DNA of 64,000 bases from Desulfomonilia bacterium. Its GTDB lineage: Bacteria; Desulfobacterota; Desulfomonilia; UBA1062. The stretch lies in NCBI GenBank assembly GCA_050014195.1, contig JBEKDT010000015.1:32001-96000 (forward strand), given 5' to 3'. The notes below the pieces were generated by a model, which ran no database searches, had not been told where the DNA came from, and saw nothing but the letters and a program-made list of their open reading frames with translations. The position numbers and the translations under genes were made by a program. Positions 1 through 64,000 of this stretch are shown here, piece by piece (within the stretch, counting starts at the first letter, position 1; each line of letters opens with the position of its first letter).

Positions 1-1
1 T

Positions 2-328
2 ACGATATACCTGGAAAAGAAAGACATAGCGCTGGCCCTCGAGACCGACCAGAAGACACTTGAACGTAATTCCCATTATGCCCCGGCATGGCATCTTCTG
101 TCCAAGATCTATGTAGCACAAGGCAAACCGAATGATGCCATCAACGCCCTTAGGCATGCAATCCTCGAGTACCCCGGTTATGCCGAGGCCCACTACGACC
201 TTGCCCAGCTCTACCTCCAGATGGGTGCAACTGAAAAGGCAAAGGATGAGTTCGTGAAAGTGGTCGAGCTCGACCAGGGCGGCCCGTATGCAACCATGGC
301 GGTGGATAAGTTGAAAGAGTTGAAATAG
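2..328 (+). CDS. TPR-repeat protein, 3' part (5' end outside window)
   Basis: Frame 2 is open to TAG at 326-328; TPR-like helices (YAPAWHLLSKIYVAQG, YAEAHYDLAQLYLQMG). Confidence 0.75.
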   Translation, partial: TIYLEKKDIALALETDQKTLERNSHYAPAWHLLSKIYVAQGKPNDAINALRHAILEYPGYAEAHYDLAQLYLQMGATEKAKDEFVKVVELDQGGPYATMAVDKLKELK

Positions 329-372
329 TAAGTGACTAGAGTGAGAGGTTGGTAGGGGCGGACTCCAAGCCG

Positions 373-2235
373 CTACAAATTACCCTTACCATCCTTGCGC
401 ATCTTTACAGCCAACTGTACTGCCTGCAGCCCGGCCGGTGTCATGCCCTCGATGCGTTCGGCCTGGCCTAGTGTGGCCGGCCTGATCTCTTCAAGCCTGC
501 ATTTGAGCTCATTGGAGAGACCCTGGATGCCTGCAAAGTTGAGACCTACTGGAATCTTCATGCGCTCAAGCTCTTTGAGCTTCACGATCTCTTTAAGCTG
601 CCTATCGATGTATCCCTCGTACTTTATCTCCACCTCGGTCTCCACTTCAGCAAGGGATGAGACAGGGGGAATCAGTGCATGGTGTTTGAAATCACCTAAA
701 GTGACCTCGGGTCTCTTAAGCAGCCGCTCCAGGGTAATGCGCTCCTGGTCGTTACCGCGTGTGGGGGCAAACTCGGGCATGTCATGAGGGATGATGACGA
801 AAGTCTTCTGCAGATGACCATGTAAGGCAGCGATCTCGTCCTTAATGTCGCAGACCCTTTCAAAGCGTTTCCTATCGATGAGCCCGAGCCTTAAGGCCTC
901 TTCGCTCAGCCTGAATACGGCATTGGTCTCCCTGAGCATGAGCCGGTATTCGGCCCGGGAGGTGAACATGCGGTAGGGCTCGGTCGTGCCCCTGGTGACC
1001 AGGTCGTCTATCATGACGGCTATGTAGGCCTCAGACCTGTCCAGGATGAAAGGCTCCTCTCTCTTGATGCCAAGGGCGGCATTGATCCCTGCCATGATGC
1101 CCTGACCTGCGGCCTCCTCATAGCCGGATGTGCCGTTTACCTGGCCTGCCAGGTACAGGCCCTGCACGAGTTTGGTCTCTAAGGTCCGCAGGAGCTGGGT
1201 GGGCTTAACATATTCGTACTCTATGGCATATGCAGGCCTGATGATCTCCGCCTTCTCCAGACCCGGCACGGAGCGTACGATCTTGAACTGGAGCTCCACA
1301 GGCAGGCTGTTGCCCAGACCTGAGGCGTAGACCTCTTTGGTGTTGATGCCCTCGGGCTCGATAATGACCTGGTGCCCCTCCCTCTCACCGAACCGCATGA
1401 CCTTGTCCTCCAAGGACGGACAATATCTGGCAGGTGTCCCGGTGATGGCACCCGAGTACAGCGGGCTCAAAGAGATGTTGTTCCGGATAATCTCATGGGT
1501 CAGGGATGTGGTCCTGGTAAGATAGCATGAAACCTGGGGAAGACGCCCCCTCGATGAGGTAAAGCCGAAGGCCATACAGCCCGCCTCCGGGTCCTGTTTT
1601 TGGAGGGAGGAGAGGTCAATCGTATCCCGGTGTAGCCTGGGTGGAGTGCCGGTCTTGAGCCTTCCCAGGGAGAATCCCAAGGTCTTGAGAGACTCCGAGA
1701 GCTCATAGGATCCTTCCTCGCCTGCCCTGCCGGCAGGTATGCGTATCTGACCGATGTGTATGAGCCCCGAGAGGAATGTGCCGGTAGTGATGATCACGGC
1801 CTTGGCACCATAGACCATGCCGGTGCGGTCCCTGACCCCCGTGACGCGGCCATTTTTAACTTCAACAGCATCAATGCGCGCCTGGCGGATATGGATACCC
1901 GAGTCCTCCACCCTCGCCTTGACCGCGGCCTCGTACATCCTTCGATCATTCTGGGTTCTGGTGGCCCTCACGGCAGGGCCCTTCTTGGTGTTGAGAACGC
2001 GGTACTGGATGGCCGTTTCATCCGCCACTTCACCCATGATGCCGCCCAACGCGTCGACCTCCTTGACCAGGTGGCTCTTGGCAAGCCCGCCGATGGAAGG
2101 GCTGCAAGGCATCCTGCCCACGGTGTCCATGTTGAGGGTGAACAGGGCGACATTCAGTCCGAGTCTATGCGCGGCCAGGGCCGCCTCCACTCCTGCATGT
2201 CCGCCGCCCACTACGATGATGTCGAAGTCTTCCAT
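373..2235 (-). CDS. mnmG: tRNA uridine-5-carboxymethylaminomethyl modification enzyme MnmG/GidA
   Basis: GGGHAGVEAA FAD motif, RLKTGTPPRL, RYCPSLEDK, AGQVNGTSGYEEAAGQG, EPYRMFTSRAEYRL. Confidence 0.97.
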   Translation of the reverse strand: MEDFDIIVVGGGHAGVEAALAAHRLGLNVALFTLNMDTVGRMPCSPSIGGLAKSHLVKEVDALGGIMGEVADETAIQYRVLNTKKGPAVRATRTQNDRRMYEAAVKARVEDSGIHIRQARIDAVEVKNGRVTGVRDRTGMVYGAKAVIITTGTFLSGLIHIGQIRIPAGRAGEEGSYELSESLKTLGFSLGRLKTGTPPRLHRDTIDLSSLQKQDPEAGCMAFGFTSSRGRLPQVSCYLTRTTSLTHEIIRNNISLSPLYSGAITGTPARYCPSLEDKVMRFGEREGHQVIIEPEGINTKEVYASGLGNSLPVELQFKIVRSVPGLEKAEIIRPAYAIEYEYVKPTQLLRTLETKLVQGLYLAGQVNGTSGYEEAAGQGIMAGINAALGIKREEPFILDRSEAYIAVMIDDLVTRGTTEPYRMFTSRAEYRLMLRETNAVFRLSEEALRLGLIDRKRFERVCDIKDEIAALHGHLQKTFVIIPHDMPEFAPTRGNDQERITLERLLKRPEVTLGDFKHHALIPPVSSLAEVETEVEIKYEGYIDRQLKEIVKLKELERMKIPVGLNFAGIQGLSNELKCRLEEIRPATLGQAERIEGMTPAGLQAVQLAVKMRKDGKGNL

Positions 2236-2320
2236 CCCAAGACACCTCTAGGTCAAACGACGCCTCATTTCAACATGAAAGGATGGAGAAGATTACCCCT
2301 ACGGGTTCATTGCACGGGTT

Positions 2321-2344
2321 GTCGCGGCTAAAGCCGCTCCTACA
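2321..2344 (-). repeat. GTAG-type REP palindrome
   Basis: Reverse complement of TGTAGGAGCGGCTTTAGCCGCGAC; near-identical copies at 27084-27107 and 27391-27414. Confidence 0.7.
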
Positions 2345-2379
2345 GGCAGTCACTATTCACTAGTCACTATTCCCTCATG

Positions 2380-3030
2380 TTACAGCCGCCCTTTCAGCGG
2401 GCAAGCATCGCAACGGGGCTGCCTGGTCCTGCAGTAGTCCTTGCCGATGAATACCATGTGGGCATGGAGGTCTTTGTATACGTCCAGCTTCCGGGGCAAA
2501 CCCGCCTCGAAGATGGCCCGGATCTCATCATAATCGGCATGCTCATCGACGATGTGGTGCCTGACGAGCATGCGCTTCGTGTAGGCATCCACTACGAAGA
2601 TACACTTGCCCGCGGCATAGCAGCAAATGCTGTCGGCGGTCTCCTTGCCGATGCCGCTCACTTCCAGCAGTTCCGCACGTAACACATCCGGTCCCAGAGA
2701 AAACAGCCTGTCCAGGTCCCCGGCATGGAAGGCCATAATCATGCGAACAAGGTTCTTGAGGCGAGAGGTCTTGACATTGTAGTATCCTGAAGGCTTCAGA
2801 AGCGAGGCCAGGTATGGCTCATCGGCACTATGAACAGCGGACATGTCCATGAGGCCGGCTGCCTTGAGGTTAATAATGGCCTTTTCAACATTGGTCCAGG
2901 CAGTATTCTGCGTGAGAACCGCGCCGACCATCACCTCGAAGGGGGTCTCTCCGGGCCACCATCCTGATGGGCCGTAATGATCGAACAGGATGCGGTACAG
3001 ACGGGAGGGGTTAAAACCGGATCGGCTCAA
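2380..3030 (-). CDS. HhH-GPD / endonuclease III-like DNA glycosylase with FeS motif
   Basis: WWPGETPFEVMVGAVLTQNTAW, GIGKETADSI HhH motif, VVDAYT, C-terminal CRTRQPRCDACPL. Confidence 0.9.
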   Translation of the reverse strand: MSRSGFNPSRLYRILFDHYGPSGWWPGETPFEVMVGAVLTQNTAWTNVEKAIINLKAAGLMDMSAVHSADEPYLASLLKPSGYYNVKTSRLKNLVRMIMAFHAGDLDRLFSLGPDVLRAELLEVSGIGKETADSICCYAAGKCIFVVDAYTKRMLVRHHIVDEHADYDEIRAIFEAGLPRKLDVYKDLHAHMVFIGKDYCRTRQPRCDACPLKGRL

Positions 3031-3035
3031 CGCTC

Positions 3036-3812
3036 TTAGTTTTCTCCATGCCCTTTGTGCTTGATGACGTCCTTCATCTTATCGCGGATGTCCCCGCGGA
3101 TGTTGAAGAGCATGGCGGTCATCTCCAACTCATATTCGAGCGCCGCCTTGGCATCGAGCCTGCTTACTACATCCAGGCTCCTCTTGACGGCCTTGACCAC
3201 TTCCGGCGATCTGCTCACAAGCTCTTGGGCGCAGGTCAGGACCTCTTCCCTGAAGCGCTCCGGCTCCACCACCCTGTTTACAAGACCTATTGCATGGGCC
3301 TCCTGTGCACCGATGGGATCACCTGTCAAGGCCAGATCCTTGGCCCTGGCAATACCTATGCGGGAGACCAGCGGGGTGAGCAGAGGATTGAATCCGTACT
3401 TGATCTCAGGGTGTGCGAAGATGGCGCTTTCGGATGCAATGATCATGTCTCCCATGAGCGCGAGGTTGAACCCGCCCCCAAAGGCGATGCCGCTGACAGC
3501 GGTGATGAGGATCTTGTCCTGGTCGAGCAGCAAGGAGTATACCTCTACGGCAAGCCTGAAATAATTCGCTGCCTGTTCGGTAGTAAAATGAGGCGCCTCC
3601 TTCAGGTCTATGCCTGCCGAGAAACACTCAATCCCCCCGGACAAGACGATGACCCTGATCTCGGAAGATTCATGGAGGAATTGGGAGAACACCTGATGGA
3701 TCTCCTTCATCATCCCATAAGAGAGCGCATTGAGGTCGCGCTTGCGGTCCATCTCGATAAAGGCGATCCTATCTCTTACATCTGCCTTGATGAACTGGTA
3801 CTCCATGGGCAT
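3036..3812 (-). CDS. Enoyl-CoA hydratase/isomerase family protein
   Basis: FSAGIDLKE, AFGGGFNLALMGD, FAHPEIKYG crotonase motifs. Confidence 0.9.
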   Translation of the reverse strand: MPMEYQFIKADVRDRIAFIEMDRKRDLNALSYGMMKEIHQVFSQFLHESSEIRVIVLSGGIECFSAGIDLKEAPHFTTEQAANYFRLAVEVYSLLLDQDKILITAVSGIAFGGGFNLALMGDMIIASESAIFAHPEIKYGFNPLLTPLVSRIGIARAKDLALTGDPIGAQEAHAIGLVNRVVEPERFREEVLTCAQELVSRSPEVVKAVKRSLDVVSRLDAKAALEYELEMTAMLFNIRGDIRDKMKDVIKHKGHGEN

Positions 3813-3924
3813 CTCCTCTTTTGTTCTCTACGTCATGTACCCTTGGTGAAAATGCATGTCAATAACAGGATAACGGCGAGTTGATTGTAGTATGGTTACT
3901 TGATCTGCCATAGTCCTTTCTGCT

Positions 3925-5385
3925 ATGGCCTATGATGTGACCTGCCTTCGAGTCAGTGAGTTGAACGAACGCGCCCGGGAGGCCTTGAGTTCTTGCTTGG
4001 GGCCCGATGTATGGGTAGTTGGGGAGATCCACGGGTTAAAGGTCCATGCAAAATCCGGCCATATCTACTTCGACCTCGTAGAGAAGGCCGCTGCCGCGAC
4101 AGAGCAGTATATTGCAAAAGTGAGCTGCGCCTTTTTCAGAGGCTCATATGCGGCCTGGCAACGCTCGCTCACCGTGATTGGGCTGAAAGACTTCGAACTC
4201 GCAAGCGGCATAGAGATAAAACTTAAGGCCCGGGTGGATCTCTTTGTCAAAGAAGGTCGCTACCAGCTCATTGTCCTTGAGATCGACCCGAGTTATACCT
4301 TTGGCGCCATTGCACGGAAAAGGGCACAGACCATAGAGACCCTTCGTGCGGAGGGCCTCATGGAGAGGAATAAGGCCCTGGAACTACCTGCAATCCCCCT
4401 GAATATCGGACTCATCACCTCTTACGGTTCTGCCGCCTTTCAGGACTTCACAAGCATTATCTTAAAGAGCGGATATGCATTCCGTATCACGCTTTTTGAT
4501 GCGCACATGCAGGGCGAAAACACGGTGCGTGAGGTCACCCGGGGCATAAAGACCCTTGAAAAAGTTTCGGGTGTGGACACGATAGTCATTATCAGAGGCG
4601 GAGGCGCCAAGACGGATCTTTTCGTATTCGACGACATCACTATTTGTCGCGCAATCGCTACAAGCCACAAACCGGTTATCACGGGCATCGGCCACGAGAT
4701 CGATTTGTCGGTGGCGGATATGGCGGCGCACAAGTATTTCGTCACTCCTACCGACACTGCACGATTCTTTGTCTCACATATAGATGCCATATGGGACTTT
4801 CTGGAAGATGCCTCTGCCGGAGTGGCCCTTGCTGCGCGCAAAGTACTTGACACATCCTCGCAGGGCACAAGCATGATTGCAGCACGACTCGCCCTGGTTA
4901 TCCAGAGATTTTCCTCAAAGGCCCGTTCCTCCTTGGAGGCTACTGCATCCTCATTGCTGAGGAGGGGCTTAAACCATATCGCCTTGAATGACAGGCGCCT
5001 CTTGAAGGTCCTCTCCGCATTCACCCATCAGGCGGCATCGTGTATCCATGACCAGGCATCGACCTTTGACCACGCCATACTCACCATGAAATTGCATTCA
5101 ACTTCTCTCCTCAAACACATGGGCTATAACCTGGAGCACCATCATGCCTCCATGCTTAAAGAAATTTCTCAAGGCATTGCTGAAAGCCTGACAGCCCTGG
5201 TCCGCTATGAGAAGGACCTTGATCATATGAGACCGGAGGTAACCCTCCAGAGAGGATACAGCATCACTTTAGGCAGAGACGGTAAGGCACTCCGTGACGC
5301 GAATGATGCACCCATAAACGAGAGGATCGTGAGCGTGCTCATGAAAGGAAAGGTCCACTCTGTAGTATACGACAAGGAGCCGTGA
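3925..5385 (+). CDS. xseA: Exodeoxyribonuclease VII large subunit
   Basis: N-terminal OB fold (WVVGEI, SGHIYF), IIRGGG, ITGIGHEID, TPT, LQRGYSI. Confidence 0.93.
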   Translation: MAYDVTCLRVSELNERAREALSSCLGPDVWVVGEIHGLKVHAKSGHIYFDLVEKAAAATEQYIAKVSCAFFRGSYAAWQRSLTVIGLKDFELASGIEIKLKARVDLFVKEGRYQLIVLEIDPSYTFGAIARKRAQTIETLRAEGLMERNKALELPAIPLNIGLITSYGSAAFQDFTSIILKSGYAFRITLFDAHMQGENTVREVTRGIKTLEKVSGVDTIVIIRGGGAKTDLFVFDDITICRAIATSHKPVITGIGHEIDLSVADMAAHKYFVTPTDTARFFVSHIDAIWDFLEDASAGVALAARKVLDTSSQGTSMIAARLALVIQRFSSKARSSLEATASSLLRRGLNHIALNDRRLLKVLSAFTHQAASCIHDQASTFDHAILTMKLHSTSLLKHMGYNLEHHHASMLKEISQGIAESLTALVRYEKDLDHMRPEVTLQRGYSITLGRDGKALRDANDAPINERIVSVLMKGKVHSVVYDKEP

Positions 5386-5615
5386 TAAAGATGAAAAAAG
5401 CCAAGGGATATTCAGACGTATTGCGCGAACTTGAGGATATGCTGGAGCGGATGAACAGGGGTGAGATCCCCATCGACGAGCTTGAGGAGGCTGTCAAGTC
5501 AGCTGCACAGAAGATCCGCTACCTGCGTGACAAGCTTAAGGCCACCGAGGCAGAGATCATAAAGGTCTTAAGCGAGATTGAGAGTGGGTCTTCCGGCGGG
5601 AATGAGGAACAGTAG
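5382..5615 (+). CDS. xseB: Exodeoxyribonuclease VII small subunit
   Basis: Short helical ORF overlapping the xseA stop; ELEDMLERMNRGEIPIDEL. Confidence 0.85.
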   Translation: MIKMKKAKGYSDVLRELEDMLERMNRGEIPIDELEEAVKSAAQKIRYLRDKLKATEAEIIKVLSEIESGSSGGNEEQ

Positions 5616-5638
5616 TACGCCTCATTTTTCACTGATCA

Positions 5639-7267
5639 TTACATCATGGTTGCCATCCACAGCAGGCCCATGGCCGGAACAATGGCCCACAGCCCCATTA
5701 CATAGATCGTGTACATGCGGTTGTCGAATATGGTCTGTTCCGTATAAAAGTCAATCCCCTTTGCCAGGAAAAAAAGCGGCGGTAGAAGGCCATAGACAAT
5801 CGCCGGGGCGGCCTTCAGGGGGAAGCTCAGGAAGAGGACAAGTGCCAGGCCCATGATGGTGTATTCCAGCAGCATGGTTGCCTTGTCCTCGTTTATGTAC
5901 CTGGCAAGGCTCATGCGTCCCATGATGGCGTCTTTCTCCATGTTCTTGAGTCCGAGCAGGATCTCGACGGTAAGGTAATGGGTGGCCACATAGGCTGTGA
6001 GCAGGCCGATATTCGGCTGAACTGCCGTGCGGGTGAGGATCAACGGTACTACTATGCAGGTGAGGATGAAAATGGCGGCGCCGTAGAGGCTCTTCAAGTA
6101 ATCCTGCACGCCGGCCACATCCAGTAGAGGTCTTAACAGCGAGGCCCCGATGATAACAAGGGCGCCCGTAAATCCATTCGCCAGCAGGCTGATCGATAAG
6201 GCGATTCCCGTTGAGATGGCCCAGGTGGGCCACTGCCGCTGTCTCTTGGTGCGCGCCGTTGAAGAGAATGCCAGGAAGAAGACGGCAAGCAGCACATCCC
6301 ACCGGTATGCCTGTCCGGAGAAGACGAGGGCCACCATGGCGGCCCCGAGACAGCCCAGCGAGGGCAACAGCGGCGACTCGGCCAAGGTATCCAACATGAT
6401 ACCTTCGATGCCTGAGGACGCATGGATGCTCTTGAGCGCGTCGATGCACTCCTCGATCACCCAGTGAGGTGTTGATGCACCGGCGATGACGGCGACCTTG
6501 TTCATCCGGGAGCGGTTTATGCCCTCGAGCTGATCCGGTGATTCTATCTTGATGACATAGCGGTTTTCTTTGGCCGCGATCTCGGCCAGGCGCTTGGTGT
6601 TGGCCGACGTCCTGCCGCCGATGACTATGAAGGTGTCATGGTCTTTGGCGAGCTCCCTCACCTCGCTCTGGCGGTCCACCGTAGAGCGGCAGATGGTATC
6701 CGATACATCCAGGATATCGGCCTTGTCCCGCAGGATGTCTATTATCTCCTTGTAAAGGGCCACATCAAATGTGGTCTGCGCCACTACGGCAAGTCTTTTT
6801 ACCCGGGGGACCTTTTTCGCATCATCCAGGGTTTGGATGATTATCCCCTTATCCCCGGCAACACCCATGTGGGCATCCATCTCAGGATGGTCCTTGTCGC
6901 CGACGATGGCAATGAGGTCTGCGGTCTTGGCGGCCTTCTTGATGACGGTATGCAGCTTGAGCACCATGGGGCATGCAGCGTCGATGACCTCGACACCGCG
7001 CACTGTAAGCGCCGCCTTATTATCCGGTGAAATGCCATGCGCCCGTACGATGGCGATGTCGCCGGGCTTCAACTTCGGATCGTCGATGTCGTGAACGATC
7101 CCGATCCCCCGCTTGGTCAGCGCGTCAATGACCTGGGGGTTGTGGATGATCTGGCCCAGCGTGTAAATCCTCTTCCCGGGGTCATTCTGCCTTACCTTGA
7201 AGGTGATGTCGATGGCGCGGCGTACCCCGAAACAGAACCCTGCATGGCGAGCGATGGTGATCTTCAT
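5639..7267 (-). CDS. ispH: 4-hydroxy-3-methylbut-2-enyl diphosphate reductase IspH fused to a C-terminal multi-TM domain
   Basis: AGFCFGVRRA, IIHNPQV, RAHG, DAACP, HPE, TICRST, AGASTP; about 260 hydrophobic C-terminal residues. Start placed at MKITIA, which overlaps the tlyA stop (TAATG). Confidence 0.9.
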   Translation of the reverse strand: MKITIARHAGFCFGVRRAIDITFKVRQNDPGKRIYTLGQIIHNPQVIDALTKRGIGIVHDIDDPKLKPGDIAIVRAHGISPDNKAALTVRGVEVIDAACPMVLKLHTVIKKAAKTADLIAIVGDKDHPEMDAHMGVAGDKGIIIQTLDDAKKVPRVKRLAVVAQTTFDVALYKEIIDILRDKADILDVSDTICRSTVDRQSEVRELAKDHDTFIVIGGRTSANTKRLAEIAAKENRYVIKIESPDQLEGINRSRMNKVAVIAGASTPHWVIEECIDALKSIHASSGIEGIMLDTLAESPLLPSLGCLGAAMVALVFSGQAYRWDVLLAVFFLAFSSTARTKRQRQWPTWAISTGIALSISLLANGFTGALVIIGASLLRPLLDVAGVQDYLKSLYGAAIFILTCIVVPLILTRTAVQPNIGLLTAYVATHYLTVEILLGLKNMEKDAIMGRMSLARYINEDKATMLLEYTIMGLALVLFLSFPLKAAPAIVYGLLPPLFFLAKGIDFYTEQTIFDNRMYTIYVMGLWAIVPAMGLLWMATMM

Positions 7268-8001
7268 TACAGGGCGTTCCTCATTGCATGGATGAGATAT
7301 TCCTGGTTTCCCTTGGCACCCTTGACCGGAGAGGGGATAACCCCGCTTACCTGAAGTGCACAATCTTCCAGGAAGGCCGCCATGTCCTTGACGACGGACT
7401 CATGTACCTGAAGGTCCCTGACCACGCCGCCTCTGCCCACCTGAAGTCTCCCCGCTTCGAACTGGGGCTTGATAAGGGCGATAATGTGCGCTTCGCTCTT
7501 TAAGAGTTCGAGCACCGGCGGGATGACCAGCCTTAAAGAGATGAATGATACGTCAAAGGTTGCCATATCGCACGGCTCCGGGATATGTTCGCGGCCGATC
7601 ATGCGTGCGTTGACGCCCTCCAGACAGACCACCCGAGGATCGGTCCTCAGCCTCCAGTGGAGCTGTCCGTGGCCTACATCCACTGCATACACCTTCTTCG
7701 CACCCCGTTTCAGCATGACATCGGTAAACCCGCCAGTAGACGATCCGACATCGAGGGCGACCATGCCCTTCACATCCACGGAAAATGCATCCAGCGCGGC
7801 ATTGAGCTTCAGCGCTCCCCTGCCCACAAAGGTGTTATAAGGCTTTATCGAGACAGGGGAATCATTTTCGATGGCGGTGCCGGCCTTGATTACGGCCTTG
7901 CCGTCCACCAGGACCTGGCCTGCCATGATAAGGCCAAGCGCCTTGGAGCGGGTCTCGGCCAGGCCTTTCTCCACCAAAAGCTTGTCCAGGCGCATCTTCA
8001 T
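7267..8001 (-). CDS. tlyA: TlyA family RNA methyltransferase
   Basis: S4 domain (RLDKLLVEKGLAETRSKA), DVGSSTGGFTD, DVSFISL, LIKPQFE. Confidence 0.95.
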   Translation of the reverse strand: MKMRLDKLLVEKGLAETRSKALGLIMAGQVLVDGKAVIKAGTAIENDSPVSIKPYNTFVGRGALKLNAALDAFSVDVKGMVALDVGSSTGGFTDVMLKRGAKKVYAVDVGHGQLHWRLRTDPRVVCLEGVNARMIGREHIPEPCDMATFDVSFISLRLVIPPVLELLKSEAHIIALIKPQFEAGRLQVGRGGVVRDLQVHESVVKDMAAFLEDCALQVSGVIPSPVKGAKGNQEYLIHAMRNAL

Positions 8002-9845
8002 AGGATATCCCTGATGACCTTCTGGATGCCTTTTTCATCCAGACCAACGATCTTTTTAAGATCGCTCAATGATCCGTGTTCGATGAACCTGTCGGGTATG
8101 CCGATGAGCCTGAACTTGAGTGGTATATCCATGTCCTGAAGGGCCTCAAGGATGGCCGACCCGACGCCTCCATGGACACACCCGTCTTCTACCACTACAA
8201 ACCTGCCGCCACAGGAAAGCGCCAGCTCTCTGATGGTCTTCACATCGAGCGGTTTGGCAAAGACAAGGTCGACCACCGCAACATCATCAAGGTCTTTTAC
8301 CGCTTCCAGGGCAGTGTAACATAAGGGGCCTGCACAGAAGACGACAGCCTTTGTGCCCCTTTTCAGGATCTCCGATCTGCCCAGTTTCAACCTGGCTGCC
8401 TTCATGGGAGAGTCGATGACCTTGTCCCTGGGGTATCTGATGGCAACAGGCCTGTGAAGACTCAAGCCGTGTTCGAGCATCTTCTCGAGCATGAGCTGGT
8501 CTCTTGGTACCATGATCGTCATATTGGGGATGCTCCGCAGGTAGGCAAGGTCAAAGGTGCCATGATGCGTGGGGCCGTCGGGGCCCACAAGACCCGCCCT
8601 ATCGATGGCTAAGATGACCGGTGCGTTCTGCAGCGCCACGTCATGGATGATGGAGTCGAAGCCGCGTTGGAGAAAGGTGGAGTAGATGGCCACCACCGGC
8701 CTCAGGCCGAACAGTGACATGGCTGCTGCCATGGTTACGGCATGGCCTTCCGCAATACCCACATCATAAAACCGTTCCGGATATCGTCTGGCAAATTCTT
8801 TCAGCCCTGTGCCCGTAGTCATGGCAGCACTCAAGGCGATGATCCGGGGATCCCTCTTGGCAAGCCGGATAAGGGCGCTGCCGAAGACATCGGAATAAGT
8901 CGGCTCAGGAGAGGCCTTCGGTCCGTCGCCATTTTCCAGATCAAACTTGCCAACGCCATGGTAGTGCTCCGGGTCCTTCACTGCCGGATGGTATCCGCGG
9001 CCCTTCTGGGTGATTACGTGAAGGAGGATCGGCTCATTCATGGCGGCAATGTTCCGGAATGCCTCCACCAGGTGCGCCATGTTATGTCCGTCGATGGGGC
9101 CCACATACCTGAAGCCCATCTCCTCGAAGAGCAGCCCCTCGGTTACTACGCCTTTGAGGTTCCCCTCGATGAGCTTGGCAGCCTTATAGATTGCATTGCC
9201 GCCCAAGGGGATGCGTTTGAGTGTCTGCTTTATGCCGTCTTTCACGTCCCGGACACGCTGTGATGTCATGATCCTGCTCAGATAATCCGCCACTGCCCCG
9301 ACACGCTTGGATATGAACATGGTGTTGTCGTTGAGGACTACGATGAGGTTCTGCCTCCTCATGCCTACGAAATTAAGGCCTTCGAAGGTGAGTCCGTTGG
9401 ACAGCGATCCGTCTCCTATTACGGCTATCACACGGTTTTTACTCTCGGCCTTGGCAAAAGTCTCGCAGATGCCGCTTGCCGCAGGCAGGGCGTTTCCGGT
9501 ATGGCCTGAGATGAAGGCATCGTAAGGGCTCTCGGCGGGGTTCATGAACGGGCTTAAGCCCCCGTGCTGCCTCAGGGTGGGGAAGGAGTCCCTCCTGCCT
9601 GTTATGATCTTGTGCGTATACCCCTGATGGCCCACGTCCCACAGGATTTTGTCCATGGGGGTGTTGAAGACATAGTGCATGGCAATGGTGAGCTCAACGG
9701 TCCCGAGGCTCGATGCCAGGTGGCCCCCCGTACGGCTCACGCACTCTATGATAAATTCCCTGACCTCTGTGCCCAGCGTCTCAAGCTGGCTTATGCTGAG
9801 CCGCTTTAAGTCTGAAGGTGCTGAAATATTTTCAAGGATTCCCAT
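7998..9845 (-). CDS. dxs: 1-deoxy-D-xylulose-5-phosphate synthase
   Basis: GGHLASSLG, WDVGHQ, IGDGSL, GPIDGH, DVGIAEGHA, YSTFLQR, DGPTHHG. Confidence 0.97.
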   Translation of the reverse strand: MGILENISAPSDLKRLSISQLETLGTEVREFIIECVSRTGGHLASSLGTVELTIAMHYVFNTPMDKILWDVGHQGYTHKIITGRRDSFPTLRQHGGLSPFMNPAESPYDAFISGHTGNALPAASGICETFAKAESKNRVIAVIGDGSLSNGLTFEGLNFVGMRRQNLIVVLNDNTMFISKRVGAVADYLSRIMTSQRVRDVKDGIKQTLKRIPLGGNAIYKAAKLIEGNLKGVVTEGLLFEEMGFRYVGPIDGHNMAHLVEAFRNIAAMNEPILLHVITQKGRGYHPAVKDPEHYHGVGKFDLENGDGPKASPEPTYSDVFGSALIRLAKRDPRIIALSAAMTTGTGLKEFARRYPERFYDVGIAEGHAVTMAAAMSLFGLRPVVAIYSTFLQRGFDSIIHDVALQNAPVILAIDRAGLVGPDGPTHHGTFDLAYLRSIPNMTIMVPRDQLMLEKMLEHGLSLHRPVAIRYPRDKVIDSPMKAARLKLGRSEILKRGTKAVVFCAGPLCYTALEAVKDLDDVAVVDLVFAKPLDVKTIRELALSCGGRFVVVEDGCVHGGVGSAILEALQDMDIPLKFRLIGIPDRFIEHGSLSDLKKIVGLDEKGIQKVIRDIL

Positions 9846-9847
9846 AG

Positions 9848-10726
9848 TCACATCACCCGCTTGAGCATCCACGAGGCAAGCCCCCTGAGGGTCTCGGCCT
9901 GATCGTCCCTCAGGCCGTCAAGCGCCTTTATGGCCTTTAAGGTGGAGGTTTGCGCCCATATACGCGCCGCATCGAGGCCAAGGGCCTTCACCACGGTGGC
10001 CTTGCTCTGGACCAGGTCCTTGCCCGCACTCTTGCCCAGTGTCCGGCTGTCGGATGTCACGTCCAGGATATCATCAATGGCCTGGAATGCAAGCCCGAGG
10101 TGGGTGCCGAAGCCTGCCAGGGACCCGATCAGGGCCTTGTCATCGCAGGCTACGCGTGCACCTGCATACAGAGACATCTCAAAAAGGCGTGAGGTTTTTT
10201 GGGTGTAGATCTCTTCGATTTTAGAAAGATCCATGTCCCTTCCCTCGGCCATGACATCCTCATACTCCCCCTGGACCAGACCTGCGGTACCGCAAACATC
10301 GGCAAAAGCAGTGCACAGGTCCACCTTGACCTGAGAAGAATATGAGCTTGTGCAGATTACGGCCAGTGCCTGGAAGATCAATGCATCTCCTGCCAGGATG
10401 GCAGTGGCCTCCCCGAATTTCTTGTGGCATGTGGGCATGCCCCTCCTCAGGTCGTCATTGTCAAGGGCGGGCAGGTCGTCGTGAATGAGGCTGAAGGTAT
10501 GGACCATCTCAATGGCCAGGCCGACAGGCAGTGCGGCTGTTCCCTGACCGCCGGCGGCCTCGCATGCAAGCATGGCAAGTATCGGCCTGATCCTCTTACC
10601 GCCCGCCTTGAGGCTGTAGGCAAAGGCCTCGAAAATGCCGGAGCTGCTCTGCGTATCCCGAAGGTAGTCCGCAAGGTATTCATCAAAGGCTGCCTTCCTG
10701 GTCGTGATCAAGGCGCTGATATCCAC
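9848..10726 (-). CDS. ispA: Polyprenyl (geranyl/farnesyl) diphosphate synthase
   Basis: GGKRIRP, SLIHDDLPALDNDDLRRG, FQAIDDILD, GKSAGKD. GTG start chosen from the upstream AGGGGA RBS. Confidence 0.9.
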   Translation of the reverse strand: MDISALITTRKAAFDEYLADYLRDTQSSSGIFEAFAYSLKAGGKRIRPILAMLACEAAGGQGTAALPVGLAIEMVHTFSLIHDDLPALDNDDLRRGMPTCHKKFGEATAILAGDALIFQALAVICTSSYSSQVKVDLCTAFADVCGTAGLVQGEYEDVMAEGRDMDLSKIEEIYTQKTSRLFEMSLYAGARVACDDKALIGSLAGFGTHLGLAFQAIDDILDVTSDSRTLGKSAGKDLVQSKATVVKALGLDAARIWAQTSTLKAIKALDGLRDDQAETLRGLASWMLKRVM

Positions 10727-10807
10727 GGTTAGTCCCCTATTTAAGGCAATAGCACGGCCCAAGACAATCTTCAACAGCCTAAAGATCCACGTGAAAGACC
10801 CTGAGAG

Positions 10808-11773
10808 CTATGTCTGCGAGAGCTCCTCATAGAGTTTCATGATGGTGTTTACATAGACATCGCTGTGGTTATACAACCATATGGCGTTGCGGTTTTTTTT
10901 CTCATCACCGTTTTCCCTCCAGCCGGATATCTTGAGGAGGTTCGCAATGCTCGCAATAGCATCCGGCATTCTGAAGGGGTTTTTTTCACCATCGCCAACA
11001 CCATCGACCCCCCATTTCCTGAATGTGGTAGGGATGAATTGTGCCGGACCCAAGGCCCCTGCCACGGAGCCTTTGATCTCCAGGGGGTCCATCTTTATCT
11101 CGTCGGCAAGCATGATCAGGTTAAAGAGCTCCTCTCCCGCCCATCTTCCCCTGGCAAAAGTCTTTTTCACCCCTTCCTCATCCTGAAGAAAGGCCTCCGT
11201 CCCGCTGTTTTTGTCTTTCAGCAACTTTATTATATCCGGGTCGGATATGAGGGAGATGTTTGCATAGACCTGAAATGCATTGTATTTCTGAGGATATGTT
11301 CCCAGCCTTGTTTCAATGATGAGGATCGCGGTGATGATCTGAGGGGAGACCCCATACTTGTCCTGAACCGAGACAAAGAATTCCCGGTTTTCCTCGATGA
11401 AGGCCTTGCCCTTAATTACGTACTTCTTGTCGTACTCCATGCGTTCCGGGTGTTTTGCAGAGCCCTTGGGATGACAGAAGTCAAGGTTTTTCAAGATGAA
11501 TTTCTCATCAAAGGCCATTCGAGGATCGGTTATGAGGGCATGCGCACGGGTCCTATCAAGGCCCTTGCCCACCAGCAGTTCCTCCACAAAACCTCTGGCA
11601 TGATCATCATTGATCAGCTCCGGGCTTGGAGGGATTTGGACTGTGGGTTGGCCGGCAGGTTCGACTGCAGGCCCCTTGTGCGCACATGAGCTCATAAGCG
11701 CCAGTGTGGTTACAAAAATCGTGATGATGATAAATCCAAGTGCCTTCATCTGAAAAAGGATATTATATCGCAC
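10808..11773 (-). CDS. Lytic murein transglycosylase (MltB/SLT_2 family) lipoprotein
   Basis: Lipobox (LMSSC), AILIIETRLG, GSVAGALGPAQFIPT, YNHSDVYV. Confidence 0.85.
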   Translation of the reverse strand: MRYNILFQMKALGFIIITIFVTTLALMSSCAHKGPAVEPAGQPTVQIPPSPELINDDHARGFVEELLVGKGLDRTRAHALITDPRMAFDEKFILKNLDFCHPKGSAKHPERMEYDKKYVIKGKAFIEENREFFVSVQDKYGVSPQIITAILIIETRLGTYPQKYNAFQVYANISLISDPDIIKLLKDKNSGTEAFLQDEEGVKKTFARGRWAGEELFNLIMLADEIKMDPLEIKGSVAGALGPAQFIPTTFRKWGVDGVGDGEKNPFRMPDAIASIANLLKISGWRENGDEKKNRNAIWLYNHSDVYVNTIMKLYEELSQT

Positions 11774-11898
11774 ACGGCAGAGTTACAAGTAAATATCCGC
11801 TTTCTTTCGAAATACGATAACTCTTACCATACATGGCTGACCCACACACATACGCCTGTCTTGACTTTCTGTACCGGCACATCATACAACCACTAATT

Positions 11899-13233
11899 AT
11901 GAAGAGGATTCTCATAGCCAACAGGGGCGAGGTGGTCTTGCGCGTCATCAGGACGGCCCGTGAGCTGGGGTTGGAAACCATCGTGGTCTATTCAGAGGCC
12001 GATAAGGACATGGAGTACCTGAACTTCGCCGACGAGGCGGTAAAGATCGGCCCCGAGCAGCCCTCTAAGAGCTACCTCAATATCGATGCCATCATCTCTG
12101 CGGCCCTGGCATGGAAGGCCAACGCCATCCACCCCGGTTACGGTTTCCTCTCGGAGAACCCCCAGTTCGCCTTTCTCTGCGAGGAGAACGGGATCGAGTT
12201 CATAGGGCCTACGAGTGCCACCCTTCGGACCATCGGCAACAAGTCCCGGACAAAGGAGGTTGCCAGGTCGCTGAACATACCCACCATCCCGGGATCTTAT
12301 GGAGTGGTTGCCGACATCGGACAGACTATCCTCCTAGCCCAGGACCTCGGCTTTCCCGTGATCCTCAAGTCGCTGTACGGCGGAGGCGGCAGGGGGATGA
12401 AGGTGGCATTCTCCGATGATCAGCTGAGACAGCACTTTGCCAGCGTGAGCAGCGAGGCAAGCGCAGCATTCGGCCGTAATGAGGTCTACATTGAGCACTA
12501 CATCGCATCGCCGCGACACCTGGAAGTCCAGGTCCTGGCCGATGCATATGGGAACATCAGAATCTTCAGCGACCGCGAGTGCTCTATCCAGAGGCGCCAC
12601 CAGAAGATCATCGAGGAGGCACCCATCTCCAATATCGATGAAGACCTGCGGCAGAACCTCTGGGAATGGTCGAGACAGATCATCCAGGCCATTGCATTCA
12701 AGGGCCTTGGCACTGTGGAGTTTCTCATGGATCAGGAAGGGAAGATCTTCTTCCTCGAGATCAACGGCAGGCTCCAGGTGGAACACCCGGTTACAGAGAT
12801 GATTACCGGCATCGACATGATTCGCGAGCAGATCATGATCGCAGCGGGTGCCCATATAGAACCGTCTCCTGTCATCATCACGGGGCATGCCATCGAATGT
12901 CGGATCAATGCAGAGAATCCGTCAAAGAATTTCATGCCCACTACGGGTACCATCACAAGACTGCGGCTGCCGAGCGGCCCGGGTGCGCGTGTGGATACGC
13001 ACCTCTTCCCCGGCTGCATCGTGACCCCGTTCTACGACCCCCTGCTCGTGAAGCTCATCGCCCTCCACACCACGCGCGATGGGGCTTTACGCCGCATGGA
13101 CAGGATGCTGGACGAGACCATCATCGAGGGACTCACGACCAACAAGGACCTGCTCTACAAGTTGCTCAACCATGATAGTTTTCTCTCGGGTAACGGGGAC
13201 ACATCTCTTGTGACACAGCTGCTCAATAAGTGA
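11899..13233 (+). CDS. accC: Biotin carboxylase (acetyl-CoA carboxylase subunit-like)
   Basis: ILIANRGE, IHPGYGFLSEN, GGGGRGM, ECSIQRRHQK, RLQVEHPVTE. Confidence 0.9.
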   Translation: MKRILIANRGEVVLRVIRTARELGLETIVVYSEADKDMEYLNFADEAVKIGPEQPSKSYLNIDAIISAALAWKANAIHPGYGFLSENPQFAFLCEENGIEFIGPTSATLRTIGNKSRTKEVARSLNIPTIPGSYGVVADIGQTILLAQDLGFPVILKSLYGGGGRGMKVAFSDDQLRQHFASVSSEASAAFGRNEVYIEHYIASPRHLEVQVLADAYGNIRIFSDRECSIQRRHQKIIEEAPISNIDEDLRQNLWEWSRQIIQAIAFKGLGTVEFLMDQEGKIFFLEINGRLQVEHPVTEMITGIDMIREQIMIAAGAHIEPSPVIITGHAIECRINAENPSKNFMPTTGTITRLRLPSGPGARVDTHLFPGCIVTPFYDPLLVKLIALHTTRDGALRRMDRMLDETIIEGLTTNKDLLYKLLNHDSFLSGNGDTSLVTQLLNK

Positions 13234-13322
13234 TCAGAAGCTTTCTTCAAACGGTTCAGGGATTAAAATGCCTGAGGTCGCACATGTGTTCCCGACATAC
13301 TCTTAAATCATAGTAACGCAGA

Positions 13323-13536
13323 CTCAGATCATTGAGGAGCACACAAAGAGTAATATCTTACCACGAAGAGCACGAAGGACACGAAGAAAGAAAGCCTTTT
13401 GAAATAGCTGACCGGTTCAATGGATCCTAGAGTGTTTGTTCTGGTTTTTTAGATCATCTTCGTGCTCTTCGTGTCCTTCGTGGTGAGAAAAGAATTAGGA
13501 TGCAAACCATAAAAATATGCTTCAAGGAGAAGAACC
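13323..13536. repeat. Dispersed MITE/REP-like repeat, copy 1
   Basis: Internal inverted repeats ACCACGAAGAGCACGAAGGACACGAAG ... CTTCGTGCTCTTCGTGTCCTTCGTGGTG; homologous in reverse complement to 19641-19925 and to 54416-54657. Confidence 0.85.
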
Positions 13537-13570
13537 TAAAACTTTGAAGGATACGCTCTTGAGGTTGCCC

Positions 13571-13609
13571 AAAAAAATCACGAGCCGGTTACTCGCCCGG
13601 CTCGTGATT
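13571..13609 (-). terminator. Rho-independent terminator
   Basis: AATCACGAGCCGG-N8-CCGGCTCGTGATT hairpin with an A-run on the left (U-tail on the minus strand), downstream of 13664-13930. Confidence 0.7.
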
Positions 13610-13663
13610 CTGTTTGGTGCGATACTGTTATGATATTCTCTTGTACCGGCTGGAGGCAATTTC

Positions 13664-13930
13664 CTATGCCTGATGATGAGTTATCCTTGATCTGTTAATC
13701 TGCTCTCGTGTCTTGGCGAAATCCATATATATTCTCGCAATGCACAACGATATTGCCAATACAAATAACCCAAGCATGAATGCCGGCTCGGTGTTGAACT
13801 GTACATCTATCCATCGACCGACAAACAGGAACAGGAATGAGGAGATAACCAGGGTGAAGCTCCACGCACTCATTAATATGATATGGTTCAGATTCTTGTT
13901 CGTGAGCTTGTTTCTTCGAACCCTTTTCAT
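13664..13930 (-). CDS. AtpZ/AtpI-family small membrane protein
   Basis: Two TM helices separated by GRWIDVQFNTEPAF, the G-x-W-L-D...T-x-P pattern of AtpZ/AtpI. Confidence 0.7.
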   Translation of the reverse strand: MKRVRRNKLTNKNLNHIILMSAWSFTLVISSFLFLFVGRWIDVQFNTEPAFMLGLFVLAISLCIARIYMDFAKTREQINRSRITHHQA

Positions 13931-14010
13931 CGCTGTTACCTCCTTTCCTTCTTTTCCCGCCCGTACCCCGTTAGGGAAGGGGCGGGATAACCTTACCTCT
14001 TAAGATCTTC

Positions 14011-14292
14011 TCAGCTCACCAGGCCCTTCACTGCTTCGATCACCGGGGCGGTGAACAGGGCAACCAGCACTGCATACAGTGCAAAGGACCCGACTGCCTC
14101 GCTGAGGTACATCCTCGGATAACGGTATTTCAGGGAAATGATGGTGAGCCCGCCCATGATCAGGCAGCCAAGGTGGAAGTAGGGGAAGTTCCCGCCGCCG
14201 GAAGTCTCTGCCGCTGCAAAGGCAAAGGTACCGGTGATCATCACCACGAACATCGCTACGATTATTGTCTGAATTGTCCTTTTCATTGTCAT
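14011..14292 (-). CDS. Small membrane protein with signal-like N-terminus
   Basis: GGAGG RBS before MTMKRT; AFA-AAET cleavage-like site and two further TM segments. Confidence 0.65.
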   Translation of the reverse strand: MTMKRTIQTIIVAMFVVMITGTFAFAAAETSGGGNFPYFHLGCLIMGGLTIISLKYRYPRMYLSEAVGSFALYAVLVALFTAPVIEAVKGLVS

Positions 14293-14328
14293 TGCCTCCT
14301 TCATGATTGCTTGATGCTTATAGATAAG

Positions 14329-14343
14329 GCAAGCCCCGTGCCA
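14329..14343 (-). promoter_or_regulatory. sigma54 (-24/-12) promoter
   Basis: Minus strand reads TGGCAC-GGGGC-TTGC, the canonical spacing. Confidence 0.75.
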
Positions 14344-14532
14344 AGTGTGCTGGATCAGCGATGAATACCTTATAACATATTGATATCGAATCCATTTAAC
14401 TGAATATCCACTCAATAATCGCATGCCTCAATCCCTAAGAAAACCGGGATTCATTAAAAAAAACGTTGAGAGGTATTCAATGAAACGTTTAATCCGGTCC
14501 CTCTTGACAGACCACATTTTCAACCTTCACCC

Positions 14533-14856
14533 TTGACTCTCTTCAGCATGAATGTCATGCCTGCCGCTATCAGGGAAAGAATGGGACTGCTCCCTAACCT
14601 TTTCGATGACAGGAGGCGAAATAGTAGGCTTCATGTCGACAAGACCGTATCCTGCATTCGCAATGGGGATGAAATGCAGACCGCACATCTGATCAATATC
14701 AGCAGGAGCGGTATGTATGTTGAGATCGATACCCCGTCTGATATCGGGCAGGAGATGTTCATCAACCTTACCGAGAGAAACCTCGGGGTGTTTACGCGGG
14801 TGAAAGGGCGGGTGATGAGGAGATCTGAAAGGGGTATGGCTATCCGGTTCATCTGA
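14533..14856 (+). CDS. PilZ-domain protein (start uncertain)
   Basis: RRRNSR (RxxxR) and NISRSG (D/NxSxxG) c-di-GMP motifs; GMAIRF terminus. Confidence 0.8.
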   Translation: MTLFSMNVMPAAIRERMGLLPNLFDDRRRNSRLHVDKTVSCIRNGDEMQTAHLINISRSGMYVEIDTPSDIGQEMFINLTERNLGVFTRVKGRVMRRSERGMAIRFI

Positions 14857-14927
14857 CCGGCCCCTGGCTTGCAGGTTATGTTCCAAGATCAAGGCCTTAA
14901 ACCTTAGCGGGGCATTCTTTTATGTCC

Positions 14928-15024
14928 TTTGCCACTTTGTCACATTTTGACCATGGTTACCCTACGGTTTTGCCACTTTGTTCATGCCCGGTATCTTCAT
15001 TGATGCACTTGTGCCATTTTGGCA
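14928..15024. promoter_or_regulatory. Putative enhancer (UAS) sites for a sigma54 activator
   Basis: TTTGCCACTTTGT at 14928 and 14969, and near-palindrome TGCCATTTTGGCA at 15012, about 65-160 bp upstream of a sigma54 promoter. Confidence 0.45.
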
Positions 15025-15087
15025 AAAATATGGTGCGAGAGAATATTTATAGTTAGTATAATCATTGAGTTATAAACCATGATCATC

Positions 15088-15102
15088 TGGCACGGCCCTT
15101 GC
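15088..15102 (+). promoter_or_regulatory. sigma54 (-24/-12) promoter
   Basis: TGGCAC-GGCCC-TTGC; shares TGGCACGG..CTTGCCTTAT with the divergent site at 14329-14343. Confidence 0.75.
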
Positions 15103-15150
15103 CTTATGTTAGATAGAAAGAAAAAAACAAACCCCAAGGAGGGTAAGACA

Positions 15151-15327
15151 ATGATGACATTATGGATCGTTCTCGGCGCACTGTTCATGACCGGCATAGG
15201 CATCAGGTTCACCTACAAGGTCCTTGGACTCACCCCGGCCGAAGCAACCGCAGTGTTCGTCCTGGTGGTCACCCTGATCGGCATCAACACCGGCCCGGCA
15301 CGCGAGATCCTCATGAACCTGTTCTAA
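15151..15327 (+). CDS. Small two-TM membrane protein
   Basis: AGGAGG RBS; hydrophobic ORF resembling the C-terminal half of 14011-14292. Confidence 0.7.
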   Translation: MMTLWIVLGALFMTGIGIRFTYKVLGLTPAEATAVFVLVVTLIGINTGPAREILMNLF

Positions 15328-15366
15328 GGCTTCTGCGGGATAGCAAAACGGATAAGGAGGAAGGCC

Positions 15367-15606
15367 ATGAAACGGATAAAGACAAAGAAAGAGAAGATCG
15401 AAAGGGCACTGGCCAACAGGCTCAGCAGGATCAGCGCATACAGTCTGGTGCTCGTTACGATGACCTTCCTCGGGCTGTACGGTGGGATGGAGCTTGACAA
15501 GATGACGGGCATGACGCCCAACTTCACCTTTGTCTGCCTGATCGTCGGCATCGCCCTGGGCTTCAAGGGCTTCATCCAGGAAGTCATCGCAGAGAGAAAG
15601 GCGTAA
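15367..15606 (+). CDS. AtpZ/AtpI-family small membrane protein
   Basis: AGGAGG RBS; GLYGGMELDKMTGMTPNFT between two TM helices. Confidence 0.7.
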   Translation: MKRIKTKKEKIERALANRLSRISAYSLVLVTMTFLGLYGGMELDKMTGMTPNFTFVCLIVGIALGFKGFIQEVIAERKA

Positions 15607-15611
15607 GTACC

Positions 15612-15704
15612 ATGACGGTTCTATTCATCACCATGGGCATAACCGCGCTGCTCGCGCTCACTGTGAGGTTCCCCAGGCACACGGGTGCACATCACGGGCA
15701 CTGA
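15612..15704 (+). CDS. Putative 30-aa single-TM peptide with His-rich tail
   Basis: MTVLFITMGITALLALTVRFPRHTGAHHGH, read directly; starts 5 nt after the previous stop. Confidence 0.4.
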   Translation: MTVLFITMGITALLALTVRFPRHTGAHHGH

Positions 15705-15866
15705 GCAACACTTATAACAACCGGGTCCACCTTACACAGAACTTACCAAGGATATCCAGCAACCTTCCCTGTAAAGCCGGCCTTCTCCACGACAAACCAT
15801 AATAAAACGAAAACGACCTAGGGTCAGGTCGTCTTGGGATATTTTGATAAAACCTGTTGCAGTCCC

Positions 15867-17237
15867 CTACATCACCTCTTTGCCATGCTGGATATTATAC
15901 TTCCTGATCTTGTAATGCATGACCCTGCGGGAGATGCCGAGGATCTGGGCTGCATCTTTCTGGACCCAGTTGGACTTTTTAAGTGCCTGGATAAGCATGG
16001 TCTTCTCATGGGATTCAATGGGGTTAAGCCCTTCATCAGAGAGTGGAACAGATGTTGTATGGTCGAACATGCCCGACGGCAGGATCTCGTCCGGCGTGAT
16101 GATGGAATCTTTGCTGAGTACCACTGCCGACTGGATAATATTCTTAAGCTCTCTTACATTGCCGGGCCACGTATGGGCAAGGAGCATATCCATGGCCTCT
16201 CGGCTGAACCCGGTCACGGTCTTGCCGGTCTTGTTGCTGAATTCCGTAAGGAAGACCTGGGCGAGGCCGATTATGTCTTCTTTGCGATCTCTGAGCGGCG
16301 GCAGTTGAATAGTGAAGACCTTGAGCCGGTAGAAAAGATCTTCCCGGAATTCACCACAGTCCACTTTAGCCTTGAGGTCGACATTGGTGGCGGCAATTAT
16401 CCGGATGTCCACATGCTTCTGATTGATCTCGCCCAGGCGCCTGAACTCACCGGATTCCAACACCCTCAAGAGCCGTGTCTGCATCTCGGGTGATATGTTA
16501 CCGATCTCATCGAGAAACAACGTCCCGCCGTCGGCCTCCTCGATGATGCCGCGCTTTTCCTTTACGGCCCCGGTAAAAGCACCCCGCCCATAGCCGAACA
16601 GTTCGGCCTCAATGAGAGTGGGGGGGGTAGCCCCGCAATCCATGATAACGAGCTTGCCCTCACGCCTTTTACTCTCATAATGGAGCATCCGAGTTATAAG
16701 CTCCTTGCCGGTGCCCGACTCGCCCAGAACAAGCACGGTGGCGTCCGATGAGCTCACCTGGCGGACAAGGGCCAAGATCTTTTTCATGGCAGGGCTTTCG
16801 GCATAGATATGCTGCTCTATGTCGTCTCCGATCTCCTGCTCGAGGTAGCGCACCCGCTGCTTGAGACTGCGCTTTTCAATAGCCTTCTCGATCTTGGCCA
16901 CCAGTTCTATGGCCTCGAACGGCTTCACAAGGTAGTCATGAGCACCTTCTTTGATAGCCTGAACAGCGCCCTCGATGGAGCCGTAAGCAGTGAAGATGAT
17001 GACCTCGATGTCAGGGTCTATCTTCTTGGCCTCTTTGAGGACCTCCATGCCGTCCATGTCCGGCATCTTGAGGTCGGTAATCAGGACGCTGAAATTGTCC
17101 TTCCTGAGGGCATCCAGGGCCTTATTGGCCTTCGTATATCCAACGGCATAGAAACCCATCGCTTCAAGCCTCGCAACCAAGACCTCCACGATGTCGGGCT
17201 CATCATCAAGGATGATGATCTTATGCCTGGGATTCAT
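15867..17237 (-). CDS. sigma54-dependent (NtrC-family) response regulator
   Basis: Receiver domain (ITDLKMPDMDG), GESGTGKE, GAFTGA, LFLDEIG, WPGNVREL, C-terminal Fis-type HTH. Confidence 0.95.
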   Translation of the reverse strand: MNPRHKIIILDDEPDIVEVLVARLEAMGFYAVGYTKANKALDALRKDNFSVLITDLKMPDMDGMEVLKEAKKIDPDIEVIIFTAYGSIEGAVQAIKEGAHDYLVKPFEAIELVAKIEKAIEKRSLKQRVRYLEQEIGDDIEQHIYAESPAMKKILALVRQVSSSDATVLVLGESGTGKELITRMLHYESKRREGKLVIMDCGATPPTLIEAELFGYGRGAFTGAVKEKRGIIEEADGGTLFLDEIGNISPEMQTRLLRVLESGEFRRLGEINQKHVDIRIIAATNVDLKAKVDCGEFREDLFYRLKVFTIQLPPLRDRKEDIIGLAQVFLTEFSNKTGKTVTGFSREAMDMLLAHTWPGNVRELKNIIQSAVVLSKDSIITPDEILPSGMFDHTTSVPLSDEGLNPIESHEKTMLIQALKKSNWVQKDAAQILGISRRVMHYKIRKYNIQHGKEVM

Positions 17238-17800
17238 TGCTTTCCCCTGCGTTTAACCGATTCAATATGGATCTGCTCCAGCTTGTTCAGCTTATAACTG
17301 AGCAGTTCAATCTCTTTTTTAATGTCCTCGTTCTCCTTCTTCAAGGTCTCGATCTCTTTTTTTGCCTGTTCCAGGCTCCGTTTCAGTTCTTCACTCTCCT
17401 TGGCATATTCCTTGGCCTTGGCAGCAGACTTCTGAAAGGTCTCCATACGCTCAAGGAGTTCCAGCAAGTAGCCTGCCTCCACCTTCAGGTAACCAGGCAA
17501 TAAGGTTTGACCCCTTATCTCTTCCAGATCGGTCTTCATAATACCGAAGGCATATTCACCCTTTACGATGGAGTCCATGATGAGCGCGATCTTATGCCGG
17601 GCCACAAGCGATGGCGGAAACACAGGTTCCAAGGCCTTGAGGTTCTCTTCAGAGGCCTTGCCATGGGAGAGATTTTTCTCGGCACTGTCAATCTTCTTGC
17701 CCAGAATATCCGTCGCACATCCCTGGAAGAGAAGCATGGTCATGAGCAGCAGGGAGGCTGAAAGAAAAGATACTCCCCTTGCCCACATTGCTTTGTACAT
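17234..17800 (-). CDS. Putative lipoprotein with C-terminal coiled coil (QseG-like position)
   Basis: Lipobox LFQGC and a coiled-coil C-terminus; lies between the kinase and the sigma54 regulator. Confidence 0.7.
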   Translation of the reverse strand: MYKAMWARGVSFLSASLLLMTMLLFQGCATDILGKKIDSAEKNLSHGKASEENLKALEPVFPPSLVARHKIALIMDSIVKGEYAFGIMKTDLEEIRGQTLLPGYLKVEAGYLLELLERMETFQKSAAKAKEYAKESEELKRSLEQAKKEIETLKKENEDIKKEIELLSYKLNKLEQIHIESVKRRGKQ

Positions 17801-19190
17801 ATACCTTTCCTCCATGTGCATCAACGATCCCCCTGGAGATCGCAAGACCGAGACCTATGCCGCCATGGCCCCTGGTGTATCTTGACTGATAGAACTTTTC
17901 AAAGATTCGGGGCAGGTCTTCTTCGGGTATCCCTTTACCGTGGTCCTCGACCTCAGTGATAATGTTATCGTCTGAGTTCCTTAACCTGATCTCTACAATA
18001 GAGCCTTCGGGTGAGTATTTGATGGCATTGTGTGTGAGGTTTGTCAAGACCTGCAGGATCTTGTTCCAGTCCACCATGACCATACAGTCTCCTTGGGTAT
18101 AATCCACGTTGATCTCCACGCCATTGATATCGGCAATGGGTTTGATCTCGGAGATAAACGAAGTGATTACGGAGTTCATGTCATGGAGCTCCATATGGAG
18201 CCTTACCATGCCGCTCTCGATTCGTGACATCTCCAGCAGCTCGGAGACTGTATGCAGGAGCCTCTTGATGCCTTGCCCCATAATCTCCACAAGCCGCTTC
18301 TGTCTGTCAGCGAGATCGCCTGCCAGGCCTTCAAGAAGCAGGCTCGCCGCTTCTTTCATTGAGGTAAGCGGCGTCTTGAGCTCGTGAGATACTACGGAGA
18401 TGAATTCAGACTTCATGTCATCGAGCTCTTTCAGACGTAGCGCCATATTATTGAAAGATTCGGCAAGCTGGCCCAGTTCGTCCTTGGAACCCAGGGCGAT
18501 ACGGTAAGAGAAGTCGCCCTCAGAGATGTGCTTGATGCCGCCCTTAATGCGTTTGAGATCCCTGGTTACACTCCGATAGATGAGGACAGGCACAATAAGG
18601 CCGATGCTCAGGGCCACTGCCAGCACCCACCATGTCCATGCCATAATCTGATCACCAAGCTCCTTCAGGTAGGCGATGTGCGCGCGTAACCGGTCGATGG
18701 CCTCATTGTTCACATAGCGTGCGATCCCCACGATGCCGTCGATCTCGCTGCTGTTGCGTTCAAAGAGCGTCTCCAGCTCCGTGGGATCATCGGGAAGCTG
18801 AGCGAGTTGCGATTGGAATCTGCTCACATAGGCCATCCACAAGCCTTTGCCGTTTTCCACCATGTTCCGCTCAGGCTCGTCGTAATACATGCCCTTGGTG
18901 CCGAGATTATCCCATGCCCGGGAGATATCATTCTCCTGCTGCTCCAAGATGACATGATAGGATTCGTTCTGGAGGAGCATATACTGCTTCCCGGTTTCTT
19001 CTATTGAGATAAGGTTGGCTATGAGCTTGTCCGTGATCTCTTTTTTCTTGTAATCTATCAGATAGATCTTGGTGCTGAGCGTGCTCACCCTTGAAGATAC
19101 CACAAAGAGAACCAGCGTGATCCCGAACAGGACTATTACAAAGACCACATAGGTCAAAATGAGCTTTTGGAGGAGACCCGGTTTTGTCAT
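17688..19190 (-). CDS. HAMP-domain sensor histidine kinase
   Basis: Two TMs, HAMP (DELGQLAESFNNM), H-box SHELKTPL, NAIKYS, DHGKGI, GIGLGLAI. Confidence 0.95.
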   Translation of the reverse strand: MTKPGLLQKLILTYVVFVIVLFGITLVLFVVSSRVSTLSTKIYLIDYKKKEITDKLIANLISIEETGKQYMLLQNESYHVILEQQENDISRAWDNLGTKGMYYDEPERNMVENGKGLWMAYVSRFQSQLAQLPDDPTELETLFERNSSEIDGIVGIARYVNNEAIDRLRAHIAYLKELGDQIMAWTWWVLAVALSIGLIVPVLIYRSVTRDLKRIKGGIKHISEGDFSYRIALGSKDELGQLAESFNNMALRLKELDDMKSEFISVVSHELKTPLTSMKEAASLLLEGLAGDLADRQKRLVEIMGQGIKRLLHTVSELLEMSRIESGMVRLHMELHDMNSVITSFISEIKPIADINGVEINVDYTQGDCMVMVDWNKILQVLTNLTHNAIKYSPEGSIVEIRLRNSDDNIITEVEDHGKGIPEEDLPRIFEKFYQSRYTRGHGGIGLGLAISRGIVDAHGGKVYVQSNVGKGSIFSFSLPAAHDHASLPGMCDGYSGQED

Positions 19191-19241
19191 GCTTAAGATT
19201 ATAGACATCTCTCCGATAAGTGAGCAAGGGAGAGATTAATT

Positions 19242-19580
19242 ATGTCATCTATACTCCTCTCGGCACTAAGGGCAAATGAAATCCTTCAGGCCAACGCCTC
19301 ATCCAATGTGGCGAACATGAACACGCCTGAATACAAGGCAATTCAGACCACCATCGTCCCATCGATCGACGACTCGGTGGATGTGACTACAACCAGCTCC
19401 GATGATCCCGCCCCTCTGGACACTGAAGGCCGCACGGGATCGAACGTGGATGTCACAAAAGATATCACCGACATGATGCAGGCTAAAACGGGTTTCGAGG
19501 CCGCGCTGAGTGCCATCAGCGTCCGTGAGGGTATGCTCGACGACCTTATGACTTTATTAACGAGAGAGCGGCCTCAGTAG
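19242..19580 (+). CDS. Short flagellar basal-body rod-like protein
   Basis: SSNVANMNTPEYK (ANNxAN.NT.GYK-like) and SNVDVTKDITDMM rod/hook terminal motifs. Confidence 0.7.
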   Translation: MSSILLSALRANEILQANASSNVANMNTPEYKAIQTTIVPSIDDSVDVTTTSSDDPAPLDTEGRTGSNVDVTKDITDMMQAKTGFEAALSAISVREGMLDDLMTLLTRERPQ

Positions 19581-19640
19581 TCAGCAGTCACTATTCAAAA
19601 TAAAAATTTTTCTTAACCGGATCCGGGAGCAATTAATTCT

Positions 19641-19925
19641 GGTTCTTCTCTGTGAAGCATACTTTTATAGTTTGCATCCTTTTCACAGCCCATTGTTCTC
19701 ACCACGAAGGACACGAAGAGCACGAAGAATGTCTAAGAAATATATAACAGCCACTCTTGGATCCTTTGCCCTGGACTGAGATTTAAAAAGGTTTCCTTTC
19801 TTCGTGTCCTTCGTGGTGAAAGTATTCCTATGTCTGCTCGAACCCCATGCTCAATTCTGGTTGCTATGCTGCGCTAAGCTCTTCGTGGTGATATATCCCT
19901 TTGTGTGCTCTTCAATGATCCGAGG
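19641..19925. repeat. Dispersed MITE/REP-like repeat, copy 2
   Basis: Reverse-complement homolog of 13323-13536 with an extra ~70-bp module and a third CTTCGTGGTG. Confidence 0.85.
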
Positions 19926-19974
19926 ATGCTTTACTGGGATGAACCTTAATTCTTGGCAGGATTGTAAAACCCAC

Positions 19975-20200
19975 TATCTCTTCAAAAAGGGCGGGGCCCA
20001 TCCGGCGCTGGGGGCAGGCGTGCCCATCGTACCCATAACGGGAAGCGGAACTTACGGGATCCTCCCCAAACACTCAATCCGGGTCAGACCGGGCAGGATT
20101 ACCATGACCGTCCTCGAAGCCCATATACCCTAAAGGACACGATGTCGTATCGCTTATGGAAGAGGTATACAAGTCCGTCAAACTCGGTTATACTGCCTAG
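19975..20200 (+). pseudogene. C-terminal fragment of a PlsC-like acyltransferase, frameshifted
   Basis: FKKGG...AGVPIVPITGSGTYGILPK...PGRITMTVLE, then a frameshift into PIYPKGHDVVSLMEEVYKSV; no N-terminal HxxxxD motif. Confidence 0.65.
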
Positions 20201-20203
20201 CCG

Positions 20204-21466
20204 ATGATTGGTGATCTGCTCTACAGGTGTCCTTTGTGCGGTGCATTTGATTGGCTTGAGAGAGATCATTGCGTTTCCTGTAATATGGACTTCAGGCTCG
20301 TAACCCGCTCGCTTGCATCCGTTAACGGTGATGTCAGGCCCATCTCGCACTGGTATAAGAAGATCCGGGCCTTCGATCCGCCCAGGGACCCGTCCGGCGT
20401 CATTATGAAAAGCCGGCAGGTCAGGCTCTCCCGGGAGTCTCAAGAGGGTATATATAAGGGGTATGCAGGCATTACGGCATACCATTTCTCAAGGGTCCAG
20501 GCGGACATGGGCACCCTGACCCTGAAAGAAGACGGTCTGAGCTTCTCGGGGGCCGCCGGCAGCATCGACCTGCCGTTGAATAAAATCCTGGGGGTTACCA
20601 TCGAATCGAACACCATTATCATCATCAACCCGGCGCATGGGCCCCTGTTCTTTGATTTCCTGGAAGAATCGGGGAAAAAGTGGGAAGACCTCATCCAGGG
20701 CTCACTCATAAAACATTATGATCCCAAAAATATCGTGGAATTTTACCCACGGGTCCTCATTCAAGGCTCCCTGAGGGAAAACCCCTCAAAGGCACCGGGC
20801 CATCTCAAGCTGCACGTACCGGAGAAGAAGTGGTACGCAAAGGATAAAAGCCTGCTCTCTGCTGCGCTTAAGCCTGTTGCCCGGCCTATTCTGAAGGCAC
20901 TCCTGTCGATAAAGATTACCGGGCTTGAGAACATACCCGCAAAGGGTCCGGCCATCGTAATGCCCAATCACACGTCTTTCCTCGATTCCGTTGTCCTCGG
21001 CTTCTTTACAAAGCGGGACATCTGGTTCATGGCAAAAAATTCGGAATACCGCCACGCCTTCATGAAGTGGTTCCTGCGCCATGCAGGCTCCTTCCCCGTC
21101 CGGCGGTACAATATCGATGTCCAGGCCGTTCGAAACACCATACGGGTGGTTCAGCACGGCCACATCCTGGGCATATTCCCCGAGGGAGAGCGCACATGGG
21201 ACGGTGAGATGCTCCCGCTCCGCACCGGCACGATCCGGCTCATCCTGGCGCTGAATACGCCCATCATCCCGGTGGGCATTTCCGGTTCATACGAACTCAT
21301 GCCCCGCTGGACAGCCTCCATCAAGCGTGTCCCGGTCAATATCTCCATAGGCAAACCGATCAAGTTTGCCCACATACCTATCCCGAGACAGACCAGGGAC
21401 GACATAGAGTCCGCATCCACGGAACTGCGTACGCAGATACAAAAACTGATCGGGGGGACACCATGA
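20204..21466 (+). CDS. Lysophospholipid acyltransferase (PlsC domain) with N-terminal Cys-containing domain
   Basis: NHTSFLD, FPEGERT, PIIPVGI; N-terminal CPLC...CVSC. Confidence 0.85.
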   Translation: MIGDLLYRCPLCGAFDWLERDHCVSCNMDFRLVTRSLASVNGDVRPISHWYKKIRAFDPPRDPSGVIMKSRQVRLSRESQEGIYKGYAGITAYHFSRVQADMGTLTLKEDGLSFSGAAGSIDLPLNKILGVTIESNTIIIINPAHGPLFFDFLEESGKKWEDLIQGSLIKHYDPKNIVEFYPRVLIQGSLRENPSKAPGHLKLHVPEKKWYAKDKSLLSAALKPVARPILKALLSIKITGLENIPAKGPAIVMPNHTSFLDSVVLGFFTKRDIWFMAKNSEYRHAFMKWFLRHAGSFPVRRYNIDVQAVRNTIRVVQHGHILGIFPEGERTWDGEMLPLRTGTIRLILALNTPIIPVGISGSYELMPRWTASIKRVPVNISIGKPIKFAHIPIPRQTRDDIESASTELRTQIQKLIGGTP

Positions 21467-23079
21467 GCATGGTAAAGGTAATCCCCTTAGGCGGTGTCAG
21501 AGAGTTCGGGCTCAATTCCATGGTCATCGAGACCGCTCAGGGGTCGATCGTGGTGGATACGGGCGTTATGTTCCCCAAGTTCAATCCTACCGGCATTGAC
21601 CAGATCATTCCGGACTTCAGCTATGTGGTGGATAACCAGGAGGCATTCCAGGGCATCCTCCTTACCCATGGACATGAAGACCATATCGGGGCGCTACCCT
21701 ACCTTTTGAAAGAGGCCCCCATACCCGTCTACAGCCATCCCTTTACCCTGGAGCTGGCCAAGCGAAAGCTCAAGGAATATGACATGGACGGCCGTCTCAA
21801 ACTCATCCCGGTCCATGCGGGCCAGAAGATAAGCCTGGCGGGCATGGACATCGAATTCATCGAGGTGCGCCATTCCACCATCGGGTGTTTTTCATTGAAC
21901 ATACTCACGCCCCAGGGACGCATCGTCCATTCCGGAGACTTCAAGGAGGTTCCAAGCGAATTCAGGACCATGGAAGGACCGGTGAAGCTCTTTATCTGCG
22001 AGAGCACCAACGCAGAGCTCGACCCCAGATGCTCGGACGAGGACAAGGTCTTCTCCAGCATAGACTCCATCATCAAAAAGACACACGGTGCAGTGCTCAT
22101 CTCCACATTCTCCAGTCATGTGAAGCGCGTCCAGATGCTCTATGAGCTTGCCGTGCGGAACAACAGAAAGGTCACCATCATCGGCAGGAGCATGAATCAG
22201 ATTGTGGATATCGCCACCGACCTCGGTATCCTCGATCTCGATCCGAGGGACCTCATCAAGCCTGAGGAAATCGTTTCCATTGACAGAAGCAAGCTCATGA
22301 TCATCTGCACGGGCACCCAGGGTGAGGTCTATTCGGTCCTGTCACTCATCGCGAGAGGCTGGCACAAATTCAAGGTGAAGACCGGCGACAGCGCTATCAT
22401 CTCGGCCCGCATCATCCCCGGCAACGAGATCGCCATTGCCCGCTGCATCGACCAGCTCATCGATTACGGCGCCCGGGTCTATTACCCCGATATTGCCGAT
22501 GTTCATGCCACAGGCCATGCCACACATAAGGCACTAATCGAGTCGGTCAGGCTGCTCAATCCTCAGATCCTCATGCCCATCCACGGCGAGCTGCGCCACA
22601 TGAAGTCATTAGCGGACATGGTGGAGACATCGCTCAACCTTAACCCGCAGATCATCTTCGCCAGGCCCGGACAGGTCTGGACCTTAACAGAGAACGGCAT
22701 GGAGATCACCGGTGAAGCACCCTATGGAAAGTGCTTTGTAGACGGTGAGCTCACCGGCGATATCAGGGATGTGGTATTAAGAGACCGCAGGCATATATCC
22801 GAGGGCGGGCTCGTCATCGTGTTCGTCGTGATCGACTCGGTCAAGTATGAAATTGCCCTGGGGCCCGACATCATGTGCAAAGGGGTCGTGCCCGCGAGCA
22901 TGGAGCAGGAGATCATGGAGGAGATCCGTGAGAATGTCCTTTCCATCTTGGGAATCTGCCTCGGCAAGGACACGGACACACAGATTATCCAGAACCGCAT
23001 GCGGGAATCGCTGGGCACCACTCTCAAAGCGAGGCTCGGGAAGAAGCCCATGATCATCCCGATCATCATGGAGATGTAG
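21463..23079 (+). CDS. rnj: Ribonuclease J
   Basis: PLGGVREFGLN, THGHEDHIGA, TGTQGE, IPGNE, HATGHA, PIHGE. Confidence 0.92.
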   Translation: MSMVKVIPLGGVREFGLNSMVIETAQGSIVVDTGVMFPKFNPTGIDQIIPDFSYVVDNQEAFQGILLTHGHEDHIGALPYLLKEAPIPVYSHPFTLELAKRKLKEYDMDGRLKLIPVHAGQKISLAGMDIEFIEVRHSTIGCFSLNILTPQGRIVHSGDFKEVPSEFRTMEGPVKLFICESTNAELDPRCSDEDKVFSSIDSIIKKTHGAVLISTFSSHVKRVQMLYELAVRNNRKVTIIGRSMNQIVDIATDLGILDLDPRDLIKPEEIVSIDRSKLMIICTGTQGEVYSVLSLIARGWHKFKVKTGDSAIISARIIPGNEIAIARCIDQLIDYGARVYYPDIADVHATGHATHKALIESVRLLNPQILMPIHGELRHMKSLADMVETSLNLNPQIIFARPGQVWTLTENGMEITGEAPYGKCFVDGELTGDIRDVVLRDRRHISEGGLVIVFVVIDSVKYEIALGPDIMCKGVVPASMEQEIMEEIRENVLSILGICLGKDTDTQIIQNRMRESLGTTLKARLGKKPMIIPIIMEM

Positions 23080-23258
23080 TTGCGTGGTCTTCCTGCTTTC
23101 CATCACATCTAGGCGGCGGCAATTGCTTTCAAAGCAGGGTTGATTTCTTCTGCATTTCTGGTATGGACGTTACAAAGAGAGTCTTTTTTCATCTTTTCTC
23201 GGTATTGCTTAAGCGGCGGGAATTAACCGCCTTGGGTTGAGGTAAGGAAGGTTCATTC

Positions 23259-25475
23259 ATGGCGAAGCGGCAGAGCGGAAGTACGATACCCGTACACGTT
23301 ACCGGACTGGTCTTGAGCTTTGCCGCCGTTTTCCTCCTGCTCGCCCTTATCTCGTATTCCCCTCTGGACCCGGGGTTCACCCTGTCAAAACATACCGAGA
23401 CCTTCCACAACTGGATGGGTTTTGTCGGCTCCTACATAGCGGACGGGCTCTACATCATCCTCGGAATATGGGCCTTCGCCCTACCCGTCTTCCTGGTGGA
23501 CTACGCCTGGCGGTACTGTGTCAGGAAGCATCCGGTGAACTGGATGCACATAGCGAGCACGGTCATGATCATGTTCGCGGTCTTGGGCCTTCTGCACATC
23601 TTTTTAGGCGAGATAAGGCTGTTTTCAACCGCCATCAAATCAGGCGGCGCCATCGGAAAGATCATCGGGGACTCGCTTGTCGGCTACCTCAACCGCTGGG
23701 GCTCGCTGGTGCTCCTGCTCATGCTGCTGGCGGGCGGGATCATGATGGGTTATGACCTTTCTTCTCCCGTGCGCGTGTTCCGGGACTTTACCGCACTCAT
23801 CAGAGAACGGCGGTTCATCAGGGACAAGCGGGGCATGGCCGAGCGTAGTGGCGAATCAAAGCCGTCAAAGAAGAGTTCACCCAAGTCCAAGATTGATAAG
23901 GAACCGAGCGGCAAAGAACCGCGGATCACCATGATGGAACATGGAGGCGTCGATTCATCCGAGGTCCCCAAGCAGGCCACGCTGGACTTTATCAATAACT
24001 ACCAGTTCCCGCCCATATCCCTGCTCAGCAATCCGCCTTGGAAGAGCCGGACGATCACCGAAAAAGAGCTCAAGGCGAATGCCTCGCTGATCCTGTCCAA
24101 GCTCAAGGACTTCGGCGTGGAGGGAGAGATACTCGAGATCAAGCCCGGCCCGGTTATCACCATGTACGAGTTTACACCGGCGCCGGGCATCAAGATCAAC
24201 AAGATCGTGTCTCTGGCCGATGACCTTGCCATGGCGCTCAAGGCCTCTCCGGTACGGGTTGTGGCCCCCATACCCGGCAAGAATGCAGTCGGCATCGAGA
24301 TCCCCAACCGCTCCCGTGAGATCGTGATCTTGCGGAGGATCCTTTCCAGCAAAGAGTTCACAACCGCCACCGCCCCCCTGACCCTGGCCCTGGGCACGGA
24401 TATCGAGGGCGCACCCGTGGTGACCAACCTGGCCAAGATGCCCCACCTCCTCATTGCAGGTGCAACAGGCACCGGCAAGAGTGTGGGTCTGAACACCATG
24501 ATCCTTTCGCTCCTGTATAAGAACAACCCTTCCGAGCTGAAGTTCATCATGATCGACCCAAAACGCATCGAGCTTTCGCACTACGAAGGCATACCGCACC
24601 TGCTGCACCCCGTAGTCATCGACCCGCGTGAGGCCCTGCCGGTCCTCAAATGGGCGGTCAGCGAGATGGAACAGCGCTATGCCCTGTTCAAAGACCATGG
24701 AGTCAAGGGCATCGATTCGTACAACAAAAAGATCAAGAAAGAGGTTTCGGAGCCGAGGACGACCCTGGCCACCCTCGATACGGAAGACTCCGATCCGGGG
24801 CTGCTGCCCAAGATCGTGGTCGTCATCGACGAGATGGCCGACCTCATGATGGTCAACCGCGAGGTGGAGGTCTTCATCGCGCGCCTGGCCCAGATGGCCC
24901 GGGCTGCGGGCATATACATGATCGTGGCCACCCAGCGGCCGTCGGTGGATGTGATTACCGGACTGATCAAGTCCAACTTCCCCTCACGCATCTCCTTCAG
25001 GGTCTCATCAAAGATCGACTCGCGCACCATCCTCGACTCGTCCGGTGCCGATCAGCTTTTAGGCCTTGGCGATATGCTCTTCCTCTCGCCGGGCACCTCA
25101 TACCTGAAGCGCGTGCACGGGGCCTATGTCTCCGAAGAGGAGCTGGACAAGGTGATCGAGTTCATCCGAGAGCAGAAAGGTCCGGACTACATCAGGGAGA
25201 TTGATACGCAGTTAGCAGCGATAGCCAGGGAAGATGACGATTCGAATGGACCGGACGCGGAATATGACCCGGTCTATGACGAGGCATTGGAATTCGTAAC
25301 CAACAAGGGCAGCGCATCCATATCGCTGATCCAGCGGCGGTTCAGGGTTGGGTACAACCGCGCGGCACGGATCATCGAGCAGATGGAAACTGAGGGCATC
25401 TTAGGCCCTGCGGACGCTGCAGGCAAACCACGAAAGGTATTGGTCAGATCATATGCGAATGAATTGGAAGAGTAG
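23259..25475 (+). CDS. ftsK: DNA translocase FtsK
   Basis: N-terminal TMs, MPHLLIAGATGTGKS, IDEMADLMM, ATQRPSVDV, gamma domain GYNRAARIIE. Confidence 0.97.
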   Translation: MAKRQSGSTIPVHVTGLVLSFAAVFLLLALISYSPLDPGFTLSKHTETFHNWMGFVGSYIADGLYIILGIWAFALPVFLVDYAWRYCVRKHPVNWMHIASTVMIMFAVLGLLHIFLGEIRLFSTAIKSGGAIGKIIGDSLVGYLNRWGSLVLLLMLLAGGIMMGYDLSSPVRVFRDFTALIRERRFIRDKRGMAERSGESKPSKKSSPKSKIDKEPSGKEPRITMMEHGGVDSSEVPKQATLDFINNYQFPPISLLSNPPWKSRTITEKELKANASLILSKLKDFGVEGEILEIKPGPVITMYEFTPAPGIKINKIVSLADDLAMALKASPVRVVAPIPGKNAVGIEIPNRSREIVILRRILSSKEFTTATAPLTLALGTDIEGAPVVTNLAKMPHLLIAGATGTGKSVGLNTMILSLLYKNNPSELKFIMIDPKRIELSHYEGIPHLLHPVVIDPREALPVLKWAVSEMEQRYALFKDHGVKGIDSYNKKIKKEVSEPRTTLATLDTEDSDPGLLPKIVVVIDEMADLMMVNREVEVFIARLAQMARAAGIYMIVATQRPSVDVITGLIKSNFPSRISFRVSSKIDSRTILDSSGADQLLGLGDMLFLSPGTSYLKRVHGAYVSEEELDKVIEFIREQKGPDYIREIDTQLAAIAREDDDSNGPDAEYDPVYDEALEFVTNKGSASISLIQRRFRVGYNRAARIIEQMETEGILGPADAAGKPRKVLVRSYANELEE

Positions 25476-26079
25476 TCTTTTACCTGTTGTATTAATCCTG
25501 ACTTTATCCGGTATCTCCAATGCGGTCGAGCTCACCAGGGTGCAGCAGCGCTTCAGCAAGGTCCAGGACTTCACGGCCGTATTCAGGCAGGAGACCTTCC
25601 AGGTGATCGCCAACAAGACGGTCCATTTCGACGGAAAGGTTTCCTACAAGCGCGACGCCGGTGTCAGGATGGATGTGACGAGCCCTCAAAAACAGATCCT
25701 TATCCTGAAAGGCCAGACCGTGCTGGTGATCCTCCCTGAGGAAGGGACCTCGCAGGTCCAGGAGATCCCGAATGAGATCGCGGCCCAGAATATCCTGGGG
25801 TTCTTCACCGGGCTTAGCTCCATCGAGGAGCACTATACCGTTCAATCCGCGGACGACCACCTTGTGCTCATGCCGAAGACCGGGACCGGGTCCATCTCGG
25901 TCTGGGTGAACACGGACAACCTCATTTCCCGTATCCTGCTGAAAGACGCCATGGGCAACACGAGCGACATCACGTTGAGCTCCTACCGCTTCAACAGGGG
26001 CATCAGCGACGAGCTGTTCCAGCAGAAAAACGGCGGTACCACGGGAACCCCGAAGGAAAAGACCCCCGGAAACGGCTAA
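25453..26079 (+). CDS. lolA: Outer-membrane lipoprotein carrier LolA-like
   Basis: Signal peptide, DFTAVFRQ, FNRGISDELF; conserved position after ftsK. Confidence 0.75.
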   Translation: MRMNWKSSLLPVVLILTLSGISNAVELTRVQQRFSKVQDFTAVFRQETFQVIANKTVHFDGKVSYKRDAGVRMDVTSPQKQILILKGQTVLVILPEEGTSQVQEIPNEIAAQNILGFFTGLSSIEEHYTVQSADDHLVLMPKTGTGSISVWVNTDNLISRILLKDAMGNTSDITLSSYRFNRGISDELFQQKNGGTTGTPKEKTPGNG

Positions 26080-26347
26080 CCAAAAGGTTGCAGAGCAGGA
26101 AAGGCAATAGCCCAACTCCTTCATGCCCATCGTCTCATAGAGCTCGACGTAGCCGCAGCGGATGGCCTCATGTGCCGCTTCCATGGCCCTGTCCCGGCCG
26201 AAGGCTCGTGTGAACCCCCTGATCAGGCACGCTGCGGATCTTCCGTGAGGTCGCAAACCTGGTATGCATCCCATATATTATTTTTATTCCAAAAAAGGGG
26301 TACCATCCTTGAAAATAAAGATTATTATATTATAAAGAGATAGCAAT

Positions 26348-26779
26348 ATGAATATCGTCGAACATGCCATAGCCCTTGCTGCCAGGGCGCATGCAGGGCA
26401 GCTTGACAAGGCAGGCGTGCCTTACATCTTTCACCCCATCAGGGTCATGCTGAGAATGACCACCGACAACGAACGCATTGCAGCCGTACTGCACGACGTG
26501 GTGGAGGACTGCGGGTGGACGCTGGAACAGCTCGCATCGGAAGGGTTCAGCAGCATTGTCATCGATGCGGTCGATGCCTTGACGAAACGGCCGGGCGAGG
26601 ACTACGAAGCCTTTGTATTACGGGCAGCCGCAAACGCCATTGCCCGGAAGGTGAAGCTTGCGGACCTGGCGGACAACAGCGACCCTCAACGGAGTGTAGA
26701 CCACACGGAACGCGGCCGTGCCCGTCTGGAGAAATACCGCAGGGCTGCCGAAGTGCTGAGCGAGATCGACCAGCCGTAG
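26348..26779 (+). CDS. Stand-alone RelA/SpoT-type HD-domain protein
   Basis: AHAGQLDKAGVPYIFHP, VLHDVVED, VKLADLADN. Confidence 0.85.
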   Translation: MNIVEHAIALAARAHAGQLDKAGVPYIFHPIRVMLRMTTDNERIAAVLHDVVEDCGWTLEQLASEGFSSIVIDAVDALTKRPGEDYEAFVLRAAANAIARKVKLADLADNSDPQRSVDHTERGRARLEKYRRAAEVLSEIDQP

Positions 26780-26971
26780 CCCGCAGGGCCGGTGGAGATC
26801 GGGGGCATCATCACGGCCTCGCGCAAGGCATTTGTGAGTTCGCCTACTGCAACACTCCAGGCAGCTATCAAGACCTGCCTGAACAGCAAGATCGCCTTGT
26901 GCATGTTACACTTCAGGGATAAAGAATCAGCGACCTCGGAAACCCTCAAATCAGAGAACTGCGCCGCATTC

Positions 26972-27580
26972 GAGATACTCACCGACGATATAAACCACGG
27001 GGTGCCCATAATGGTATGAATTTGTGAAAGGCCTGGTTTGATCCGTAGGGTGGATGGAGCTTCAGCGTAACCCTTCAAGCCTCTGTAGGAGCGGCTTCAG
27101 CCGCGACCCTCTCCTCTATGCTTCGCTCAAGGCCATGCTCCCTGAATACGAGAGAAGTAGTTAACCCTGCTTGCCGTTTTTATGATACAATAAAAAAACA
27201 AAAAAATGACAATGGATTGGAATGGAGGTGGGGGTGCCCTTGGACTCAAAATTGTAACGTCCCCTTTGCCTCCGGAGATACTGACCAATGATAGGGGCCA
27301 CGGCGGGGTGACCATAGCGGTATGAATTTGCGAAAAGACCCGGTCTGATCCGTAGGATGAGTGAAGCCTCAGCGCAACCCTTCAAACCTCTGTAGGAGCG
27401 GCTTCAGCCGCGACCCTCCTCTATGCCGCGCTCATGGCCATGCCCCCTGTATGCGAGAGAAGTAGTTAACCCTGCTTACCGTTTTTATGATACAATAGAA
27501 AAAGCAAAAAATGACAATGGATTGTAATGAAAAAGAGATGGGGGAGCCCTCAGCTTCATAAAATGGAAACGTCTCTTTTT
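26972..27580. repeat. Diverged tandem duplication (~305-bp unit) containing REP palindromes
   Basis: 26972-27268 aligns with 27275-27580 (e.g. GAGAGAAGTAGTTAACCCTGCTT and TTTTTATGATACAAT in both). Confidence 0.9.
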
Positions 27581-27611
27581 TCATTCCAAATTCATGCTAA
27601 AGGAATAACGT

Positions 27612-30287
27612 TTGACCACTGAGAAGATCACCCTTTCCCAGCTCGAATCCTTTCTCTTCAAGTCCGCCGATATCCTGCGGGGCAAGATGGATGCCTCGGA
27701 GTTTAAGGAATTCATCTTCGGCATGCTGTTCCTCAAGCGCCTCTCCGATGAGTTCGACCGCAAGCGCGAAGATTTGCGCAAAAAGGACTTCGCGCATCTT
27801 AAGGATCAACCTGACCTCATCAAGGAACTGCTGGAGGACAAAACCTCCTACGGCGAAACCTTTTTCGTTCCCGTGCGCGCCCGCTGGCACGAAGCCTGGA
27901 CCGACGAGAACAATGAGCTGGTTCCGGCCCTTAAGGACCTGAAGTATGACATCGGCAACATGCTCAACAAGGCCATTGCCGCGGTTGAAGAGGAAAACGA
28001 CGCTTTGGCCGGTGTGCTGAAGAACAACATCGACTTCAATGCAGTCAAAGGCAAGACCAAGATCCCGGACCAGAAGTGGAAGGAACTGCTGGACCACTTT
28101 AACCAACCTGGGTTCGTGCTGGTCAATGACAACTTCGAGTTCCCTGACCTGCTGGGAGCGGCCTACGAATATCTGATCAAGTTCTTTGCCGACAGTGCAG
28201 GCAAGAAAGGCGGCGAGTTCTATACACCCGCCGAGGTGGTGCGTCTGCTGGTGCAGCTTACTAAGCCCGAGGCCGGCAACACGATCTACGACCCCACTGC
28301 CGGCTCAGGCGGCTTCCTGATCCAGGCGCACCAATACGTGGAGGAACAGGGACAGGACCCGAATGACCTCGCCCTTTACGGCCAGGACTCCAACGGCACG
28401 GTCTGGTCCATCTGCAACATGAACATGATCCTCCACAACATTACCCGCTTCACCATTGAGAACGGCGACACCCTGGAGGACCCGCAGATCCTGGAAAACG
28501 GCCAGGTGCGCAGATTCGACCGAGTGCTGGCCAACCCGCCCTTTTCTCAGAACTACAGCCGGGCCAATCTGAAATTCCCGGAACGCTTCCGCGAGTGGTG
28601 CCCCGAGACCGGCAAGAAGGCCGACCTCATGTTCGTTCAGCACATGCTGGCCAGCCTCAAGCAGCGCGGCCACATGGCCACCATCATGCCCCACGGGGTA
28701 TTGTCTCGGCGTGGCAAAGAAAAGCTCATCCGCGAGATCTTCATTAATGACGACGTGATCGAGGCCATCATCAGCCTGCCACCCGGCCTCTTCTATGGCA
28801 CCGGGATATCTGCCTGCGTCATCGCGGCGAACAAGAACAAGCCCGATGAGCTGAAAGAGAAGGTGCTGTTCATCAATGCCGACCACGAGTACGCCGAAGG
28901 CAAGGCCCAAAACAAGCTGCGGCCCGAGGACATCGAGAAGATCGACTTCGTGTTCACCCACAAGCTGGAAATCCCCAAGTACAGCCGCCTGGTGGACAAG
29001 GCCGAGATTGTGGATCTTCACGACTACAATCTCAACATAAGGCGTTATGTGGATAACACCCCTGACCCGGAACCGGAAGATGTGCAGGCCCACCTGATCG
29101 GCGGCATCCCCGAGGCAGCGGTCGCCTCCCGCGCTGCCGATTTTGCCCGCTTCGGCATACAGCAGGCAACGCTCTTTCAGCCCGAACGCCCAGGTTACCT
29201 CGCCTTCCTGTTACATATTGAAACCAGGCCCGCCATCAAGACCGTGCTCGAAGCTGACCCCGCACTCCTACAGACGCTCGCCGGCCACCACGATGCCCTG
29301 GAGGCCTGGTGGGCTGTGGCCCAGGTCGATTTTGCCGGGCTGCGCGATGGCAGAAAGATGCCGGAGGTCCGCCATGAGCTGTTGAAAACGCTCAAGTGCA
29401 AACTTATTCCTTTGCACGTGCTCGATGAATTCAAGGCCGCCGGGGTATTTGTGAACTGGTGGCAGCAGATCCGCTATGACCTGAAGACCATCATCTCTAT
29501 GGGCTGGCACCACGGCCTGATCCCTGATGAATACCTCATTGCCGAATTCTTCCAGTCGGAGGCAGATGGAATAGAAACATTGGAGGCAAGGATCAGCGAG
29601 GCCCAGGGCGAGCTGACCGAGGCGGTGGAGACCGCACAGGAAGTGGCCTCTTATGAGCCGGAAGAAGACGAGAACGTCACTGCAACTGTCATAAAAAAGG
29701 CTCTCAAGGACCTCATCGACGACCTCAAGACCGTCACGGGAGACTCTGCCCGCAATGAGCTTGAAAACCTGCAGGCTCAGGAAAAGGCCCTCAGTGCCAT
29801 TGAGAAACGAATTAAGGAAAGCAAGGCGGCACTGAAAGCCAAGACTAATGAGCTTGAGCTCAAGCTCCAGCTCAAGCGCCTGGGCGGTGACGAGTTCAAG
29901 GCCGAGAACCTGGAGCTGATCCGGCAGGTGGACAATCAACTGGCAAACCTCGATGGCGCCAACAAGGACGACAAAAAAAAGATCACTGCCTTGCACAAGG
30001 ACAGGACCGTATTGCATGCCCGCCTAGCCAAAACCGACGGCATCCTCAACGCCATAGGCGGCCGTCTCACCGAAGAACAAACCCGAATTCTCATCCTGAA
30101 AAAGCTCTATGACATCGCGAGCAGCGAGCTGAATCGCTATCTGAATTCTGAAAAGCGTGGACTCATTGCCGGGGTAGAGAACCTTTGGGACAAGTATGCC
30201 GTGTCAAGTCGTGAGCTGGAAAAGCAACGAGCTGAAACCTTTAAGGCGTTGGAGGGGTTTCTGGGCGGATTGAGGTATATTAGATGA
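27612..30287 (+). CDS. hsdM: Type I restriction-modification methyltransferase subunit
   Basis: [28 protein letters not shown]; long C-terminal coiled coil. Confidence 0.93.
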
Positions 30288-31549
30288 GGGCTGTGGAAAG
30301 TTGGGATCAAGTTTCTATCGGTGGATTAGTTAATCTTATTAATGGATTTGCTTTCCCTTCGAAAGGATTCACTGAGGGAGAAGGAATACCACTCATCCGA
30401 ATTCGTGACCTCGAACGTCAAAAGACAGAAGTCAATTTCCGAGGCAAATATAACGACCGCTACCTCGTAAAGAGAGATGATCTCTTGATTGGTATGGATG
30501 GTGATTTCCTGACCGTTAAATGGAAAGGAAACGATGCCCTATTAAATCAACGACTCTGCAAGCTGATAACCAAGAATCCAGAAAGTCTTGTTCAAGATTT
30601 TCTTTTCTACAGGATCATTGAGGAGATCCTTCGCATTCACCGCATCACAGCCGCTACGACTGTTAAGCATCTATCTTCGAAAGATGTTCTTGGGATAGAG
30701 ATAGATCTACCTCCCAAGCATGAACAAACTAAAATCGCCGAGATACTCTCGACCGTGGACCGTGCGATTGAACAGACCGAGGTGTTGATTGCCAAGCAGC
30801 AGCGCATCAAGACCGGCCTGATGCATGACCTCCTCACTCGCGGCATCGACAAACACGGCAACCTCCGCTCCGAACAAACTCACCGATTCAAAGACTCCCC
30901 GCTGGGCAGGATTCCGGTCGAATGGGAGGTAGAAAAATGGAGTCATGTTTGTAGTAAAATTCAAGATGGTACGCACTTCTCACCACGAACCGACTCGTCC
31001 GCAGAGTTTAAGTATGTAACATCGAAGAATATCAAATTCGGATTTTTGGATCTGTCTGATGTTGAATATATAGATAAAAGACAGCACGATGAAATATACA
31101 AGAGATGCGATGTATGTCATGGAGACGTACTACTCACGAAAGATGGTGCAAACACAGGTAATTCTGCCATTAATTTTCTGAAAGAAGAGTTTAGCCTCTT
31201 GTCTAGCGTTGCCCTCATCCGACCATTGGAGAACAAACTAACATCAATGTTTTTGCTCCAAACAATTTTGAGCGAAAACGGACAACAGCTTATTAAAGAT
31301 GCAATGTCCGGCCTTGCGATTACCCGGGTTACATTGGAAATTATCAACAACTTTTTAATAAAGATCCCTCCTATCAAGGAGCAAAAAAGCATAGGACAAT
31401 TCCTTGCATTGCAGGATGAGCGAATCAAATTAGATGCAAAAAAACTCGCCAAACTCCGCTCCCTTAAAATAGCTCTCATGCAAGACCTGCTCACCGGCAA
31501 AAAGCGCGTCACTGCCCTGCTCAACGATATGGAGGTTGCATCTCTATGA
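30284..31549 (+). CDS. hsdS: Type I R-M specificity subunit
   Basis: Two AT-rich TRDs with conserved repeats [13 protein letters not shown] and [13 protein letters not shown]. Confidence 0.93.
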
Positions 31550-32571
31550 GCAAACGTTACACCCCTCCTTACCGTATCACCCCAACAATCCTATACCTCA
31601 TCGAGCAGATCGGCGAGGCCTTGGGCAAACTCCGGATTCATCCCGACAGCGCCACCGTCCCCCTCCTACGGCGCGGCAACCGCATCAAGACCATCCAGGC
31701 CTCCCTTGAGATTGAAGGCAACACGCTCAACCTGGAACAGGTCACTGCAATACTCGATGGCAAACGGGTGTTGGGGCTGCCCCGTGAAATCCAGGAGGTG
31801 CGTAACGCCTTTGCCGCCTACGAAGAACTCCCGAACTGGTCTGCCCATTCCCGCAAAGACCTCCTTGCAGCCCACGGCCTGCTCATGGCCGGGCTGGTCG
31901 ATGAAATCGGGCGGTTCCGGTCAGGAGGGGTCGGCATCCACCGTGGTAAAAAAGTCGTGCATGTTGCGCCGCCTGCCGACCGGGTACCCGCGCTGATAAG
32001 CGATCTACTTTCCTGGCTCAAGAAAACCGACGAGCATCCCCTTGTGGCCAGTTGCGTCTTTCATTACGAATTCGAGTTCATCCATCCCTTCCAGGACGGC
32101 AACGGCAGGCTTGGGCGACTCTGGCAGACGCTGATCCTCAGCAAATGGCGGCCGGTCTTTGCCATGCTCCCTGTTGAAAGTATCATCCGCGACCGGCAGC
32201 GCGACTACTATGCAGCCCTCGGCCAGGCCGACCGTGCGGCTGATGCCACTGCATTCATAGAGTTCATGCTGAATGCCATCCTGCAGGCAATAAAAGAAGC
32301 AACCCTCGGGAGCGACCAAGAAAGCGACTATCAAAGCGACCAAGTAATCCGCCTGCTCCGGGTCCTTCGGAAGTCACAGCGAAGCGCCTCTGATATCATG
32401 GCCGAGCTGAGGCTTTCGCACAAGCCCACGTTCCGCAAGAACTACCTCCACCCGGCTCTCGCTGGAGGATTGATCGAAATGATCCACCCCGATACACCCC
32501 GCAGCCGCAACCAGAAATACCGTCTGACTGCGCGTGGTGAACAGCTTATTATTGCCAAGGATGCCCGATGA
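31546..32571 (+). CDS. Fic-domain protein with C-terminal wHTH
   Basis: HPFQDGNGRLGR Fic motif; SLEIEGN inhibitory motif; RSRNQKYRLT. Confidence 0.92.
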   Translation: MSKRYTPPYRITPTILYLIEQIGEALGKLRIHPDSATVPLLRRGNRIKTIQASLEIEGNTLNLEQVTAILDGKRVLGLPREIQEVRNAFAAYEELPNWSAHSRKDLLAAHGLLMAGLVDEIGRFRSGGVGIHRGKKVVHVAPPADRVPALISDLLSWLKKTDEHPLVASCVFHYEFEFIHPFQDGNGRLGRLWQTLILSKWRPVFAMLPVESIIRDRQRDYYAALGQADRAADATAFIEFMLNAILQAIKEATLGSDQESDYQSDQVIRLLRVLRKSQRSASDIMAELRLSHKPTFRKNYLHPALAGGLIEMIHPDTPRSRNQKYRLTARGEQLIIAKDAR

Positions 32572-35500
32572 CCCACGACAAGACACCTCCCCACATCAAA
32601 CTCGACGAACGCAACCATGTGGAGAAACCCCTGCTCGATCAGCTGGCCGGCCTTGGGTGGGAGATCATCGAGCTCGACAACAAGCAACTTCCTGCACACA
32701 CCTTCCGAGAGACCTTCACCGAGGTGGTCATGCTTCCGGTGCTTCGCTCCCAGCTCAAGGTCATCAACCCCTGGCTGGAAGACGACCAGGTCGAAGAGGT
32801 GGTCAAACAGCTCACTGCGAGCTTCCCGGGCACCGGCTTGATTGCCAACAACCGCCACGCCTTTACCCTGCTGCAGGAGAACACCAGCGTGAGCGAGAAC
32901 CGCACAACCGGCGATAAGAGCCCGACCGTTCGTTTTATTGACTTCGCCCACCGGGACAACAACCGCTTCATTGCCGTGTGCCAGCTCAAGGTGCGCATCC
33001 TGGGCACAGAATACCACATCATCCCGGACATTGTGCTGTTCCTCAATGGCCTGCCCGTGGTGGTGATCGAGTGCAAGTCGCCCAAGGTCAAGGACGCCAT
33101 CCCAGAGGCCATCGACCAGATGCTCCGGTACAGCGAGCAGCGAGGCGCCAAGGGCGAAGGCAGCGCGCCGCTGTTCTATTACAACCAGATTATGATCGCC
33201 ACCTGTCGCAATGAGGCCAAGTTCGGCACCATCACGACATACACCGAGAAATATTTCTACCGTTGGGCCGATCCGTACCCACGCACCGTGGACAAACTGG
33301 ATCACCACGGCAGCGGCCCCAACGACCAGCAGCGCCTGGTGGCAGGGATGCTCGACCGCGACAACCTGCTGGATCTCATCCGCACCTTCACGCTGTTCTC
33401 CACCAATGACAAGGGAGAGACCATCAAGATTGTTGGCCGCTACCAGCAGTTCCGCGCGGTCAAGCTGGCAGTGAAGCGATTGCTTGAAGGCAAGAACCCC
33501 CGCGAGCGCAGCGGCATCATCTGGCATACCCAGGGATCGGGCAAATCGCTGACCATGATGTTCATGGTGCGCGAGATGTATCGACACGCCCGGCTCTCCA
33601 ACTGGAAGGTGGTCTTTGTGACCGACCGCACCCAGCTGGAAGGCCAGCTTTCCGAGACCAGCCATAGCATCGGATTTACGGTCAAGGTGGCTGATAGCAT
33701 CAGAACGTTGAAAGAGCTGCTGAGGTCGGACTCATCGGATCTGGCCATGGCCATGATCCACAAGTTCCGGGAAGCCGATCTGACCGAGACCTTCCCGGAG
33801 CTGAATGCCAGCCCGCATATCCTGGTGATGACCGACGAGGCGCACCGATCCTAGTACGCCATGCTCGGAGCCAACCTGGACAAGGGCATCCCCAATGCCG
33901 CCCGCATCGGCTACACCGGCACACCCATCGACAAGACCGAGCGGGTCTTCGGCGACTATATCGACAAATACACCATGCGCCAGTCCATCGATGACGGCGT
34001 GACCCTGGAGATCGTGTACGAAGGCCGCACCCATAAAGCCGAGGTGGCCGACCCAAAAGGCATGGACACGGCCTTTGCGGATGTGTTCAGCGATTACAAC
34101 CTTCAGCAGCGACTCCAGATTCTTGGTTATGGCTCTCGTGAAGCATACCTGGAGGCCGAACCGACCATCGAGGCTAAGGCCAAAGACATGGTGACTCACT
34201 ACCTGGACCATGTATTTCCCAATGGCTACAAGGCACAGGTGGTAGCTACGTCCCGAGAGGCTGCGGTGCGCTACAAGAAGCACATCGACGATGCACTGGC
34301 TGCTGCCCTTACCGAACTGGAGAAGGCAAACCCTAGGAAGCTCGACCTTGTTCGATTGAAGATGCTGACCACGGATGTCATCATCTCAGGCAGTCACAAT
34401 GACCTGCCGCACCTGAAAATGTATTCGGACAGCTCCAGGCACGAGGCAAGTATCAAGAGCTTTAAATTGTCCTTTGACAGCGAAGATGAAGGTATCAAAG
34501 GCAACATGGGGATCTTGATCGTAAACAACATGCTCATTACCGGCTTCGATGCCCCGGTGGAACAGGTCATGTATCTCGACAAGGTTATTGTGGCCCATAA
34601 CCTCCTCCAGGCCATTGCCCGCGTGAACCGCGTGGGCGGCGAGTCCAAGGACAAGGGATTCGTGGTCGATTATGTGGGGGTCGGCCACCACCTGAAAGAA
34701 GCCATTGACAGCTATGATGAGCGTGAGCAAAAGGAAGTGATCGATTGCCTGAGCTTCCCCGAGGAAGAACTGCGGGAACTGGGTGCCAGCCATACGGCCA
34801 TTATGGAACTGCTCAAGAAGAACGGCCTTACGGACCTGACTGATCACGATGCCTTCTTCGACCTGTTCTATGACGAAGACCTGCGCTTTGACTACATTCT
34901 GGCGTTCAAGCACTTCACGAAGTGCCTGAACCTGGTCTTTCCTGCGAAGGAAGCGCTTACTTTCATGGCCGACTACCAGGCCTTGAACGAGATCAATGTG
35001 ATGGCAGCCAAGCACTTGTATGACGAACGTTTGAGCATGAAAGGCATACCTCCGAAGCTGCGCGGCATCACCGATGCCTATCTCACGTCAAAAGGGATTG
35101 AGGTTAAGGTTGAGCCCATCTCTATCCTGGATGCGGACTTTCAGAAACAGGTCGATAAGCGCAGCCGAACCAAGACCAAGGCAGCAGAGGTGGAGCACGC
35201 CATCCGCCACCACCTCGATGTGGAGCTGGACGACGACCCGGACCTGCAGGCCTCTTTTGCCGAGGCCCTTGCAGCGATCCTTGAAGAGTTCCGCAACAAC
35301 TGGCAGAAGATCTATGAAGAGCTTGAGAAACTGCGAACGCGCATCATCAATGCCAGCAAGGAGCCGACCTATGGGCTGCACCGCAAGAAACAGATGCCTT
35401 TTTTCCGCATGTTCAAGCGGGAAATCTTCGGGGAGGGCACGGTTGATCTGCCGGACGAATCGCTGAAAGCCGCAGAACCCCATGTACCCTATGGCATGAG

Positions 35501-35753
35501 CGAGGAAGACAAGATAAGCCACTTGGTCGACCTGACGCAGAAGGCCTTTTTGGTTGTTGAGCGGGAACTGAAGCTCACCGGATTCTGGGAAAGCATCCCT
35601 GCTCGGAATAAACTGAAAGCAGATCTTCAGAAGATACTGCTGGCTGAAGAATTCAAGAAACTCCCTGGCCTGGTGAAGAACCGTGCCCACATCATCTCCC
35701 GCATCATGGAAATCGCCGAGAAGAACAACGACATCATCCTCTACGCCGAGTGA
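32568..35753 (+). pseudogene. hsdR: Type I restriction subunit HsdR interrupted by one in-frame TAG at 33852-33854
   Basis: IECKSP nuclease motif, HTQGSGKS, DEAHRS*YAML, GYTGTP, TGFDAP, QAIARVNR; both ORFs are in the same frame. Confidence 0.9.
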
Positions 35754-36442
35754 TCATGATGGACCTGACCTACACTATTCAAAGATCAGCCAAGAGGCGC
35801 AAGCTGACCATCACGGTGGAACGCGACCGCAGCGTGGTGGTACATGCACCGGTTGGTATATCTGACGAGAAGATCCAGCAGGTGGTGGAGTCAAAACATC
35901 AATGGATCTACGAAAAGACCGGCCATTCTCAGAAATACCGGGTTCTGCCCCATCCTCCCGGCAAGGAACTGGTCAGCGGTGAATCGACGCTCTATCTGGG
36001 GAGACAATACCGCATCGAGCTTGTAAAAAAAGGGTTGGATAGGGTTAAGTTCGTCCAGCGATTCTTCATTCCTGCAGCACAGGGAGAAAGACATCATGAG
36101 TTCTTGCGGGAATGGTATATCAACAGGGCCAAAGAAAAGATCATCCCACGGGTGAAGGTTCACGCCAGGGAACTCGGCGTTGATGTCGCCAGGGTAAAGA
36201 TCGTTAATAACCGTTACCGCTGGGGTTCATGCACCCTGAATGACAATGTAAATCTTAACTGGCGCTTGATCAAGGCACCCATGTTTGTCATCGACTATGT
36301 CATCATCCACGAACTCGCTCACCTTATAGAGCCGAACCACACGCCCCGGTTCTGGAATATCGTCCGCGCACAAGCCCCGACTATGGATAAGGCCAAGGCC
36401 TGGTTGAAGGAGCATGGGCAAGTGCTGGAACAATCGATATGA
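35750..36442 (+). CDS. YgjP/DUF45-like (M48/SprT-type) metallo-hydrolase, common hsdR neighbour
   Basis: RWGSCT, LNWRLIKAP, YVIIHELAHLIEPNHTPRFW. Confidence 0.88.
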   Translation: MIMMDLTYTIQRSAKRRKLTITVERDRSVVVHAPVGISDEKIQQVVESKHQWIYEKTGHSQKYRVLPHPPGKELVSGESTLYLGRQYRIELVKKGLDRVKFVQRFFIPAAQGERHHEFLREWYINRAKEKIIPRVKVHARELGVDVARVKIVNNRYRWGSCTLNDNVNLNWRLIKAPMFVIDYVIIHELAHLIEPNHTPRFWNIVRAQAPTMDKAKAWLKEHGQVLEQSI

Positions 36443-36539
36443 CAGGGGCAGAAACTGGGGGTCATCCATTTTCTCAATACCAAGACCTGACAATATTGTA
36501 GCTTGATTGAGAAATGGAACAAAACCTTTTGCCTGTCAT

Positions 36540-36773
36540 TTATTCGGCTTCAATAATAACGCCACATTGCTCACATTGATAGCGGGTCTTTTCCTGATCG
36601 ATTGCCGGGACTTCCTCGAAGTCATATTGCTTCTTGCCGTGCACCTCAAAACATTCCGGGCAATACCCTTCTGACAGCTCATCGGCGGTAATGGTCAGAT
36701 GGCAGTGCAGGCAGCGCAGTCTGCTTTTCTGCTGTGGCAGGAGGACCAGGTGGAGATGTCTGCATGATGTCAT
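36540..36773 (-). CDS. Small Cys-rich zinc-ribbon protein
   Basis: CLHC, CPEC and CEQC motifs in 77 aa. Confidence 0.65.
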   Translation of the reverse strand: MTSCRHLHLVLLPQQKSRLRCLHCHLTITADELSEGYCPECFEVHGKKQYDFEEVPAIDQEKTRYQCEQCGVIIEAE

Positions 36774-36859
36774 ACGACAAGCCTTTAAAGAATTTATTGC
36801 AGTGAATCAAGTGCTCATTTAGGAGTGAACAGAAAGCATGTGCCACCCATTAAAAGGTT

Positions 36860-37098
36860 CTGAAGAAGAGATGGGGGTCAGGTCCCAACAATCAACATTC
36901 TTCTTGAAGCCATCACCAAATCATGTTTCATATGGCCCGGTCTCTTTGCGCTCGGGATAGGTGGAGCAGCCGTAAAGTTTGTTGACGGGTGTCGGGCCTT
37001 TCTTTGCAGTGGACAGTATCGTCGCGCTGCCGCTCCAGGGGCACGGCAGTGGTGCTGGGTTATCACGGACAGGTGTTTGAAAGGCTGCGGGTTTGTTT
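36860..37098. repeat. Direct-repeat copy of the Mrr gene 3' end and downstream flank
   Basis: Aligns with 38641-38879 at a constant offset of 1781 bp, with scattered substitutions. Confidence 0.9.
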
Positions 37099-37247
37099 CT
37101 AGCCCATCAGGGGGTCACTATAGCAGTGCACATGTTATTTAAGCATTGTTGAACAAGATTGCTCAGAAGTGCTCTTATTCAATTATTCTTGAATAACCAT
37201 GTGCATGGTACTATACTGTTCAACAATCCTTGAATAAGGGGGCTGGA

Positions 37248-38396
37248 ATGAAGATGAACAGGAGTGGAGTGTATATCCAGCAATCGTCAGGATACAAGGC
37301 ATTCATACCCAAGCCTCTGCCCCCGGACCCACCCATCCAGTTCAGCGGGAATATGCCAAAGCTGCTTTCCCAGGCGGACAGAGCCTTAGCTCGGCTGGAC
37401 AGCCTTGGTGACATATTGCCCAATGTGGATCTCTTCATTGCCATGTTTGTGAGGAAAGAGGCAGTGCTCAGCTCGCAGATCGAAGGCACACAGGCCTCCC
37501 TTGAGGACCTATTCCAGTACGAGAGTGGACAGTCACCCGAGAAGGTCAATGATGTGGATGAGGTGGTGAACTACATCAAGGCCCTCAATTATGGCATGGA
37601 GCGCTTGGACAGCCTGCCCATGAGCAACCGCCTCATCAGGGAGATCCATGAGGTGCTGCTCAAGGGGGTGCGTGGCGCAAGGAAGACCCCAGGGAAATTC
37701 AAGAGAACCCAGAATTGGATCGGCTCTCCGGGATCTACCCTGGCTGATGCAAGCTTTGTCCCTCCACCTCCTCATGAGGCAACCAAGGCCATGGGTGAAC
37801 TGGAGAAATATCTCCACCTCGACAGCGACTTCCCAGCCCTCATCAACTGCGCCCTCATCCACTATCAGTTTGAGACCATCCACCCGTTCCTCGACGGTAA
37901 CGGCAGGATTGGCCGCCTGCTCATAACCTTCTACCTTTACTGGAAAGACATCCTGCACAAGCCGTTGCTCTATCTGAGTTACTTCTTCAAGAAGAACAGG
38001 CAGGAATACTATGACCGCCTCACCATGGTGAGGAACTCTGGCAATTATGAGCAGTGGCTGGATTTCTTCCTCAGGGGAGTCACCGAGGTGTCGGATTTGG
38101 CCATAGAGACTGCGAAGAAGATCCTTGAACTACAGACAAACCACCGGAACCTGCTCTGGCAGGAGAAGATGTCGTCACCGCTGGCTGTGGGGCTCCTGGA
38201 GAAGCTCTTCTATACCCCATACATGTCCGTGATGAATGTGGCCGAGGCATTTTCCATCTCCTATCAGACGGCATCGCTCCTCGTGACTCAGTTCGAGAAA
38301 AACGGCATCCTCAAGGAGATCACGGGCAAGAAGCGGGATAAACGGTATGTGTACAAGCAGTACATCGACATCCTCTCGGAAGGGACAAGACCGTGA
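37248..38396 (+). CDS. Fic-domain protein (SSQIEGT class) with C-terminal HTH
   Basis: EAVLSSQIEGTQ, HYQFETIHPFLDGNGRIGR. Confidence 0.92.
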   Translation: MKMNRSGVYIQQSSGYKAFIPKPLPPDPPIQFSGNMPKLLSQADRALARLDSLGDILPNVDLFIAMFVRKEAVLSSQIEGTQASLEDLFQYESGQSPEKVNDVDEVVNYIKALNYGMERLDSLPMSNRLIREIHEVLLKGVRGARKTPGKFKRTQNWIGSPGSTLADASFVPPPPHEATKAMGELEKYLHLDSDFPALINCALIHYQFETIHPFLDGNGRIGRLLITFYLYWKDILHKPLLYLSYFFKKNRQEYYDRLTMVRNSGNYEQWLDFFLRGVTEVSDLAIETAKKILELQTNHRNLLWQEKMSSPLAVGLLEKLFYTPYMSVMNVAEAFSISYQTASLLVTQFEKNGILKEITGKKRDKRYVYKQYIDILSEGTRP

Positions 38397-38643
38397 AGGA
38401 TGTAGAGATTGCGGCCAGACTTAAAAATCTTTTCTCTTCTCCCCGGATTGTGTTCTAGTATGACGAAGGTTCTGAATTCAGCGACACAGTGCGAACCTGA
38501 ACTTGGAGGGTATTCAAATCCTGCGGCTCGATGAAACCGACCCATTCGCCGTCAAGGTTATGATCGAGTATGATAACCCCGATGGTAAGTACCTCATCTA
38601 TGGCCCCTTTGCCGAGCCTCTGGAGAAGGATGACTGGCTGCTG
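38393..38643 (+). pseudogene. pglZ: N-terminal remnant of BREX PglZ-like phosphatase
   Basis: GTG overlaps the Fic stop; reads ...PRIVF*YDEGSEF (TGG>TAG at 38456), frameshift, then LRLDE...KYLIYGPFAEP...DDWLL, truncated at the repeat junction. Confidence 0.65.
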
Positions 38644-38701
38644 AAAAAGAGATGGGGGTCAGGTCCCAACAATCAATATACTTCTTGAAGCCATCACCAA
38701 A

Positions 38702-39565
38702 TCATGTTTCAAACGGCCCGGTCTCCTTGCGCTCGGGATAGGTGGAGCAGCCGTAAAGTTTGTTGACGGGTGTCGAGCCTTTCTTTGCAGTGTGCAGTAT
38801 CGTCGCGCTGCCGCTCCAGGGGCACGGCAGTGGTGCAGGGTTATCGCGGACAGGTGTCTGAAAGGCTGCTGGTTTGTTTTTTGGTAATGGGACGAGATCG
38901 GCCTTGCTCCGGCCGATCATTGCAAAGAGCTGTTTGCCGTTGACGAGCTTGATGGGGTTGCCTTTGGAAAAATCGATCGCCTCCTGGGTAAAGATGCCTG
39001 AGGTAATAACGATTCCTCCCGAGGCCTTCTCGTCGTAAACGACTCCGAGCAGTTCGTGGACAATGACGACGTCCACGCTCTCCATCTTCCAGTGCTTGCA
39101 CTGGACAAAGATGGTCTCGCCGTTCTTTTTCAGGACAAGGTCCACTCCCTTGTATGCCCCGCCGCCTCCGGTCTCAATGACGGTGTAGCCTCTTCTTCTG
39201 TATGCATCGCCCACGATCCGCTCGAAATCCCGCCAGCTCAGTGCCCGGAGTGTTTCCCAATTCTTCCGGCTCTTGAAAAGAACGATCCTCTTTTTGCGGA
39301 TGAAAACTGAATTCAAGAAAAAGAGGCCTGCCGTTACGAGAAAAAAGAACAAGGCCGAGTTGGCAAATGTCGGGCCTGATTGCGCCAGGCTTCTCAAAAA
39401 GATATCATGAGGAATGCCGTTGGGACTTGGTGCTGCATGGTAATTACCCCACATTGCCGGGAATGCATACTTCAATAATCCATAGCTGAGGACTGCAAGA
39501 ATAACGCTGACCCACCATAATGCCTCAATCAGGTCATCAGCAAGTGAGGTGATTTTTCTTGCCAT
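38702..39565 (-). CDS. Membrane-anchored Mrr-like restriction endonuclease with degenerate C4 Zn finger
   Basis: Two TMs, LSWRDFERIV, GVDL...FVQCKHW, ITSGIFT, LVNGKQL; CPWSG...GCSTYP. Confidence 0.85.
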   Translation of the reverse strand: MARKITSLADDLIEALWWVSVILAVLSYGLLKYAFPAMWGNYHAAPSPNGIPHDIFLRSLAQSGPTFANSALFFFLVTAGLFFLNSVFIRKKRIVLFKSRKNWETLRALSWRDFERIVGDAYRRRGYTVIETGGGGAYKGVDLVLKKNGETIFVQCKHWKMESVDVVIVHELLGVVYDEKASGGIVITSGIFTQEAIDFSKGNPIKLVNGKQLFAMIGRSKADLVPLPKNKPAAFQTPVRDNPAPLPCPWSGSATILHTAKKGSTPVNKLYGCSTYPERKETGPFET

Positions 39566-39833
39566 GATCTAATCCTTTCCCGGTAGTATGCTTGATTATA
39601 GCTTTATCTAAATTTCACCAGATATGTATTAATAACTTCGGATCAGGGAAAAACCAGTCAGACCAAGAAAAAATGAGACGGATTTATCGTATCATCGCTG
39701 TCCTCAAGCACGCCGGTGGGAATTTCACAGCAGCTCATCATGGAGGAGGTCTTGTCAAAGGGCCGGAAGGGTTCCATGCCTGCGCCCGGGTAATCGCGCC
39801 TGGTTGTGTGGTTTACCTTGAATCAGCTGGTTT

Positions 39834-40004
39834 TTAGTTATTGCCGCACCGCGCCTGCATGGCAGCGATGTCTTCAGGGGCAAGCCCTTTGCAATCGGAA
39901 TTAATCCTGTAATACATGATGGAACCCGGGTTTTTGCTGTGCTCGAGACCCTGGGCATGGCCGAACTCATGGGCCAGCGTACGCACAAGCATGTTGTGGC
40001 CGCT
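39834..40004 (-). pseudogene. C-terminal catalytic half of an interrupted matrixin (M10-like) metalloprotease
   Basis: Minus frame missing from the ORF track reads SGHNMLVRTLAHEFGHAQGLEHSKNPGSIMYY...CGNN*: HExxHxxGxxH plus Met-turn. Confidence 0.88.
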
Positions 40005-40030
40005 TAAATGTTAAATCTTCTTATATACTC
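40003..40030. other. Left att junction of the integrated element (core CT 40003-40004)
   Basis: Host GGCCG-CT then element arm TAAATGTTAAATCTTCTTATAT, an inverted match to the right-end arm. Confidence 0.85.
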
Positions 40031-40198
40031 CCTTTTATAGTCACTGGCAAAATCTCTGCATCCCATAGATCATCAATATCGTAATAGTATCATAAACTTG
40101 GAACCCACTTTGACAAATTGATGTAAAATATATTTTAAGCTTTGGTGTAATGAAATTTATTTTATAATGAAGATAAAAAATATTTTGGAGGAACATCA

Positions 40199-40432
40199 AT
40201 GAATACCAAAGCCATACATCTATCTCACATAAATGTGAATTCCTGGCAGCGTTTCAAATCGTGCGCAGCTATAAAAAATATGGCTATTAACGATCTAGCG
40301 AACGTGATGATTGAGGAATTCGTGGATGATTTCGAGGAAAAACTCTTTCGAGAAGCCTATCACAAGAAGCTTGCCGACCCCACTACCGATCTCAGTAAAC
40401 CTATAACAGTCAAACTCACGAGGACGAAGTAA
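40199..40432 (+). CDS. Putative ribbon-helix-helix DNA-binding protein
   Basis: GGAGG RBS; beta-helix-helix pattern IHLSHI...WQRFKSCAAIKNMAINDLANVMIEEFV. Confidence 0.55.
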   Translation: MNTKAIHLSHINVNSWQRFKSCAAIKNMAINDLANVMIEEFVDDFEEKLFREAYHKKLADPTTDLSKPITVKLTRTK

Positions 40433-40433
40433 T

Positions 40434-40652
40434 ATGAAAAACATCAGCGAGTGTGAGAGTTTCGAGGAATGGGCAATGTCGTTCAGTGATGATGAATTCA
40501 AGGAATTCGTCGCTGACAAATTTGGTGAACTTTCGATGGATCTGCGGAATAGAGATTTTAACATTGATCTCGTCTTACCAATCGTCGAATCAATAAAACA
40601 GGCTGTTTTTATACGTTATCAGTCGAAAGATCCGACAATCACAAATCATTAA
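40434..40652 (+). CDS. Hypothetical acidic protein
   Basis: Starts 1 nt after the previous stop; 72 aa. Confidence 0.5.
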   Translation: MKNISECESFEEWAMSFSDDEFKEFVADKFGELSMDLRNRDFNIDLVLPIVESIKQAVFIRYQSKDPTITNH

Positions 40653-40876
40653 AAACACAATGAACATCCCAGGCCTGTATAAACCCCTATGTTTGTCAAA
40701 TAAACATCACCTGGGACATCTCAGGAAGGAAAGCACTCATTGTAGAAAGGAACCGCATTCTTGCGGATTCTATAGAACAGGTGGGATAGGGTCGCTCCCG
40801 ACAAGAACGGTAAACTCCTTGGACCGTTCTTCCCACTTTTTATCATTCCATGGAGAACATGCACCGAGGAGGCATA

Positions 40877-41458
40877 ATGGAACGGGTTTCACGACGAATC
40901 TATCATAATGACCCTAAATTCAAGCCCAAGACTATCAAAGGTAAGACCAGATGGCAGCATGACAATAGCAAATGGCCCCTCAATTTCGGGTGGATGGAGA
41001 AGGACAAAAGTATCTGGCGCAGACTCAATAATCCCAAGGATCGGAGTTTCCATCACATGATTACAATCCTACAACACTTATGGGAGAAAAGGCTGGATCT
41101 GTTCGAGAGTAAATTTATTGCTGAACGTATAAACGCTGGTTTGTACAATACGCATAAATACGATGATGAGGGAAAGGAACGGAGATGGCCCTTTGTGATG
41201 TGTGCTCCACTTGATTATGATTATTTAGAAGCCCGAGACCTGGATCAAAGAAAGATCAGCTATTGTCTCAATGCACTCGTGAAGTGTGGCTTCTTACGAA
41301 GTTTCCGTCGGATAGGTCGCAATGGTCCAGTGAACTATGCAATCGGCTATTACATAGTGACATCACACGCTCCTTATGGCCGTGCATATCCTTTTTTGAA
41401 GAGTAACCCAGCGTGTCAAAAAGCACTGATTAATTTCAAATTCAGGGAGAAGATGTAG
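40877..41458 (+). CDS. Basic hypothetical protein, candidate replication/wHTH protein
   Basis: GAGGAGG RBS; ISYCLNALVKCGFL...NYAIG resembles a winged-helix end; followed by repeats. Confidence 0.5.
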   Translation: MERVSRRIYHNDPKFKPKTIKGKTRWQHDNSKWPLNFGWMEKDKSIWRRLNNPKDRSFHHMITILQHLWEKRLDLFESKFIAERINAGLYNTHKYDDEGKERRWPFVMCAPLDYDYLEARDLDQRKISYCLNALVKCGFLRSFRRIGRNGPVNYAIGYYIVTSHAPYGRAYPFLKSNPACQKALINFKFREKM

Positions 41459-41469
41459 TGATTTTGAAA

Positions 41470-41530
41470 TGTAAAAAGATCTACCCATGGTTTGTAAAAA
41501 GATCTAGCCATGGGGCATGGATAGATCTTT
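41470..41530. repeat. Iteron-like repeats (candidate ori or pac site)
   Basis: TGTAAAAAGATCTASCCATGG twice (41470, 41493) plus inverted CATGGATAGATCTTT (41516-41530), followed by AT-rich DNA. Confidence 0.7.
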
Positions 41531-42251
41531 ATCATATTTGATGGTTGGTTGATTAATGTTGAATAACAATATGTTACACGATAAATTGAAAAAATCAATT
41601 GTGGCACATATTATACCTATTTTTAGGTATCCCTTATATAGTACCAATAGGTTCTTCTTCACTTCGTTCAGAAGAACATTGAGCAAACTTCGTTTGCTCT
41701 ATCTCCCTCTTCTCTTTTTCAATGGAAGGAATGGAAAGACTATCCCATTCAGATTGAAAGAGTTTGTTTTTCCCCATTAGGGGAATTTTAGTCGGGAGCC
41801 TAAGTTTTGGAGGCTCCATATGAAATTGAAGGTTTCAAAGGTTGCCAGAGTGTTTCTCAGTATCCATTTGGCAAGTGACCTATTCGGGTCCAGTGCCAGG
41901 GGATTTCCCATCTACCAAGAAGCACATGATTCATTGAAGATCAATCCAAGTACCCTCGCCACTGTAAGATGGGTGGATGATCGGGAGCTACTTACATCAC
42001 TCAAATATTGGAGGCGTGATGGGTATGTGTATGGGTTGTTGCTGAACCGATTGGTTACGGGAGACCTCCCATGTGCTGGGTATGAAGGCAGTCGGGAGCC
42101 ATATGGTGATTTTTGAGGATTAATCCGGGCTTACCAAGTCTAAAGTCTTAAGTTATACTTTAGACTTTGGCACAAGAAGGCATAAAAAACGAGGAATAAA
42201 CTAATCATTTGAAATGTAATAAATAAATACAACGGGTTATGAGGTAATTGA

Positions 42252-44063
42252 ATGACACTTACACGAACCAGATTCCCAATCAAAGAGGATAAAGCACCAG
42301 ACATCGACCCTACCATTGACCCTGAAACTGACATCGATCAGGAACATAAAACCAACATACCCACTACCAAACAGAGAGGGTTCCCTAAAGGATCTCCAAG
42401 GCCTCCGAGGATAGCCGAGCGCTGGCAGGAGAACACGGAAGAAGCCTTCTATGCCTGGTTGGAAGATGTCAAGCCCATGATCCTTACACGATCAGGTAGG
42501 TATGAGGTCTTCCGACCCACACCTGAGCAGAAGACAATCATCAAGGCCGTCTTCACACAAGAAAATGGAAAGCTTAAGCACTCCATGATCCTGTCCATTC
42601 AGCCTCGTAGACACGGCAAGAGTACAGTCTTTGCAATCATAGCACTCTTCTTTTTCTGTTCCAGGAAGAACTACACCATTTCTTTGCTAGGTAATAACGA
42701 TACGCACACCGATAGGACAATGCTCAGGAAGCTCAAGTCCATCATCCAGCATACCGGAGGCTTAAGAATTCGGATAGACCCCGACAGGGACATCCTTCAT
42801 GACTGTATACGCCAGGAAACCTGGGGAAACCAAATAATCAAGCAAGGCGTTTCAAGTGCATCCGCATTCGGAGAGCGTATAAATCTGCTATGGGTATCGG
42901 ACCTCCATGCAGCCCCTGACATCTCGATATTCAACGCAGTCCAGGCCTCACTCTTAGACTCGGAAGATTCCCTGATCCTCATAGACAGCAATGCAGATTC
43001 CATAGGCGGTCCCGTTCATGGCTTGGAAGAAGAAGCCATGTCCGACCCTTCAATATTTTGCAGACACCTGGAATACAAGGATTTTGAAGAGTTTACAGAG
43101 AAAGCCCCTGCATGGATTGACCGATCCAGAGCCAAGCGCATACAAAGAACAGCCTTGGAAGCAGACTACCAGCGCGACATCCTCGGCAAACGCTCATCAG
43201 TAGCCAATGCTCTCTTCCCCGAAATCCTTATCAGGGCAGCTATGGACAGCTATAAAATCCCCGTTCTTGACATCAAAGACCTCGCCCATGGCAGACCCTA
43301 CAAGGTCGGTGCTGGTTTAGACCGAGCAAAGCTGTTGTCTCCGATAATGGGAGGAGATCACAGCGTCCTGACGACCGTTGCCAAGGTCGCCCAGACATCA
43401 GGTGAGCCCGAATATTTCATCCTCGACATGCACGATTTTACCTTGAACCTCAGCAAGGCAATAAAGGCCAGGATCATAGAGAATCACAAGAGATACACCC
43501 TCACCAATGTTGTCTTAGAATCATTCGAGACAGTAGACCTTCTCCCATATCTGGCAGAAATGCAAATTTCCCATGAGTCAATCCATGCAACAGACGTCGC
43601 ACAGAACACGATATTCCCTGAGTTCTACCGCATAGTGAAGGACGGTAGGCTCCATATCCCGGCAAACTGCACCCAGCTTGCCGATGAAATGCGCTCATTC
43701 ATTTATACCGCAAAGAAACATGGACAATACAGCTTTGGGCATTCATCAAGCCAGTTCCATGACGATGCCGTGTACGCCACTGCATGGGCGATCTTCTCTC
43801 TCAGGAATGAGATTCTTAGCATGTATCAGCTTGATCTACTCGATTGTCAGAATCAATCCTCGCTCAAACGGGCTCTATGTTTCTTATTTGGTGGTTCAAA
43901 AGTCATGCACTGCTCTGAAGGCTGTGCTGCATTCCATTCAGTCCAGGACATGCACCAAGACTTCCTGGCATTCAATCAGTTGGACAGCGAGCTTAACTTG
44001 GTTGAGTTTTTCAAGGCATACGTCCAGACCAAAGACACCATCAAACAATATCAGGTGCTGTAA
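42252..44063 (+). CDS. Phage terminase large subunit-like protein
   Basis: PTPEQ Q-motif, QPRRHGKST Walker A, GAGLD...DHS nuclease aspartates, HDDAVYA; located upstream of portal. Confidence 0.8.
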   Translation: MTLTRTRFPIKEDKAPDIDPTIDPETDIDQEHKTNIPTTKQRGFPKGSPRPPRIAERWQENTEEAFYAWLEDVKPMILTRSGRYEVFRPTPEQKTIIKAVFTQENGKLKHSMILSIQPRRHGKSTVFAIIALFFFCSRKNYTISLLGNNDTHTDRTMLRKLKSIIQHTGGLRIRIDPDRDILHDCIRQETWGNQIIKQGVSSASAFGERINLLWVSDLHAAPDISIFNAVQASLLDSEDSLILIDSNADSIGGPVHGLEEEAMSDPSIFCRHLEYKDFEEFTEKAPAWIDRSRAKRIQRTALEADYQRDILGKRSSVANALFPEILIRAAMDSYKIPVLDIKDLAHGRPYKVGAGLDRAKLLSPIMGGDHSVLTTVAKVAQTSGEPEYFILDMHDFTLNLSKAIKARIIENHKRYTLTNVVLESFETVDLLPYLAEMQISHESIHATDVAQNTIFPEFYRIVKDGRLHIPANCTQLADEMRSFIYTAKKHGQYSFGHSSSQFHDDAVYATAWAIFSLRNEILSMYQLDLLDCQNQSSLKRALCFLFGGSKVMHCSEGCAAFHSVQDMHQDFLAFNQLDSELNLVEFFKAYVQTKDTIKQYQVL

Positions 44064-44269
44064 TGTACGAGAAGACAGAAGATTTATGGCTCCCATTAAT
44101 AGGAGATGGTCAGATAGAATTTAGATGTGCAGCCTGCCGGAGATATTTTGGGAGAGGTTTATTCCCACCAGGATCTTTCCTGCTTCATAAATGTGGGAAG
44201 TGTGACCGGATAAACAGGCTTGGAGCCCATGGCGCTTCATTGGCATCACTCGGGGTAATAAAAAAATAA
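44063..44269 (+). CDS. Mu Com-like zinc-finger protein
   Basis: EFRCAAC...HKCGKCDRIN, matching Com RCxxC...KCxxCxxxN spacing. Confidence 0.6.
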   Translation: MYEKTEDLWLPLIGDGQIEFRCAACRRYFGRGLFPPGSFLLHKCGKCDRINRLGAHGASLASLGVIKK

Positions 44270-44284
44270 GGAAGGTAACAAGTA

Positions 44285-44485
44285 ATGGCAACAGGAACAG
44301 TAAAATGGTTCAACAGAGAAAAAGGGTATGGGTTTATCACAGTAGACGGTGGAAGTGATGTCTTTGTGCATTGGAAAAACATCTTAGGAGATGGGTTCAA
44401 GATGCTGGTTGAAGGCGATTCCGTAAGATTCGACATCGAGGAAGGCCCGAAGGGAGATCAGGCAGTTAACGTGAGGGAAGAATAA
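44285..44485 (+). CDS. Cold-shock protein (CspA family)
   Basis: [15 protein letters not shown] (RNP1), DVFVH (RNP2). Confidence 0.95.
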
Positions 44486-45003
44486 TGATCAAGCAAAATG
44501 GCAAATGGACGAGGATTCCACCCGAGCTTGAGCGGGCTTTTTACGCCCACCATGAGGCCGGTCATGTGGTGATGCATTACCTCAAAAAAGTGAGATTTGC
44601 TTATGTGACTATCAATGGAACCATGTCTGAACGTCCAGATGTTAAATCTTTCGTCTGCGTTAATCCAATATCCTTTGAGAAAAGGAAAAAGGTACTGGAA
44701 AGGGAATTTCTTCTTGATATGGCCGGGACAATTGCCGAAAAAATTTATCTCAAGTCCAAAGGCTATGAGGTGTGTCCCGGGTATACAAAAAGTGACTTGC
44801 GGTTAATCATGAACAAGGCTGAAAAGTATTTTGGGATTACAGAACCAGATGTAATTGACAAAAAACTAAAAGAACTTGAGCCCGAGTGCAAAAATCTCAT
44901 TGAACAGAACTGTAAAGCTATTACAGCCATTGTGGAAGCCCTACTGAAAGAAGAGACGATAGGATACAAAAAGGCCAGAGAGATCATCAAAAGAATAAAA
45001 TAA
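44485..45003 (+). CDS. Stand-alone peptidase M41 (FtsH C-terminal)-like protein
   Basis: AHHEAGHVV, MAGTIAE, SDL, AIVEALLKEETI. Confidence 0.7.
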   Translation: MIKQNGKWTRIPPELERAFYAHHEAGHVVMHYLKKVRFAYVTINGTMSERPDVKSFVCVNPISFEKRKKVLEREFLLDMAGTIAEKIYLKSKGYEVCPGYTKSDLRLIMNKAEKYFGITEPDVIDKKLKELEPECKNLIEQNCKAITAIVEALLKEETIGYKKAREIIKRIK

Positions 45004-45135
45004 GTTTTCGTCTTGTTATAGAAAAAAACTATAATAACATATATCACGAAAAGCCCCCTTTTCATGCATAGAGCCCCATGGAGGCCAGCCGACGGCCAAA
45101 CCATTGGGGCTCTTTTGCTTTTAGGAGGTTAGTGA

Positions 45136-46482
45136 ATGTTTTGGAACAGCGTTGTTGACGATGTAGCATTTCGAACATGGGGATTCAGTGCGACTGACCC
45201 CGTCTTGATGCGGAAGCAGGAACACCTCCGCAGGATTGAGTATTACCACGACTTACAGTTAGATTTCCTGCGGATGCAGCTTACCCGACATTTCGCAGAT
45301 GCAAGCAAGATCACGCCGATGTTTATCAATGTGACCCGAAAAGTCATAAACAACATTGCCAGGGTTTACATTTATCCGGTCACGAGGCAGATCGTCAAAG
45401 GCTCAACAACCGACACCGAACTTTTCCAAGCAATTGCCCTCACATCGTCTCTTGGAAGAAAACTCAAGCTGGCAAGTCGATATTGCAAGCTCCTTAAAAC
45501 CCTTCTGCTCAGGCCAATATGGCGTGATGGTCACATGGACTTGGACCTGATAACGGGTGACAAAACCGATGTCACTTATGGTGATGTTCCGGAGCAGTTA
45601 CTATCGGTCAAAATAACGATCTATCCTGACTCAGGAAAGCTCGAAGACCTAACATATAGCCTTTGGACTGCCCAAGAGTTCCAGACGCTTGACTACAGAA
45701 ATAAAGTGATTGCAAGCCAGCCAAATCCTTACGGCGTTTTGCCATTCGTCCCGATCTGGGATGGTGTTCCAGTTCGAGATTTTTGGATCGATGGCGGTGA
45801 CGATCTGATCACAGCCCAGGATGCCGTTAACGAGAGGTTGACCGATTTATGCTATGTTTTACGCCTTCAAGGATACGGTCAGCCTTATACAATCGGTGTA
45901 CCACAAAGCACCGACTTTTATTTGGGACCAGGTGCAGTAACCCAACTGCCACAGGGATGTAGCATGGGCTTTGCCTCAACTAACGCCCCAATCAGCGCGA
46001 TCATCGAAGCAATAAAATTTCTCATAGGTCAGACAGCTGTCTCGTATGGCCTGTCCGCGCATATTCTAATTGACGAACCGGAACGATCTTCCGGAATTAG
46101 CAAGATAATTTCTAGCCAGGAGCTAGATGAAGCCCGGCAGGACGAGGTCGAGCTTTTCATGGATTACGAGCATAACTTATTCAATATGTTCAAGGTTCTA
46201 TGGAACCATCACAATCCTGGTAAACAGTTTTCCAAGAATGCAGAATTAAAAGTATCATTTGAAGATCCTAAACCAGAAGTTGATCCTCTGGTCCAAGCGA
46301 ACGCATGGACTGCATTGATGGGCATGGGCGTCATATCGCCTGTGGACATCGTCATGGCTCGCAATCCTGACATAACGAGTAGACAAGATGCCCTCGCATA
46401 TTTGCTGACTGTAGAATCCGAGATGAGAACCCTCAATGAGGGATATCCCATAACCCCAAATCCAGGAAGGACGGTACCCTAA
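45136..46482 (+). CDS. Phage portal protein (SPP1 gp6-like)
   Basis: AGGAGG RBS; EYYHD, INVTRKVIN, NPYGVLPFVP, DLITAQDAVNERLTD, SSG; 448 aa. Confidence 0.78.
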   Translation: MFWNSVVDDVAFRTWGFSATDPVLMRKQEHLRRIEYYHDLQLDFLRMQLTRHFADASKITPMFINVTRKVINNIARVYIYPVTRQIVKGSTTDTELFQAIALTSSLGRKLKLASRYCKLLKTLLLRPIWRDGHMDLDLITGDKTDVTYGDVPEQLLSVKITIYPDSGKLEDLTYSLWTAQEFQTLDYRNKVIASQPNPYGVLPFVPIWDGVPVRDFWIDGGDDLITAQDAVNERLTDLCYVLRLQGYGQPYTIGVPQSTDFYLGPGAVTQLPQGCSMGFASTNAPISAIIEAIKFLIGQTAVSYGLSAHILIDEPERSSGISKIISSQELDEARQDEVELFMDYEHNLFNMFKVLWNHHNPGKQFSKNAELKVSFEDPKPEVDPLVQANAWTALMGMGVISPVDIVMARNPDITSRQDALAYLLTVESEMRTLNEGYPITPNPGRTVP

Positions 46483-46877
46483 TGGAAAAAGAAGCAATCG
46501 TCAACGCAGACGGAAAAAGCGATGAAACAAAGGAAAAAGCCCAGGCCCAGGGCACGGACAATGCCACCGAAAAAGGCAGCAAGATGATTCCCAAGGAACG
46601 ATTCGATCAGGTCAACCAGCAGAAAAAAGAGGCTCTTGAAGCCCTGCAATCCATTGTTGATGAACTCATCGAGGACATCCCGGAAGAGTTTAAAGACCTC
46701 GTCCCTGACCTATCACCAGCAGTTAAAATAATGTGGATCAGGAACGCGCAGAAAAAGGGAATCTTTGGGAAGACATCTCCTGATGGGCTAGACACAAAGA
46801 GATCCGGGAATACGGCCCCCAGAAATCTTGAAGGTCTTAGTACACACGATTTAAGGAAACTTGGTTACAAAAACTAA
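46482..46877 (+). CDS. Capsid scaffolding protein-like
   Basis: MIPKERFDQVN motif plus coiled coil, between portal and capsid genes. Confidence 0.7.
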   Translation: MEKEAIVNADGKSDETKEKAQAQGTDNATEKGSKMIPKERFDQVNQQKKEALEALQSIVDELIEDIPEEFKDLVPDLSPAVKIMWIRNAQKKGIFGKTSPDGLDTKRSGNTAPRNLEGLSTHDLRKLGYKN

Positions 46878-46956
46878 AAAATAAATCCATTGTCTCAACA
46901 TAGTTAGAGGCCATTGAAGAGCCCTTGTTTCTGACGTGGAAACAGGAGGAAAATCA

Positions 46957-47877
46957 ATGGCTTTAACATTGTTAGATCAAGCTAAACTTTGCGTTGATCC
47001 GCTTCAAAAAGGCATTATCGAAGAGTACCCGCGAACTTCTGAGGTGCTTCAACGACTACCCTTTATGTCAGTTTCAAGTGATACTTACAGATACAACAGG
47101 GAAGAAATTTTGCCAGGTGTCGGTTTTCGAGGCGTGAACGAGAGCTATAATGAAAGCACTGGCATACTCAATCCCCAGATCGAGACACTCATGATCTCAG
47201 GTGGGTTTAGCGATGTTGACCGTGCTCTAATTAAAACACAGGGAAATGTAAACGATCTTCGGGCAATTTATGACGGACTAAAGGCCAAGGCATTAAGCCT
47301 GTTCTGGACTAAAGAATTCTTTAAGGGTGACACTACAGTCAACCCACGAGGATTCGATGGTCTTGAAAAACGTCTGACTGGTCCGCAGCTCCTCGATATG
47401 GGCTCAAGTGCAGGTGGTGACACCTTGACCCTTGCCATGCTCGACGAGCTGATCGACTGCTGCCCATGGGGTGTTGATTGTTTGTTTATGAACAGGACCA
47501 TGAGGAGAAAGGTCAATGCCTTGATTCGTGCTTCCGGTGCAGCAATCGAGACGGTCTCTGATGCCTTCGGTCAACAGATACCTTCATATGCATCCATACC
47601 AATCGGGATAATTTGGATCGATGAAAAAGGTAATGAAATCCTTGATTTCAATGAACCTGCGCCTGGTGATGGTGCTACTGTTACCACCTCAATTTATGCA
47701 GTTAAATTTGGTGCAGGGCAGTACGTTTCAGGATTGCAGGTCAGTCCTATAGAAGTGCTCGATCTCGGCTTGTACGCTGGCGGTATCAAGTTCAGAACGC
47801 TGATCGAGTGGATCAGTGGCATGGCTGTCTTTAACTCAAGGGCAGCAGCGCGTCTACGTGGAATTAAAAACGCATAA
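46957..47877 (+). CDS. Major capsid protein
   Basis: GGAGG RBS; LPF...YRYNRE..LPGVGFRGVNESY, FDGLEKRL, LDELID, AAARLRGI; 306 aa after scaffold. Confidence 0.82.
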   Translation: MALTLLDQAKLCVDPLQKGIIEEYPRTSEVLQRLPFMSVSSDTYRYNREEILPGVGFRGVNESYNESTGILNPQIETLMISGGFSDVDRALIKTQGNVNDLRAIYDGLKAKALSLFWTKEFFKGDTTVNPRGFDGLEKRLTGPQLLDMGSSAGGDTLTLAMLDELIDCCPWGVDCLFMNRTMRRKVNALIRASGAAIETVSDAFGQQIPSYASIPIGIIWIDEKGNEILDFNEPAPGDGATVTTSIYAVKFGAGQYVSGLQVSPIEVLDLGLYAGGIKFRTLIEWISGMAVFNSRAAARLRGIKNA

Positions 47878-47999
47878 TAGTGTCTCACTCCCAGGAGTGA
47901 GTGTTTTACCCGACCGGTCTGCCACTCAGACCTGTGTCATATTCTTAAATGGGGAGCAAGGATCGGCCTTGCTCCCCAGCCTCCAAGAAAGGATGAAGC

Positions 48000-48191
48000 A
48001 TGGAACGTAAAAGAGGTAGGCCCAAGAAAAGTATAAAACTGATGGAAAATAGGGTTGGGTTCTTCATTGAGATTTACAAGGATCTTCATCAGCAACTTAA
48101 GACTGAGTCCGACAGGCAAGGTGTGCCCATGTGCAAGTTTGTAGAAATAGCAATCAAAGAATTACTTAAGTCATGTACAATGACATCTTAA
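48000..48191 (+). CDS. Small RHH-like protein with RGRP AT-hook-like motif
   Basis: RKRGRPKK...FIEIYKDLHQQLKTESDRQGVPMCKFVEIAIKELL. Confidence 0.6.
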   Translation: MERKRGRPKKSIKLMENRVGFFIEIYKDLHQQLKTESDRQGVPMCKFVEIAIKELLKSCTMTS

Positions 48192-49180
48192 AATTCCAGC
48201 ATCGTGTAGATCAACGAAGCAATGCTCTTGCCTCGGATATGATCCGAGAGCTTGATGCTGCAAGGGTTGAAATCCTTGGAAAACTGGCTGATCTGCAAGA
48301 TCGTTACATTCGAGGCGACTACAACACCGAGACATTTCAACGTAAACAGGCTTTCTTACTGCATCAGAGGAACGAGGTTGAAGATACCCTTGATAGTGTT
48401 TTCAGCAATATTGGAGATCAACTCCAATCAGCCTCAGAAGACGTTATCGCAGCGACAACCGTACACACGATCAGTACAATGAACAATAGCACTGGCCTTG
48501 ACATCCAGTTCTTCCACTTGGACCCTGAACTTGTCCAGGCATGGTTCCAGACCGGCCTTATCGAAGGCTCGACCCTCACAGACTGGCTCAATAAGCTAAA
48601 ACAGTCCACAGCCGACAGAATAATTAAGGCACAAAGACAATCCCTCATTCAGGGCGAGAGTGTGGGGGGAATGGTCAAACGATTACGCCAGGAGGGCGTT
48701 GAGGGAAGTTATCGAGACCTCACTGGCCTTGCCCGAACCAGTATGCTTTCGGCTGCAAACTATGCTCGTGAACAAACCGTTACTCAGGGCTTCGGGGATG
48801 TGCTCACGGGCTGGCAATATTGCGCCACGCTAGATTCGAGGACGTGTTTGGTGTGTGGGGATTTGGATGGAACCACATATGGCCCTACAGATCAAAAAGA
48901 AGATTTACCCTTACATTGGTGCTGCCGATGTTGCTACATTCCACTAGTAGGTGGTGAGGGTGCTAACACTGATGATCGTCCAGCCGTTACAGATGAAAGA
49001 GTTGAGAGGTTTGACGGCACATACAACGAGTGGATGCAATCGCAATTAGAATCCGACCCCGGCTTCGTCAAGGATGTTTTAGGCCCTGGAAGGTTTGATT
49101 TATTCAAAGATGGGAAAATAAGCCTTTCAAATATGGTTACAAATGGCGAAATAACAACCCTTGCAGACCTCAAAGGATAG
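48173..49180 (+). CDS. Phage head morphogenesis / minor capsid protein (SPP1 gp7, Mu F-like)
   Basis: LARTS, ATLDSRTCLVCGDLDG, PLHWCCRC, VLGPGRFDLFKDG. Confidence 0.85.
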   Translation: MYNDILKFQHRVDQRSNALASDMIRELDAARVEILGKLADLQDRYIRGDYNTETFQRKQAFLLHQRNEVEDTLDSVFSNIGDQLQSASEDVIAATTVHTISTMNNSTGLDIQFFHLDPELVQAWFQTGLIEGSTLTDWLNKLKQSTADRIIKAQRQSLIQGESVGGMVKRLRQEGVEGSYRDLTGLARTSMLSAANYAREQTVTQGFGDVLTGWQYCATLDSRTCLVCGDLDGTTYGPTDQKEDLPLHWCCRCCYIPLVGGEGANTDDRPAVTDERVERFDGTYNEWMQSQLESDPGFVKDVLGPGRFDLFKDGKISLSNMVTNGEITTLADLKG

Positions 49181-49206
49181 GGGTTTTCAGAGGTCGGGGC
49201 TAACCT

Positions 49207-49434
49207 TTATCCTTCTATAGCCACTAAAACCGCTCCATTAACATATGAAGCATAGCGATGATTTAAGTAAGTTACAATTTCATTATCCCATTTTAACTCA
49301 TCCCCTTGATTATCTCTTGGCTTCCTATCTTTTATAGTCACCTCCATTGAACTATATACTCCAAACTGAACGCTAAAACCTTTGGCCTTCCCGTCTCTCA
49401 TCGTTCCACTAATCATTATAAACTTATATTCCAT
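49207..49434 (-). CDS. Hypothetical protein
   Basis: ORF overlapping the upstream minus-strand gene; GGAG RBS before MEYKF. Confidence 0.5.
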   Translation of the reverse strand: MEYKFIMISGTMRDGKAKGFSVQFGVYSSMEVTIKDRKPRDNQGDELKWDNEIVTYLNHRYASYVNGAVLVAIEG

Positions 49435-49714
49435 TGCTTGACTCTCCTTTTTCTGGCTCCCCATATAGGGATACCCAGACTGCTCTTTTCATTTCTTTGG
49501 TTATGTATTTACCAACTATCGTTCTACAATCTTCAGCAAGTGCAATAAGCTCCTTTTTTGCTTTCTTTATGCGTTTGTCGGTCCAATTAGGGGTAACATC
49601 TAGAAGGTCACACCATTCAATATGACTGAGCATGTCATCCAAAACACATAACTGGGTTAACAATTCGCCAATGTCTATACTGCCTGCAACCTTACCATTT
49701 TTTAACTTACCCAT
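49424..49714 (-). CDS. Hypothetical protein
   Basis: GAGGTG RBS; 96 aa. Confidence 0.55.
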   Translation of the reverse strand: MGKLKNGKVAGSIDIGELLTQLCVLDDMLSHIEWCDLLDVTPNWTDKRIKKAKKELIALAEDCRTIVGKYITKEMKRAVWVSLYGEPEKGESSNGI

Positions 49715-49947
49715 TTTTCACCTCTCTCGTTCATCATGCTTACATTATATCATATTTTCAGATGAAACACGGTTTTCGGATAGGGTTTCAACAGGTCAGG
49801 GCAAAACCTTATCTCCTATATCTTTCTTTAATAATACAATCAATTTATATCTTTCACGAAATGTGAAAGATAGTCTTGTTTTTTAAATAAATAAAAATTA
49901 TTATGAATATATCTTGTTATATCAAAAGCCTATGAAAGGAGAGAATT

Positions 49948-50301
49948 ATGGTTGCAAAAAAGGGACAAGTTAAGAAGTCAGGCAATGGCGATACCATTGA
50001 AAAGATCAATCGCAAACCAGTCCAGAAAAAGGCGGCTATCAAGGACGATCAAACAGCAGCCCCCAAAGAAATCAAAACAGATGTTTTCGGTAACAGAGTC
50101 AATACCCAGTCCAGCCTGATCAATGAACTCCTCCTGAAAGGCACGAAGAAGGACGTCATTGTCAAGGCTATCATGGACAAGTTCAACAGTCCTGAGAAGA
50201 CGGCTACCGGCAAACTTCGGGGGCACATCAAACACCTCAAGAAAGAAGGACATTCTGTAACCGAGAAGGATGACACCTATACCATAAAGATAAAAGGCTA
50301 G
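49948..50301 (+). CDS. Lys-rich small protein, possible wHTH nucleic-acid binder
   Basis: AAGGAG RBS; basic composition; GKLRGHIKHLKKEGHSV...YTI. Confidence 0.6.
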   Translation: MVAKKGQVKKSGNGDTIEKINRKPVQKKAAIKDDQTAAPKEIKTDVFGNRVNTQSSLINELLLKGTKKDVIVKAIMDKFNSPEKTATGKLRGHIKHLKKEGHSVTEKDDTYTIKIKG

Positions 50302-50309
50302 GGGGCGAT

Positions 50310-50504
50310 ATGGATCTGATTGAACGTCAGGCAAAAGCGGATCAAGTCAAAAACAGGGTGTTCAGTATTCTTACTGTGGCCTTAGCTCAGGTCAGGAATA
50401 CAGTTGAGGAGTCCGGTCTTGAGATGAGAGACTGTGGCATCAGTGTTGAGCGATACCAGGCCGGAGATCATTCAATATTCGTCGATCTCAGGATGAAGAT
50501 ATAA
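50310..50504 (+). CDS. Hypothetical protein
   Basis: Follows the previous gene; terminator downstream. Confidence 0.55.
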   Translation: MDLIERQAKADQVKNRVFSILTVALAQVRNTVEESGLEMRDCGISVERYQAGDHSIFVDLRMKI

Positions 50505-50537
50505 AAATATAACCCGCACCTACGAAAGACCTCCCTT

Positions 50538-50566
50538 GGCCCCGGTGCAATGCCGGGGCCTTTTTT
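50538..50566 (+). terminator. Rho-independent terminator
   Basis: GGCCCCGG-TGCAATG-CCGGGGCC followed by TTTTTT. Confidence 0.85.
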
Positions 50567-50618
50567 ATGCCCCTCGATGAATTTGGGGAGTCCTTTTAAG
50601 GCCCCGCCGCAACTGTGT

Positions 50619-50849
50619 CTAATCCTTCAATGGAATCCAGGCCCAACGGTGAAAGCCTTCTCTAAGCTTATATTTATAACAATCACCATTCGAATAAGTT
50701 GATGTCAGGATTCCTTGATCAGCATTGTAATCCCAGGTAAAAATATCACCGTATGTTCCTCGGACCTGACACTTAAAACTTTTCTTTAAATCTATACTCA
50801 AAAAATCCAACTCGTCCTCGTCCCAAATTTCCTTATCTCCCAGATCCAT
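50619..50849 (-). CDS. Hypothetical protein
   Basis: AGGAG RBS before MDLGDKE. Confidence 0.5.
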   Translation of the reverse strand: MDLGDKEIWDEDELDFLSIDLKKSFKCQVRGTYGDIFTWDYNADQGILTSTYSNGDCYKYKLREGFHRWAWIPLKD

Positions 50850-51026
50850 TGTGATTCTCCTATAAATTTTTATTCGACGAATAAACAATCGTACAGACTA
50901 TCGTAGCACACTTTTTTCAAAACCTTGTTCAGTCTGGAAAAATAGTTTTTATGAGTAATTATCTTGTTTTATTTATATATTTATTTTATGATATTCTTAA
51001 AATAAATAAGGCAGGAGGGCCAAGTT

Positions 51027-51269
51027 ATGGCGGAAAAATTGAGGGCTTTTACCCTTTACATCGAAGATATAAAGCTCCGTAAGATGAAGGCGATAGCAGC
51101 CTACAAGGATAAAAAGACAAGGGAAATTGTCAACGAGATGTTCGATCTCTACCTGGCAAAGTTCGCTGAAACTGAGCAAGGCAAGCAGCTTATGGCATCC
51201 TTTGAAGAAGAACACAAAGGGGAAATCAAACTTACTCGCCTGAAGAAACCGGAATCACAAAAACCATGA
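51027..51269 (+). CDS. Putative ribbon-helix-helix regulator upstream of the recombinases
   Basis: GGAGG RBS; FTLYIED...KMKAIAA...TREIVNEMFDLYL. Confidence 0.6.
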   Translation: MAEKLRAFTLYIEDIKLRKMKAIAAYKDKKTREIVNEMFDLYLAKFAETEQGKQLMASFEEEHKGEIKLTRLKKPESQKP

Positions 51270-51286
51270 TATAATAAGGGGGAAAT

Positions 51287-51994
51287 ATGGCTGATGTGTA
51301 CATGGTCACTAGAACATCGACAAATCACCAGGACCTTTCCATTGAGGCCCAGGATGCAGCCCTGAGAAAATGGGCTATGAATCATGGGCACATTGTGAAG
51401 GGTATTTCCACAGAGGACGGGGTGAGTGGTGGACGGGACATTAAGAAGCGTCATATTATGAAGATCCTCAACAAGATGGGCAAAGGTGACATCCTGGCTA
51501 CGTATTCATGGAGTAGGCTGACGAGAAGCCTTTCAGACCTGATGGAAATTGCCAAGATCCTGGAAAAGAAGGGGTCACATTTGGTGAGTCTCGTAGAGCA
51601 GATTGATACGAGCACCCCACAGGGCAGACTCTTCTATCACATCATGGGGTCTATGCATCAGTTTGAAAGAGAGCTGATTGCTCAGCGAGTTAGGTTTGGA
51701 CTGGACCACAAACGGTCAAAATCTGAGAAGTTGGGTGGCATGATTCCATTCGGCTATGATGTGAAGGTGGTTCCCGGTATGAATCGCAAGGGTGAGCCGA
51801 CCAAGATCAAGAAGCTGGTCCCAAACGAGAAAGAGCATTTTATCATAGAGAAGATACTTACATTGCGACGGGAGTCATGCACTTTGAAGAATATTGCCAA
51901 TACACTGAATGCCGAGGGCATCCCGACCAAGAATGGCAGTGTATGGCTTTCGGGCCAGATAAATAGGATAGTTCGACGGGAGGCAAGGGCATGA
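51287..51994 (+). CDS. Serine recombinase (resolvase domain plus short DNA-binding recombinase domain)
   Basis: RTSTNHQ..SIEAQ catalytic motif, SRLTRS, IDTSTPQGRL, FERELI, PFGY, IANTLNAEGIPT. Confidence 0.92.
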   Translation: MADVYMVTRTSTNHQDLSIEAQDAALRKWAMNHGHIVKGISTEDGVSGGRDIKKRHIMKILNKMGKGDILATYSWSRLTRSLSDLMEIAKILEKKGSHLVSLVEQIDTSTPQGRLFYHIMGSMHQFERELIAQRVRFGLDHKRSKSEKLGGMIPFGYDVKVVPGMNRKGEPTKIKKLVPNEKEHFIIEKILTLRRESCTLKNIANTLNAEGIPTKNGSVWLSGQINRIVRREARA

Positions 51995-53610
51995 CTACGG
52001 ATGGATTGAAACCACCTCTACGTTTTGGGGTGCTGTGCCGTGTTAGCACCGAACCTCAGGAAAAGCGTGGGGAATCCCTGAACAATCAAAAGAAGCAGGT
52101 CGAGTCTGCCGTGAAATATCTTGGTGGGATAATTACCATGCGATATGAGGGGCAAGAGCATAGTACACCAGGATCTGAACGAGAGATGCTTGACAGGGCT
52201 CTCGTAGATTCTGGCAAAGGTCTCTTCGATGCATTTATGGTCCCTGATCTCACAAGATGGACCAGGGACAATGAAAAGAATAAGCAGAGTATCAGAATTT
52301 TTAGGATGAACAAGATACGCTTTTTTGTAGGAACGATGGAGTTCAATTTAAACAAGTCTCATGATCGAATGATGATTGGAATGACGACAGAGGTCGGAGA
52401 AGGCACCGCTGGCTATATGGCAGAGAGGAGCAAGGAATGTCGTCATGATCTATTTAGTAAAGGAGTGCCATGTGTCGGTCAGAAACCCTATGGACGAAAG
52501 TATGACAAGAAGACAGGCACATGGAGTATCGACGAAGAAAAGAAGGAAATGATTAAGATAGCAGTCAAGAAGTTTCTATCAAAGATAGGCCGTGAGAAAA
52601 TAGGCCGTGAGAAAATTGCAGAGGAAATGGGAATTTCTCCAAGCACATTGTATATCATCTTCAAAAAATTCCTTGGTGATACATGGACCACTAAAATGGG
52701 GACAATGAAAATCCCTCCCCTGATTGAGGATCAGAAAATCATTAAAGCAGTCCATGAGAGACTTGAAAACAACAAGACCATCAACCATGATCCACGTGGG
52801 AAACATGCATATCTGTTATCCAGCATCATATTTTGCGCTGATTGCGGACTCACCCTGAATGGCGTTCCCGATCAGATGAACTATGGAAAGACTGAGGCCC
52901 AATATAAATATAGGTACAGACACCCAAAGAACAAAAGCATCAAGCGTTTTTGCCCAAATTATAAAGCATGGGACATCAGGGCAGAGGACATAGAAGAAGC
53001 TGTGATAATCCAAATGCTATATCTTTTTGGACATAGAGAAGCATTAGAGAAGTCCATATTAAGAACTGTCCCCAATAATGAAAAATTGCAAGAACTGTCT
53101 GCCACCAAGGCAAGGTATAATAAGGAGTTCGATAATATTGAAAAAGAAATACAGACCCTCATTGAAAAAACCGTCAAAGGAATATTTACGGATGAAGAAG
53201 CAAGACCCACTATGGAAAAATATCGTGAACGCAAGAGATTCCTCAAACTAGAGATGGATAATCTCGATACTCAGATTGGACAATCACCAACCAAAAAAGA
53301 GCTTAGTGCACTTGCCAAAAGAGTTCACCAACAGGCTTGGAAGGCACTTTATCAAAATCCTGCAAAAATGACATGGACTCAGAAACGGGAACTTTTGTTA
53401 AAGGTATTTTTAGGGAAGCATGTCTCTGGCGATAAACCAGGTATCTATGTCAAAAAAGTTGATGATGTCGTGCATTATTCTATCAAAGGACTAATCAATC
53501 AGGAGATTGAGGGGTGTCTTCCAATGAGCGATTGGGAGAGGGAAGAATTGCTAGATAATCCTATAAAAGCAAAAGGGAATAATATAACAAGTAAATTTAA
53601 CAATTACTGA
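51991..53610 (+). CDS. Large serine recombinase (integrase)
   Basis: CRVSTEPQ..SL..Q, DLTRWTR, KPYG, PPLI, YLLSSIIFCADCG Zn ribbon, coiled coil; the stop codon straddles the att junction. Confidence 0.92.
   Translation: MTTDGLKPPLRFGVLCRVSTEPQEKRGESLNNQKKQVESAVKYLGGIITMRYEGQEHSTPGSEREMLDRALVDSGKGLFDAFMVPDLTRWTRDNEKNKQSIRIFRMNKIRFFVGTMEFNLNKSHDRMMIGMTTEVGEGTAGYMAERSKECRHDLFSKGVPCVGQKPYGRKYDKKTGTWSIDEEKKEMIKIAVKKFLSKIGREKIGREKIAEEMGISPSTLYIIFKKFLGDTWTTKMGTMKIPPLIEDQKIIKAVHERLENNKTINHDPRGKHAYLLSSIIFCADCGLTLNGVPDQMNYGKTEAQYKYRYRHPKNKSIKRFCPNYKAWDIRAEDIEEAVIIQMLYLFGHREALEKSILRTVPNNEKLQELSATKARYNKEFDNIEKEIQTLIEKTVKGIFTDEEARPTMEKYRERKRFLKLEMDNLDTQIGQSPTKKELSALAKRVHQQAWKALYQNPAKMTWTQKRELLLKVFLGKHVSGDKPGIYVKKVDDVVHYSIKGLINQEIEGCLPMSDWEREELLDNPIKAKGNNITSKFNNY
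53582..53610. other. Right att junction (core CT 53607-53608)
   Basis: Element arm ATATAACAAGTAAATTTAACAATTA-CT then host GAATTG. Confidence 0.85.
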
Positions 53611-54364
53611 ATTGAAAAATGGTTATGCTTTCCCTGAACATGGTCCTCTCATACAGACCGGAAGCGAACTTCCCGGTCAGTTCGTTGCATGTGTTTTTGT
53701 AGCTCATCACCTGCGAATTGTGGTTTGATGCTATGGAACCGATGTCTGCAACAATACCGTTCAGGTCGTCCACCGTCTTCTGCAGGTCCGCTTGTTGGGC
53801 CTGGAGGCCTTCCAACTCGGCATCGAGGGACTGCTTCTGCCCGGAAAGACTTTGAAAGGTTCCCCTGGAGACGGTGTCATCCTTATTCGCTGCATCAAGC
53901 TCAGCCCTGTAGGCATTCAGGTGCCTCATGTATGCATCATATTGCGCTGAATAGGCGGCATTCTTCCGCTCCACCTCGGCTTTAAGATCATTGTACAGGG
54001 ACATGAGCTCATCATACGATGCCTTTGCATCGTCTATGCCTCTGCTGATGTTTTTCAGATTGTCCGTTACTGCCTGCCGGTTGTCATACACCAGGTCTAT
54101 CTCGATGGAGCCGGCCGGGTCTTCCTGGAAGATCTTGTGCCCGATGGCCTTCTCCCACATGGCGACCGCCTCATGAACGGCATCCGTAACCTCCTGCCTG
54201 CTCAATCCGAAGCGCTCATCGATGGAGTTGATGCGGTAGGTCATGATCGTGTTGAATGCCTCTGATCTGCCCTGGAAGATGCAGACAAAGAGGATACAGA
54301 TGATGATTTGTGGCAGATACCTGATGGGGCTTAAGGGGTGGCTCGTGTATGCATTTTTCATCAT
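53609..54364 (-). pseudogene. N-terminal part of the interrupted secreted matrixin-like metalloprotease
   Basis: Signal peptide, YRINSIDERFGLS, AMWEKAIG, LVYDNRQ, coiled coil, GLY...ITIFQF; joins 39834-40004 in frame. Confidence 0.85.
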
Positions 54365-54415
54365 GGTGGTACAGATATTTTTCGGGTGATATTCTAAAAA
54401 GCTTAACAGGCTACT

Positions 54416-54657
54416 TGTTCTCACCACGAAGGACTTAGCGCAGCATAGCCGCAACCAAAATGAGCTTGGGATTTGAGCAGACATAGAAGTCCTTCACCAC
54501 GAAGAGCACTTTAGGACACGAAGAAAGGAAACCTTTTGAAATAGTGGAACGGTTCAAAGAACCCACGATTGTCTGTTATGCATTTCTTAGATCATCTTCG
54601 TGCTCTTCGTGTCCTTCGTGGTGAAATTTCCCTGTGTGTGCTCTTCAACGATCCGGG
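54416..54657. repeat. Dispersed MITE/REP-like repeat, copy 3
   Basis: Same flanks as copy 2, but the interior is reverse-complemented between CACCACGAAG and CTTCGTGGTG. Confidence 0.85.
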
Positions 54658-54696
54658 GAATTCCAGGGACACCCTACTTAATTCTTGCATTCCAGA

Positions 54697-55008
54697 CTAC
54701 GCTGCTTCGTGATGCGGTTGCACCTCGCTATCGATTCTTTCCTTGAGTTTCTCCTGCGCTACCTCGAGATCGTAGTGGGTCTGAAGGTTCATCCAGCTCT
54801 GGGCATCGGTGTTGAAGAAACGTGCAAGCCTCAGGACAGTGTCTGCAGTGATGGAACGCTTACCTGCAATAATCTCTCCTATGCGCCTCTGGGGAACGCC
54901 TATGGATTTGGCCAGACGGTACTGGGTAATGCCCATGGGCTTGAGGAAATCCTCCAGGAGTATCTCTCCGGGATGAACAGGGGGCAGTGCCCTCTTCATA
55001 ATCTTCAT
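54697..55008 (-). CDS. higA: HigA-family antitoxin
   Basis: PVHPGEILLEDFLKPMGITQYRLA, RSITADT, WMNLQ. Confidence 0.92.
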   Translation of the reverse strand: MKIMKRALPPVHPGEILLEDFLKPMGITQYRLAKSIGVPQRRIGEIIAGKRSITADTVLRLARFFNTDAQSWMNLQTHYDLEVAQEKLKERIDSEVQPHHEAA

Positions 55009-55029
55009 GGGATGTCTCCTTTTTCTTTT

Positions 55030-55062
55030 TCAGTGGTAATCCACTATCTCCACATCAGCGGT
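55030..55062 (-). pseudogene. higB: C-terminal remnant of HigB toxin
   Basis: Reads ADVEIVDYH*, the typical HigB terminus, about 20 nt upstream of higA. Confidence 0.65.
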
Positions 55063-55085
55063 CAAATCTATTTTACGATCAACAA

Positions 55086-55784
55086 TCAAATCTTAAAGGC
55101 CTCAATGGAGCTCATAAATTCATACATCTTATCCGATGCGTTTCTGATGATCCTCAGCAGTTCCTTCCTCCATCTTCCCGGCATGCCTGCATAGATGTCC
55201 CGGAGCATGCGCCTCTGGCTCTCATGGCCTAAAAGATATTCGCCCACCTGCCGCGCCGTCTCGATGTCCTTCTCCCTCTTGAATGATTTTGTGCGCCTGC
55301 CGCTTATGATGAACTTGTGCAGTACATAGGCTGCCGGCTCCGGCACATTGATGGATATGCCGTTGTAAGAAGCCCTCATCACATGCCCCTGGAGAAGATC
55401 CAGATACCTCAATCCCTGGGCGTCTACATGGAGCTTCTCGATAGCGTAAGGCTTGTCCCTGCCTTTGCCCCTTTCGGGCGTGAGAAATTCCACTTCAAGA
55501 TCCGGATGGACATATTTCACGTATCCGTCCAGCATCGAAATATTCCTATCGAACCCAAGCCTTTCCAGGATCCGGGAGACATCAACATCCTTTTGAATAT
55601 GCGGCGGGTTGGGGACCATGAAGTCTAGATCCGTCGTCCTCTGCATGGAGATCTCTGCCGGGTTGCCGAAGTATTCCCTGTACACCAGCGGACACCATCC
55701 GCCGATGAGAATGATGTCCTGAAGGACCTCCTCCTCATCGAGTCTGGTCAAAACCGCAAAGAACAGATCATGTTCTCTTCCCAC
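55086..55784 (-). CDS. Nucleotidyltransferase-fold protein (GSU2403-like)
   Basis: LIGGW, RTTDLDF, VEFLTP, PEPAAYVLHK, KREKD. Confidence 0.75.
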   Translation of the reverse strand: MGREHDLFFAVLTRLDEEEVLQDIILIGGWCPLVYREYFGNPAEISMQRTTDLDFMVPNPPHIQKDVDVSRILERLGFDRNISMLDGYVKYVHPDLEVEFLTPERGKGRDKPYAIEKLHVDAQGLRYLDLLQGHVMRASYNGISINVPEPAAYVLHKFIISGRRTKSFKREKDIETARQVGEYLLGHESQRRMLRDIYAGMPGRWRKELLRIIRNASDKMYEFMSSIEAFKI

Positions 55785-56082
55785 GCAGGGCCCTCTTTAC
55801 TTCCTTGAGATTTTCCCTCACCTGGCGCAGTTTGGCCTGGTATTCCCTTCTCTGGTGGATACGGTTATCAAGGGCATCACGCACCTCAGGGACATCTCTG
55901 CCGACATAATCGAAGATGACCTTCTCGCCCTCACGCCGGGCAAGATAGAGGTACCTTCTGCCTCCCCTCTCTTTTGCTGAAATTGATCCCCGGGGGGCTT
56001 CCTCGATCTTCTTCCTGTAGAAATCCAGGAGCTCTTCCAGCCGTTTCCGCTCTTCTTCCAGGATACCCATCATGACGCTCAT
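55768..56082 (-). CDS. Small partner protein overlapping the nucleotidyltransferase gene
   Basis: GGAGG RBS; PRGSI...YLYLARREGEKVIFDYVG flanked by helices. Confidence 0.7.
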   Translation of the reverse strand: MSVMMGILEEERKRLEELLDFYRKKIEEAPRGSISAKERGGRRYLYLARREGEKVIFDYVGRDVPEVRDALDNRIHQRREYQAKLRQVRENLKEVKRALRGKRT

Positions 56083-56219
56083 GCCTTCCTCCTGTCTAAC
56101 AACTGGCCTATATTCTAATAATTGTTAGGCAATAAGTCAAGAGGGGAATTGCCTAACAATAAATAGTTTGAACATTCTTTGTTAGGCAATGATCCATCGA
56201 GCTTCATGATGATAAGGAC

Positions 56220-56614
56220 AAATCTCCCCTGTCCCCTCTTTACAAAAGAGGGTGACCTTTAACCAAGGTATGGAGCCGATTCATGTCTCCACAAGTTTCT
56301 TTCATGGATAACAGCGAGCCTCTCATGATGCGGGGTGTTTGCGATGGACTGAAGCAGTGATCTGGAGGGTTATGTTAAAGCTCAACCCACCCTACAAAAC
56401 TGAGAAATCTTTTAAAAAAAGCAAATTGCAAAAGTCCGAGATTGTCATTCCCGCGGAAGCTTCGAATCCAGTCTCTTCAAGAACTTCTGGATCCCCGCTT
56501 TCGCGGGGGTGACACTATTTTTGAGTTTTGCATTTGTCTCAATAGAAATGACATATCGCGTAATCCTGCGAGGAGACCCTCGTGCACTGGATTCGAAGCT
56601 TACGCGGGAATGAC
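56220..56614. repeat. Cluster of several REP-like palindrome families
   Basis: CCCCTGTCCCCTCTTTACAAAAGAGGG; ...CCCACCCTAC; GTCATTCCCGCG...GAATCCAG / CTGGATCCCCGCTTTCGCGGGGGTGAC and CTGGATTCG...GCGGGAATGAC. Confidence 0.7.
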
Positions 56615-56740
56615 ACTGAGGGTGTTTTCTCTTGGCTCATCAATTTATTAAGGTGCACGATAATACAACATTCCATGCTTATGCTCAGACAGACACCATC
56701 CGCCTTGACCCCATAGGCGTGCTCTGGTAATGCACAATTC

Positions 56741-57562
56741 ATGGATTTTCCCCTCATCGAGAAGGCCGTGAATCTGCTTCTAAGAGCGAAGCATGCGGTA
56801 GTCCTCACCGGTGCGGGGATATCGACCGAGTCAGGCGTTCCCGACTTCAGGTCTCCGGGCGGCATCTGGGAGCGTTATGACCCGAGCCTCTTCTTCTACG
56901 CCCGTTTTCTTGCAGAACCCGATGTGGTCTGGAAGTGCCTGATCGAGATGAACTCCTCGGGCGAGATGTCTTTGTGGGAGGCCAGGCCCAACCAGGGCCA
57001 CCTGGCGCTTTCCGCGCTGGAGGAGATGGGGATCGTCAAGGTAGTCATCACCCAGAACATCGACAACCTGCACCAGAAGGCAGGCAGCAAGCATGTCATC
57101 GAGTTCCACGGGAATATGCTCGTTTTCCGGTGTCTGAAGTGCGGACGCAAATACGGATTCGTGCAGCTCCTGGAGATTATCGCATCAAGCCCGTTCCTTC
57201 CGCCTCTTTGCGAATGTTCCGGCGTGCTTAAGCCGGATGCCGTATTCTTCGGCGAGGCCATCCCGCAAGATGCCCTGAAGGAGTCATTCCGGCACGCCCA
57301 GGAGTGCGATCTGATGCTCGTGATCGGGACCTCGGCCCAGATCGAGCCTGCGGCGTCTCTGCCCATCGTAGCCAAAGGGATGCACTCCATGTTCAGAGGA
57401 ATGGGCAGCCTTATCGCAAAGACGGGCTGCCATGTCATTGAGATCAACCGGGAGCCCACGCCGCTCACCGGCGAGGTGTCGGATTTCATCATACAGGGCA
57501 GCGCCGGAGAAATCCTTTCGACCATTGCCGGAAAGGTCAAGGAAAAGAGGGCGGCAGTATGA
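56741..57562 (+). CDS. cobB: NAD-dependent protein deacylase (Sir2 family)
   Basis: TGAGISTESGVPDFR, TQNIDNLH, HGN, CxxC...CEC, FGE, GTS. Confidence 0.92.
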   Translation: MDFPLIEKAVNLLLRAKHAVVLTGAGISTESGVPDFRSPGGIWERYDPSLFFYARFLAEPDVVWKCLIEMNSSGEMSLWEARPNQGHLALSALEEMGIVKVVITQNIDNLHQKAGSKHVIEFHGNMLVFRCLKCGRKYGFVQLLEIIASSPFLPPLCECSGVLKPDAVFFGEAIPQDALKESFRHAQECDLMLVIGTSAQIEPAASLPIVAKGMHSMFRGMGSLIAKTGCHVIEINREPTPLTGEVSDFIIQGSAGEILSTIAGKVKEKRAAV

Positions 57563-58371
57563 TCACCGGCAGGACAAAAGTCTTTACCATCCTCGCCCAT
57601 CCATCAACCCATGTCATGGCCCCTCTCATCTACAACCACATCTTCACTTCCATGGGGCTCGACATGACCTATATCAGCCATGACGTTCTGCCCGAAGCCA
57701 TTGCAGAGACCATAAAGTCGTTCTCAGGCTGGTGCAACCTGGGAGGGTTCAATGTAACCATCCCCCACAAAGAGGCCGTGGCCGCCCTTGTGGACAGCCG
57801 GTGCGAGGTTTCCACCCGGACACGTGTCGTGAATACGGTGGTGAGGCATGAAGACGGACAATTGTCCGGCCACAACACCGACGGCCTTGGTGCAGTGAAG
57901 GCCCTGGGCCTGGTTCATGGGGCTGCATGCCTGATGATAGGCGCAGGGGGTGCAGCCCGGGCCATTGTGGATGCCCTGCTGCACGAGGGCGCAAAGAGCG
58001 TGCTCATCCTGACCCGCTCGCGCGAAGGGGCGCTGCGGCTGCTAAGCCTGTTCCCCGGCAGTCCGGTGGGCATATACAATGGCGAACCCTTAAAAGATAT
58101 CGAGGTTGTGGTACAGGCAACCCCGGTGGCGGACAAGATCCCCTTCGGGCTCGATCCGGCCGGATTCACGCGCGGCACGCGCATCCTGGAGACCGTCATG
58201 CGGCCCACGGCCCTGTCGGAGGCGGCCGTGCATCATGGGCTTACGCTCATCGGCGGCCATGCCATGCTCTATCACCAGACAAGCAGGAACTTCGAGCTGT
58301 TTACCGGCCGTGAGCTCCCGAAGGATCGGTTGGATGATGCATTCGCATCGCTCGGGTACCGCCTGCCATGA
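57559..58371 (+). CDS. aroE: Shikimate dehydrogenase family protein
   Basis: NVTIPHK, VNT, NTDG, GAGGAARA. Confidence 0.85.
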   Translation: MITGRTKVFTILAHPSTHVMAPLIYNHIFTSMGLDMTYISHDVLPEAIAETIKSFSGWCNLGGFNVTIPHKEAVAALVDSRCEVSTRTRVVNTVVRHEDGQLSGHNTDGLGAVKALGLVHGAACLMIGAGGAARAIVDALLHEGAKSVLILTRSREGALRLLSLFPGSPVGIYNGEPLKDIEVVVQATPVADKIPFGLDPAGFTRGTRILETVMRPTALSEAAVHHGLTLIGGHAMLYHQTSRNFELFTGRELPKDRLDDAFASLGYRLP

Positions 58372-58532
58372 GAGTCTACCTGATCTGCACAAAACGCAAG
58401 TCAAGGCCCAAGGTCGCCTTGGAGGTGTGCAAGGCCTGCAGATATAACAGGTCGTGCAGACAATACGTGAACTACAGAAACCCTCTTCTCTTCCCCGAGC
58501 TTGAAAAACCTCAAGGAAATGCAATTTCTTGA
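58368..58532 (+). CDS. Small Cys-rich basic protein (54 aa)
   Basis: ATGA overlap with aroE; MRVYLICTKRKSRPKVALEVCKACRYNRSCRQY... Confidence 0.55.
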   Translation: MRVYLICTKRKSRPKVALEVCKACRYNRSCRQYVNYRNPLLFPELEKPQGNAIS

Positions 58533-58565
58533 CAGTATAGATCAATGGAACTATGTTAAATCCAT

Positions 58566-59066
58566 ATGCCGCGCAAAGAGATCCTCATCTACCCCGAATC
58601 CGCGCTGAAGGCCAGGGCCCAGGAGGTCGACAAGATCGACCTCGATATCATAACACTCGCGGATGACATGAAAGACGCCATGTATAATGCCCCGGGCGTG
58701 GGCCTTGCCGCCCCCCAGGTGGGGTGCTCCAAGCGGCTCATCCTCGTGGACCCCTCTGCAAACAAGGACTCGGGCAGTCTCCTGGTCATTATCAACCCGG
58801 TCATTGTGGAGAGTGAGGGCTCGGTGGAAGACAGTGAGATGTGCCTGAGCGTGCCCGAGGTCTCCGTGGATGTGAAGAGGGCTGAAAGGGTCCTTCTCAA
58901 AGGGGTCAACCTCGACGGCAAAGAGATCCGCATAGAGGCGGAAGGGTTTCTGGCACGCATATTCCAGCATGAGATCGACCATCTCAACGGCAAGGTCATT
59001 TTGGATTACGCCTCGACTCTCAAGCGGGCCATCTATCTGAAGAAGAGGAAAAAGGGCAAGATATGA
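58566..59066 (+). CDS. def: Peptide deformylase
   Basis: GVGLAAPQVG, EMCLS (EGCLS variant), QHEIDHLNG. Confidence 0.95.
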   Translation: MPRKEILIYPESALKARAQEVDKIDLDIITLADDMKDAMYNAPGVGLAAPQVGCSKRLILVDPSANKDSGSLLVIINPVIVESEGSVEDSEMCLSVPEVSVDVKRAERVLLKGVNLDGKEIRIEAEGFLARIFQHEIDHLNGKVILDYASTLKRAIYLKKRKKGKI

Positions 59067-60010
59067 GACTCGCCTTCATGGGCACGCCGGATTTTGCCGT
59101 GCCCACCCTATCCACCCTTGTCGAATCGAAACGACATGACATTGCGTTCGTCATCACCCAGCCGGACAAACCCAAAGGCAGGGGGATGCACCTCCAGAGC
59201 CCGCCCGTCAAAGAGCTGGCCCAGAAAGCCGGTCTAAAGGTATATCAGCCCCAGTCACTGAAAGACAACAGTGAGGTCCGGGATCTTTTTGCAGCTTCCA
59301 TGCTCGATGCAGTGATCGTGGTGGCCTATGGGAAGATGATCCCTTCTGATATGCTCAATGTGCCACGGATCGGATTCCTCAATGTCCATGCCTCGCTGCT
59401 GCCGGATCTCCGGGGCGCCTCACCCATCAACCGGGCCGTCATGGCCGGATACACGACCACCGGCATCAGCATCATGAAGATCGATGAGGGAATGGATTCA
59501 GGCCCGGTATACATGCAGTCGTCGATTCCCATCAATGAGGAAGACGATGCGGTGGGTCTGTCGGAAAGGCTGAGTGCCCTTGGAGCAGTCAAGGTCCTGG
59601 AGGCCCTTGTCCTCATTGAAGATGGAAAGATGCAGCCTGTGCCTCAGGACCATGCGCGGGCAACATACGCACCCATGCTCACCAAGGAAGATGGGGCCAT
59701 CGACTGGGGCAAAGACCCGAGGACCATACATAATCTGATCCGGGGGCTTGTACCATGGCCGTGCGCCTACACCTACCTCCAGGGAAAGATGCTCAAGATC
59801 ATGAAGGATTCTTACGAGATAGATGATCATGGTACTCAGGTGGGAACGCTCCTGAAGGACAAATCCGGCGTGAGGATTGCGTGCAATGGCGGTTATATCA
59901 TCCCCAAAGTCCTCCACCTCGAGGGAAAGAAGGCCATTGATGCAGCCGCATTCTCAAACGGGTTGAAGACAGACCGGACAATAGTGGGGGCCAAACAGGA
60001 GACTCTATGA
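59063..60010 (+). CDS. fmt: Methionyl-tRNA formyltransferase
   Basis: FMGTPDFA, TQPDKP, VVAYG, NVHASLLP..RGASPI. Confidence 0.96.
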   Translation: MRLAFMGTPDFAVPTLSTLVESKRHDIAFVITQPDKPKGRGMHLQSPPVKELAQKAGLKVYQPQSLKDNSEVRDLFAASMLDAVIVVAYGKMIPSDMLNVPRIGFLNVHASLLPDLRGASPINRAVMAGYTTTGISIMKIDEGMDSGPVYMQSSIPINEEDDAVGLSERLSALGAVKVLEALVLIEDGKMQPVPQDHARATYAPMLTKEDGAIDWGKDPRTIHNLIRGLVPWPCAYTYLQGKMLKIMKDSYEIDDHGTQVGTLLKDKSGVRIACNGGYIIPKVLHLEGKKAIDAAAFSNGLKTDRTIVGAKQETL

Positions 60011-60663
60011 TCATTGCACCATCCATTTTATCCGCCGACTTCTCAAACCTGGGGCGGGATATCGGTGTCGTTGTGGATGCCGGCGCACAATGGATACACG
60101 TGGATGTGATGGACGGTGTTTTTGTCCCGAATATCACCATCGGACCGGTCGTGGTGAAGGGTATAAGGAAGGCTACAAAGGCATTCCTTGACTGCCACCT
60201 CATGATCATGGAGCCGGAGCGGTATATTGATGATTTCATCAACGCCGGCGCCGACGGAATCACCGTGCATGTGGAGGCCACCCGGCACCTCCAGCGGACA
60301 TTGGCCATGATCAGGGAAAAAGGCTTGGAATCAGGGGTCTCATTAAACCCGTCCACTCCTTTGGACACCATCAAATATTGCCTGGACAACATCGATTTGG
60401 TACTTATCATGAGCGTAAACCCGGGATTCGGCGGACAGACCTTCATCGATGCGGTAATACCGAAGATCGCCGACACAAAAAAGATGATTTCCGGAAGGGC
60501 CATTCAATTGCAGGTGGACGGTGGCGTCAACAAGGATAATATAGCCAGGCTGGCACAGATGGGTGTAGATAATGTGGTGGCAGGGTCGAGTGTCTTTGGG
60601 ACGGATGACCCTGGAAAAACCATAAAGGAGATGTTTGAAATTGTATCCTCAGTTCCCTATTAG
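60007..60663 (+). CDS. rpe: Ribulose-phosphate 3-epimerase
   Basis: APSILSADF, HVDVMDG, MSVNPGFGGQ, VDGG. Confidence 0.97.
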   Translation: MIIAPSILSADFSNLGRDIGVVVDAGAQWIHVDVMDGVFVPNITIGPVVVKGIRKATKAFLDCHLMIMEPERYIDDFINAGADGITVHVEATRHLQRTLAMIREKGLESGVSLNPSTPLDTIKYCLDNIDLVLIMSVNPGFGGQTFIDAVIPKIADTKKMISGRAIQLQVDGGVNKDNIARLAQMGVDNVVAGSSVFGTDDPGKTIKEMFEIVSSVPY

Positions 60664-62251
60664 ACTTGCCGTTTCCCTTGTGCTTCTTGGTTTGCTCATC
60701 GGGTGCGCCCACGCACCTGTTGTCAAGAAATCACCGTATGAAACCATACAGGATAAGAATCTTATTATCATGCTCGCCCGGTATGAGGAGAACAAAGGCG
60801 ACTGGTCCGCTGCAATGGACTTGTATTCACGCGTTAACGACCCTTTTGCATGGCTTGCCAGGGCGAGAATCTACTTCATCATTGAAGACAATGTAACAGC
60901 CCTTGATTTCCTCCAGAAGGTTATCGACGATGGGACATATATAGGGGATGCACTCGAGTTGAGGACCAGGATCTATGCCAAGGACGGTAACTGGAAACTG
61001 GCTATCCAGGATACCGAGGTCCTCGTCAAAAAATATCCGGACAATATCCAGATCAAGCTCTTTCTTGCAAATCTCAAGGTTATCACCGGTGACTTCAAAC
61101 AGGCTCGGAACATCCTCAAGAGCCTGCTCGGGAAGAATGATGACAGCATAATCTATTACACCATATCCAAGGCATGCATGGGTGAACGGGATTTCGCGTG
61201 CGCAAAGGATGCTTTAAAAAAGGCCATCGATTCTAGAAGCGATTTTGAACCTGCATATCTCGATCTTGCCAGGATAGAAGATCTCCTGGGCGAGTCAAAC
61301 CAAGCAGAAGAAACATACAATAAGCTCCTGGATATCAACCCTTTCTCCAATGAGGCACATCTGGCCCTGGTTGACCATTATATCGATCAAAAGCGGTATA
61401 AGGACGCCATAACCCATCTGAAGTCGGTCATTGAGGTGAATCCGGATACTCTGATGTTGCGGAAACTCATCATCCTCGAACTTCAGGACGGCATGTTTCA
61501 GGATGCCCTGTCTCTCATCAATAACCTTAAGGAGATGACGGATGACGACAAGTACTACCTTGCCCTGGCCTATGCGGGTCTTGAACGGTATGACGATGCG
61601 CTGAAGACACTCAAGGATATACCCGTTACGGGAAGGTTGGGTTGCGATATCACCATGCTTGAATCTTCCATCCTCAAGAGCATGGACAAGAGCGAGCAGG
61701 CAGTTAAGCTCTTGGAGACTTCATGGAAAGACTACGCCGATCTCGGTACCTGCAATGAGATAGGCTATCAGCTTGCAACAGAGCTGGATACCATCGGGAG
61801 AAGGGATGAGGGCTTACAAATCGCCTCAAAGCTGTTGGAGAAGGATCCCCAAGACCCCATTGCCCTGAACTTTATGGGATACGTGTGGGCGGATCGGGAT
61901 ATGAACCTGGACAAGGCATACTCCATGATCAAAGAGGCCCTTGATATGAAGCCCGATGATCCTTTCATCCTTGACTCCATGGCATGGGTGCTCTTCAAGA
62001 TGGGCAAGCCTAAAGAAGCGCTCGTTTACCTAGAGAAGGTATTGAAGATCTTGAAAGACGATGCAACCGTAAATGAGCACATGGGTGATATCCTCATGAG
62101 CCTCGGGCAGACCGATAAGGCCCTGGACTATTACCTCAAGTCATCTATCCTGAACAGGTCGGTGAACGACTCCTTAAAGGAGAAGATCAACAAACTCATC
62201 AAGCAGGACAGAAAAGAAAGTGATGAGCTCAAGGAGAGGGTCCTTCCATGA
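60635..62251 (+). CDS. TPR-repeat lipoprotein
   Basis: Lipobox LIGC; multiple TPRs; ALNFMGY, ILDSMAWV. Confidence 0.85.
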   Translation: MKLYPQFPIRLAVSLVLLGLLIGCAHAPVVKKSPYETIQDKNLIIMLARYEENKGDWSAAMDLYSRVNDPFAWLARARIYFIIEDNVTALDFLQKVIDDGTYIGDALELRTRIYAKDGNWKLAIQDTEVLVKKYPDNIQIKLFLANLKVITGDFKQARNILKSLLGKNDDSIIYYTISKACMGERDFACAKDALKKAIDSRSDFEPAYLDLARIEDLLGESNQAEETYNKLLDINPFSNEAHLALVDHYIDQKRYKDAITHLKSVIEVNPDTLMLRKLIILELQDGMFQDALSLINNLKEMTDDDKYYLALAYAGLERYDDALKTLKDIPVTGRLGCDITMLESSILKSMDKSEQAVKLLETSWKDYADLGTCNEIGYQLATELDTIGRRDEGLQIASKLLEKDPQDPIALNFMGYVWADRDMNLDKAYSMIKEALDMKPDDPFILDSMAWVLFKMGKPKEALVYLEKVLKILKDDATVNEHMGDILMSLGQTDKALDYYLKSSILNRSVNDSLKEKINKLIKQDRKESDELKERVLP

Positions 62252-63273
62252 GCAACGAAGTAAAGGTCGGAATTTTTGTTGTCTTTATCTTTATCATCTT
62301 TGTAGTCCTTTCCGTAAAAATCGGGGAAATGAACCTGTCTAAGAAAGGGACATATCCGATCACCATGGTCTTTCCCACGGTTGAAGGACTCAGTATCTCC
62401 TCCAACATCGAGCTTGCAGGGGTGAACGTCGGCAAGGTGACCGGGATCACGCTGAACAAAGATTACACTGCCGTCGTAACAGCGGCCCTTAACGAGGACA
62501 TCAAGCTCCCCATAGACAGCACCGCATCAATCGGGACCAAGGGTGTGCTTGGCGACAGGATCATCGTATTATCACCGGGCGTCTCAAAGAATTATATTGA
62601 TCCCGGGGGGAACCTGGCCAGGACAAAGGTTCCGCCTTCGATGGACACGCTCCTCATACAGGTCGGCGAGCTTGCAAGCAACCTCACACAATTGAGTGCA
62701 TCGCTCACTACAGCCTTCGGAGACCAGGAGACAATGAGGGACATCGTCGTAAACCTGCGTGATCTGAGTGCAAACACCTCATCTCTGGTAGCCGAGAACA
62801 AAGACAACATCTCTGACATCCTCACCAACATGAAGGAGATAACGAACAATTTCACCGTAGTTTCCCAGAACCTCACCAGCACAAGTAAAAACATCGATGA
62901 GATGGTCGGTACCATTAATTCCGGCCAGGGATCTCTGGGAAAGCTCGTCACGGATGAAACGCTTTATAATTCCATGGTGGATTTCATGGAATCCGCCCGA
63001 CTGGTGATGGACCGGATAAACGGAGACGGCACCCTTGGCTTGCTCATGAGCGACAGTACTCTTTATTACAATCTCGCTGATACGACAAAGAACCTCAAGG
63101 TCATCACCGACGAACTCGCTTCGGGTAAAGGAACCCTGGGACATCTCCTGACCGATGAGGAACTCTATGCGAACCTCAAGGAGACAATCCAGAGCGCAAA
63201 CCGTGCCGCCCAGGGTCTTGAAGAGCAGACGCCGATCTCGGTTATGGGGACAATATTAGGCCTGGTATGGTAG
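62248..63273 (+). CDS. MCE/MlaD-family protein
   Basis: EVKVGIFV TM, AGVNVGKV, GVLGD, repeated GSLGKLVTDE helices. Confidence 0.88.
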   Translation: MSNEVKVGIFVVFIFIIFVVLSVKIGEMNLSKKGTYPITMVFPTVEGLSISSNIELAGVNVGKVTGITLNKDYTAVVTAALNEDIKLPIDSTASIGTKGVLGDRIIVLSPGVSKNYIDPGGNLARTKVPPSMDTLLIQVGELASNLTQLSASLTTAFGDQETMRDIVVNLRDLSANTSSLVAENKDNISDILTNMKEITNNFTVVSQNLTSTSKNIDEMVGTINSGQGSLGKLVTDETLYNSMVDFMESARLVMDRINGDGTLGLLMSDSTLYYNLADTTKNLKVITDELASGKGTLGHLLTDEELYANLKETIQSANRAAQGLEEQTPISVMGTILGLVW

Positions 63274-63277
63274 TGTA

Positions 63278-64000
63278 ATGACCCCCAAGTGGTGTTTTTG
63301 CGCCATAAGCCTCTTCATATTCATAACGATCCTGCCCTCTTTGCATGCATCCGCCGCGCAGATCGATGCCGACCCTCTGATCTCTTATGAATCTCACGGT
63401 GATGAGTACACATTCCACGGATTTGGCCCGATCTTTGAGTTCTCTGACCATATAAGCGCTATAAGACCTTTTTACTTTAAGGATAAAGATACCTCGGAAA
63501 CGGACATCATCTATCCCCTCGGGCAATTCACACCCGGAAGCTCCCGATTCACCCCCTTGTATACCTCTGTCGACCAGGAGGATCAAAAACACACGGACCT
63601 CTTTCCTGTCTTCTACGGGAGTTACAAAGATAGATCCTATTGGGGAATATTTCCCCTCTATGGTACCATGGAGCACCGGTTCGGGTACACGAAGGCCCGC
63701 TTCATCCTCCTGCCTCTCTATGCTGAAACCGAAATGGATGACACGGCGACCTACTCGTTTCTCTGGCCTGTTTTCTCTTACAGCAAGGGGAGGCTCTACA
63801 GGGTCTTTCCCCTCTATGAATGGAAGAGGTCGACCGATACAACCTATCAGTATTTCCTCTGGCCTTTTGTCCATCATAAGATAGGCCCCGACGACAGGAG
63901 GATGGATGCATTCCTGCCGCTCTTCAGATATGACCGGGGACCTCATTATCAGAATATATCGATTCTCTGGCCATTCTTTAACTACAACCGGGACGACACC
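63278..64000 (+). CDS. Secreted aromatic/Pro-rich repeat protein, partial (runs off the window)
   Basis: Signal peptide MTPKWCFCAISLFIF; recurring LWPVF, FLWPF, FLPLF motifs; no stop seen. Confidence 0.65.
   Translation, partial: MTPKWCFCAISLFIFITILPSLHASAAQIDADPLISYESHGDEYTFHGFGPIFEFSDHISAIRPFYFKDKDTSETDIIYPLGQFTPGSSRFTPLYTSVDQEDQKHTDLFPVFYGSYKDRSYWGIFPLYGTMEHRFGYTKARFILLPLYAETEMDDTATYSFLWPVFSYSKGRLYRVFPLYEWKRSTDTTYQYFLWPFVHHKIGPDDRRMDAFLPLFRYDRGPHYQNISILWPFFNYNRDDT

Follow-up and report, generated by a model that had tools for sequence, protein, structure and literature searches.

An integrative element with capsid protein genes and serine recombinases splits a matrixin gene in a Desulfomonilia bacterium

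In the 64,000-nucleotide stretch of DNA analysed here (the window), part of a 29-contig metagenome-assembled genome, a gene for a matrixin (M10) metalloprotease is split: codons 1–252 are parted from the last 56 codons by a 13,602-bp element (40005–53606, + strand), delimited by G+C content, family matches and metagenome contigs, and present in a single copy in the genome. This is probably a compact, phage-derived element inserted in a secreted-type matrixin gene and carried by ordinary lysogeny or in the manner of a satellite, not as a programmed switch. Integration would have been catalysed by the large serine recombinase that the element itself encodes, through an exchange between attP and attB at a 2-bp CT core, at a point in the protease that would fall after the last beta-strand and before the zinc-binding helix; the reverse reaction, between attL and attR, would rebuild the gene exactly. 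The initial annotation had described a gene split by a 13.6-kb element, and its coordinates all hold to the base.

Split Matrixin Gene

The N-terminal part of the gene (53609–54364, minus strand), assigned from its reading frame and its match to orthologs, begins with an ATG at 54364, the start used by the ortholog in a close relative (G003), and comprises 252 codons, the last of which is TTC (F) at 53611–53609. The encoded segment has a start resembling a signal peptide, the first beta-alpha-beta portion of the catalytic domain, and a long hairpin of coiled coil. The signal peptide was recognised only by eye, from a hydrophobic stretch followed by SEA/F, and a structure model (folded for the close ortholog P0053) has a low-confidence helix at residues 17–32. 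In the integrated state, the frame reads AG/T AAT TGT TAA past the junction and stops two codons beyond it (stop at 53597–53599). The C-terminal part (39834–40004, minus strand; 56 codons plus stop) reads AGC GGC CAC from 40004 onward, with the translation SGHNMLVRTLAHEFGHAQGLEH...SIMYY...CGNN and a stop at 39836–39834. It carries the active-site helix HEFGHAQGLEH and the Met-turn SIMYY, and matches Pfam Peptidase_M10 (PF00413; E 5.8e-10, 39.7 bits vs. a cut-off of 24).

There are no stops or frameshifts inside either half, and their sum (252 + 56 = 308 codons) equals the length of the intact homologs P0023, P0025, and P0053. Intact orthologs are contiguous across F/S-G-H, with the two halves abutting without gap or overlap in 10 of 10 (alignment columns 358 and 359), and in all 25 database homologs with both parts the C-half match begins one residue after the N-half match ends; the uninterrupted 308-codon gene that had been predicted from joining the halves is thus borne out. 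The insertion is predicted to inactivate the protease gene in carriers, because no HEXXH motif is left in the N-terminal fragment; the family search and the structure model likewise place no zinc site in this fragment, in agreement with the earlier view that it is catalytically dead. An intact paralog (38% identical) lies elsewhere in the same genome.

Attachment Sites

The two junctions share the dinucleotide CT on the + strand, at 40003–40004 on the left and at 53607–53608 on the right (AG on the gene strand), and the adjoining bases are unlike between them. The junction sequences, and a metagenome contig in which two bases fit either side of the empty-site joint (below), support the 2-bp crossover core proposed at the outset. 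The element ends form an inverted repeat around this core, with arms matching at 11 of 12 and 16 of 20 positions, as expected of the near-palindromic attP that had been noticed; none of 200,000 random 12-mer pairs from the element reaches 11/12, and symmetry as strong as that of the attP arms occurs at just 2 of 63,974 window positions. Symmetry is weak in the host arms on the attB side (15/30). The G+C fraction is ~0.50 in the flanks vs. 0.34–0.51 within the element. Judged from these sequences, excision would restore the uninterrupted 308-codon gene exactly, and the insertion would be conservative and, in principle, reversible.

Occupied and Empty Sites in Metagenomes

The host, an uncultured bacterium probably belonging to the Desulfomonilia, is found in peat and wetland metagenomes, and the junctions were surveyed in Logan contigs of four peat metagenome runs. 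In one of the four (X12), a single short contig joins 40002 to 53607, skipping 13,604 bp; this is an exact empty-site (attB) joint, with a shorter side of 28 nt and a depth of 9.8 vs. 31 for the element. In the same run, the contigs on either flank break exactly at 40004 and 53607 without mismatch, a pattern from which the empty-site path appears to share this strain's own flanks, and the element contig (39975–53636) continues unbroken for 30 nt beyond both ends. A 15,347-nt contig of X2 (39098–54444) passes over both junctions, and contigs of X15 pass each junction unbroken, both runs being without an empty-site joint. Of the two excision junctions named in the initial annotation, the attB joint was found, and the attP (circle) joint was not seen in the contigs of any of the four runs. 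Given that absence, the empty site may come from a lineage in which the element was never present, or from which it has been lost, rather than mark ongoing excision; the missing joint is weak evidence, because contigs drop rare variants. In one natural sample or more, a small share of cells, or a co-existing lineage, has the exact empty site, and site occupancy is therefore variable.

The integrated form spans both junctions in three JGI contigs and the right junction in two IMG/VR contigs (L014 and L015/L096), and 24 of 24 runs among the matches listed contain 83% or more of the words from a stretch across the right junction. Protein fragments 100% identical to the N-half are on record from 18 contigs (P0047) and 9 contigs (P0049), and a 52-aa fragment of the C-half (P0046) from 41 contigs. 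No intact protein 100% identical to both halves is on record; the best intact match, from a reading of every one of the 14 proteins in the relevant cluster, is 92% identical.

Gene Content of the Element

All large open reading frames of the element are intact, and the genes named below are on the + strand. At its right end lies the gene for a large serine recombinase of 539 aa (51991–53610; Pfam Resolvase 1.9e-11, Zn_ribbon_recom 1.2e-6; PHROG integrase 4e-41), with a TGA stop made up of the second core base and two host bases. Its S19 is invariant in alignment A1, and the profile built from A1 matches TP901-1 integrase (1.2e-13) and an SPbeta-type recombinase (9dxh; 2.7e-9). The gene start is overlapped by 4 nt by the gene for a small serine recombinase of 235 aa (51287–51994; Pfam Resolvase 8.5e-34, Recombinase 1.5e-5), which has the catalytic domain and the first half of the "Recombinase" domain; the same tandem occurs in a diverged relative of the element (L092) and in 13 of 72 related loci.

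The head module includes a divergent large terminase subunit (42252–44063; phrog_2 1.5e-13, with weak Terminase_6C/6N matches), for which tblastn against 50,697 phage records gave no match. A candidate portal protein (45136–46482) is assigned from gene order only, lying between the terminase and the scaffold/capsid genes; its sole family match is Phage_portal_2 (E 0.21), and its single-sequence fold has a pLDDT of 35. The 131-aa scaffold-like protein (46482–46877) is named from its position, is without a family match in Pfam and PHROG, and has a 63% identical counterpart in L092. The major capsid protein (46936–47877; phrog_212 2.1e-76; NCBIfam MCP_gp7_epsi_15 9e-66) is ~50% identical to those of Bacillus and Paenibacillus phages with genomes of 50–59 kb. 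A MuF/SPP1 gp7-type head morphogenesis protein (48173–49180; Pfam Phage_Mu_F 4.8e-11; phrog_241 4.8e-45) and a small ribbon-helix-helix (Arc/omega-like) regulator (48000–48191; phrog_3180 9.6e-7; Omega_Repress 8e-4) are also encoded. The only recognised cargo is a cold-shock protein gene (44285–44485; phrog_729 1e-19; NCBIfam CspE 5e-28, below its cut-off), which has 76–88% nucleotide identity to three host csp genes, and a 172-aa protein consisting only of an FtsH-type (M41) metalloprotease domain (44485–45003; Pfam Peptidase_M41 7.3e-8, 32.9 bits vs. a cut-off of 29.9; HEAGH motif). Searches of Pfam, PHROG, and NCBIfam recognised no tail, lysis, or replication genes in the element, and no excisionase or directionality factor gene among its proteins.

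Relatives of the Element and of the Matrixin Gene

Around AG (gene strand), the empty sites of two sister species, G003 and G004, share the sequence context found here; the gene is intact in sister species but carries a frameshift in G003, which suggests that it is dispensable. Independent elements at the same codon, a check named in the initial annotation, were not found: none of the other 25 places matching the matrixin gene in related genomes is split there, so that this locus is 1 of 26. A search of 51 other genomes of the order (E <= 1e-20) did not find the recombinase. Lineage-specific substitutions in the matrixin halves number 13 non-synonymous and 8 synonymous in this genome vs. 15 and 18 in two sisters together; on these small counts, the non-synonymous to synonymous balance is not lower here than in the sisters and is, if anything, higher. 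L092 is 60–68% identical to the element in head proteins and 37–38% in recombinases. Its layout is the same, running from head module to twin recombinases to att without tail genes between, and the gene that it splits is another one.

Mode of Carriage

The 539-aa enzyme presumably made this insertion, and the element is probably still mobile. If carriage is of the ordinary lysogenic or satellite type, it is roughly an even choice whether the element is tail-less and satellite-like, borrowing the tails of a helper; no tape-measure gene above cut-off was found in the host genome, and there is thus no obvious helper.

With its tail, lysis, replication, excisionase, and directionality genes unrecognised, the element could also be a decayed, immobile remnant: a dead prophage that has lost tail, lysis, and replication genes to deletion and holds the protease permanently off, in which case the empty-site joint would come from a never-lysogenised sister lineage. 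Such a history, which we consider unlikely, is consistent with a recognisable content of head and recombinase genes in 13.6 kb when the capsid's closest phage relatives have the far larger genomes noted above, with the unseen attP joint, and with a protein collection that holds no intact allele of this strain. However, the two att junctions are intact, as are the two recombinase genes and every head gene, and the same compact, tail-less right half in L092 speaks for an architecture that is maintained and not randomly decaying. By the contig-break reading, moreover, the X12 empty-site path is exact with this strain for at least 30 nt per side, and the exact stretches include positions where G003 and G004 differ.

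The initial annotation had instead proposed an on/off switch for an extracellular protease, that is, a programmed recombinational switch or "active lysogeny," in which excision on cue would have evolved in the host, or in host and element as a pair, with the protease made only then, as in skin/sigK, SPbeta/spsM, and phi10403S/comK. Exact restoration of the gene, the exact joint in X12, and halves free of stops and frameshifts are all compatible with this; the split state also dominates many assemblies (the 41 contigs and 24 of 24 listed runs given above), as would fit a maintained arrangement, and the element resembles skin in having no recognised lytic functions. In known switches, however, the circle forms along with the restored gene, whereas here the attB joint is unaccompanied by an attP joint in the four runs. 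The proposal also sits poorly with a recombinase found in none of the 51 other genomes, with intact genes in sister species and no second split copy among the 26 places, with a substitution balance not lower than in the sisters, with the lack of a recognised directionality factor, and with the presence of an intact paralog in this genome; the G003 frameshift further points to a dispensable gene. A switch is possible but unsupported, and we consider it quite improbable. An assembly chimera, with a phage contig joined into a bacterial one, in favour of which no points were found, has a negligible probability and is ruled out for practical purposes, because independent assemblies (JGI, IMG/VR, and the Logan contigs of four runs) cross the junctions and the halves fit orthologs to the codon.

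Comparison With Known Gene-Splitting Elements

SPbeta is 134 kb in size, compared with 13.6 kb for the present element, in which no tail or lysis genes or directionality factor were recognised. The host class here is, to our knowledge, not known to sporulate. The SPbeta prophage in spsM of Bacillus subtilis, as described in the cited accounts, is moved by the SprA integrase with the SprB directionality factor, and resembles the present case in the large serine recombinase at the prophage end, the interrupted coding gene, and the precise excision that restores the frame; it differs in being a complete phage whose excision is coupled to sporulation and to an established directionality factor (PMC4191935, PMC5499854). 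The match of the recombinase profile to the SPbeta-type solved structure 9dxh adds to this likeness.

The skin element in sigK of B. subtilis and Clostridioides difficile is likewise prophage-like, non-infective, gene-splitting, excision-restored, and equipped with a large serine recombinase, but is described as conserved at the same site across strains, with cell-type-specific excision under a directionality factor (PMC5025042). The present element, by contrast, was not found in the 51 related genomes, and has no counterpart among the 26 places. The excised comK prophage of Listeria persists as an episome and re-integrates; here, the attB joint was found without the attP joint. The likeness to phi10403S and A118-type prophages in comK lies in the interruption of a gene by a prophage whose reversible excision without lysis has been proposed as a switch (PMC7397523). 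In Staphylococcus aureus, phiSa3 in hlb (beta-toxin) also interrupts a gene for a secreted enzyme, with occupied and restored alleles in nature, but is described as a complete phage with conversion genes (PMC6597384). The present element has a serine-type recombinase, and only the csp gene and the M41-like protease domain as recognised cargo. The phiSa3 integrase is tyrosine-type.

The gin element in gerE of Bacillus cereus is, as reported, without phage structural genes and specific to sporulation, but is similarly a small gene-intervening element, not a full prophage, that is moved by a serine recombinase (PMC5595907). Of the core components that the cited account names for capsid-forming PICI (cfPICI) satellites, the present element has no recognised regulator, primase-replicase, small terminase, head-tail adaptor or connector, or HNH nuclease, and the host phylum is outside those named there (PMC10085698). 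The integrase function here is represented by a serine recombinase pair. Like the present element, the cfPICI satellites are chromosomal islands of roughly this length that encode their own large terminase, capsid, and head proteins but no tail or holin (PMC10085698).

The interrupted matrixin gene

The N-terminal half of the metalloprotease gene is a minus-strand ORF that opens with an ATG at 54364, the same start as that of the ortholog in the sister species G003, and continues for 252 codons to ...RESITIFQF, the final TTC occupying 53611-53609. Beyond this codon, the frame reads AG|T AAT TGT TAA and closes with a stop codon at 53599-53597. The C-terminal half, read on the same strand from 40004, encodes 56 residues (SGHNMLVRTLAHEFGHAQGLEHSKNPGSIMYY...CGNN) and ends with the stop codon at 39836-39834. 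Between the two lies an element of 13,602 bp (40005-53606), present as a single copy in the genome, with a G+C content of 0.34-0.51 compared to approximately 0.50 outside the junctions. The dinucleotide CT (plus strand, 40003-40004 and 53607-53608) is the sole sequence common to both junctions, and the adjoining bases differ. The coordinates, frames, and core proposed in the initial annotation all proved correct.

The two halves, kept as separate sequences, were aligned with the intact orthologs at ten loci of related genomes (L003-L012); the N-terminal half ends at alignment column 358 and the C-terminal half begins at column 359, and against none of the ten do the halves overlap or leave a gap. 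The halves were also compared with 44 proteins (P0023-P0066), either retrieved by searching 5.8 billion proteins or belonging to three 90%-identity clusters. Both parts are present in 25 of these proteins (74-92% identity), and in each of the 25 the C-terminal match starts at the residue directly after the N-terminal match (e.g., 1-252 followed by 253-308 in P0024 and P0053). For eight remoter proteins (45-55% identity), local alignments end a few residues before the junction, with coordinates consistent with contiguity. Uninterrupted sites with the same DNA context around the AG (gene strand) occur in the sister species G003 (89% protein identity) and G004 (86%). Because all 10 aligned orthologs and all 25 two-part homologs are contiguous, and the G003 and G004 sites are uninterrupted, the boundary F-S-G-H claimed for the joined protein stands.

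The C-terminal half alone matches Peptidase_M10 (PF00413) with 39.7 bits against a cut-off of 24, and the intact ortholog L004 also scores above the cut-off (47.8 bits); for the N-terminal half, the Pfam search returned just sub-threshold coiled-coil noise. The C-terminal half contains the zinc-binding site HEFGHAQGLEH (HEXXHXXGXXH), followed by the Met-turn SIMYY, as in matrixins and other metzincins, and H264, E265, H268, G271, H274, and M282 are invariant across the protease alignment. Of the 30 Atlas neighbors, 24 are Peptidase_M10-only clusters. The uninterrupted gene is thus predicted to encode a 308-residue matrixin-family metzincin. Of the 52 genomes of the order, 22 contain the family, and these belong to two genera; this genome retains an intact paralog that is 38% identical to the split gene.

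A fold model was generated for the intact homolog P0053 (92% identical) from a 16-sequence alignment (mean pLDDT 78). It comprises an N-terminal helix (17-32; low confidence), judged by eye to be a signal peptide or membrane anchor; a beta-alpha-beta unit (41-91) with which the catalytic domain begins; a long hairpin of two antiparallel helices (95-161 and 167-229); a pair of strands (236-249); and the zinc-binding helix (255-269). The insertion point, after residue 252, separates the active-site helix from the strand that precedes it, so the N-terminal fragment would be unable to bind zinc; the model thereby agrees with the earlier claim that this fragment is catalytically dead. A Foldseek search with the P0053 model gave zero matches at E <= 0.001, and the weak matches were either to the catalytic domains of MMP-3, -7, -8, -10, -11, and -13 (E 0.01-0.04, 60-71 columns) or to coiled coils, so that the fold assignment depends mainly on Pfam and the active-site motif.

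At 54430-54650 there is a dispersed repeat of approximately 190 nt with internal inverted symmetry, which has 63 matches in this genome, no match to an Rfam family, and a depth of 90-317 in three of four metagenome runs, compared to 7-31 around it. Further copies in the window are at 13357-13486 and 19699-19891. The repeat begins approximately 50 nt upstream of the protease start codon, and G003 shares just the proximal 49 nt upstream; therefore, the split gene has undergone a change in its promoter region as well. Beside the C-terminal half, the host flank carries a 239-nt direct repeat (36860-37098 and 38641-38879; 94.6% identity), the second copy of which lies within an Mrr-type restriction endonuclease gene (38702-39565).

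Large serine recombinase and attachment sites

The element encodes two serine recombinases near its right end, a small one of 235 aa (51287-51994) and a large one of 539 aa (51991-53610), with a 4-nt overlap between the genes. In the larger protein, matches were found to the resolvase catalytic domain (PF00239; E 1.9e-11) and Zn_ribbon_recom (PF13408; 1.2e-6), with no match to PF07508 at E <= 0.01. V18-S19-T20-E21..Q23 is invariant across 20 aligned relatives, S19 being the catalytic-type serine. The single sequence had no match in the PDB, but a profile built from the recombinase alignment matched the catalytic domain of TP901-1 integrase (1.2e-13); the profile also aligns over 62-465 with a 545-aa SPbeta-type recombinase, and region 327-423 draws coiled-coil matches. 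Large serine recombinases have a total length of approximately 450-700 aa and, besides the N-terminal catalytic domain, a large C-terminal part with a recombinase domain and a zinc ribbon that bears a coiled coil; their attP has imperfect dyad symmetry and lacks long homology to attB. The catalytic domain with its serine, the large C-terminal part, and the 2-bp core with a dyad-symmetric attP (circle junction) place the 539-aa protein in this class, within a rare clade: only 21 proteins were found at E <= 1e-10 among 5.8 billion, the closest of them 42% identical.

Established features of serine integrases are a core of 2 bp, symmetry in attP, and hardly any symmetry in attB; in these systems, recombination of attP with attB leads to integration, and excision needs a directionality factor. 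Here, the attP arms (the element ends read away from the core) match in inverted register at 11/12 and 16/20 positions, and none of 200,000 random 12-mer pairs reached 11/12; the host arms, which form attB (the empty site), are weakly symmetric (15/30). The near-palindromic attP and CT core proposed in the initial annotation are thus borne out by the arms, by CT as the sole shared sequence, and by the two ambiguous bases of an empty-site joint from a peat metagenome (run X12, below). Judging from its position and family, the 539-aa enzyme probably made the insertion.

The stop codon of the large recombinase gene is formed at the junction (53605-53610), from one core base and two host bases; therefore, integration alters the C-terminus of the enzyme. 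In a circular form, the ORF would extend 26 codons into the left end of the element (40005-40084). The large recombinase ORF of L092, a diverged relative of the element, likewise continues into the flank.

Gene content of the element

From left to right, the element encodes a divergent large terminase (42252-44063), a cold-shock protein (44285-44485), an FtsH-type M41 protease domain (44485-45003), a candidate portal protein placed by gene position only (448-aa ORF, 45136-46482), a scaffold-like ORF also assigned by position, a major capsid protein (46936-47877; phrog_212, 2e-76; NCBIfam, 9e-66), a ribbon-helix-helix protein identified by family match, a MuF/SPP1-gp7 head protein (48173-49180), and the two recombinases. 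Families for tail, lysis (including holin), replication, excisionase, and repressor functions were not recognized by Pfam, PHROGs, or NCBIfam, with small ORFs searched to E 0.5. None of the small ORFs matched a directionality factor in these databases either; such factors are not known to share a common family, so this blank result says little.

The capsid protein shares approximately 50% identity with its counterparts in Bacillus and Paenibacillus phages of 50-59 kb; neither the element DNA nor the large terminase matched any of 50,697 phage records. The portal candidate gave a single-sequence fold with a pLDDT of 35 and no sequence match in the PDB. Rfam returned nothing at E <= 0.01 over 38000-56500. 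An outward-facing promoter-like site (40116-40089) was considered and dropped as evidence, because such sites are no commoner in 39600-42300 than in shuffled sequence (6 observed vs. 6.6). A scan of element repeats for a segment that the small recombinase might invert gave nothing convincing, the best candidate having 31-nt arms with 71% complementarity.

The cold-shock gene of the element (44285-44485) is 76-88% identical at the DNA level to three csp genes on the host chromosome, which suggests that it was captured from a related host. Two tandem 23-nt repeats (87% alike) at 41470-41515, in the space separating a 202-aa ORF of the element from the small ORF that follows, could represent an operator, an iteron, or a packaging site.

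Relatives of the element

The single recombinase sequence matched no genome contigs; the profile retrieved 76 genome loci and 6 viral loci. The two protease halves and 13 element proteins were compared by tblastn with the loci of the recombinase relatives, and at none of the 80 loci does a protease half lie near the recombinase. Head genes in common with the element were found at L092 alone, an IMG/VR contig of 6,660 bp, with identities of 63% for the scaffold, 68% for the capsid, 60% for MuF, 38% for the small recombinase, and 37% for the large recombinase. The gene order of L092 is that of the element: head module, a short stretch of small ORFs, small recombinase, large recombinase, and the element end, with no tail genes between. 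Our main argument that this type of element appears to be maintained as a tail-less, capsid-encoding mobile element, rather than being a random remnant, is that the compact layout has been kept across this divergence. Scans for the portal candidate in metagenomes returned three identical copies only, and scans for the capsid in IMG/VR returned identical contigs only.

At 13 of 72 related loci with enough upstream sequence (L016, L028, L046, L048, L051, L053, L058, L060, L063, L079, L081, L092, and L093), the large recombinase gene is immediately preceded by a small serine recombinase gene on the same strand. Such tandem recombinases recall two-recombinase systems such as CcrA/CcrB, and the best NCBIfam matches of both recombinases are to CcrB models, these matches being weak and far below the cut-offs.

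The two recombinase genes of L092 are separated by a complete UPF0047-family gene (4556-4972, plus strand; 138 aa; Pfam E 6.7e-37), and the flank past the large recombinase (6518-6658, minus strand) encodes the first 42 residues of another UPF0047 protein, cut off after ...LVLVN. L092 apparently carries along a spare version of the gene that it splits, as read from the one junction visible before the contig ends.

Occupancy of the site in peat metagenomes

For a stretch spanning the right junction, 83% or more of the sampled words occur in each of the 24 peat and wetland runs listed; there were no RNA runs among the 24. Logan contigs of four runs (X2, X12, X15, and X24), which show presence and not absence, were mapped on 39000-55500. 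In X2, a single 15,347-nt contig spans both junctions in the integrated state, and in X15 and X24 the junctions are crossed by unbroken contigs. In X12, one contig passes directly from 40002 to 53607, leaving out 13,604 bp, with two bases that fit either side and a shorter side of 28 nt; its depth is 9.8, compared to 31 for the element. The exact empty-site joint thus exists in nature, in keeping with the proposal that the insertion is reversible in principle. This is direct field evidence that the site is variably occupied within one natural population.

In X12 alone, the contigs of the two flanks are free of mismatches and break off precisely at the cores, one ending at 40004 and the other starting at 53607; the element contig covers 39975-53636. 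This pattern is what branching of a 31-mer graph at both cores would produce, a word length that we infer. On that reading, the empty-site path would be identical to this strain over 30 or more bases on either side; because the shared bases include positions at which G003 and G004 differ, the path does not derive from either sister species. The flank depths (29.5-35.7) do not sum to 31 + 9.8, so the empty-site share can be given only roughly, as 5-25%.

The attB joint was found in one of the four runs and the attP joint in none, among contigs only. No circle joint was present among the contigs of the four runs, and the X12 element contig is unbroken at 53608, unlike what an attP branch would give. 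With the caveat that contigs show presence only, the presence of attB without attP agrees better with loss of the element, or with a sub-lineage that was never lysogenized, than with an excised circle that persists in the cell.

The split form is common in this population: the C-terminal fragment is encoded on 41 contigs, and the N-terminal fragment on 18 and 9 (two starts). The integrated form extends across both junctions on three JGI contigs. Four IMG/VR contigs are identical to the window, of which L014 and L015/L096 cross the right junction and L097 and L098 lie wholly within the element. No intact protein identical to the joined halves is on record, the best being 92% identical (all 14 members of its cluster were read).

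Conservation and selection

The recombinase was found in none of 51 other genomes of the family and order at E <= 1e-20. The N-terminal half was matched at 26 places in 22 of 52 genomes, and just the one described here ends at the junction; at the other 25 places, the gene is not split at this codon. Hence, the arrangement is not conserved across species, and the independent elements at the same codon that had been proposed as a check were absent from all 25. The related genome G002 has a fragment of the gene only. In G003 (L002:2185-2220), the empty site is preceded by a 1-nt insertion that ends the frame approximately 20 codons upstream, which either reflects an assembly error or indicates that the cell can do without the protease. 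A stand-alone 52-aa ORF (P0038), which matches the C-terminus of the G004-type allele exactly, occurs as a separate gene record on a 4,608-nt JGI contig; it could be a second split copy in the sister lineage or merely a gene call at a contig edge, and a search of IMG/VR for such a copy gave matches to unrelated metalloproteases only.

For the N- and C-terminal halves, respectively, dN/dS is 0.45 and 0.40 between this genome and G003, 0.33 and 0.13 between this genome and G004, and 0.22 and 0.07 between G003 and G004. Lineage-specific non-synonymous to synonymous changes (parsimony, 220 codons) are 13:8 in this genome, 5:3 in G003, and 10:15 in G004. These small numbers hint at some relaxation of selection in this lineage, the changes being too few to separate relaxed from purifying selection. 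Stop-free halves fit a recent insertion as well as they fit selection.

Comparison with known systems

Insertion by a serine integrase at a 2-bp core, reversible in principle, is well supported. Ortholog contiguity and the X12 joint indicate an interrupted ORF that precise excision would restore, as in phage regulatory switches. In such switches, a developmental or environmental cue of the host sets off excision, which gives both attB and an attP circle and is followed by expression of the rebuilt gene; the arrangement is kept among strains or related species, and a directionality factor is encoded by the element or close to it. The further suggestion that the element is an evolved on/off switch for the protease is unsupported: there is no circle junction in the four runs, no conservation beyond the population, no second element at the codon, and no recognizable directionality factor. 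It is, in our estimate, improbable that the element represents an undescribed family of tail-less, capsid-making satellites that are mobilized by tandem serine recombinases and insert in coding genes of anaerobic Desulfobacterota, here toggling a secreted matrixin reversibly at the population level. If true, phage regulatory switches, which are known from spore-formers, cyanobacteria, and pathogens, would extend beyond these groups; were regulated excision shown, mobile-element dynamics might, speculatively, be linked to extracellular proteolysis in peat carbon turnover. A non-exhaustive literature search found no work on prophages, serine recombinases, or matrixins that names Desulfomonilia.

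With its own large terminase, capsid, and MuF proteins, a portal assigned by position, and no tail or holin match, the element resembles the capsid-encoding satellites known as cfPICIs. The core components of cfPICIs, in the part of the description available, include an AlpA/MerR-type regulator, a primase-replicase, a small terminase, a head-tail adaptor and connector, and an HNH protein (PMC10085698), none of which was recognized in the element by Pfam, PHROGs, or NCBIfam. Because most cfPICI core components were not recognized, the element is not a member by comparison of these database results with the published description, and cfPICIs are the closest concept in print. On induction, cfPICIs are packaged using tails supplied by a helper phage; here, no tape-measure gene of a potential helper phage was matched above cut-off in the host genome. 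The compact head-only architecture, common to L092, may constitute a new kind of satellite, and the element provides a cleanly defined attB/attP pair for a rare clade of large serine recombinases.

Prophage-like elements that split genes and can restore them by excision are well known from Bacillus, Clostridioides, Listeria, Staphylococcus, and cyanobacteria. The case in an uncultured peat anaerobe widens the list of gene-splitting elements without adding a new principle. Its analogues, as far as the available portions of the respective reports describe them, are SPbeta in spsM (PMC4191935; PMC5499854), skin in sigK (PMC5025042), the comK prophage of Listeria (PMC7397523), phiSa3 in hlb (PMC6597384), and the gin element (PMC5595907).

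Follow-up and report, generated by a model that had tools for sequence, protein, structure and literature searches.

The 64,000-nt stretch of a Desulfomonilia genome analysed here, in the following called the window, carries a discrete low-GC insertion at positions 40005-53608 (+ strand; 13,604 bp) that encodes phage head proteins and serine recombinases, which raises the question how an element with a head but no recognizable tail could be maintained and spread. Chromosomal islands that build their own capsids are represented by the cf-PICIs (prototype EcCIEDL933; bioRxiv 10.1101/2022.09.08.507074), and a preliminary description of the locus had proposed a distinct head-only satellite. The host is a bacterium known from peat metagenomes.

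Boundaries and Target Gene

From roughly 39500 to 53600 the GC content is 0.37-0.49, vs about 0.50-0.58 in the flanks. The target, a gene on the minus strand that the insertion cuts in two, encodes a coiled-coil protein bearing a HEFGHxxGLEH metalloprotease motif; without the island it forms a single 348-aa frame.

40003-40004: attL core dinucleotide CT, from empty-site alignments and the joint in metagenome run X7
53607-53608: attR core dinucleotide CT, on the same basis
39834..40004, - strand: target gene 3' fragment encoding the C-terminal 56 aa, which include the HEFGHxxGLEH zinc-protease motif
53609..54484, - strand: target gene 5' part, 292 host codons

The gene is uninterrupted in two congeneric genomes, G003 (locus L002) and G004 (locus L003), in which the 3' fragment is contiguous with the 5' part and the flank up to ~40008 adjoins the flank from ~53607 at 90-96% nucleotide identity. 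Moreover, in one of the four metagenome runs compared (X7, from peat) a contig joins 40002 to 53607 with exactly 13,604 bases missing, and the two letters of this joint that fit either side lie at the core CT. Because the X7 joint and the empty sites of the congeners agree on the ends, the island coordinates are exact, and the preliminary description had both them and the presence of both att ends right. Around the non-palindromic CT, the arms of the reconstructed attP mirror each other at 13 of 16 positions by our own count. Insertion took place at the CT core through a site-specific recombination such as large serine recombinases carry out, and in nature both occupied and empty sites are found. 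All five copies identical to the island in metagenomes or IMG/VR are integrated and no excised circle was seen among them; at 100% identity the island occurs in many peat and wetland runs from 2017 to 2025, integrated every time. The source of the empty-site contig may be a strain that lacked the island all along, and not an excision. The listed ORF 53597-54484 extends a few codons into the island.

Head and Packaging Genes

The genes were compared with a family set of 1343 ORFs from 90 related loci and with a sibling contig (L183; 14,862 nt) that has ten syntenic genes in common with the island at 29-68% protein identity, namely those for the winged-helix protein, the 98-aa ORF, TerL, the zinc ribbon, the portal, the scaffold, the major capsid protein (MCP), MuF, the short serine recombinase and the large serine recombinase (LSR).

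41820..42116, + strand: 98-aa ORF directly 5' of TerL, TerS-like by position only
42252..44063, + strand: TerL, 603 aa (phrog_2, E 1.5e-13; phrog_9, 6e-9)
44063..44269, + strand: zinc-ribbon ORF, 68 aa, travelling with TerL
45136..46482, + strand: probable portal, 448 aa (phrog_104, E 0.004, weak)
46482..46877, + strand: scaffold-like protein, 131 aa, placed between portal and MCP genes
46936..47877, + strand: MCP of epsilon15 gp7 type (NF045672, 222 bits; PF20911; phrog_212, 2e-76)
48173..49180, + strand: MuF / SPP1-gp7-type minor head protein, 335 aa (PF04233, 5e-11; TIGR01641; phrog_241, 5e-45)

TerL, for which the Terminase_6N/6C matches are weak, keeps 17 of the 18 family columns that are at least 95% conserved and is 57% identical to TerL of L183. 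Homologues of the 98-aa ORF lie 5' of TerL in L183 (41%) and in a remnant in G003 (40%), and homologues of the zinc ribbon directly 3' of it in L183 (41%), the G003 remnant (43%) and L147 (35%). The AF2 model of the 98-aa protein (pLDDT 77) found no fold match in PDB or BFVD, and no TerS was identified in the island, which counts against reading it as a satellite. The product of 45136-46482 is probably the portal: the match in the island itself is weak and there is no PDB sequence match, but orthologues in L016 and L017 match portal phrog_533 (3e-10 and 8e-8), the position between TerL and scaffold is conserved in 62 other loci, and 53 of 55 conserved columns are kept. The scaffold has no Pfam family above cut-off; it forms family cluster c3, found in 58 other loci, and keeps all 8 conserved columns. 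MuF retains 23 of 24 and is 60% identical to its L183 counterpart. Among the 83 highly conserved MCP columns, the island protein differs in 8, G178W and E227W being two of these changes (other rows: median 1, maximum 11), which could reflect relaxed constraint. The TerL-portal-scaffold-MCP-MuF module is intact and the core ORFs are all full length vs L183, in agreement with the earlier statement that pseudogenes are not evident. The label of an SPP1-like head suits the SPP1-gp7-like MuF; it does not suit the MCP, which is of epsilon15 gp7 type, or the portal, which matches no SPP1 model.

Regulators, Replication Candidate, Cargo and Recombinases

40199..40432, + strand: 77-aa ORF, ribbon-helix-helix-like by inspection, opening the rightward left-arm operon
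40434..40652, + strand: acidic 72-aa ORF
40850..41458, + strand: winged-helix DNA-binding protein, 202 aa (AF2 pLDDT 83)
41470..41530: repeat cluster of three 15-nt units, two in direct and one in inverted orientation, with an AT-rich stretch after them
44285..44485, + strand: cold-shock-domain protein (csp), 66 aa, cargo (Pfam CSD, 1.3e-26; PADLOC CSD_V, 4e-18)
44485..45003, + strand: 172-aa HEAGH protein, FtsH (M41) peptidase domain-like, cargo (Peptidase_M41, 7e-8, 32.9 bits, above cut-off)
49207..49714, - strand: two small leftward ORFs, 85 aa and 96 aa
49948..50504, + strand: 117-aa ORF, winged-helix-like in its C-terminal part, and 64-aa ORF
50619..50888, - strand: 89-aa ORF
51027..51269, + strand: 80-aa ORF, ribbon-helix-helix-like by inspection, just 5' of the recombinases
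51287..51994, + strand: short serine recombinase, 235 aa (Resolvase, 8.5e-34; Recombinase, 1.5e-5)
51991..53610, + strand: LSR (integrase), 539 aa (Resolvase, 1.9e-11; Zn_ribbon_recom, 1.2e-6)

The LSR is CcrB/XisF-like and 37% identical over 520 aa to that of L183; its stop codon straddles the attR core, and in the reconstructed excised form the ORF has 565 aa. The short recombinase comprises the catalytic domain and the start of the 'Recombinase' domain, falls in cluster c12 together with nine other rows of like length and is 38% identical to the L183 copy.

For the 202-aa winged-helix protein, 21 homologues were found among 1.84 billion representatives, and L183 and L095 each have a homologue (29% and 34% identity, respectively) at the corresponding position. 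In Foldseek the RepA_N plasmid initiators 5kbj/4pql/4pt7 rank best (E 0.03, probability 0.91), and VIA returned generic wHTH matches (Z<=6), which makes replication initiation a candidate role for the protein, with binding of a packaging site as the alternative. The repeat cluster is a candidate for iterons and an origin or for a pac site, and the winged-helix gene is directly followed by such a layout, in different letters, in L183 (1801-1880) and L095 (689-763), hence in three of three members of the sub-lineage. In the SaPIs, the origin consists of short repeats that flank an AT-rich stretch directly 3' of rep. The arrangement of a DNA-binding gene, repeats and an AT-rich stretch in the three elements is similar; however, unlike SaPI rep the 202-aa protein lacks a helicase domain, and its possible initiator role is suggested by weak RepA_N fold matches.

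Among the small ORFs, the 77-aa ORF matched no family in Pfam, PHROGs or NCBIfam; the first ORF of L183, at the same position, has a sub-threshold RH3_dom match, and a 107-aa ORF 3' of MuF in L095, at another position, a sub-threshold RHH_1 match. The 72-aa and 89-aa ORFs gave no match in Pfam, PHROGs, NCBIfam or PADLOC, and the sole match of the 80-aa ORF is phrog_6580 of unknown function (E 3e-4). From their orientation, the two leftward ORFs may be the repressing half of a divergent switch; the 85-aa ORF (49207-49464) has a chance-level match to tail family phrog_22322 (E 0.0064), the pair no family match otherwise, and the Atlas no usable match for the 85-aa ORF. For the opposing ORFs at 49948-50504 the Atlas pointed to wHTH clusters, all below its bars, and phrog_13162, a transcriptional regulator, matched at E 0.002; a strong terminator (50538-50560) lies 3' of them. 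The csp gene shares 73-91% nucleotide identity with csp genes on the chromosomes of the host family and is not conserved in the related loci, none of which has a homologue of the M41-like protein. These two genes appear to occupy a cargo hotspot between TerL and portal, where L183 also carries cargo. The annotation agrees with the gene list given earlier: TerL, the probable portal, scaffold, MCP, MuF, small regulators and two serine recombinases.

Missing Functions and Search for a Helper

Beyond the chance-level phrog_22322, the island has no match in Pfam, PHROGs or NCBIfam to tail, connector/neck, lysis, primase, AlpA or HNH families, as the preliminary description had stated for all but the last. 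Family HMMs, made from clusters with at least three members among the 70 largest and searched against the six frames of 39500-54000, matched six genes only, the five of the head module and the short recombinase. Connector folds hidden in small ORFs had been suggested as worth seeking; hhalign of 13 ORFs against 13 clusters reached a maximum probability of 2.1%, also the upper limit for the 72-aa ORF against the family connector clusters, and HMM, hhalign, two folds and two Atlas look-ups all failed to bring up a head-tail adaptor, a head-closure protein or a neck protein. Every described cf-PICI has adaptor/neck genes, and their lack in the island counts against the satellite reading. The same applies to the helper: in the host assembly (29 contigs; 100% complete by marker genes) no helper phage was found, Phage_capsid, Phage_portal and sheath (Pfam), the family tail clusters and the family adaptors had no match, and the tape-measure model stayed sub-threshold at 21.8 bits.

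The Wider Family and a Reduced Sub-Lineage

The nearest relatives, with MCPs 57-69% identical, are mostly 12-17-kb elements, chiefly of Desulfobacterota, that carry an integrase, a primase and the same head module, many with an Ad1 adaptor and few with tail genes. Across the 90 related loci one gene order recurs: Tyr-integrase, primase, (ERCC4/HNH), TerL, portal, scaffold, MCP, c6, Ad1, MuF, c9. Ad1 (c5) occurs in 35 and c6 in 32 of the 90 related loci, neither in the island, and MCP and MuF are adjacent with no adaptor between them also in L018, L023, L144 and L170. The earlier idea of a head-only family holds for the close relatives, which are mostly small and head-only, but not for those members that carry tape-measure genes (L017, L127, L104, L105, L106, L108 and L109), which in L017 and L127 sit 5' of TerL. 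Most IMG/VR and metagenome contigs with MCP identity of at least 53% are no longer than 20 kb; many 'head-only' relatives are incomplete contigs, and the class rests on at least 4 kb of tail-free sequence 3' of the MCP. In a PHROG check the Bacillota and Actinobacteria relatives were full siphophage prophages, and four relatives from Proteobacteria were head-only and carried Ad1, MuF and a small serine recombinase.

In an MCP tree of 113 sequences (IQ-TREE quick, plus FastTree) the island joins L094 (97, starred), then L184 and L095 (98, starred), within a clade of 46 rows (99, starred), of which 30 are without tail evidence, 4 have a tape measure, 3 a long ORF only and 8 are undetermined; this phylogeny, too, had been proposed at the outset. 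Of the 44 rows in its other half, 25 are tailed and 17 have a long ORF, which leaves 2 without. On this tree the island belongs to a monophyletic sub-lineage with a reduced predicted gene set, formed by the island, L183/L094, L095 and L184. L183 lacks adaptor and primase as the island does and keeps the reduced set and its order, which L095 and L184 keep in part; as L183 has the same gaps, the gene content points to a maintained sub-lineage.

Tailed relatives exist. Bacillus phage PK2 and the Paenibacillus larvae phages C7Cdelta, Tripp and Halcyone are tailed and have an MCP of the epsilon15-gp7 family, and tailed phages and the prophages L022, L027, L069 and L072, in which connectors follow the MCP, have homologous MCPs of 40-54% identity; unlike the island, these relatives have genomes of at least 50 kb and full tail modules. 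In the nearest tailed group (L159-L168) terminase and portal belong to clusters other than those of the island; the portal is of SPP1 type and the tail has a sheath. Among 50,697 deposited-phage records the best MCP identity is 52%, and the best 25 records listed are genomes of 50-357 kb. Since the close relatives are small head-only elements and tailed prophages and deposited phages do not exceed 54% MCP identity, a decayed tailed prophage of more than 30 kb, the origin that the preliminary description had set against its own proposal, is not borne out.

Comparison With Known Satellites

The Vibrio cholerae PLEs are integrated by a large serine recombinase, as is the island; as far as their descriptions go, they have no capsid genes and take the whole virion from the helper. 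The island resembles the cf-PICIs as a chromosomal island of ~14 kb with integrase, own TerL, portal, capsid and cargo and without tail or lysis genes. The wider family, in which most members have a Tyr integrase and a primase and many have Ad1, is much like the cf-PICIs in layout and shares with them an AlpA/excisionase-like gene and the cf-PICI gene order. The contrasts drawn earlier (no tyrosine integrase, primase or connector) thus apply to the island, L183/L094, L095 and L184, but not to the wider family. The sub-lineage differs from cf-PICIs in lacking tyrosine integrase, AlpA, primase and both connector genes, and the island also in lacking HNH; the head module consists of scaffold, epsilon15-gp7-type MCP and MuF vs protease and capsid in cf-PICIs, and the family hosts, mainly Desulfobacterota with some Alpha- and Gammaproteobacteria, lie outside the three described cf-PICI clades. 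By our own count the island has 4 of the 11 core components of the SatelliteFinder cfPICI model (an integrase of another family, TerL, portal, capsid), fewer than the 9 of 11 of Type C, the weakest type reported (PMC10085698). The Streptomyces satellites MulchRoom and MiniFlayer, compared by description, likewise have own head genes (terminase, portal, capsid, scaffold, adaptor) and no recognisable primase, and MulchRoom has small heads and tails of helper length; according to their account (PMC10690885) they differ in direct terminal repeats, virulent helpers and a head-to-tail adaptor, and MiniFlayer also in having no integrase.

Interpretation of the Island

We favor, as rather probable, the interpretation that the island is an integrative capsid-forming phage satellite that obtains neck and tail from a helper. 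From the proposal of a distinct head-only satellite, a complete, integrase-bounded element that is satellite-sized by comparison stands, and its satellite function is what we infer. Besides the missing TerS, adaptor and helper, the points that speak against the satellite reading are the weak portal match, the MCP deviations, the integrated state of all identical copies, the tape-measure genes of some relatives and the many incomplete contigs among the others.

A defective relic of a family satellite or small phage, which lost adaptors and primase and is still moved by its recombinase but forms no transmissible particles, is unlikely. The absence of Ad1 and c6, the MCP deviations, the missing helper and a plainly decayed relative in the congener G003, with TerL broken across three frames, fit such a relic. 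However, the core ORFs are full length with nearly all conserved columns kept, adaptor-free MCP-MuF adjacency recurs elsewhere, the island shares a starred clade with L183, L095 and L184, and the divergence from L183 with none of the ten genes lost argues for selection on this architecture. Clearly less probable is a tail-independent particle maker, either a tail-less virus-like element or a domesticated GTA-like or compartment-like head producer, which would suit the missing docking adaptor, the always integrated identical copies and MuF, as MuF-type proteins of SPP1 are head-internal and DNA-associated. Against it, the island has a portal and a terminase, which to our knowledge serve tail-mediated delivery in all known tailed-phage heads; many relatives encode Ad1 and some Hc1 and Neck1, connectors that would be pointless if tails were not attached; no lysis or release function is encoded; and LSR, att sites and variable cargo mark a mobile element and not a domesticated locus. 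Very improbable is a split or bipartite prophage in which the island would be one part and the tail and lysis genes would lie elsewhere. The 29 contigs, which leave linkage only partly known, and the unusual gene orders of L017 and L127 would fit it; against it, both att ends enclose head genes only and the genome, 100% complete by marker genes, lacks the tail, adaptor, capsid, portal and sheath matches sought.

As a capsid-forming satellite, the island would respond to a signal, probably helper-phage infection, that flips the divergent switch at ~49.7 kb; the LSR would excise it, perhaps aided by the short recombinase or an RHH protein, and the 202-aa winged-helix protein may bind the repeats at 41470-41530 and recruit host replication. 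Scaffold, MCP, portal and MuF would build heads, presumably small because the elements are 12-17 kb, into which TerL with its conserved 98-aa and zinc-ribbon partners would package island DNA. The helper would give neck and tail to the filled heads; the most plausible candidate is a family member with a tail, a phage in which Ad1/Hc1/Neck1 would fit the homologous portal, and the LSR would integrate the island into the metalloprotease gene of a new host. The best reading is that the island is analogous to the cf-PICIs and of separate origin, with another head module and another integration and replication module, and that the large head-only island group to which it belongs, of which we found no description in the literature, probably borrows tails from other viruses.

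Gene Content of the Element

The element at positions 40005-53608 of the window is probably a capsid-forming satellite of a new lineage, and the sub-lineage to which it belongs would borrow neck and tail from a helper. Its genes were annotated against Pfam, PHROGs, and NCBIfam, by which the terminase, the (here probable) portal, the scaffold, the major capsid protein (MCP), MuF, and the two serine recombinases listed in the preliminary description were all recovered.

Annotated genes of the element (window coordinates)
42252-44063: large terminase (TerL)
45136-46482: probable portal (weak match in the window; orthologues match portal PHROGs)
46482-46877: scaffold-like gene
46936-47877: capsid protein of the epsilon15 gp7 family (MCP; NF045672, 222 bits)
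48173-49180: MuF/SPP1-gp7-type head protein
51287-51994: serine recombinase, 235 aa
51991-53610: large serine recombinase (LSR), 539 aa, with Resolvase and Zn_ribbon_recom domains and a CRVSTEPQ motif

The gap between TerL and portal holds a 68-aa zinc-ribbon ORF, a cold-shock protein (csp), and a 172-aa FtsH-peptidase-like protein; the other ORFs are small and without family. A profile of 12 portals found no match at E ≤ 1 among PDB sequences, and the portal cluster aligned to the SPP1-type portal cluster with E 0.006 and probability 5.9 (hhalign). No prohead protease was found in the element, a scaffold-like gene standing instead, and the M41-like peptidase is unconserved among relatives. 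PADLOC recognised no complete known defence system in the element and matched the csp gene alone (CSD_V).

Tail, neck, lysis, primase, AlpA, and HNH genes gave no match in the element with the three libraries, in which the sole tail-category row (phrog_22322, E 0.0064) is at chance level and no connector PHROG occurs. Profile models of ORF clusters from related loci, run over the six frames of the element, gave no trace of the head-tail adaptor Ad1 (cluster c5), c6, c9, Hc1, Neck1, primase (c11, c24, c28, c47), ERCC4, or tyrosine integrase, and the lack of tail, connector, lysis, primase, and AlpA genes reported from the first reading is thereby borne out. The small ORFs, some of which had been proposed for a search for hidden connector folds, revealed no connector by HMM and hhalign: 13 small ORFs of the element compared with 13 such clusters reached probabilities of at most 2.1%, those at 40434, 49424, 50310, and 50619 were searched by HMM, hhalign, and family libraries, and the 202-aa and 98-aa ORFs were folded, so that a novel adaptor may still be present. 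A complete tailed prophage was rejected, as no tail, neck, or lysis module lies between 40005 and 53608.

That the element is a defective relic is unlikely. Among columns conserved at ≥95%, the window keeps 17 of 18 in TerL, 53 of 55 in the portal, 8 of 8 in the scaffold, and 23 of 24 in MuF. The MCP keeps 75 of 83 such columns, with some radical changes; its departures at 8 of the 83 near-invariant columns include a patch around residues 176-178 and E227W, compared with a median of 1 and a maximum of 11 in the relatives, and these losses are a caveat for the predicted integrity of the element. The reduced gene set is common to diverged members of the sub-lineage and is therefore not peculiar to the window copy.

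Boundaries, Empty Sites, and the Interrupted Host Gene

The GC content is 0.37-0.49 from ~39.5 to ~53.6 kb versus 0.50-0.58 around this block (ORF listing and composition), and no tRNA lies within the 64-kb window. A short ORF with a HEFGHxxGLEH zinc-protease motif marks the left edge of the block, and a 295-aa minus-strand ORF terminates at its right edge. The DNA left of ~40008 adjoins the DNA right of ~53607 in the congeners G003 and G004 (90-96% identity); when these two empty sites are aligned with attL and attR, the exchange point falls on a CT dinucleotide (40003-4 and 53607-8). The 295-aa product has matches in 13 of the 41 related genomes searched; paralogous or orthologous open frames measure ~320-345 aa, and the host frame measures 348 aa once the element is removed.

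Contigs of four element-bearing peat metagenome runs were aligned to window positions 39000-54600. One contig of run X7 joins 40002 to 53607 and skips exactly 13,604 bases, 2 letters fitting both sides, at a depth of 9.8 versus 31 for the element contig; the X7 assembly also has breaks precisely at 40004 and 53607, and the other three runs (X4, X16, X12) show the occupied form only. Because the CT exchange point seen with the empty sites, the 13,604-base skip, and the restored host frame agree, the bounds 40005-53608 proposed in the preliminary description are exact. No circular (attP) joint occurs among the contigs of the four runs, which drop rare forms and are silent on excision. Among the 24 runs listed, no RNA run carries the element. 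The listed copies with 100% MCP identity, three IMG/VR contigs and two metagenome contigs, are all integrated, and the 77 related IMG/VR loci checked show no terminal direct repeats and no sign of circular or DTR genomes.

The inferred attP arms are mirror-symmetric at 13 of 16 positions around the non-palindromic CT core, which is the pattern expected of a serine integrase site, and this layout together with the LSR marks the element as a predicted large-serine-recombinase integrating element. The stop codon of the LSR is made by integration, since the TGA at 53608-53610 takes a single base from the core and two from the host; after excision, the LSR frame would read on from 53608 into 40005-40085 and would be 26 codons longer (565 aa versus 539 aa). 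An RcGTA-like gene transfer agent was rejected on account of the att sites and recombinases, the absence from congeners at the site, and the lack of tail genes.

The flanks carry further features. Defence-type genes surround the element: to the left lie SoFic (PADLOC 1e-124) and a Mrr/ZorD-like restriction nuclease (37230-38396 and 38702-39565), and to the right a nucleotidyltransferase of the NTP_transf_8 type at 55086-55784 on the minus strand. A short repeat just right of the interrupted gene (54415-54600) has copies at 13357-13486 and 19699-19891 that are 80-85% alike; in metagenome contigs its summed depth is high and loose ends are numerous.

Relatives and Family Layout

Among 3132 candidates, 697 MCP relatives were found at E ≤ 0.001; the best non-self matches are 64-69% identical, and the few source-named ones are mostly from Desulfobacterota. 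Scans with the capsid alignment yielded 146 relatives out of 225 pattern matches in genome contigs, 199 out of 370 in IMG/VR, and at least 510 out of at least 589 in metagenome contigs, 80 being kept from each. By tblastn, the closest loci show the TerL-portal-scaffold-MCP-MuF module in collinear order, and the five head genes of the window are homologous (27-68% identity) and collinear with those of L011-L020, L094-L158, and L183-L189. With its TerL-portal-scaffold-MCP-...-MuF order, no tail genes, and a size within 12-17 kb, the window element thus belongs to a head-only family with epsilon15-type MCP. No published description of this family was found in the literature, in which supplementary tables of satellite surveys might list such elements. 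Among 50,697 records of deposited phages the best MCP identity is 52%, and the top 25 records listed measure 50-357 kb.

When 150 ORFs from eight loci were scanned against PHROGs, tyrosine integrases were found in L011, L015, and L018, primases in L015 and L016, ERCC4 or HNH nucleases, Ad1 in L015, L016, L017, L019, and L026, and Hc1 in L019 and L026; tail-category matches were confined to L017, which has a tape measure upstream of TerL, and L026 (phrog_290). Furthermore, 1343 ORFs from 90 loci were clustered and the cluster representatives annotated, giving the family order tyrosine integrase, primase (DnaG-Zn+AAA_25 or PrimPol+D5_N), ERCC4/HNH, small ORF, TerL, portal, scaffold, MCP, c6, Ad1, MuF, c9. 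In these 90 loci Ad1 was counted in 35, c6 in 32, c9 in 21, and the short serine recombinase (c12) in 9 besides the window, all of which are lower bounds since many loci are incomplete contigs.

Tail genes do occur among the relatives. L104, L105, L106, L108, and L109 have a tape-measure gene and Neck1, the former directly after MuF where mapped; L127, like L017, has its tape-measure gene upstream of TerL; and the distant loci from Bacillota (L022, L027) and Actinobacteria (L069, L072) are full siphophage prophages. In four loci from Alpha- and Gammaproteobacteria (L043, L047, L048, L056), TerL-portal-scaffold-MCP-Ad1-MuF-like genes are followed by a serine recombinase of 191-215 aa, and tail genes are absent; head module and small serine recombinase are therefore linked across phyla. 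One family member, L019, comes from Desulfosarcina widdelii PP31, a named host that is in culture.

Two further arrangements were observed. On one 27,380-nt IMG/VR contig, two related head-only elements (L110 and L114) stand in tandem, each ending with a short serine recombinase followed by ParA-like and PrimPol genes. The window's own genome has a second low-GC island (G000:C19:35450-41750; L180 4451-10750) without head genes, with a family-type tyrosine integrase (c8, 2e-130), a primase/helicase (c11, 2e-69), and a weak TerS-like ORF, which may be a PICI-like satellite sharing the left-hand module of the family.

Position in the Capsid Tree

A tree of 113 capsid proteins, duplicates merged, was built with IQ-TREE (quick search) and FastTree. 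Rows with <4 kb downstream and <64% identity were excluded, a filter that took out 104 of the 112 such rows. Rows were labeled T (tape measure, sheath, or verified tail), Tq (a plus-strand ORF of ≥600 aa downstream as the only sign), H (≥4 kb downstream without tail sign or long ORF), or U (undetermined). Tq was kept apart because the long-ORF proxy for tape measures mislabels some loci; the Tq rows L016 (915-aa ORF) and L129 (1015-aa ORF), both in the window's clade, have no tail PHROG. By both methods, one half of the tree (44 rows) contains 25 T, 17 Tq, and 2 H rows. The window's clade (46 rows, SH-aLRT 99) contains 30 H, 8 U, 4 T, and 3 Tq rows, and within it the window groups with L094 (97), next with L184 and L095 (98). 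The MCP phylogeny that the first reading had called for thus places the window inside a mostly head-only clade.

The Sub-Lineage and Its Cargo Spot

The sibling L183, a 14,862-nt metagenome contig of which L094 is the right 6.6 kb, follows the window's order. It starts with an RHH-like ORF and a homologue of the window's 202-aa winged-helix protein (C-terminal part, 29% identity), after which come the 98-aa ORF (41%), TerL (57%), zinc-ribbon ORF (41%), portal (57%), scaffold (62%), MCP (68%), MuF directly after MCP (60%), short serine recombinase (38%), and LSR (37% over 520 aa). It also carries a leftward DUF3102 gene after MuF and a UPF0047 gene between the recombinases, and directly next to its LSR, on the opposite strand, lies the N-terminal portion of a host UPF0047 gene. 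The gene between the recombinases (12772-13188) is an intact UPF0047/YjbQ gene, the interrupted host gene of the same family lying at 14728-14862, and may be a replacement copy for the latter. L095 (12,451 nt) has the left half and the MCP-MuF adjacency in common with the window. Ad1/c6, tyrosine integrase, and primase are absent from both the window and L183, and their absence is therefore a mark of the sub-lineage rather than an exclusion from the family. The congener G003 contains a wreck (L179 9350-11782, G003:C21) whose TerL is broken over three frames, with homologues of the 98-aa and zinc-ribbon ORFs on either side; portal, MCP, and MuF are missing from it.

The gap between TerL/zinc-ribbon ORF and portal holds csp and an M41-like HEAGH peptidase in the window (44285-45003), a reverse transcriptase (RVT_1) and an HTH gene in L183 (4535-6203), and other genes in L095 and L019. 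Since this cargo differs between siblings, the gap is suggested to be a defence or cargo hotspot. The csp DNA of the window is 73-91% identical to chromosomal csp genes of the host family.

Candidates for Replication, Packaging, and Regulation

The 202-aa protein has 21 relatives among 1.84 billion representatives, and its model consists of winged-helix units (pLDDT 83). The best Foldseek rows for this fold are weak matches to staphylococcal plasmid initiators of the RepA_N type (E 0.03, probability 0.91), and VIA gave generic winged-helix matches only (Z ≤ 6); on this model, the protein is hypothesized to be a replication initiator. Directly 3' of its gene, a 15-nt motif occurs in two direct copies and one inverted copy, followed by an AT-rich stretch, and L183 and L095 have the same repeat arrangement after the homologous gene with differing letters, which fits a protein with a putative cognate site. 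SaPI origins carry iterons, and by analogy the repeat cluster could be such an origin or a packaging site.

No TerS was recognised in the element. The 98-aa ORF always stands upstream of TerL, and its fold gave no named function (best PDB match E 1.2, best BFVD match E 0.05). The 117-aa ORF after MuF may resemble a winged-helix regulator according to Atlas leads below the bar, and Atlas gave nothing usable for an 85-aa ORF. Divergent ORFs around 49.7 kb and a strong terminator at 50538-50560 suggest a regulatory switch.

Comparison With Known Satellites

Satellites are able to use large serine recombinases, as PLEs do. The defining traits of capsid-forming PICIs (cf-PICIs) are the genes int, alpA, pri-rep, terS, terL, hnh, portal, protease, capsid, adaptor, and connector and a lack of tail and holin genes, and their median size is 14 kb; the three described clades belong to Gammaproteobacteria and Firmicutes and all have protease-type heads and their own connectors (PMC10085698; bioRxiv 10.1101/2022.09.08.507074). 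Like these, the window element is an integrative island of 13,604 bp (cf-PICI ~14 kb) with an integrase at one end, lacks tail and holin/lysin genes, and has TerL, a probable portal, and a capsid protein. Unlike these, its integrase is a large serine recombinase instead of a tyrosine recombinase, its MCP is of the epsilon15 gp7 type, and it is without AlpA-type regulator, primase-replicase, HNH, head maturation protease, and matches to Ad1, Hc1, and Neck1. On its predicted genes, the sub-lineage thus falls outside the cf-PICI definition in regulator, primase, protease, and connector, whereas the wider family, known here from genes, is alike in outline with another head type and other hosts. 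MulchRoom and MiniFlayer are described as capsid-encoding satellites without primases (PMC10690885).

Helper and Interpretation

Searches of the window's genome (29 contigs, marker completeness 100%) revealed neither another copy of the head genes nor a family adaptor or tail cluster; the Pfam models Phage_capsid, Phage_portal, and sheath gave no match, and the tape-measure model gave a sub-threshold match only. The helper, if any, is non-resident in this genome, and candidates would be tailed members of the head-only epsilon15-type family with a homologous portal and Ad1/Hc1/Neck1. That the element is instead a part of a split phage is very improbable. A tail-independent particle maker is improbable.

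The favored explanation remains a capsid-forming satellite whose sub-lineage borrows neck and tail. The preliminary description had proposed a possible new capsid-forming satellite family, and its main thrust held in the satellite-type family, the head-only relatives, and the tree; it needs corrections, in that the head is not SPP1-like as a whole, most members of the wider family have tyrosine integrase, primase, and Ad1, and some carry tape-measure genes. A more far-reaching reading, put forward tentatively, is that capsid-forming satellites arose a fourth time, independently and hitherto undescribed, in the window and its kin across Desulfobacterota and some Proteobacteria, with a sub-lineage reduced beyond the described cf-PICIs. 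In this sub-lineage, only shell, portal, MuF, and terminase would have been kept, and the pair of serine recombinases with a winged-helix/iteron module would have replaced tyrosine integrase and primase. Because no neck protein is encoded, adaptor, neck, and tail would come from a helper, or bare filled heads would be completed elsewhere.

If this is true, anaerobic bacteria of soil and sediment would join the hosts of capsid-forming satellites, and the strategy would include another head type. The half of the element for integration and replication would be freely exchangeable, since most relatives have tyrosine integrase and primase where this element has two serine recombinases and a winged-helix protein. 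The TerL-portal cargo spot is worth mining, and L019 in the cultured Desulfosarcina widdelii offers an experimental route. Finally, a lineage without an adaptor raises the question which parts of the head-tail interface a satellite must own.

Follow-up and report, generated by a model that had tools for sequence, protein, structure and literature searches.

A phage-like island whose large serine integrase is predicted to lose a conserved C-terminal tail on integration

The window, a stretch of 64,000 nucleotides from a Desulfomonilia bacterium, carries an island whose large serine recombinase (LSR) appears to exist in two forms. Because attP lies inside the 3′ end of the integrase gene, the inserted copy encodes a shortened enzyme, with predicted lengths of 539 aa in the inserted state and 565 aa in the free circle. 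The overall account of a state-dependent integrase with a severed conserved tail is fairly probable. The features on which it turns are the following.

51991..53610, + strand: large serine recombinase (integrase), prophage form, 539 aa plus TGA (ORF list, Pfam, PHROG, AlphaFold2)
53609..53610, + strand: host-derived GA finishing the integrase TGA (identical bases in attB of the intact orthologue, ..CT GA..)
40004..40084, + strand: severed integrase tail, 26 codons plus TAA, in the integrase frame only when the element is circular (translation and scripted reconstruction)

In the prophage form, the integrase ends in ...SKFNNY-TGA, with the TGA at 53608-53610. The T of this codon belongs to a CT crossover dinucleotide, as its second base, and GA is host DNA. 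An earlier note had proposed that integration itself makes the stop codon, and the ORF, the alignment of the intact orthologue, and a contig that skips the island all bear this out. Translation of the rejoined ends likewise agrees with its reading of the excised circle, where the frame gains 26 aa: from 40004 it translates as LNVKSSYILPFIVTGKISASHRSSIS and ends at the TAA at 40082-40084. The same note had taken T 53608 to be the att core; this base does belong to the core, which is not T alone, however, but the dinucleotide CT (53607-53608, corresponding to 40003-40004). The attachment site can be laid out as follows.

53607..53608, + strand: CT crossover dinucleotide of attR, C ending the Tyr539 codon and T opening the stop codon (orthologue alignment, contig joint)
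40003..40004, + strand: CT crossover dinucleotide of attL (orthologue alignment, contig joint)
53587..53606, + strand: P arm of attP, 20 nt, encoding the last integrase residues (16/20 complementary to the P′ arm)
40005..40024, + strand: P′ arm of attP, 20 nt, at the left island end (16/20 complementary to the P arm)

When the island ends are joined, the modelled attP is an imperfect 42-bp palindrome around CT with 16/20 symmetric arm positions. The next-best centre yields 10/20, and in 2000 shuffles none reached 16 (maximum 15). The P and P′ arms are alike in 11/11 elements, the window showing an inverted-repeat attP of the ~40–50 bp kind, and CT is all that attL and attR share, which places the crossover at a central dinucleotide. 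In a structural model of the LI integrase, the distal half-site motif of attP reportedly lies ~5 bp farther from the core than that of attB; an offset scan for the distal motif gave 180/616 matches at +5, 175 at −2, and 174 at +8. In the outer arm regions of the window attP, a AGGGAAAA-like stretch recurs in inverted orientation and overlaps codons of the tail motif, so that for this one element a constraint at the DNA level is possible. A promoter and terminator scan of the left island end returned 1 promoter-like site, against 2.1 expected by chance.

The two island borders were fixed independently, by the intact orthologue and by a contig that skips exactly 13,604 bp. The orthologue, an uninterrupted metalloprotease gene from a same-genus genome (L003), matches the left flank as far as CT and the right flank from CT onwards, and the host frame rejoined across the island is colinear with it and equal in length. 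The contig, from metagenome run X22, is 58 nt long (depth 9.8) and joins 40002 to 53607, skipping 13,604 bases with a 2-base ambiguity; beside it, the same run holds a 13,662-nt contig of the inserted form at a depth of 31. The empty site in X22 may reflect a strain without the island rather than excision, and the flank depths of 29.5 and 35.7 differ from 31 + 9.8. The circle (attP) joint was not seen in the contigs of runs X22, X13, X12, and X5, contigs being a form of data that drops rare forms. Two IMG/VR contigs (L088 and L089) likewise contain this provirus, integrated and beside the same host flank, and the island is listed for 24 peat and wetland runs. The island and the two parts of the host gene that it splits are placed as follows.

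40005..53606, no strand: island body, 13,604 bp with one core copy counted (GC drop, contig joint, PHROGs, Pfam)
51287..51994, + strand: small serine recombinase, 235 aa (ORF list; Pfam Resolvase 8.5e-34 and a partial Recombinase domain)
53609..54484, − strand: N-terminal part of the host gene, a secreted coiled-coil / metalloprotease-like protein (ORF; orthologues in 13/31 related genomes)
39834..40002, − strand: C-terminal part of the host gene, with an HExxHxxGxxH zinc-protease motif (stop-to-stop ORF, colinear with intact L003)

The island is phage-like, combining a head-only phage module with two serine recombinases, and its PHROG matches comprise a terminase, a major head protein, a head morphogenesis protein, an Arc-like repressor, and a cold-shock protein. 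Its host is a peat-bog bacterium. At least 12 small island ORFs have no family match in Pfam or PHROGs, and any of these could be a directionality factor (RDF); no recognisable RDF was found in the island with Pfam and PHROGs, RDFs having no common family model. The stop codon of the small serine recombinase overlaps the start of the integrase (ATGA). As an obligatory partner of the integrase it was considered and rejected, with relatives in only 6/15 related loci (L090, L092, L094, L095, L097, and L105); its presence in the window and in those loci means that it is not universal in the clade.

The 539-aa integrase matches the Pfam families Resolvase (PF00239, 1.9e-11) and Zn_ribbon_recom (PF13408, 1.2e-06), as well as PHROG 95, integrase (4.1e-41). 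Columns R17, S19, and T20 are invariant within its RVSTE motif among 74 aligned sequences, as in a catalytic domain with a nucleophilic serine, and the AlphaFold2 model of the window integrase places long helices (363-454) between zinc-ribbon strands, giving the order of a recombinase domain and then a zinc ribbon with a coiled coil. The two integrase models have pLDDT values of 85.6 and 86.5, the latter for the window prophage form. A Foldseek search with the homologue L160 returned full-length serine integrases as best matches (E 1e-17 to 1e-11), namely 9dxd_A (3.7e-17) and entries titled phiC31, Bxb1, and 4kis. The window model is folded to about residue 522, with pLDDT below 50 over residues 525-539, and in L160 the same low values occur over residues 499-536. 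As modelled, then, the crossover falls beyond the folded part, and the catalytic, recombinase, zinc-ribbon, and coiled-coil domains are predicted to be untouched by integration. The tail itself shows neither structure nor docking onto the enzyme in the AlphaFold2 model.

The same layout recurs among related integrases. The crossover falls inside the integrase frame in 10/10 distant relatives with both ends recovered, and L160, a natural un-integrated copy, has an intact palindrome (14/20) inside a contiguous ORF that carries the tail motif. Homologous integrases thus span their own attP in 11/11 further elements examined (the 10 relatives and L160), a feature that the earlier note had only raised as a question. 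Some of these junctions depend on the host gene: those of L092, L093, and L096 were placed by rejoining it, the attP-symmetry search having missed them, and that of L102 was set by the intact host frame where the search chose a neighbouring dinucleotide. L103 and L104 are two contigs paired by assumption. Two more in-ORF palindromes, in L158 (17/20) and L120 (14/20), were left out of the counts because their tails match the conserved block only loosely. Once integrated, the enzymes end in arbitrary host-encoded tails of 0–11 residues past the crossover codon, and in 3/11 integrated elements (the window, L094, and L103/4) a stop codon follows that codon directly.

Many members of the clade share a target. 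A count in metagenome contigs gave 284 relatives. Among 118 distinct integrase 3′ regions, 71 lie directly next to yjbQ sequence (same strand in 27, opposite strand in 44) and 22 were too short to judge. The recurrent "CHAHY..YQ" endings of homologues were considered as a peptide motif and rejected, being host yjbQ DNA read in another frame. As read from these sequences, attP within the integrase frame is the rule in this LSR clade, and most members target the host gene yjbQ/UPF0047.

The severed tail contains a conserved block, which in the window lies as follows.

40025..40048, + strand: conserved tail block ILPFIVTG (aligned block in 12 elements, codon table)

In its strict form, the motif h-[P/H]-[F/L]-x-[L/I/V]-x-G is present in 9/12 elements, a count whose independence is overstated by the kinship among L096, L097, and L103/4, all of which are included in the 12. 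Outside the strict set, L094 and L095 have a near (degenerate) match, and in L098 the motif is weak or absent. It is nevertheless conserved across integrases that are only 30–40% identical. The codons of the block vary at the same time: all four Gly codons are in use, CCT/CCC and TTT/TTC alternate, and third positions vary freely. The distance from the core to the block is 9, 20, 23, 24, 29, or 30 nt, varying by multiples of 3 within each phase group. The block is internal, 8–14 residues past the crossover, and the extreme C-termini are not conserved; an ssrA-like -AA ending was found in 0/12 tails.

In 12/12 elements, no stop interrupts the integrase frame for at least 18 codons. Control frames open through 25 codons amount to 6/24, so that an open extension of 26 codons would be unremarkable in itself; its conservation is what is remarkable. 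Between the tails of L097 and L103, the integrase frame has a pN/pS of 0.30, as against 0.75 and 0.89 for the remaining frames; between those of L096 and L097, the integrase frame is the only one with pN below pS (18–27 codons in both comparisons). The earlier note had tied its idea to conservation of the extension in homologues, and conservation at the peptide level is what the motif (9/12), the synonymous variation, and the low pN/pS in the integrase frame only reveal; given the latter two, the extension cannot be called unconserved. In its pattern x-[L/I]-x-F-x-[L/I/V], the tail block resembles the hexameric clamp-binding motif QLxLxL (described in the available text of PMC4564189), hence the idea of docking onto the beta clamp. 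Complex prediction with the genome's own DnaN and the tail gave scores of 0.13 and 0.24, against a mark of 0.32.

From these patterns, the tail is very probably a functional peptide kept by selection, and the full-length enzyme would thus be the one at work while the element is free, both at entry and after excision. In the proposed course of events, the large serine recombinase would insert the island through an attP located in the last part of its own reading frame. While the element is a free circle, the gene would encode a 565-aa protein with a disordered tail bearing the conserved motif. Recombination of attP with attB would then leave the last 26 codons 13.6 kb away, at the opposite island end, and the prophage gene would end at a TGA composed of T from the core and GA from the host, which reduces the product to 539 aa. 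More tentatively, loss of the tail might in turn lower or re-specify integrase activity, as is reported for the Mx8 IntP/IntX pair, and so help stable insertion. Excision would still need induction and probably also a directionality factor.

Other readings of the tail give the shortened enzyme a different part to play, or the tail none. If the gene were a directionality switch in its own right, the 565-aa form would integrate and the tail-less 539-aa form would recombine attL with attR; it could do so without a separate RDF, since the tail sits where RDFs act, near the base of the zinc ribbon and coiled coil. The tail is indeed conserved and state-specific. In the accessible text of two studies, the phiC31 RDF contacts acidic residues located at the extreme C-terminus of the integrase, making that terminus part of the contact surface (10.1101/2025.05.02.651858), and an RDF fused C-terminally sets directionality and suffices to reverse it (PMC5737554). 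That Pfam and PHROGs recognise no RDF in the island points the same way, though RDFs lack a common family and the 12 or more unmatched island ORFs could include one. Moreover, AlphaFold2 predicts the tail to be disordered and undocked, and a prophage enzyme constitutively competent for excision would need tight repression, so that a switch of this kind is unlikely. It is also improbable that directionality is set clade-wide by DNA topology, with the circle-only motif acting as a peptide that docks either onto the zinc-ribbon/coiled-coil base of the same enzyme or onto a host factor, the 565-aa form being the integrase and the tail-less form competent for excision with no RDF. The tail could conceivably act on stability instead, as a degron or a stabiliser that makes half-life differ between the free and inserted states, much as in the integration-dependent immunity of mycobacteriophages. 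Its disorder in the model would suit such a role, and Mycobacterium abscessus prophages are described, in the parts available of PMC8092301 and PMC9934374, with C-terminal tags on repressors that integration removes and with -AA tags on integrases. Yet no tail among the 12 ends in -AA, and conservation resides in the internal block rather than at the extreme C-terminus, all of which renders control of stability distinctly unlikely.

Two further readings deny the peptide any role. The tail would be a by-product of compaction if attP simply happened to overlap the 3′ end of the gene and the extra residues were tolerated; the cut does fall in a disordered region past the last folded element, integrated forms manage with arbitrary host-encoded tails, and open runs of 26 codons are not rare. 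A motif kept across such divergent integrases, synonymous variation with low pN/pS in one frame only, and a frame open in every element are hard to reconcile with mere tolerance, and this reading has little likelihood. Conservation might otherwise belong to the DNA, the stretch 20–45 nt beyond the crossover being an outer integrase-binding or regulator-binding site of attP. That stretch adjoins the P′ arm, and the window has an inverted copy of part of it on the P side, but the spacing from the core changes in frame-keeping steps, third codon positions are free, with all four Gly codons occurring, and pN/pS is not low in the other frames. A conserved DNA site is a very improbable explanation, and selection on a functional peptide is the reading preferred here.

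Serine integrases owe their value to a one-way reaction that needs just one protein and two short sites, and the ways in which nature reverses or tunes it are an active question. A gene cut by its own reaction, with the loss of a conserved peptide, would constitute a natural experiment in state-dependent LSR control. There is also a practical side, as LSR catalogues mined from integrated elements (for example, by the comparative-genomics pipeline of PMC10083194, as described in its available text) would record the wrong C-terminus for such families, either truncated or read off host DNA, and enzymes synthesised from such records could lack a conserved part. Conversely, the integrase stop codon marks the border of such islands to within a few codons and could serve as a mapping aid.

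Within the literature searched, which left subscription-only papers outside, no serine integrase or LSR was described with an ORF spanning attP, and the published cases of the principle that turned up concern tyrosine integrases (Mx8 IntP/IntX) and repressors alone. With the serine integrases of phiC31, Bxb1, Listeria A118/LI, and SPbeta SprA, the window enzyme shares domain order, fold, a 2-bp crossover, a palindromic attP of ~40–50 bp, and protein-coding genes as targets of insertion. Those phage enzymes rely on a separate RDF for directionality. The earlier note had drawn analogies with the BPs repressor and the SSV1 integrase, both fitting at the level of principle. The SSV-type "suicidal" integrases of archaea also have the recombination site within the integrase ORF, so that the gene is split (PMC7253208, in the text available), but they are tyrosine recombinases cut into two inactive pseudogenes, whereas here the catalytic and DNA-binding domains stay in one piece and 26 disordered residues are lost. 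In mycobacteriophage integration-dependent immunity (the BPs type and M. abscessus prophage clusters), as far as the available sources describe it, attP again lies in a gene whose product is shortened, there by 20–35 residues; that gene is a repressor, the integrase is a tyrosine recombinase, and what is lost is an ssrA-like -AA tag, in contrast to an integrase gene and 0/12 -AA endings here.

The closest published parallel is Mx8 IntP/IntX, where, according to the available text of PMC6070905, attP lies within the int coding sequence and integration gives the gene a new 3′ end, altering the properties of an integrase that stays active. Mx8 Int is a tyrosine recombinase, whereas the window enzyme belongs to the large serine recombinases and has a 2-bp core, which makes it Mx8-like in layout rather than a member of that family. 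Further differences lie in what integration removes here, a short tail that is disordered and bears a conserved motif, and in the new stop codon, which in this element arises right at the junction.

A single minus-strand host gene supplies both flanks of the island, and the integrase gene at the right end terminates in one of them. The features concerned, from the ORF list, are as follows:

39834-40002, minus strand, C-terminal part of the host gene, carrying a HExxHxxGxxH zinc-protease motif
51287-51994, small serine recombinase of 235 aa, with a resolvase domain and part of a recombinase domain
51991-53610, plus strand, large serine recombinase (integrase) of 539 aa, ending ...SKFNNY and then TGA at 53608-53610
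53609-54484, minus strand, N-terminal part of the host gene

The host gene product is a signal-peptide, coiled-coil protein with a zinc-metalloprotease motif at its end, and the island separates the gene from this catalytic end; excision would restore it. A paralogue of the host gene lies elsewhere in the genome (G000:C17). On the left, the split gene is adjoined by a Mrr-type restriction endonuclease gene (38702-39565, minus strand; PF04471, 4.3e-29).

The host gene is uninterrupted in the same-genus genome L003. In a three-way DNA alignment, the L003 gene matches the left flank as far as the CT at 40003-40004 and, starting with the CT at 53607-53608, the right flank, with CT being the sole identity common to both junctions. 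In X22, a public peat metagenome run, a 58-nt contig (depth 9.8) connects 40002 to 53607, leaving out 13,604 bases, and the joint is ambiguous by two bases; the inserted form is also present as a 13,662-nt contig (depth 31). The 58-nt contig therefore defines an island of 13,604 bp inserted at a CT dinucleotide, and shows that the empty site occurs in nature, whether by excision or in a strain that never carried the island, which the contigs alone do not distinguish.

Between about 40000 and 53500, G+C in the window falls from about 0.50 to 0.34-0.51. The island (40005-53606) contains a head-only phage module with a large terminase, a major head protein, a Mu-F-like head-morphogenesis protein, a probable portal and a scaffold-like protein, and family searches recognised no tail or lysis genes within it. 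Other genes encode an Arc-like repressor, a cold-shock protein and the small serine recombinase. In gene content, the island is less like a full prophage than like a phage satellite that forms capsids. A promoter-like site at the left end (40089-40116, minus strand; TTGTCA, 16 nt, TATGAT; 10/12) points outward, toward the 3′ fragment of the host gene; one such site was found there versus 2.1 expected, which is not above chance.

Of the core CT, the C completes the Tyr539 codon at its third position and the T opens the stop codon; the next two bases, GA, are host DNA. The earlier note had assigned this GA to the host and the T at 53608 to the core, and both assignments hold, with the correction that the core is CT and not T alone. 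Its claim that the frame in the circle runs 26 aa further was confirmed by translation: from 40004, the island's left end reads LNVKSSYILPFIVTGKISASHRSSIS and then TAA at 40082-40084, extending the integrase to 565 aa in the reconstructed circular form. The gene encodes two products, and the state of the DNA determines which is made. The attP arms surrounding the core (53587-53606 and 40005-40024) are complementary at 16 of 20 positions, where the next best centre gives 10 and none of 2000 shuffles attains 16; the modelled attB has a symmetry of just 10/20 at the CT.

In the window integrase, Pfam identifies a catalytic domain of the resolvase type and the zinc ribbon of recombinases. The top structural matches of a homologue's model were full-length serine integrases (Foldseek; 9dxd_A, E 3.7e-17), with further matches to entries titled phiC31, Bxb1 and 4kis. 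A 15-nt tandem duplication within the window gene (52589-52625) yields a KIGRE-KIGRE repeat in the recombinase-domain region.

Relatives of the integrase are distant: of 21 proteins with E <= 1e-10, the closest is 42% identical. They are numerous all the same. Species-representative genomes (Desulfobacterota, Planctomycetota, Bacteroidales and others) contribute 76 loci, and 284 relatives were counted in metagenome contigs, 80 of these relatives being kept. Many homologues end in CHAHY....YQ; this was rejected as a peptide motif because the DNA shows the rest of yjbQ (UPF0047) continuing downstream, the ending being host yjbQ DNA read in another frame. Among 118 distinct 3′ regions of integrases, 71 adjoin yjbQ (27 with yjbQ on the integrase strand, 44 with it on the other), and 22 were too short to tell; most members of the clade therefore have an integrase ORF that extends as far as the target gene or enters it.

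Both ends were recovered for ten yjbQ-inserted elements of 6-10 kb. In all ten, the crossover is the AA of an Asn codon in the yjbQ stretch LVN|AMH, read on the integrase strand as AA or TT according to orientation, and it falls within the integrase frame, with P and P′ arms alike. Junctions were placed by symmetry alone in the window and six relatives; that of L102 was moved by one dinucleotide, those of L092, L093 and L096 were placed by the intact host frame, and L103/L104 are two contigs whose pairing is assumed. Integrated integrases terminate 0-11 host-encoded residues past the crossover codon, with the stop following immediately in 3 of 11 elements (the window, L094 and L103/4). Two sub-groups of the clade (L092-L104 junctions) use the same yjbQ dinucleotide in opposite insertion orientations. 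Nine yjbQ-inserting relatives also carry their own full-length yjbQ, either beside the integrase or at the opposite end of the element, which may replace the split host copy:

L090, 3567-3983
L093, 2216-2635
L096, 8540-8953
L097, 8243-8659
L098, 9513-9926
L099, 2068-2484
L101, 6707-7120
L102, 6506-6919
L103, 344-757

The circular-form frames run 18 to more than 55 codons past the crossover codon, and one block could be aligned in all 12 elements.

Tail block in the window element and its relatives (MAFFT)
window, ILPFIVTG
L092, PIPFILNG
L093, PLPFELTG
L094, QLPFSLAA
L095, GIGYRITG
L096, SLHFTLSG
L097, SYHFTLSG
L098, NLIYTIES
L100, VIPFKIKG
L102, PLPLLLSG
L103/4, AYHFTLSG
L160, IIPFKLNG

The strict pattern [PH][FL]x[LIV]xG occurs in 9 of the 12, some of which are kin; L094 and L095 come near it and L098 is weak. 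The metagenome contig L160 is a natural un-integrated form, with an intact palindrome (14/20, distal 7-mers perfectly inverted) and the block within one contiguous ORF. When 128 complete integrase ORFs were screened with the same pattern, no other had the block in one piece with the rest of the gene.

Several observations argue for selection on the tail peptide rather than on the DNA. The block's codons vary (Pro CCT or CCC, Phe TTT or TTC, Gly all four), and its distance from the core (20 nt in six elements; 9, 23, 24, 24, 29 and 30 nt in the rest) changes in frame-keeping steps. In 12/12 elements the integrase frame contains no stop for at least 18 codons; of the other frames, 6/24 stay open through 25 codons. 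Finally, in what is a small sample, pN/pS for L097 versus L103 is 0.30 in the integrase frame, compared with 0.75 and 0.89 in the remaining frames, and L096 versus L097, again a small sample with some elements kin, gives pN < pS in the integrase frame only. The earlier note had proposed checking whether homologous integrases overlap attP and conserve the extension, and they do, with 10/10 relatives spanning the crossover and the block aligning in 12/12 elements.

In the model of L160, the final strand runs to residue 496, ahead of the crossover codon at residue 504, and pLDDT is <50 over residues 499-536. The window integrase (AlphaFold2; pLDDT 86.5) is folded to about residue 522, with residues 525-539 at pLDDT <50. 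With both C-termini disordered, no folded domain is removed by integration; what it takes away is predicted to be an unstructured tail that bears a short conserved motif.

Such a tail would be present solely while the element is free, on cell entry and after excision, and it is very probably functional. Its most plausible role would be to modulate the integrase reaction, and its loss upon insertion would lower or re-specify activity, as is reported for Mx8, where integration gives the myxophage int gene a new 3′ end and alters the enzyme's behaviour (PMC6070905). A stronger but less likely reading would be a one-gene directionality switch needing no recombination directionality factor (RDF). 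It would be compatible with two published findings: the phiC31 RDF contacts the extreme C-terminus of its integrase (10.1101/2025.05.02.651858), and fusing an RDF to the C-terminus reverses direction (PMC5737554). At least 12 small ORFs of the island could encode an RDF. An ssrA-type degron is less likely, since none of the tails ends in -AA. In the window, the stop codon of the small serine recombinase shares the bases ATGA with the start codon of the integrase; the small enzyme may act as a resolvase, as a partner or as a directionality factor. Relatives of it occur at 6 of 15 related loci searched, and none was found in the L093 element, from Desulfosarcina widdelii. In that element, an ORF upstream of its own yjbQ (2766-3488, minus strand) has an end that looks, from its sequence, like a tyrosine-recombinase C-terminus.

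The change of the integrase C-terminus by integration is confirmed, and the earlier note's interpretation is supported in part, for architecture and conservation. No description of a serine integrase altered in this way was found in the literature searched, including PMC10083194. The principle of an attachment site lying within a gene whose product is changed by integration is known from the integrase of Mx8 (PMC6070905), which is a tyrosine enzyme, whereas that of the window is a serine integrase. The same principle applies to mycobacteriophage repressors, with cases in which the first bacterial base creates the stop codon (PMC8092301; PMC9934374), and to archaeal SSV-type integrases (PMC7253208).
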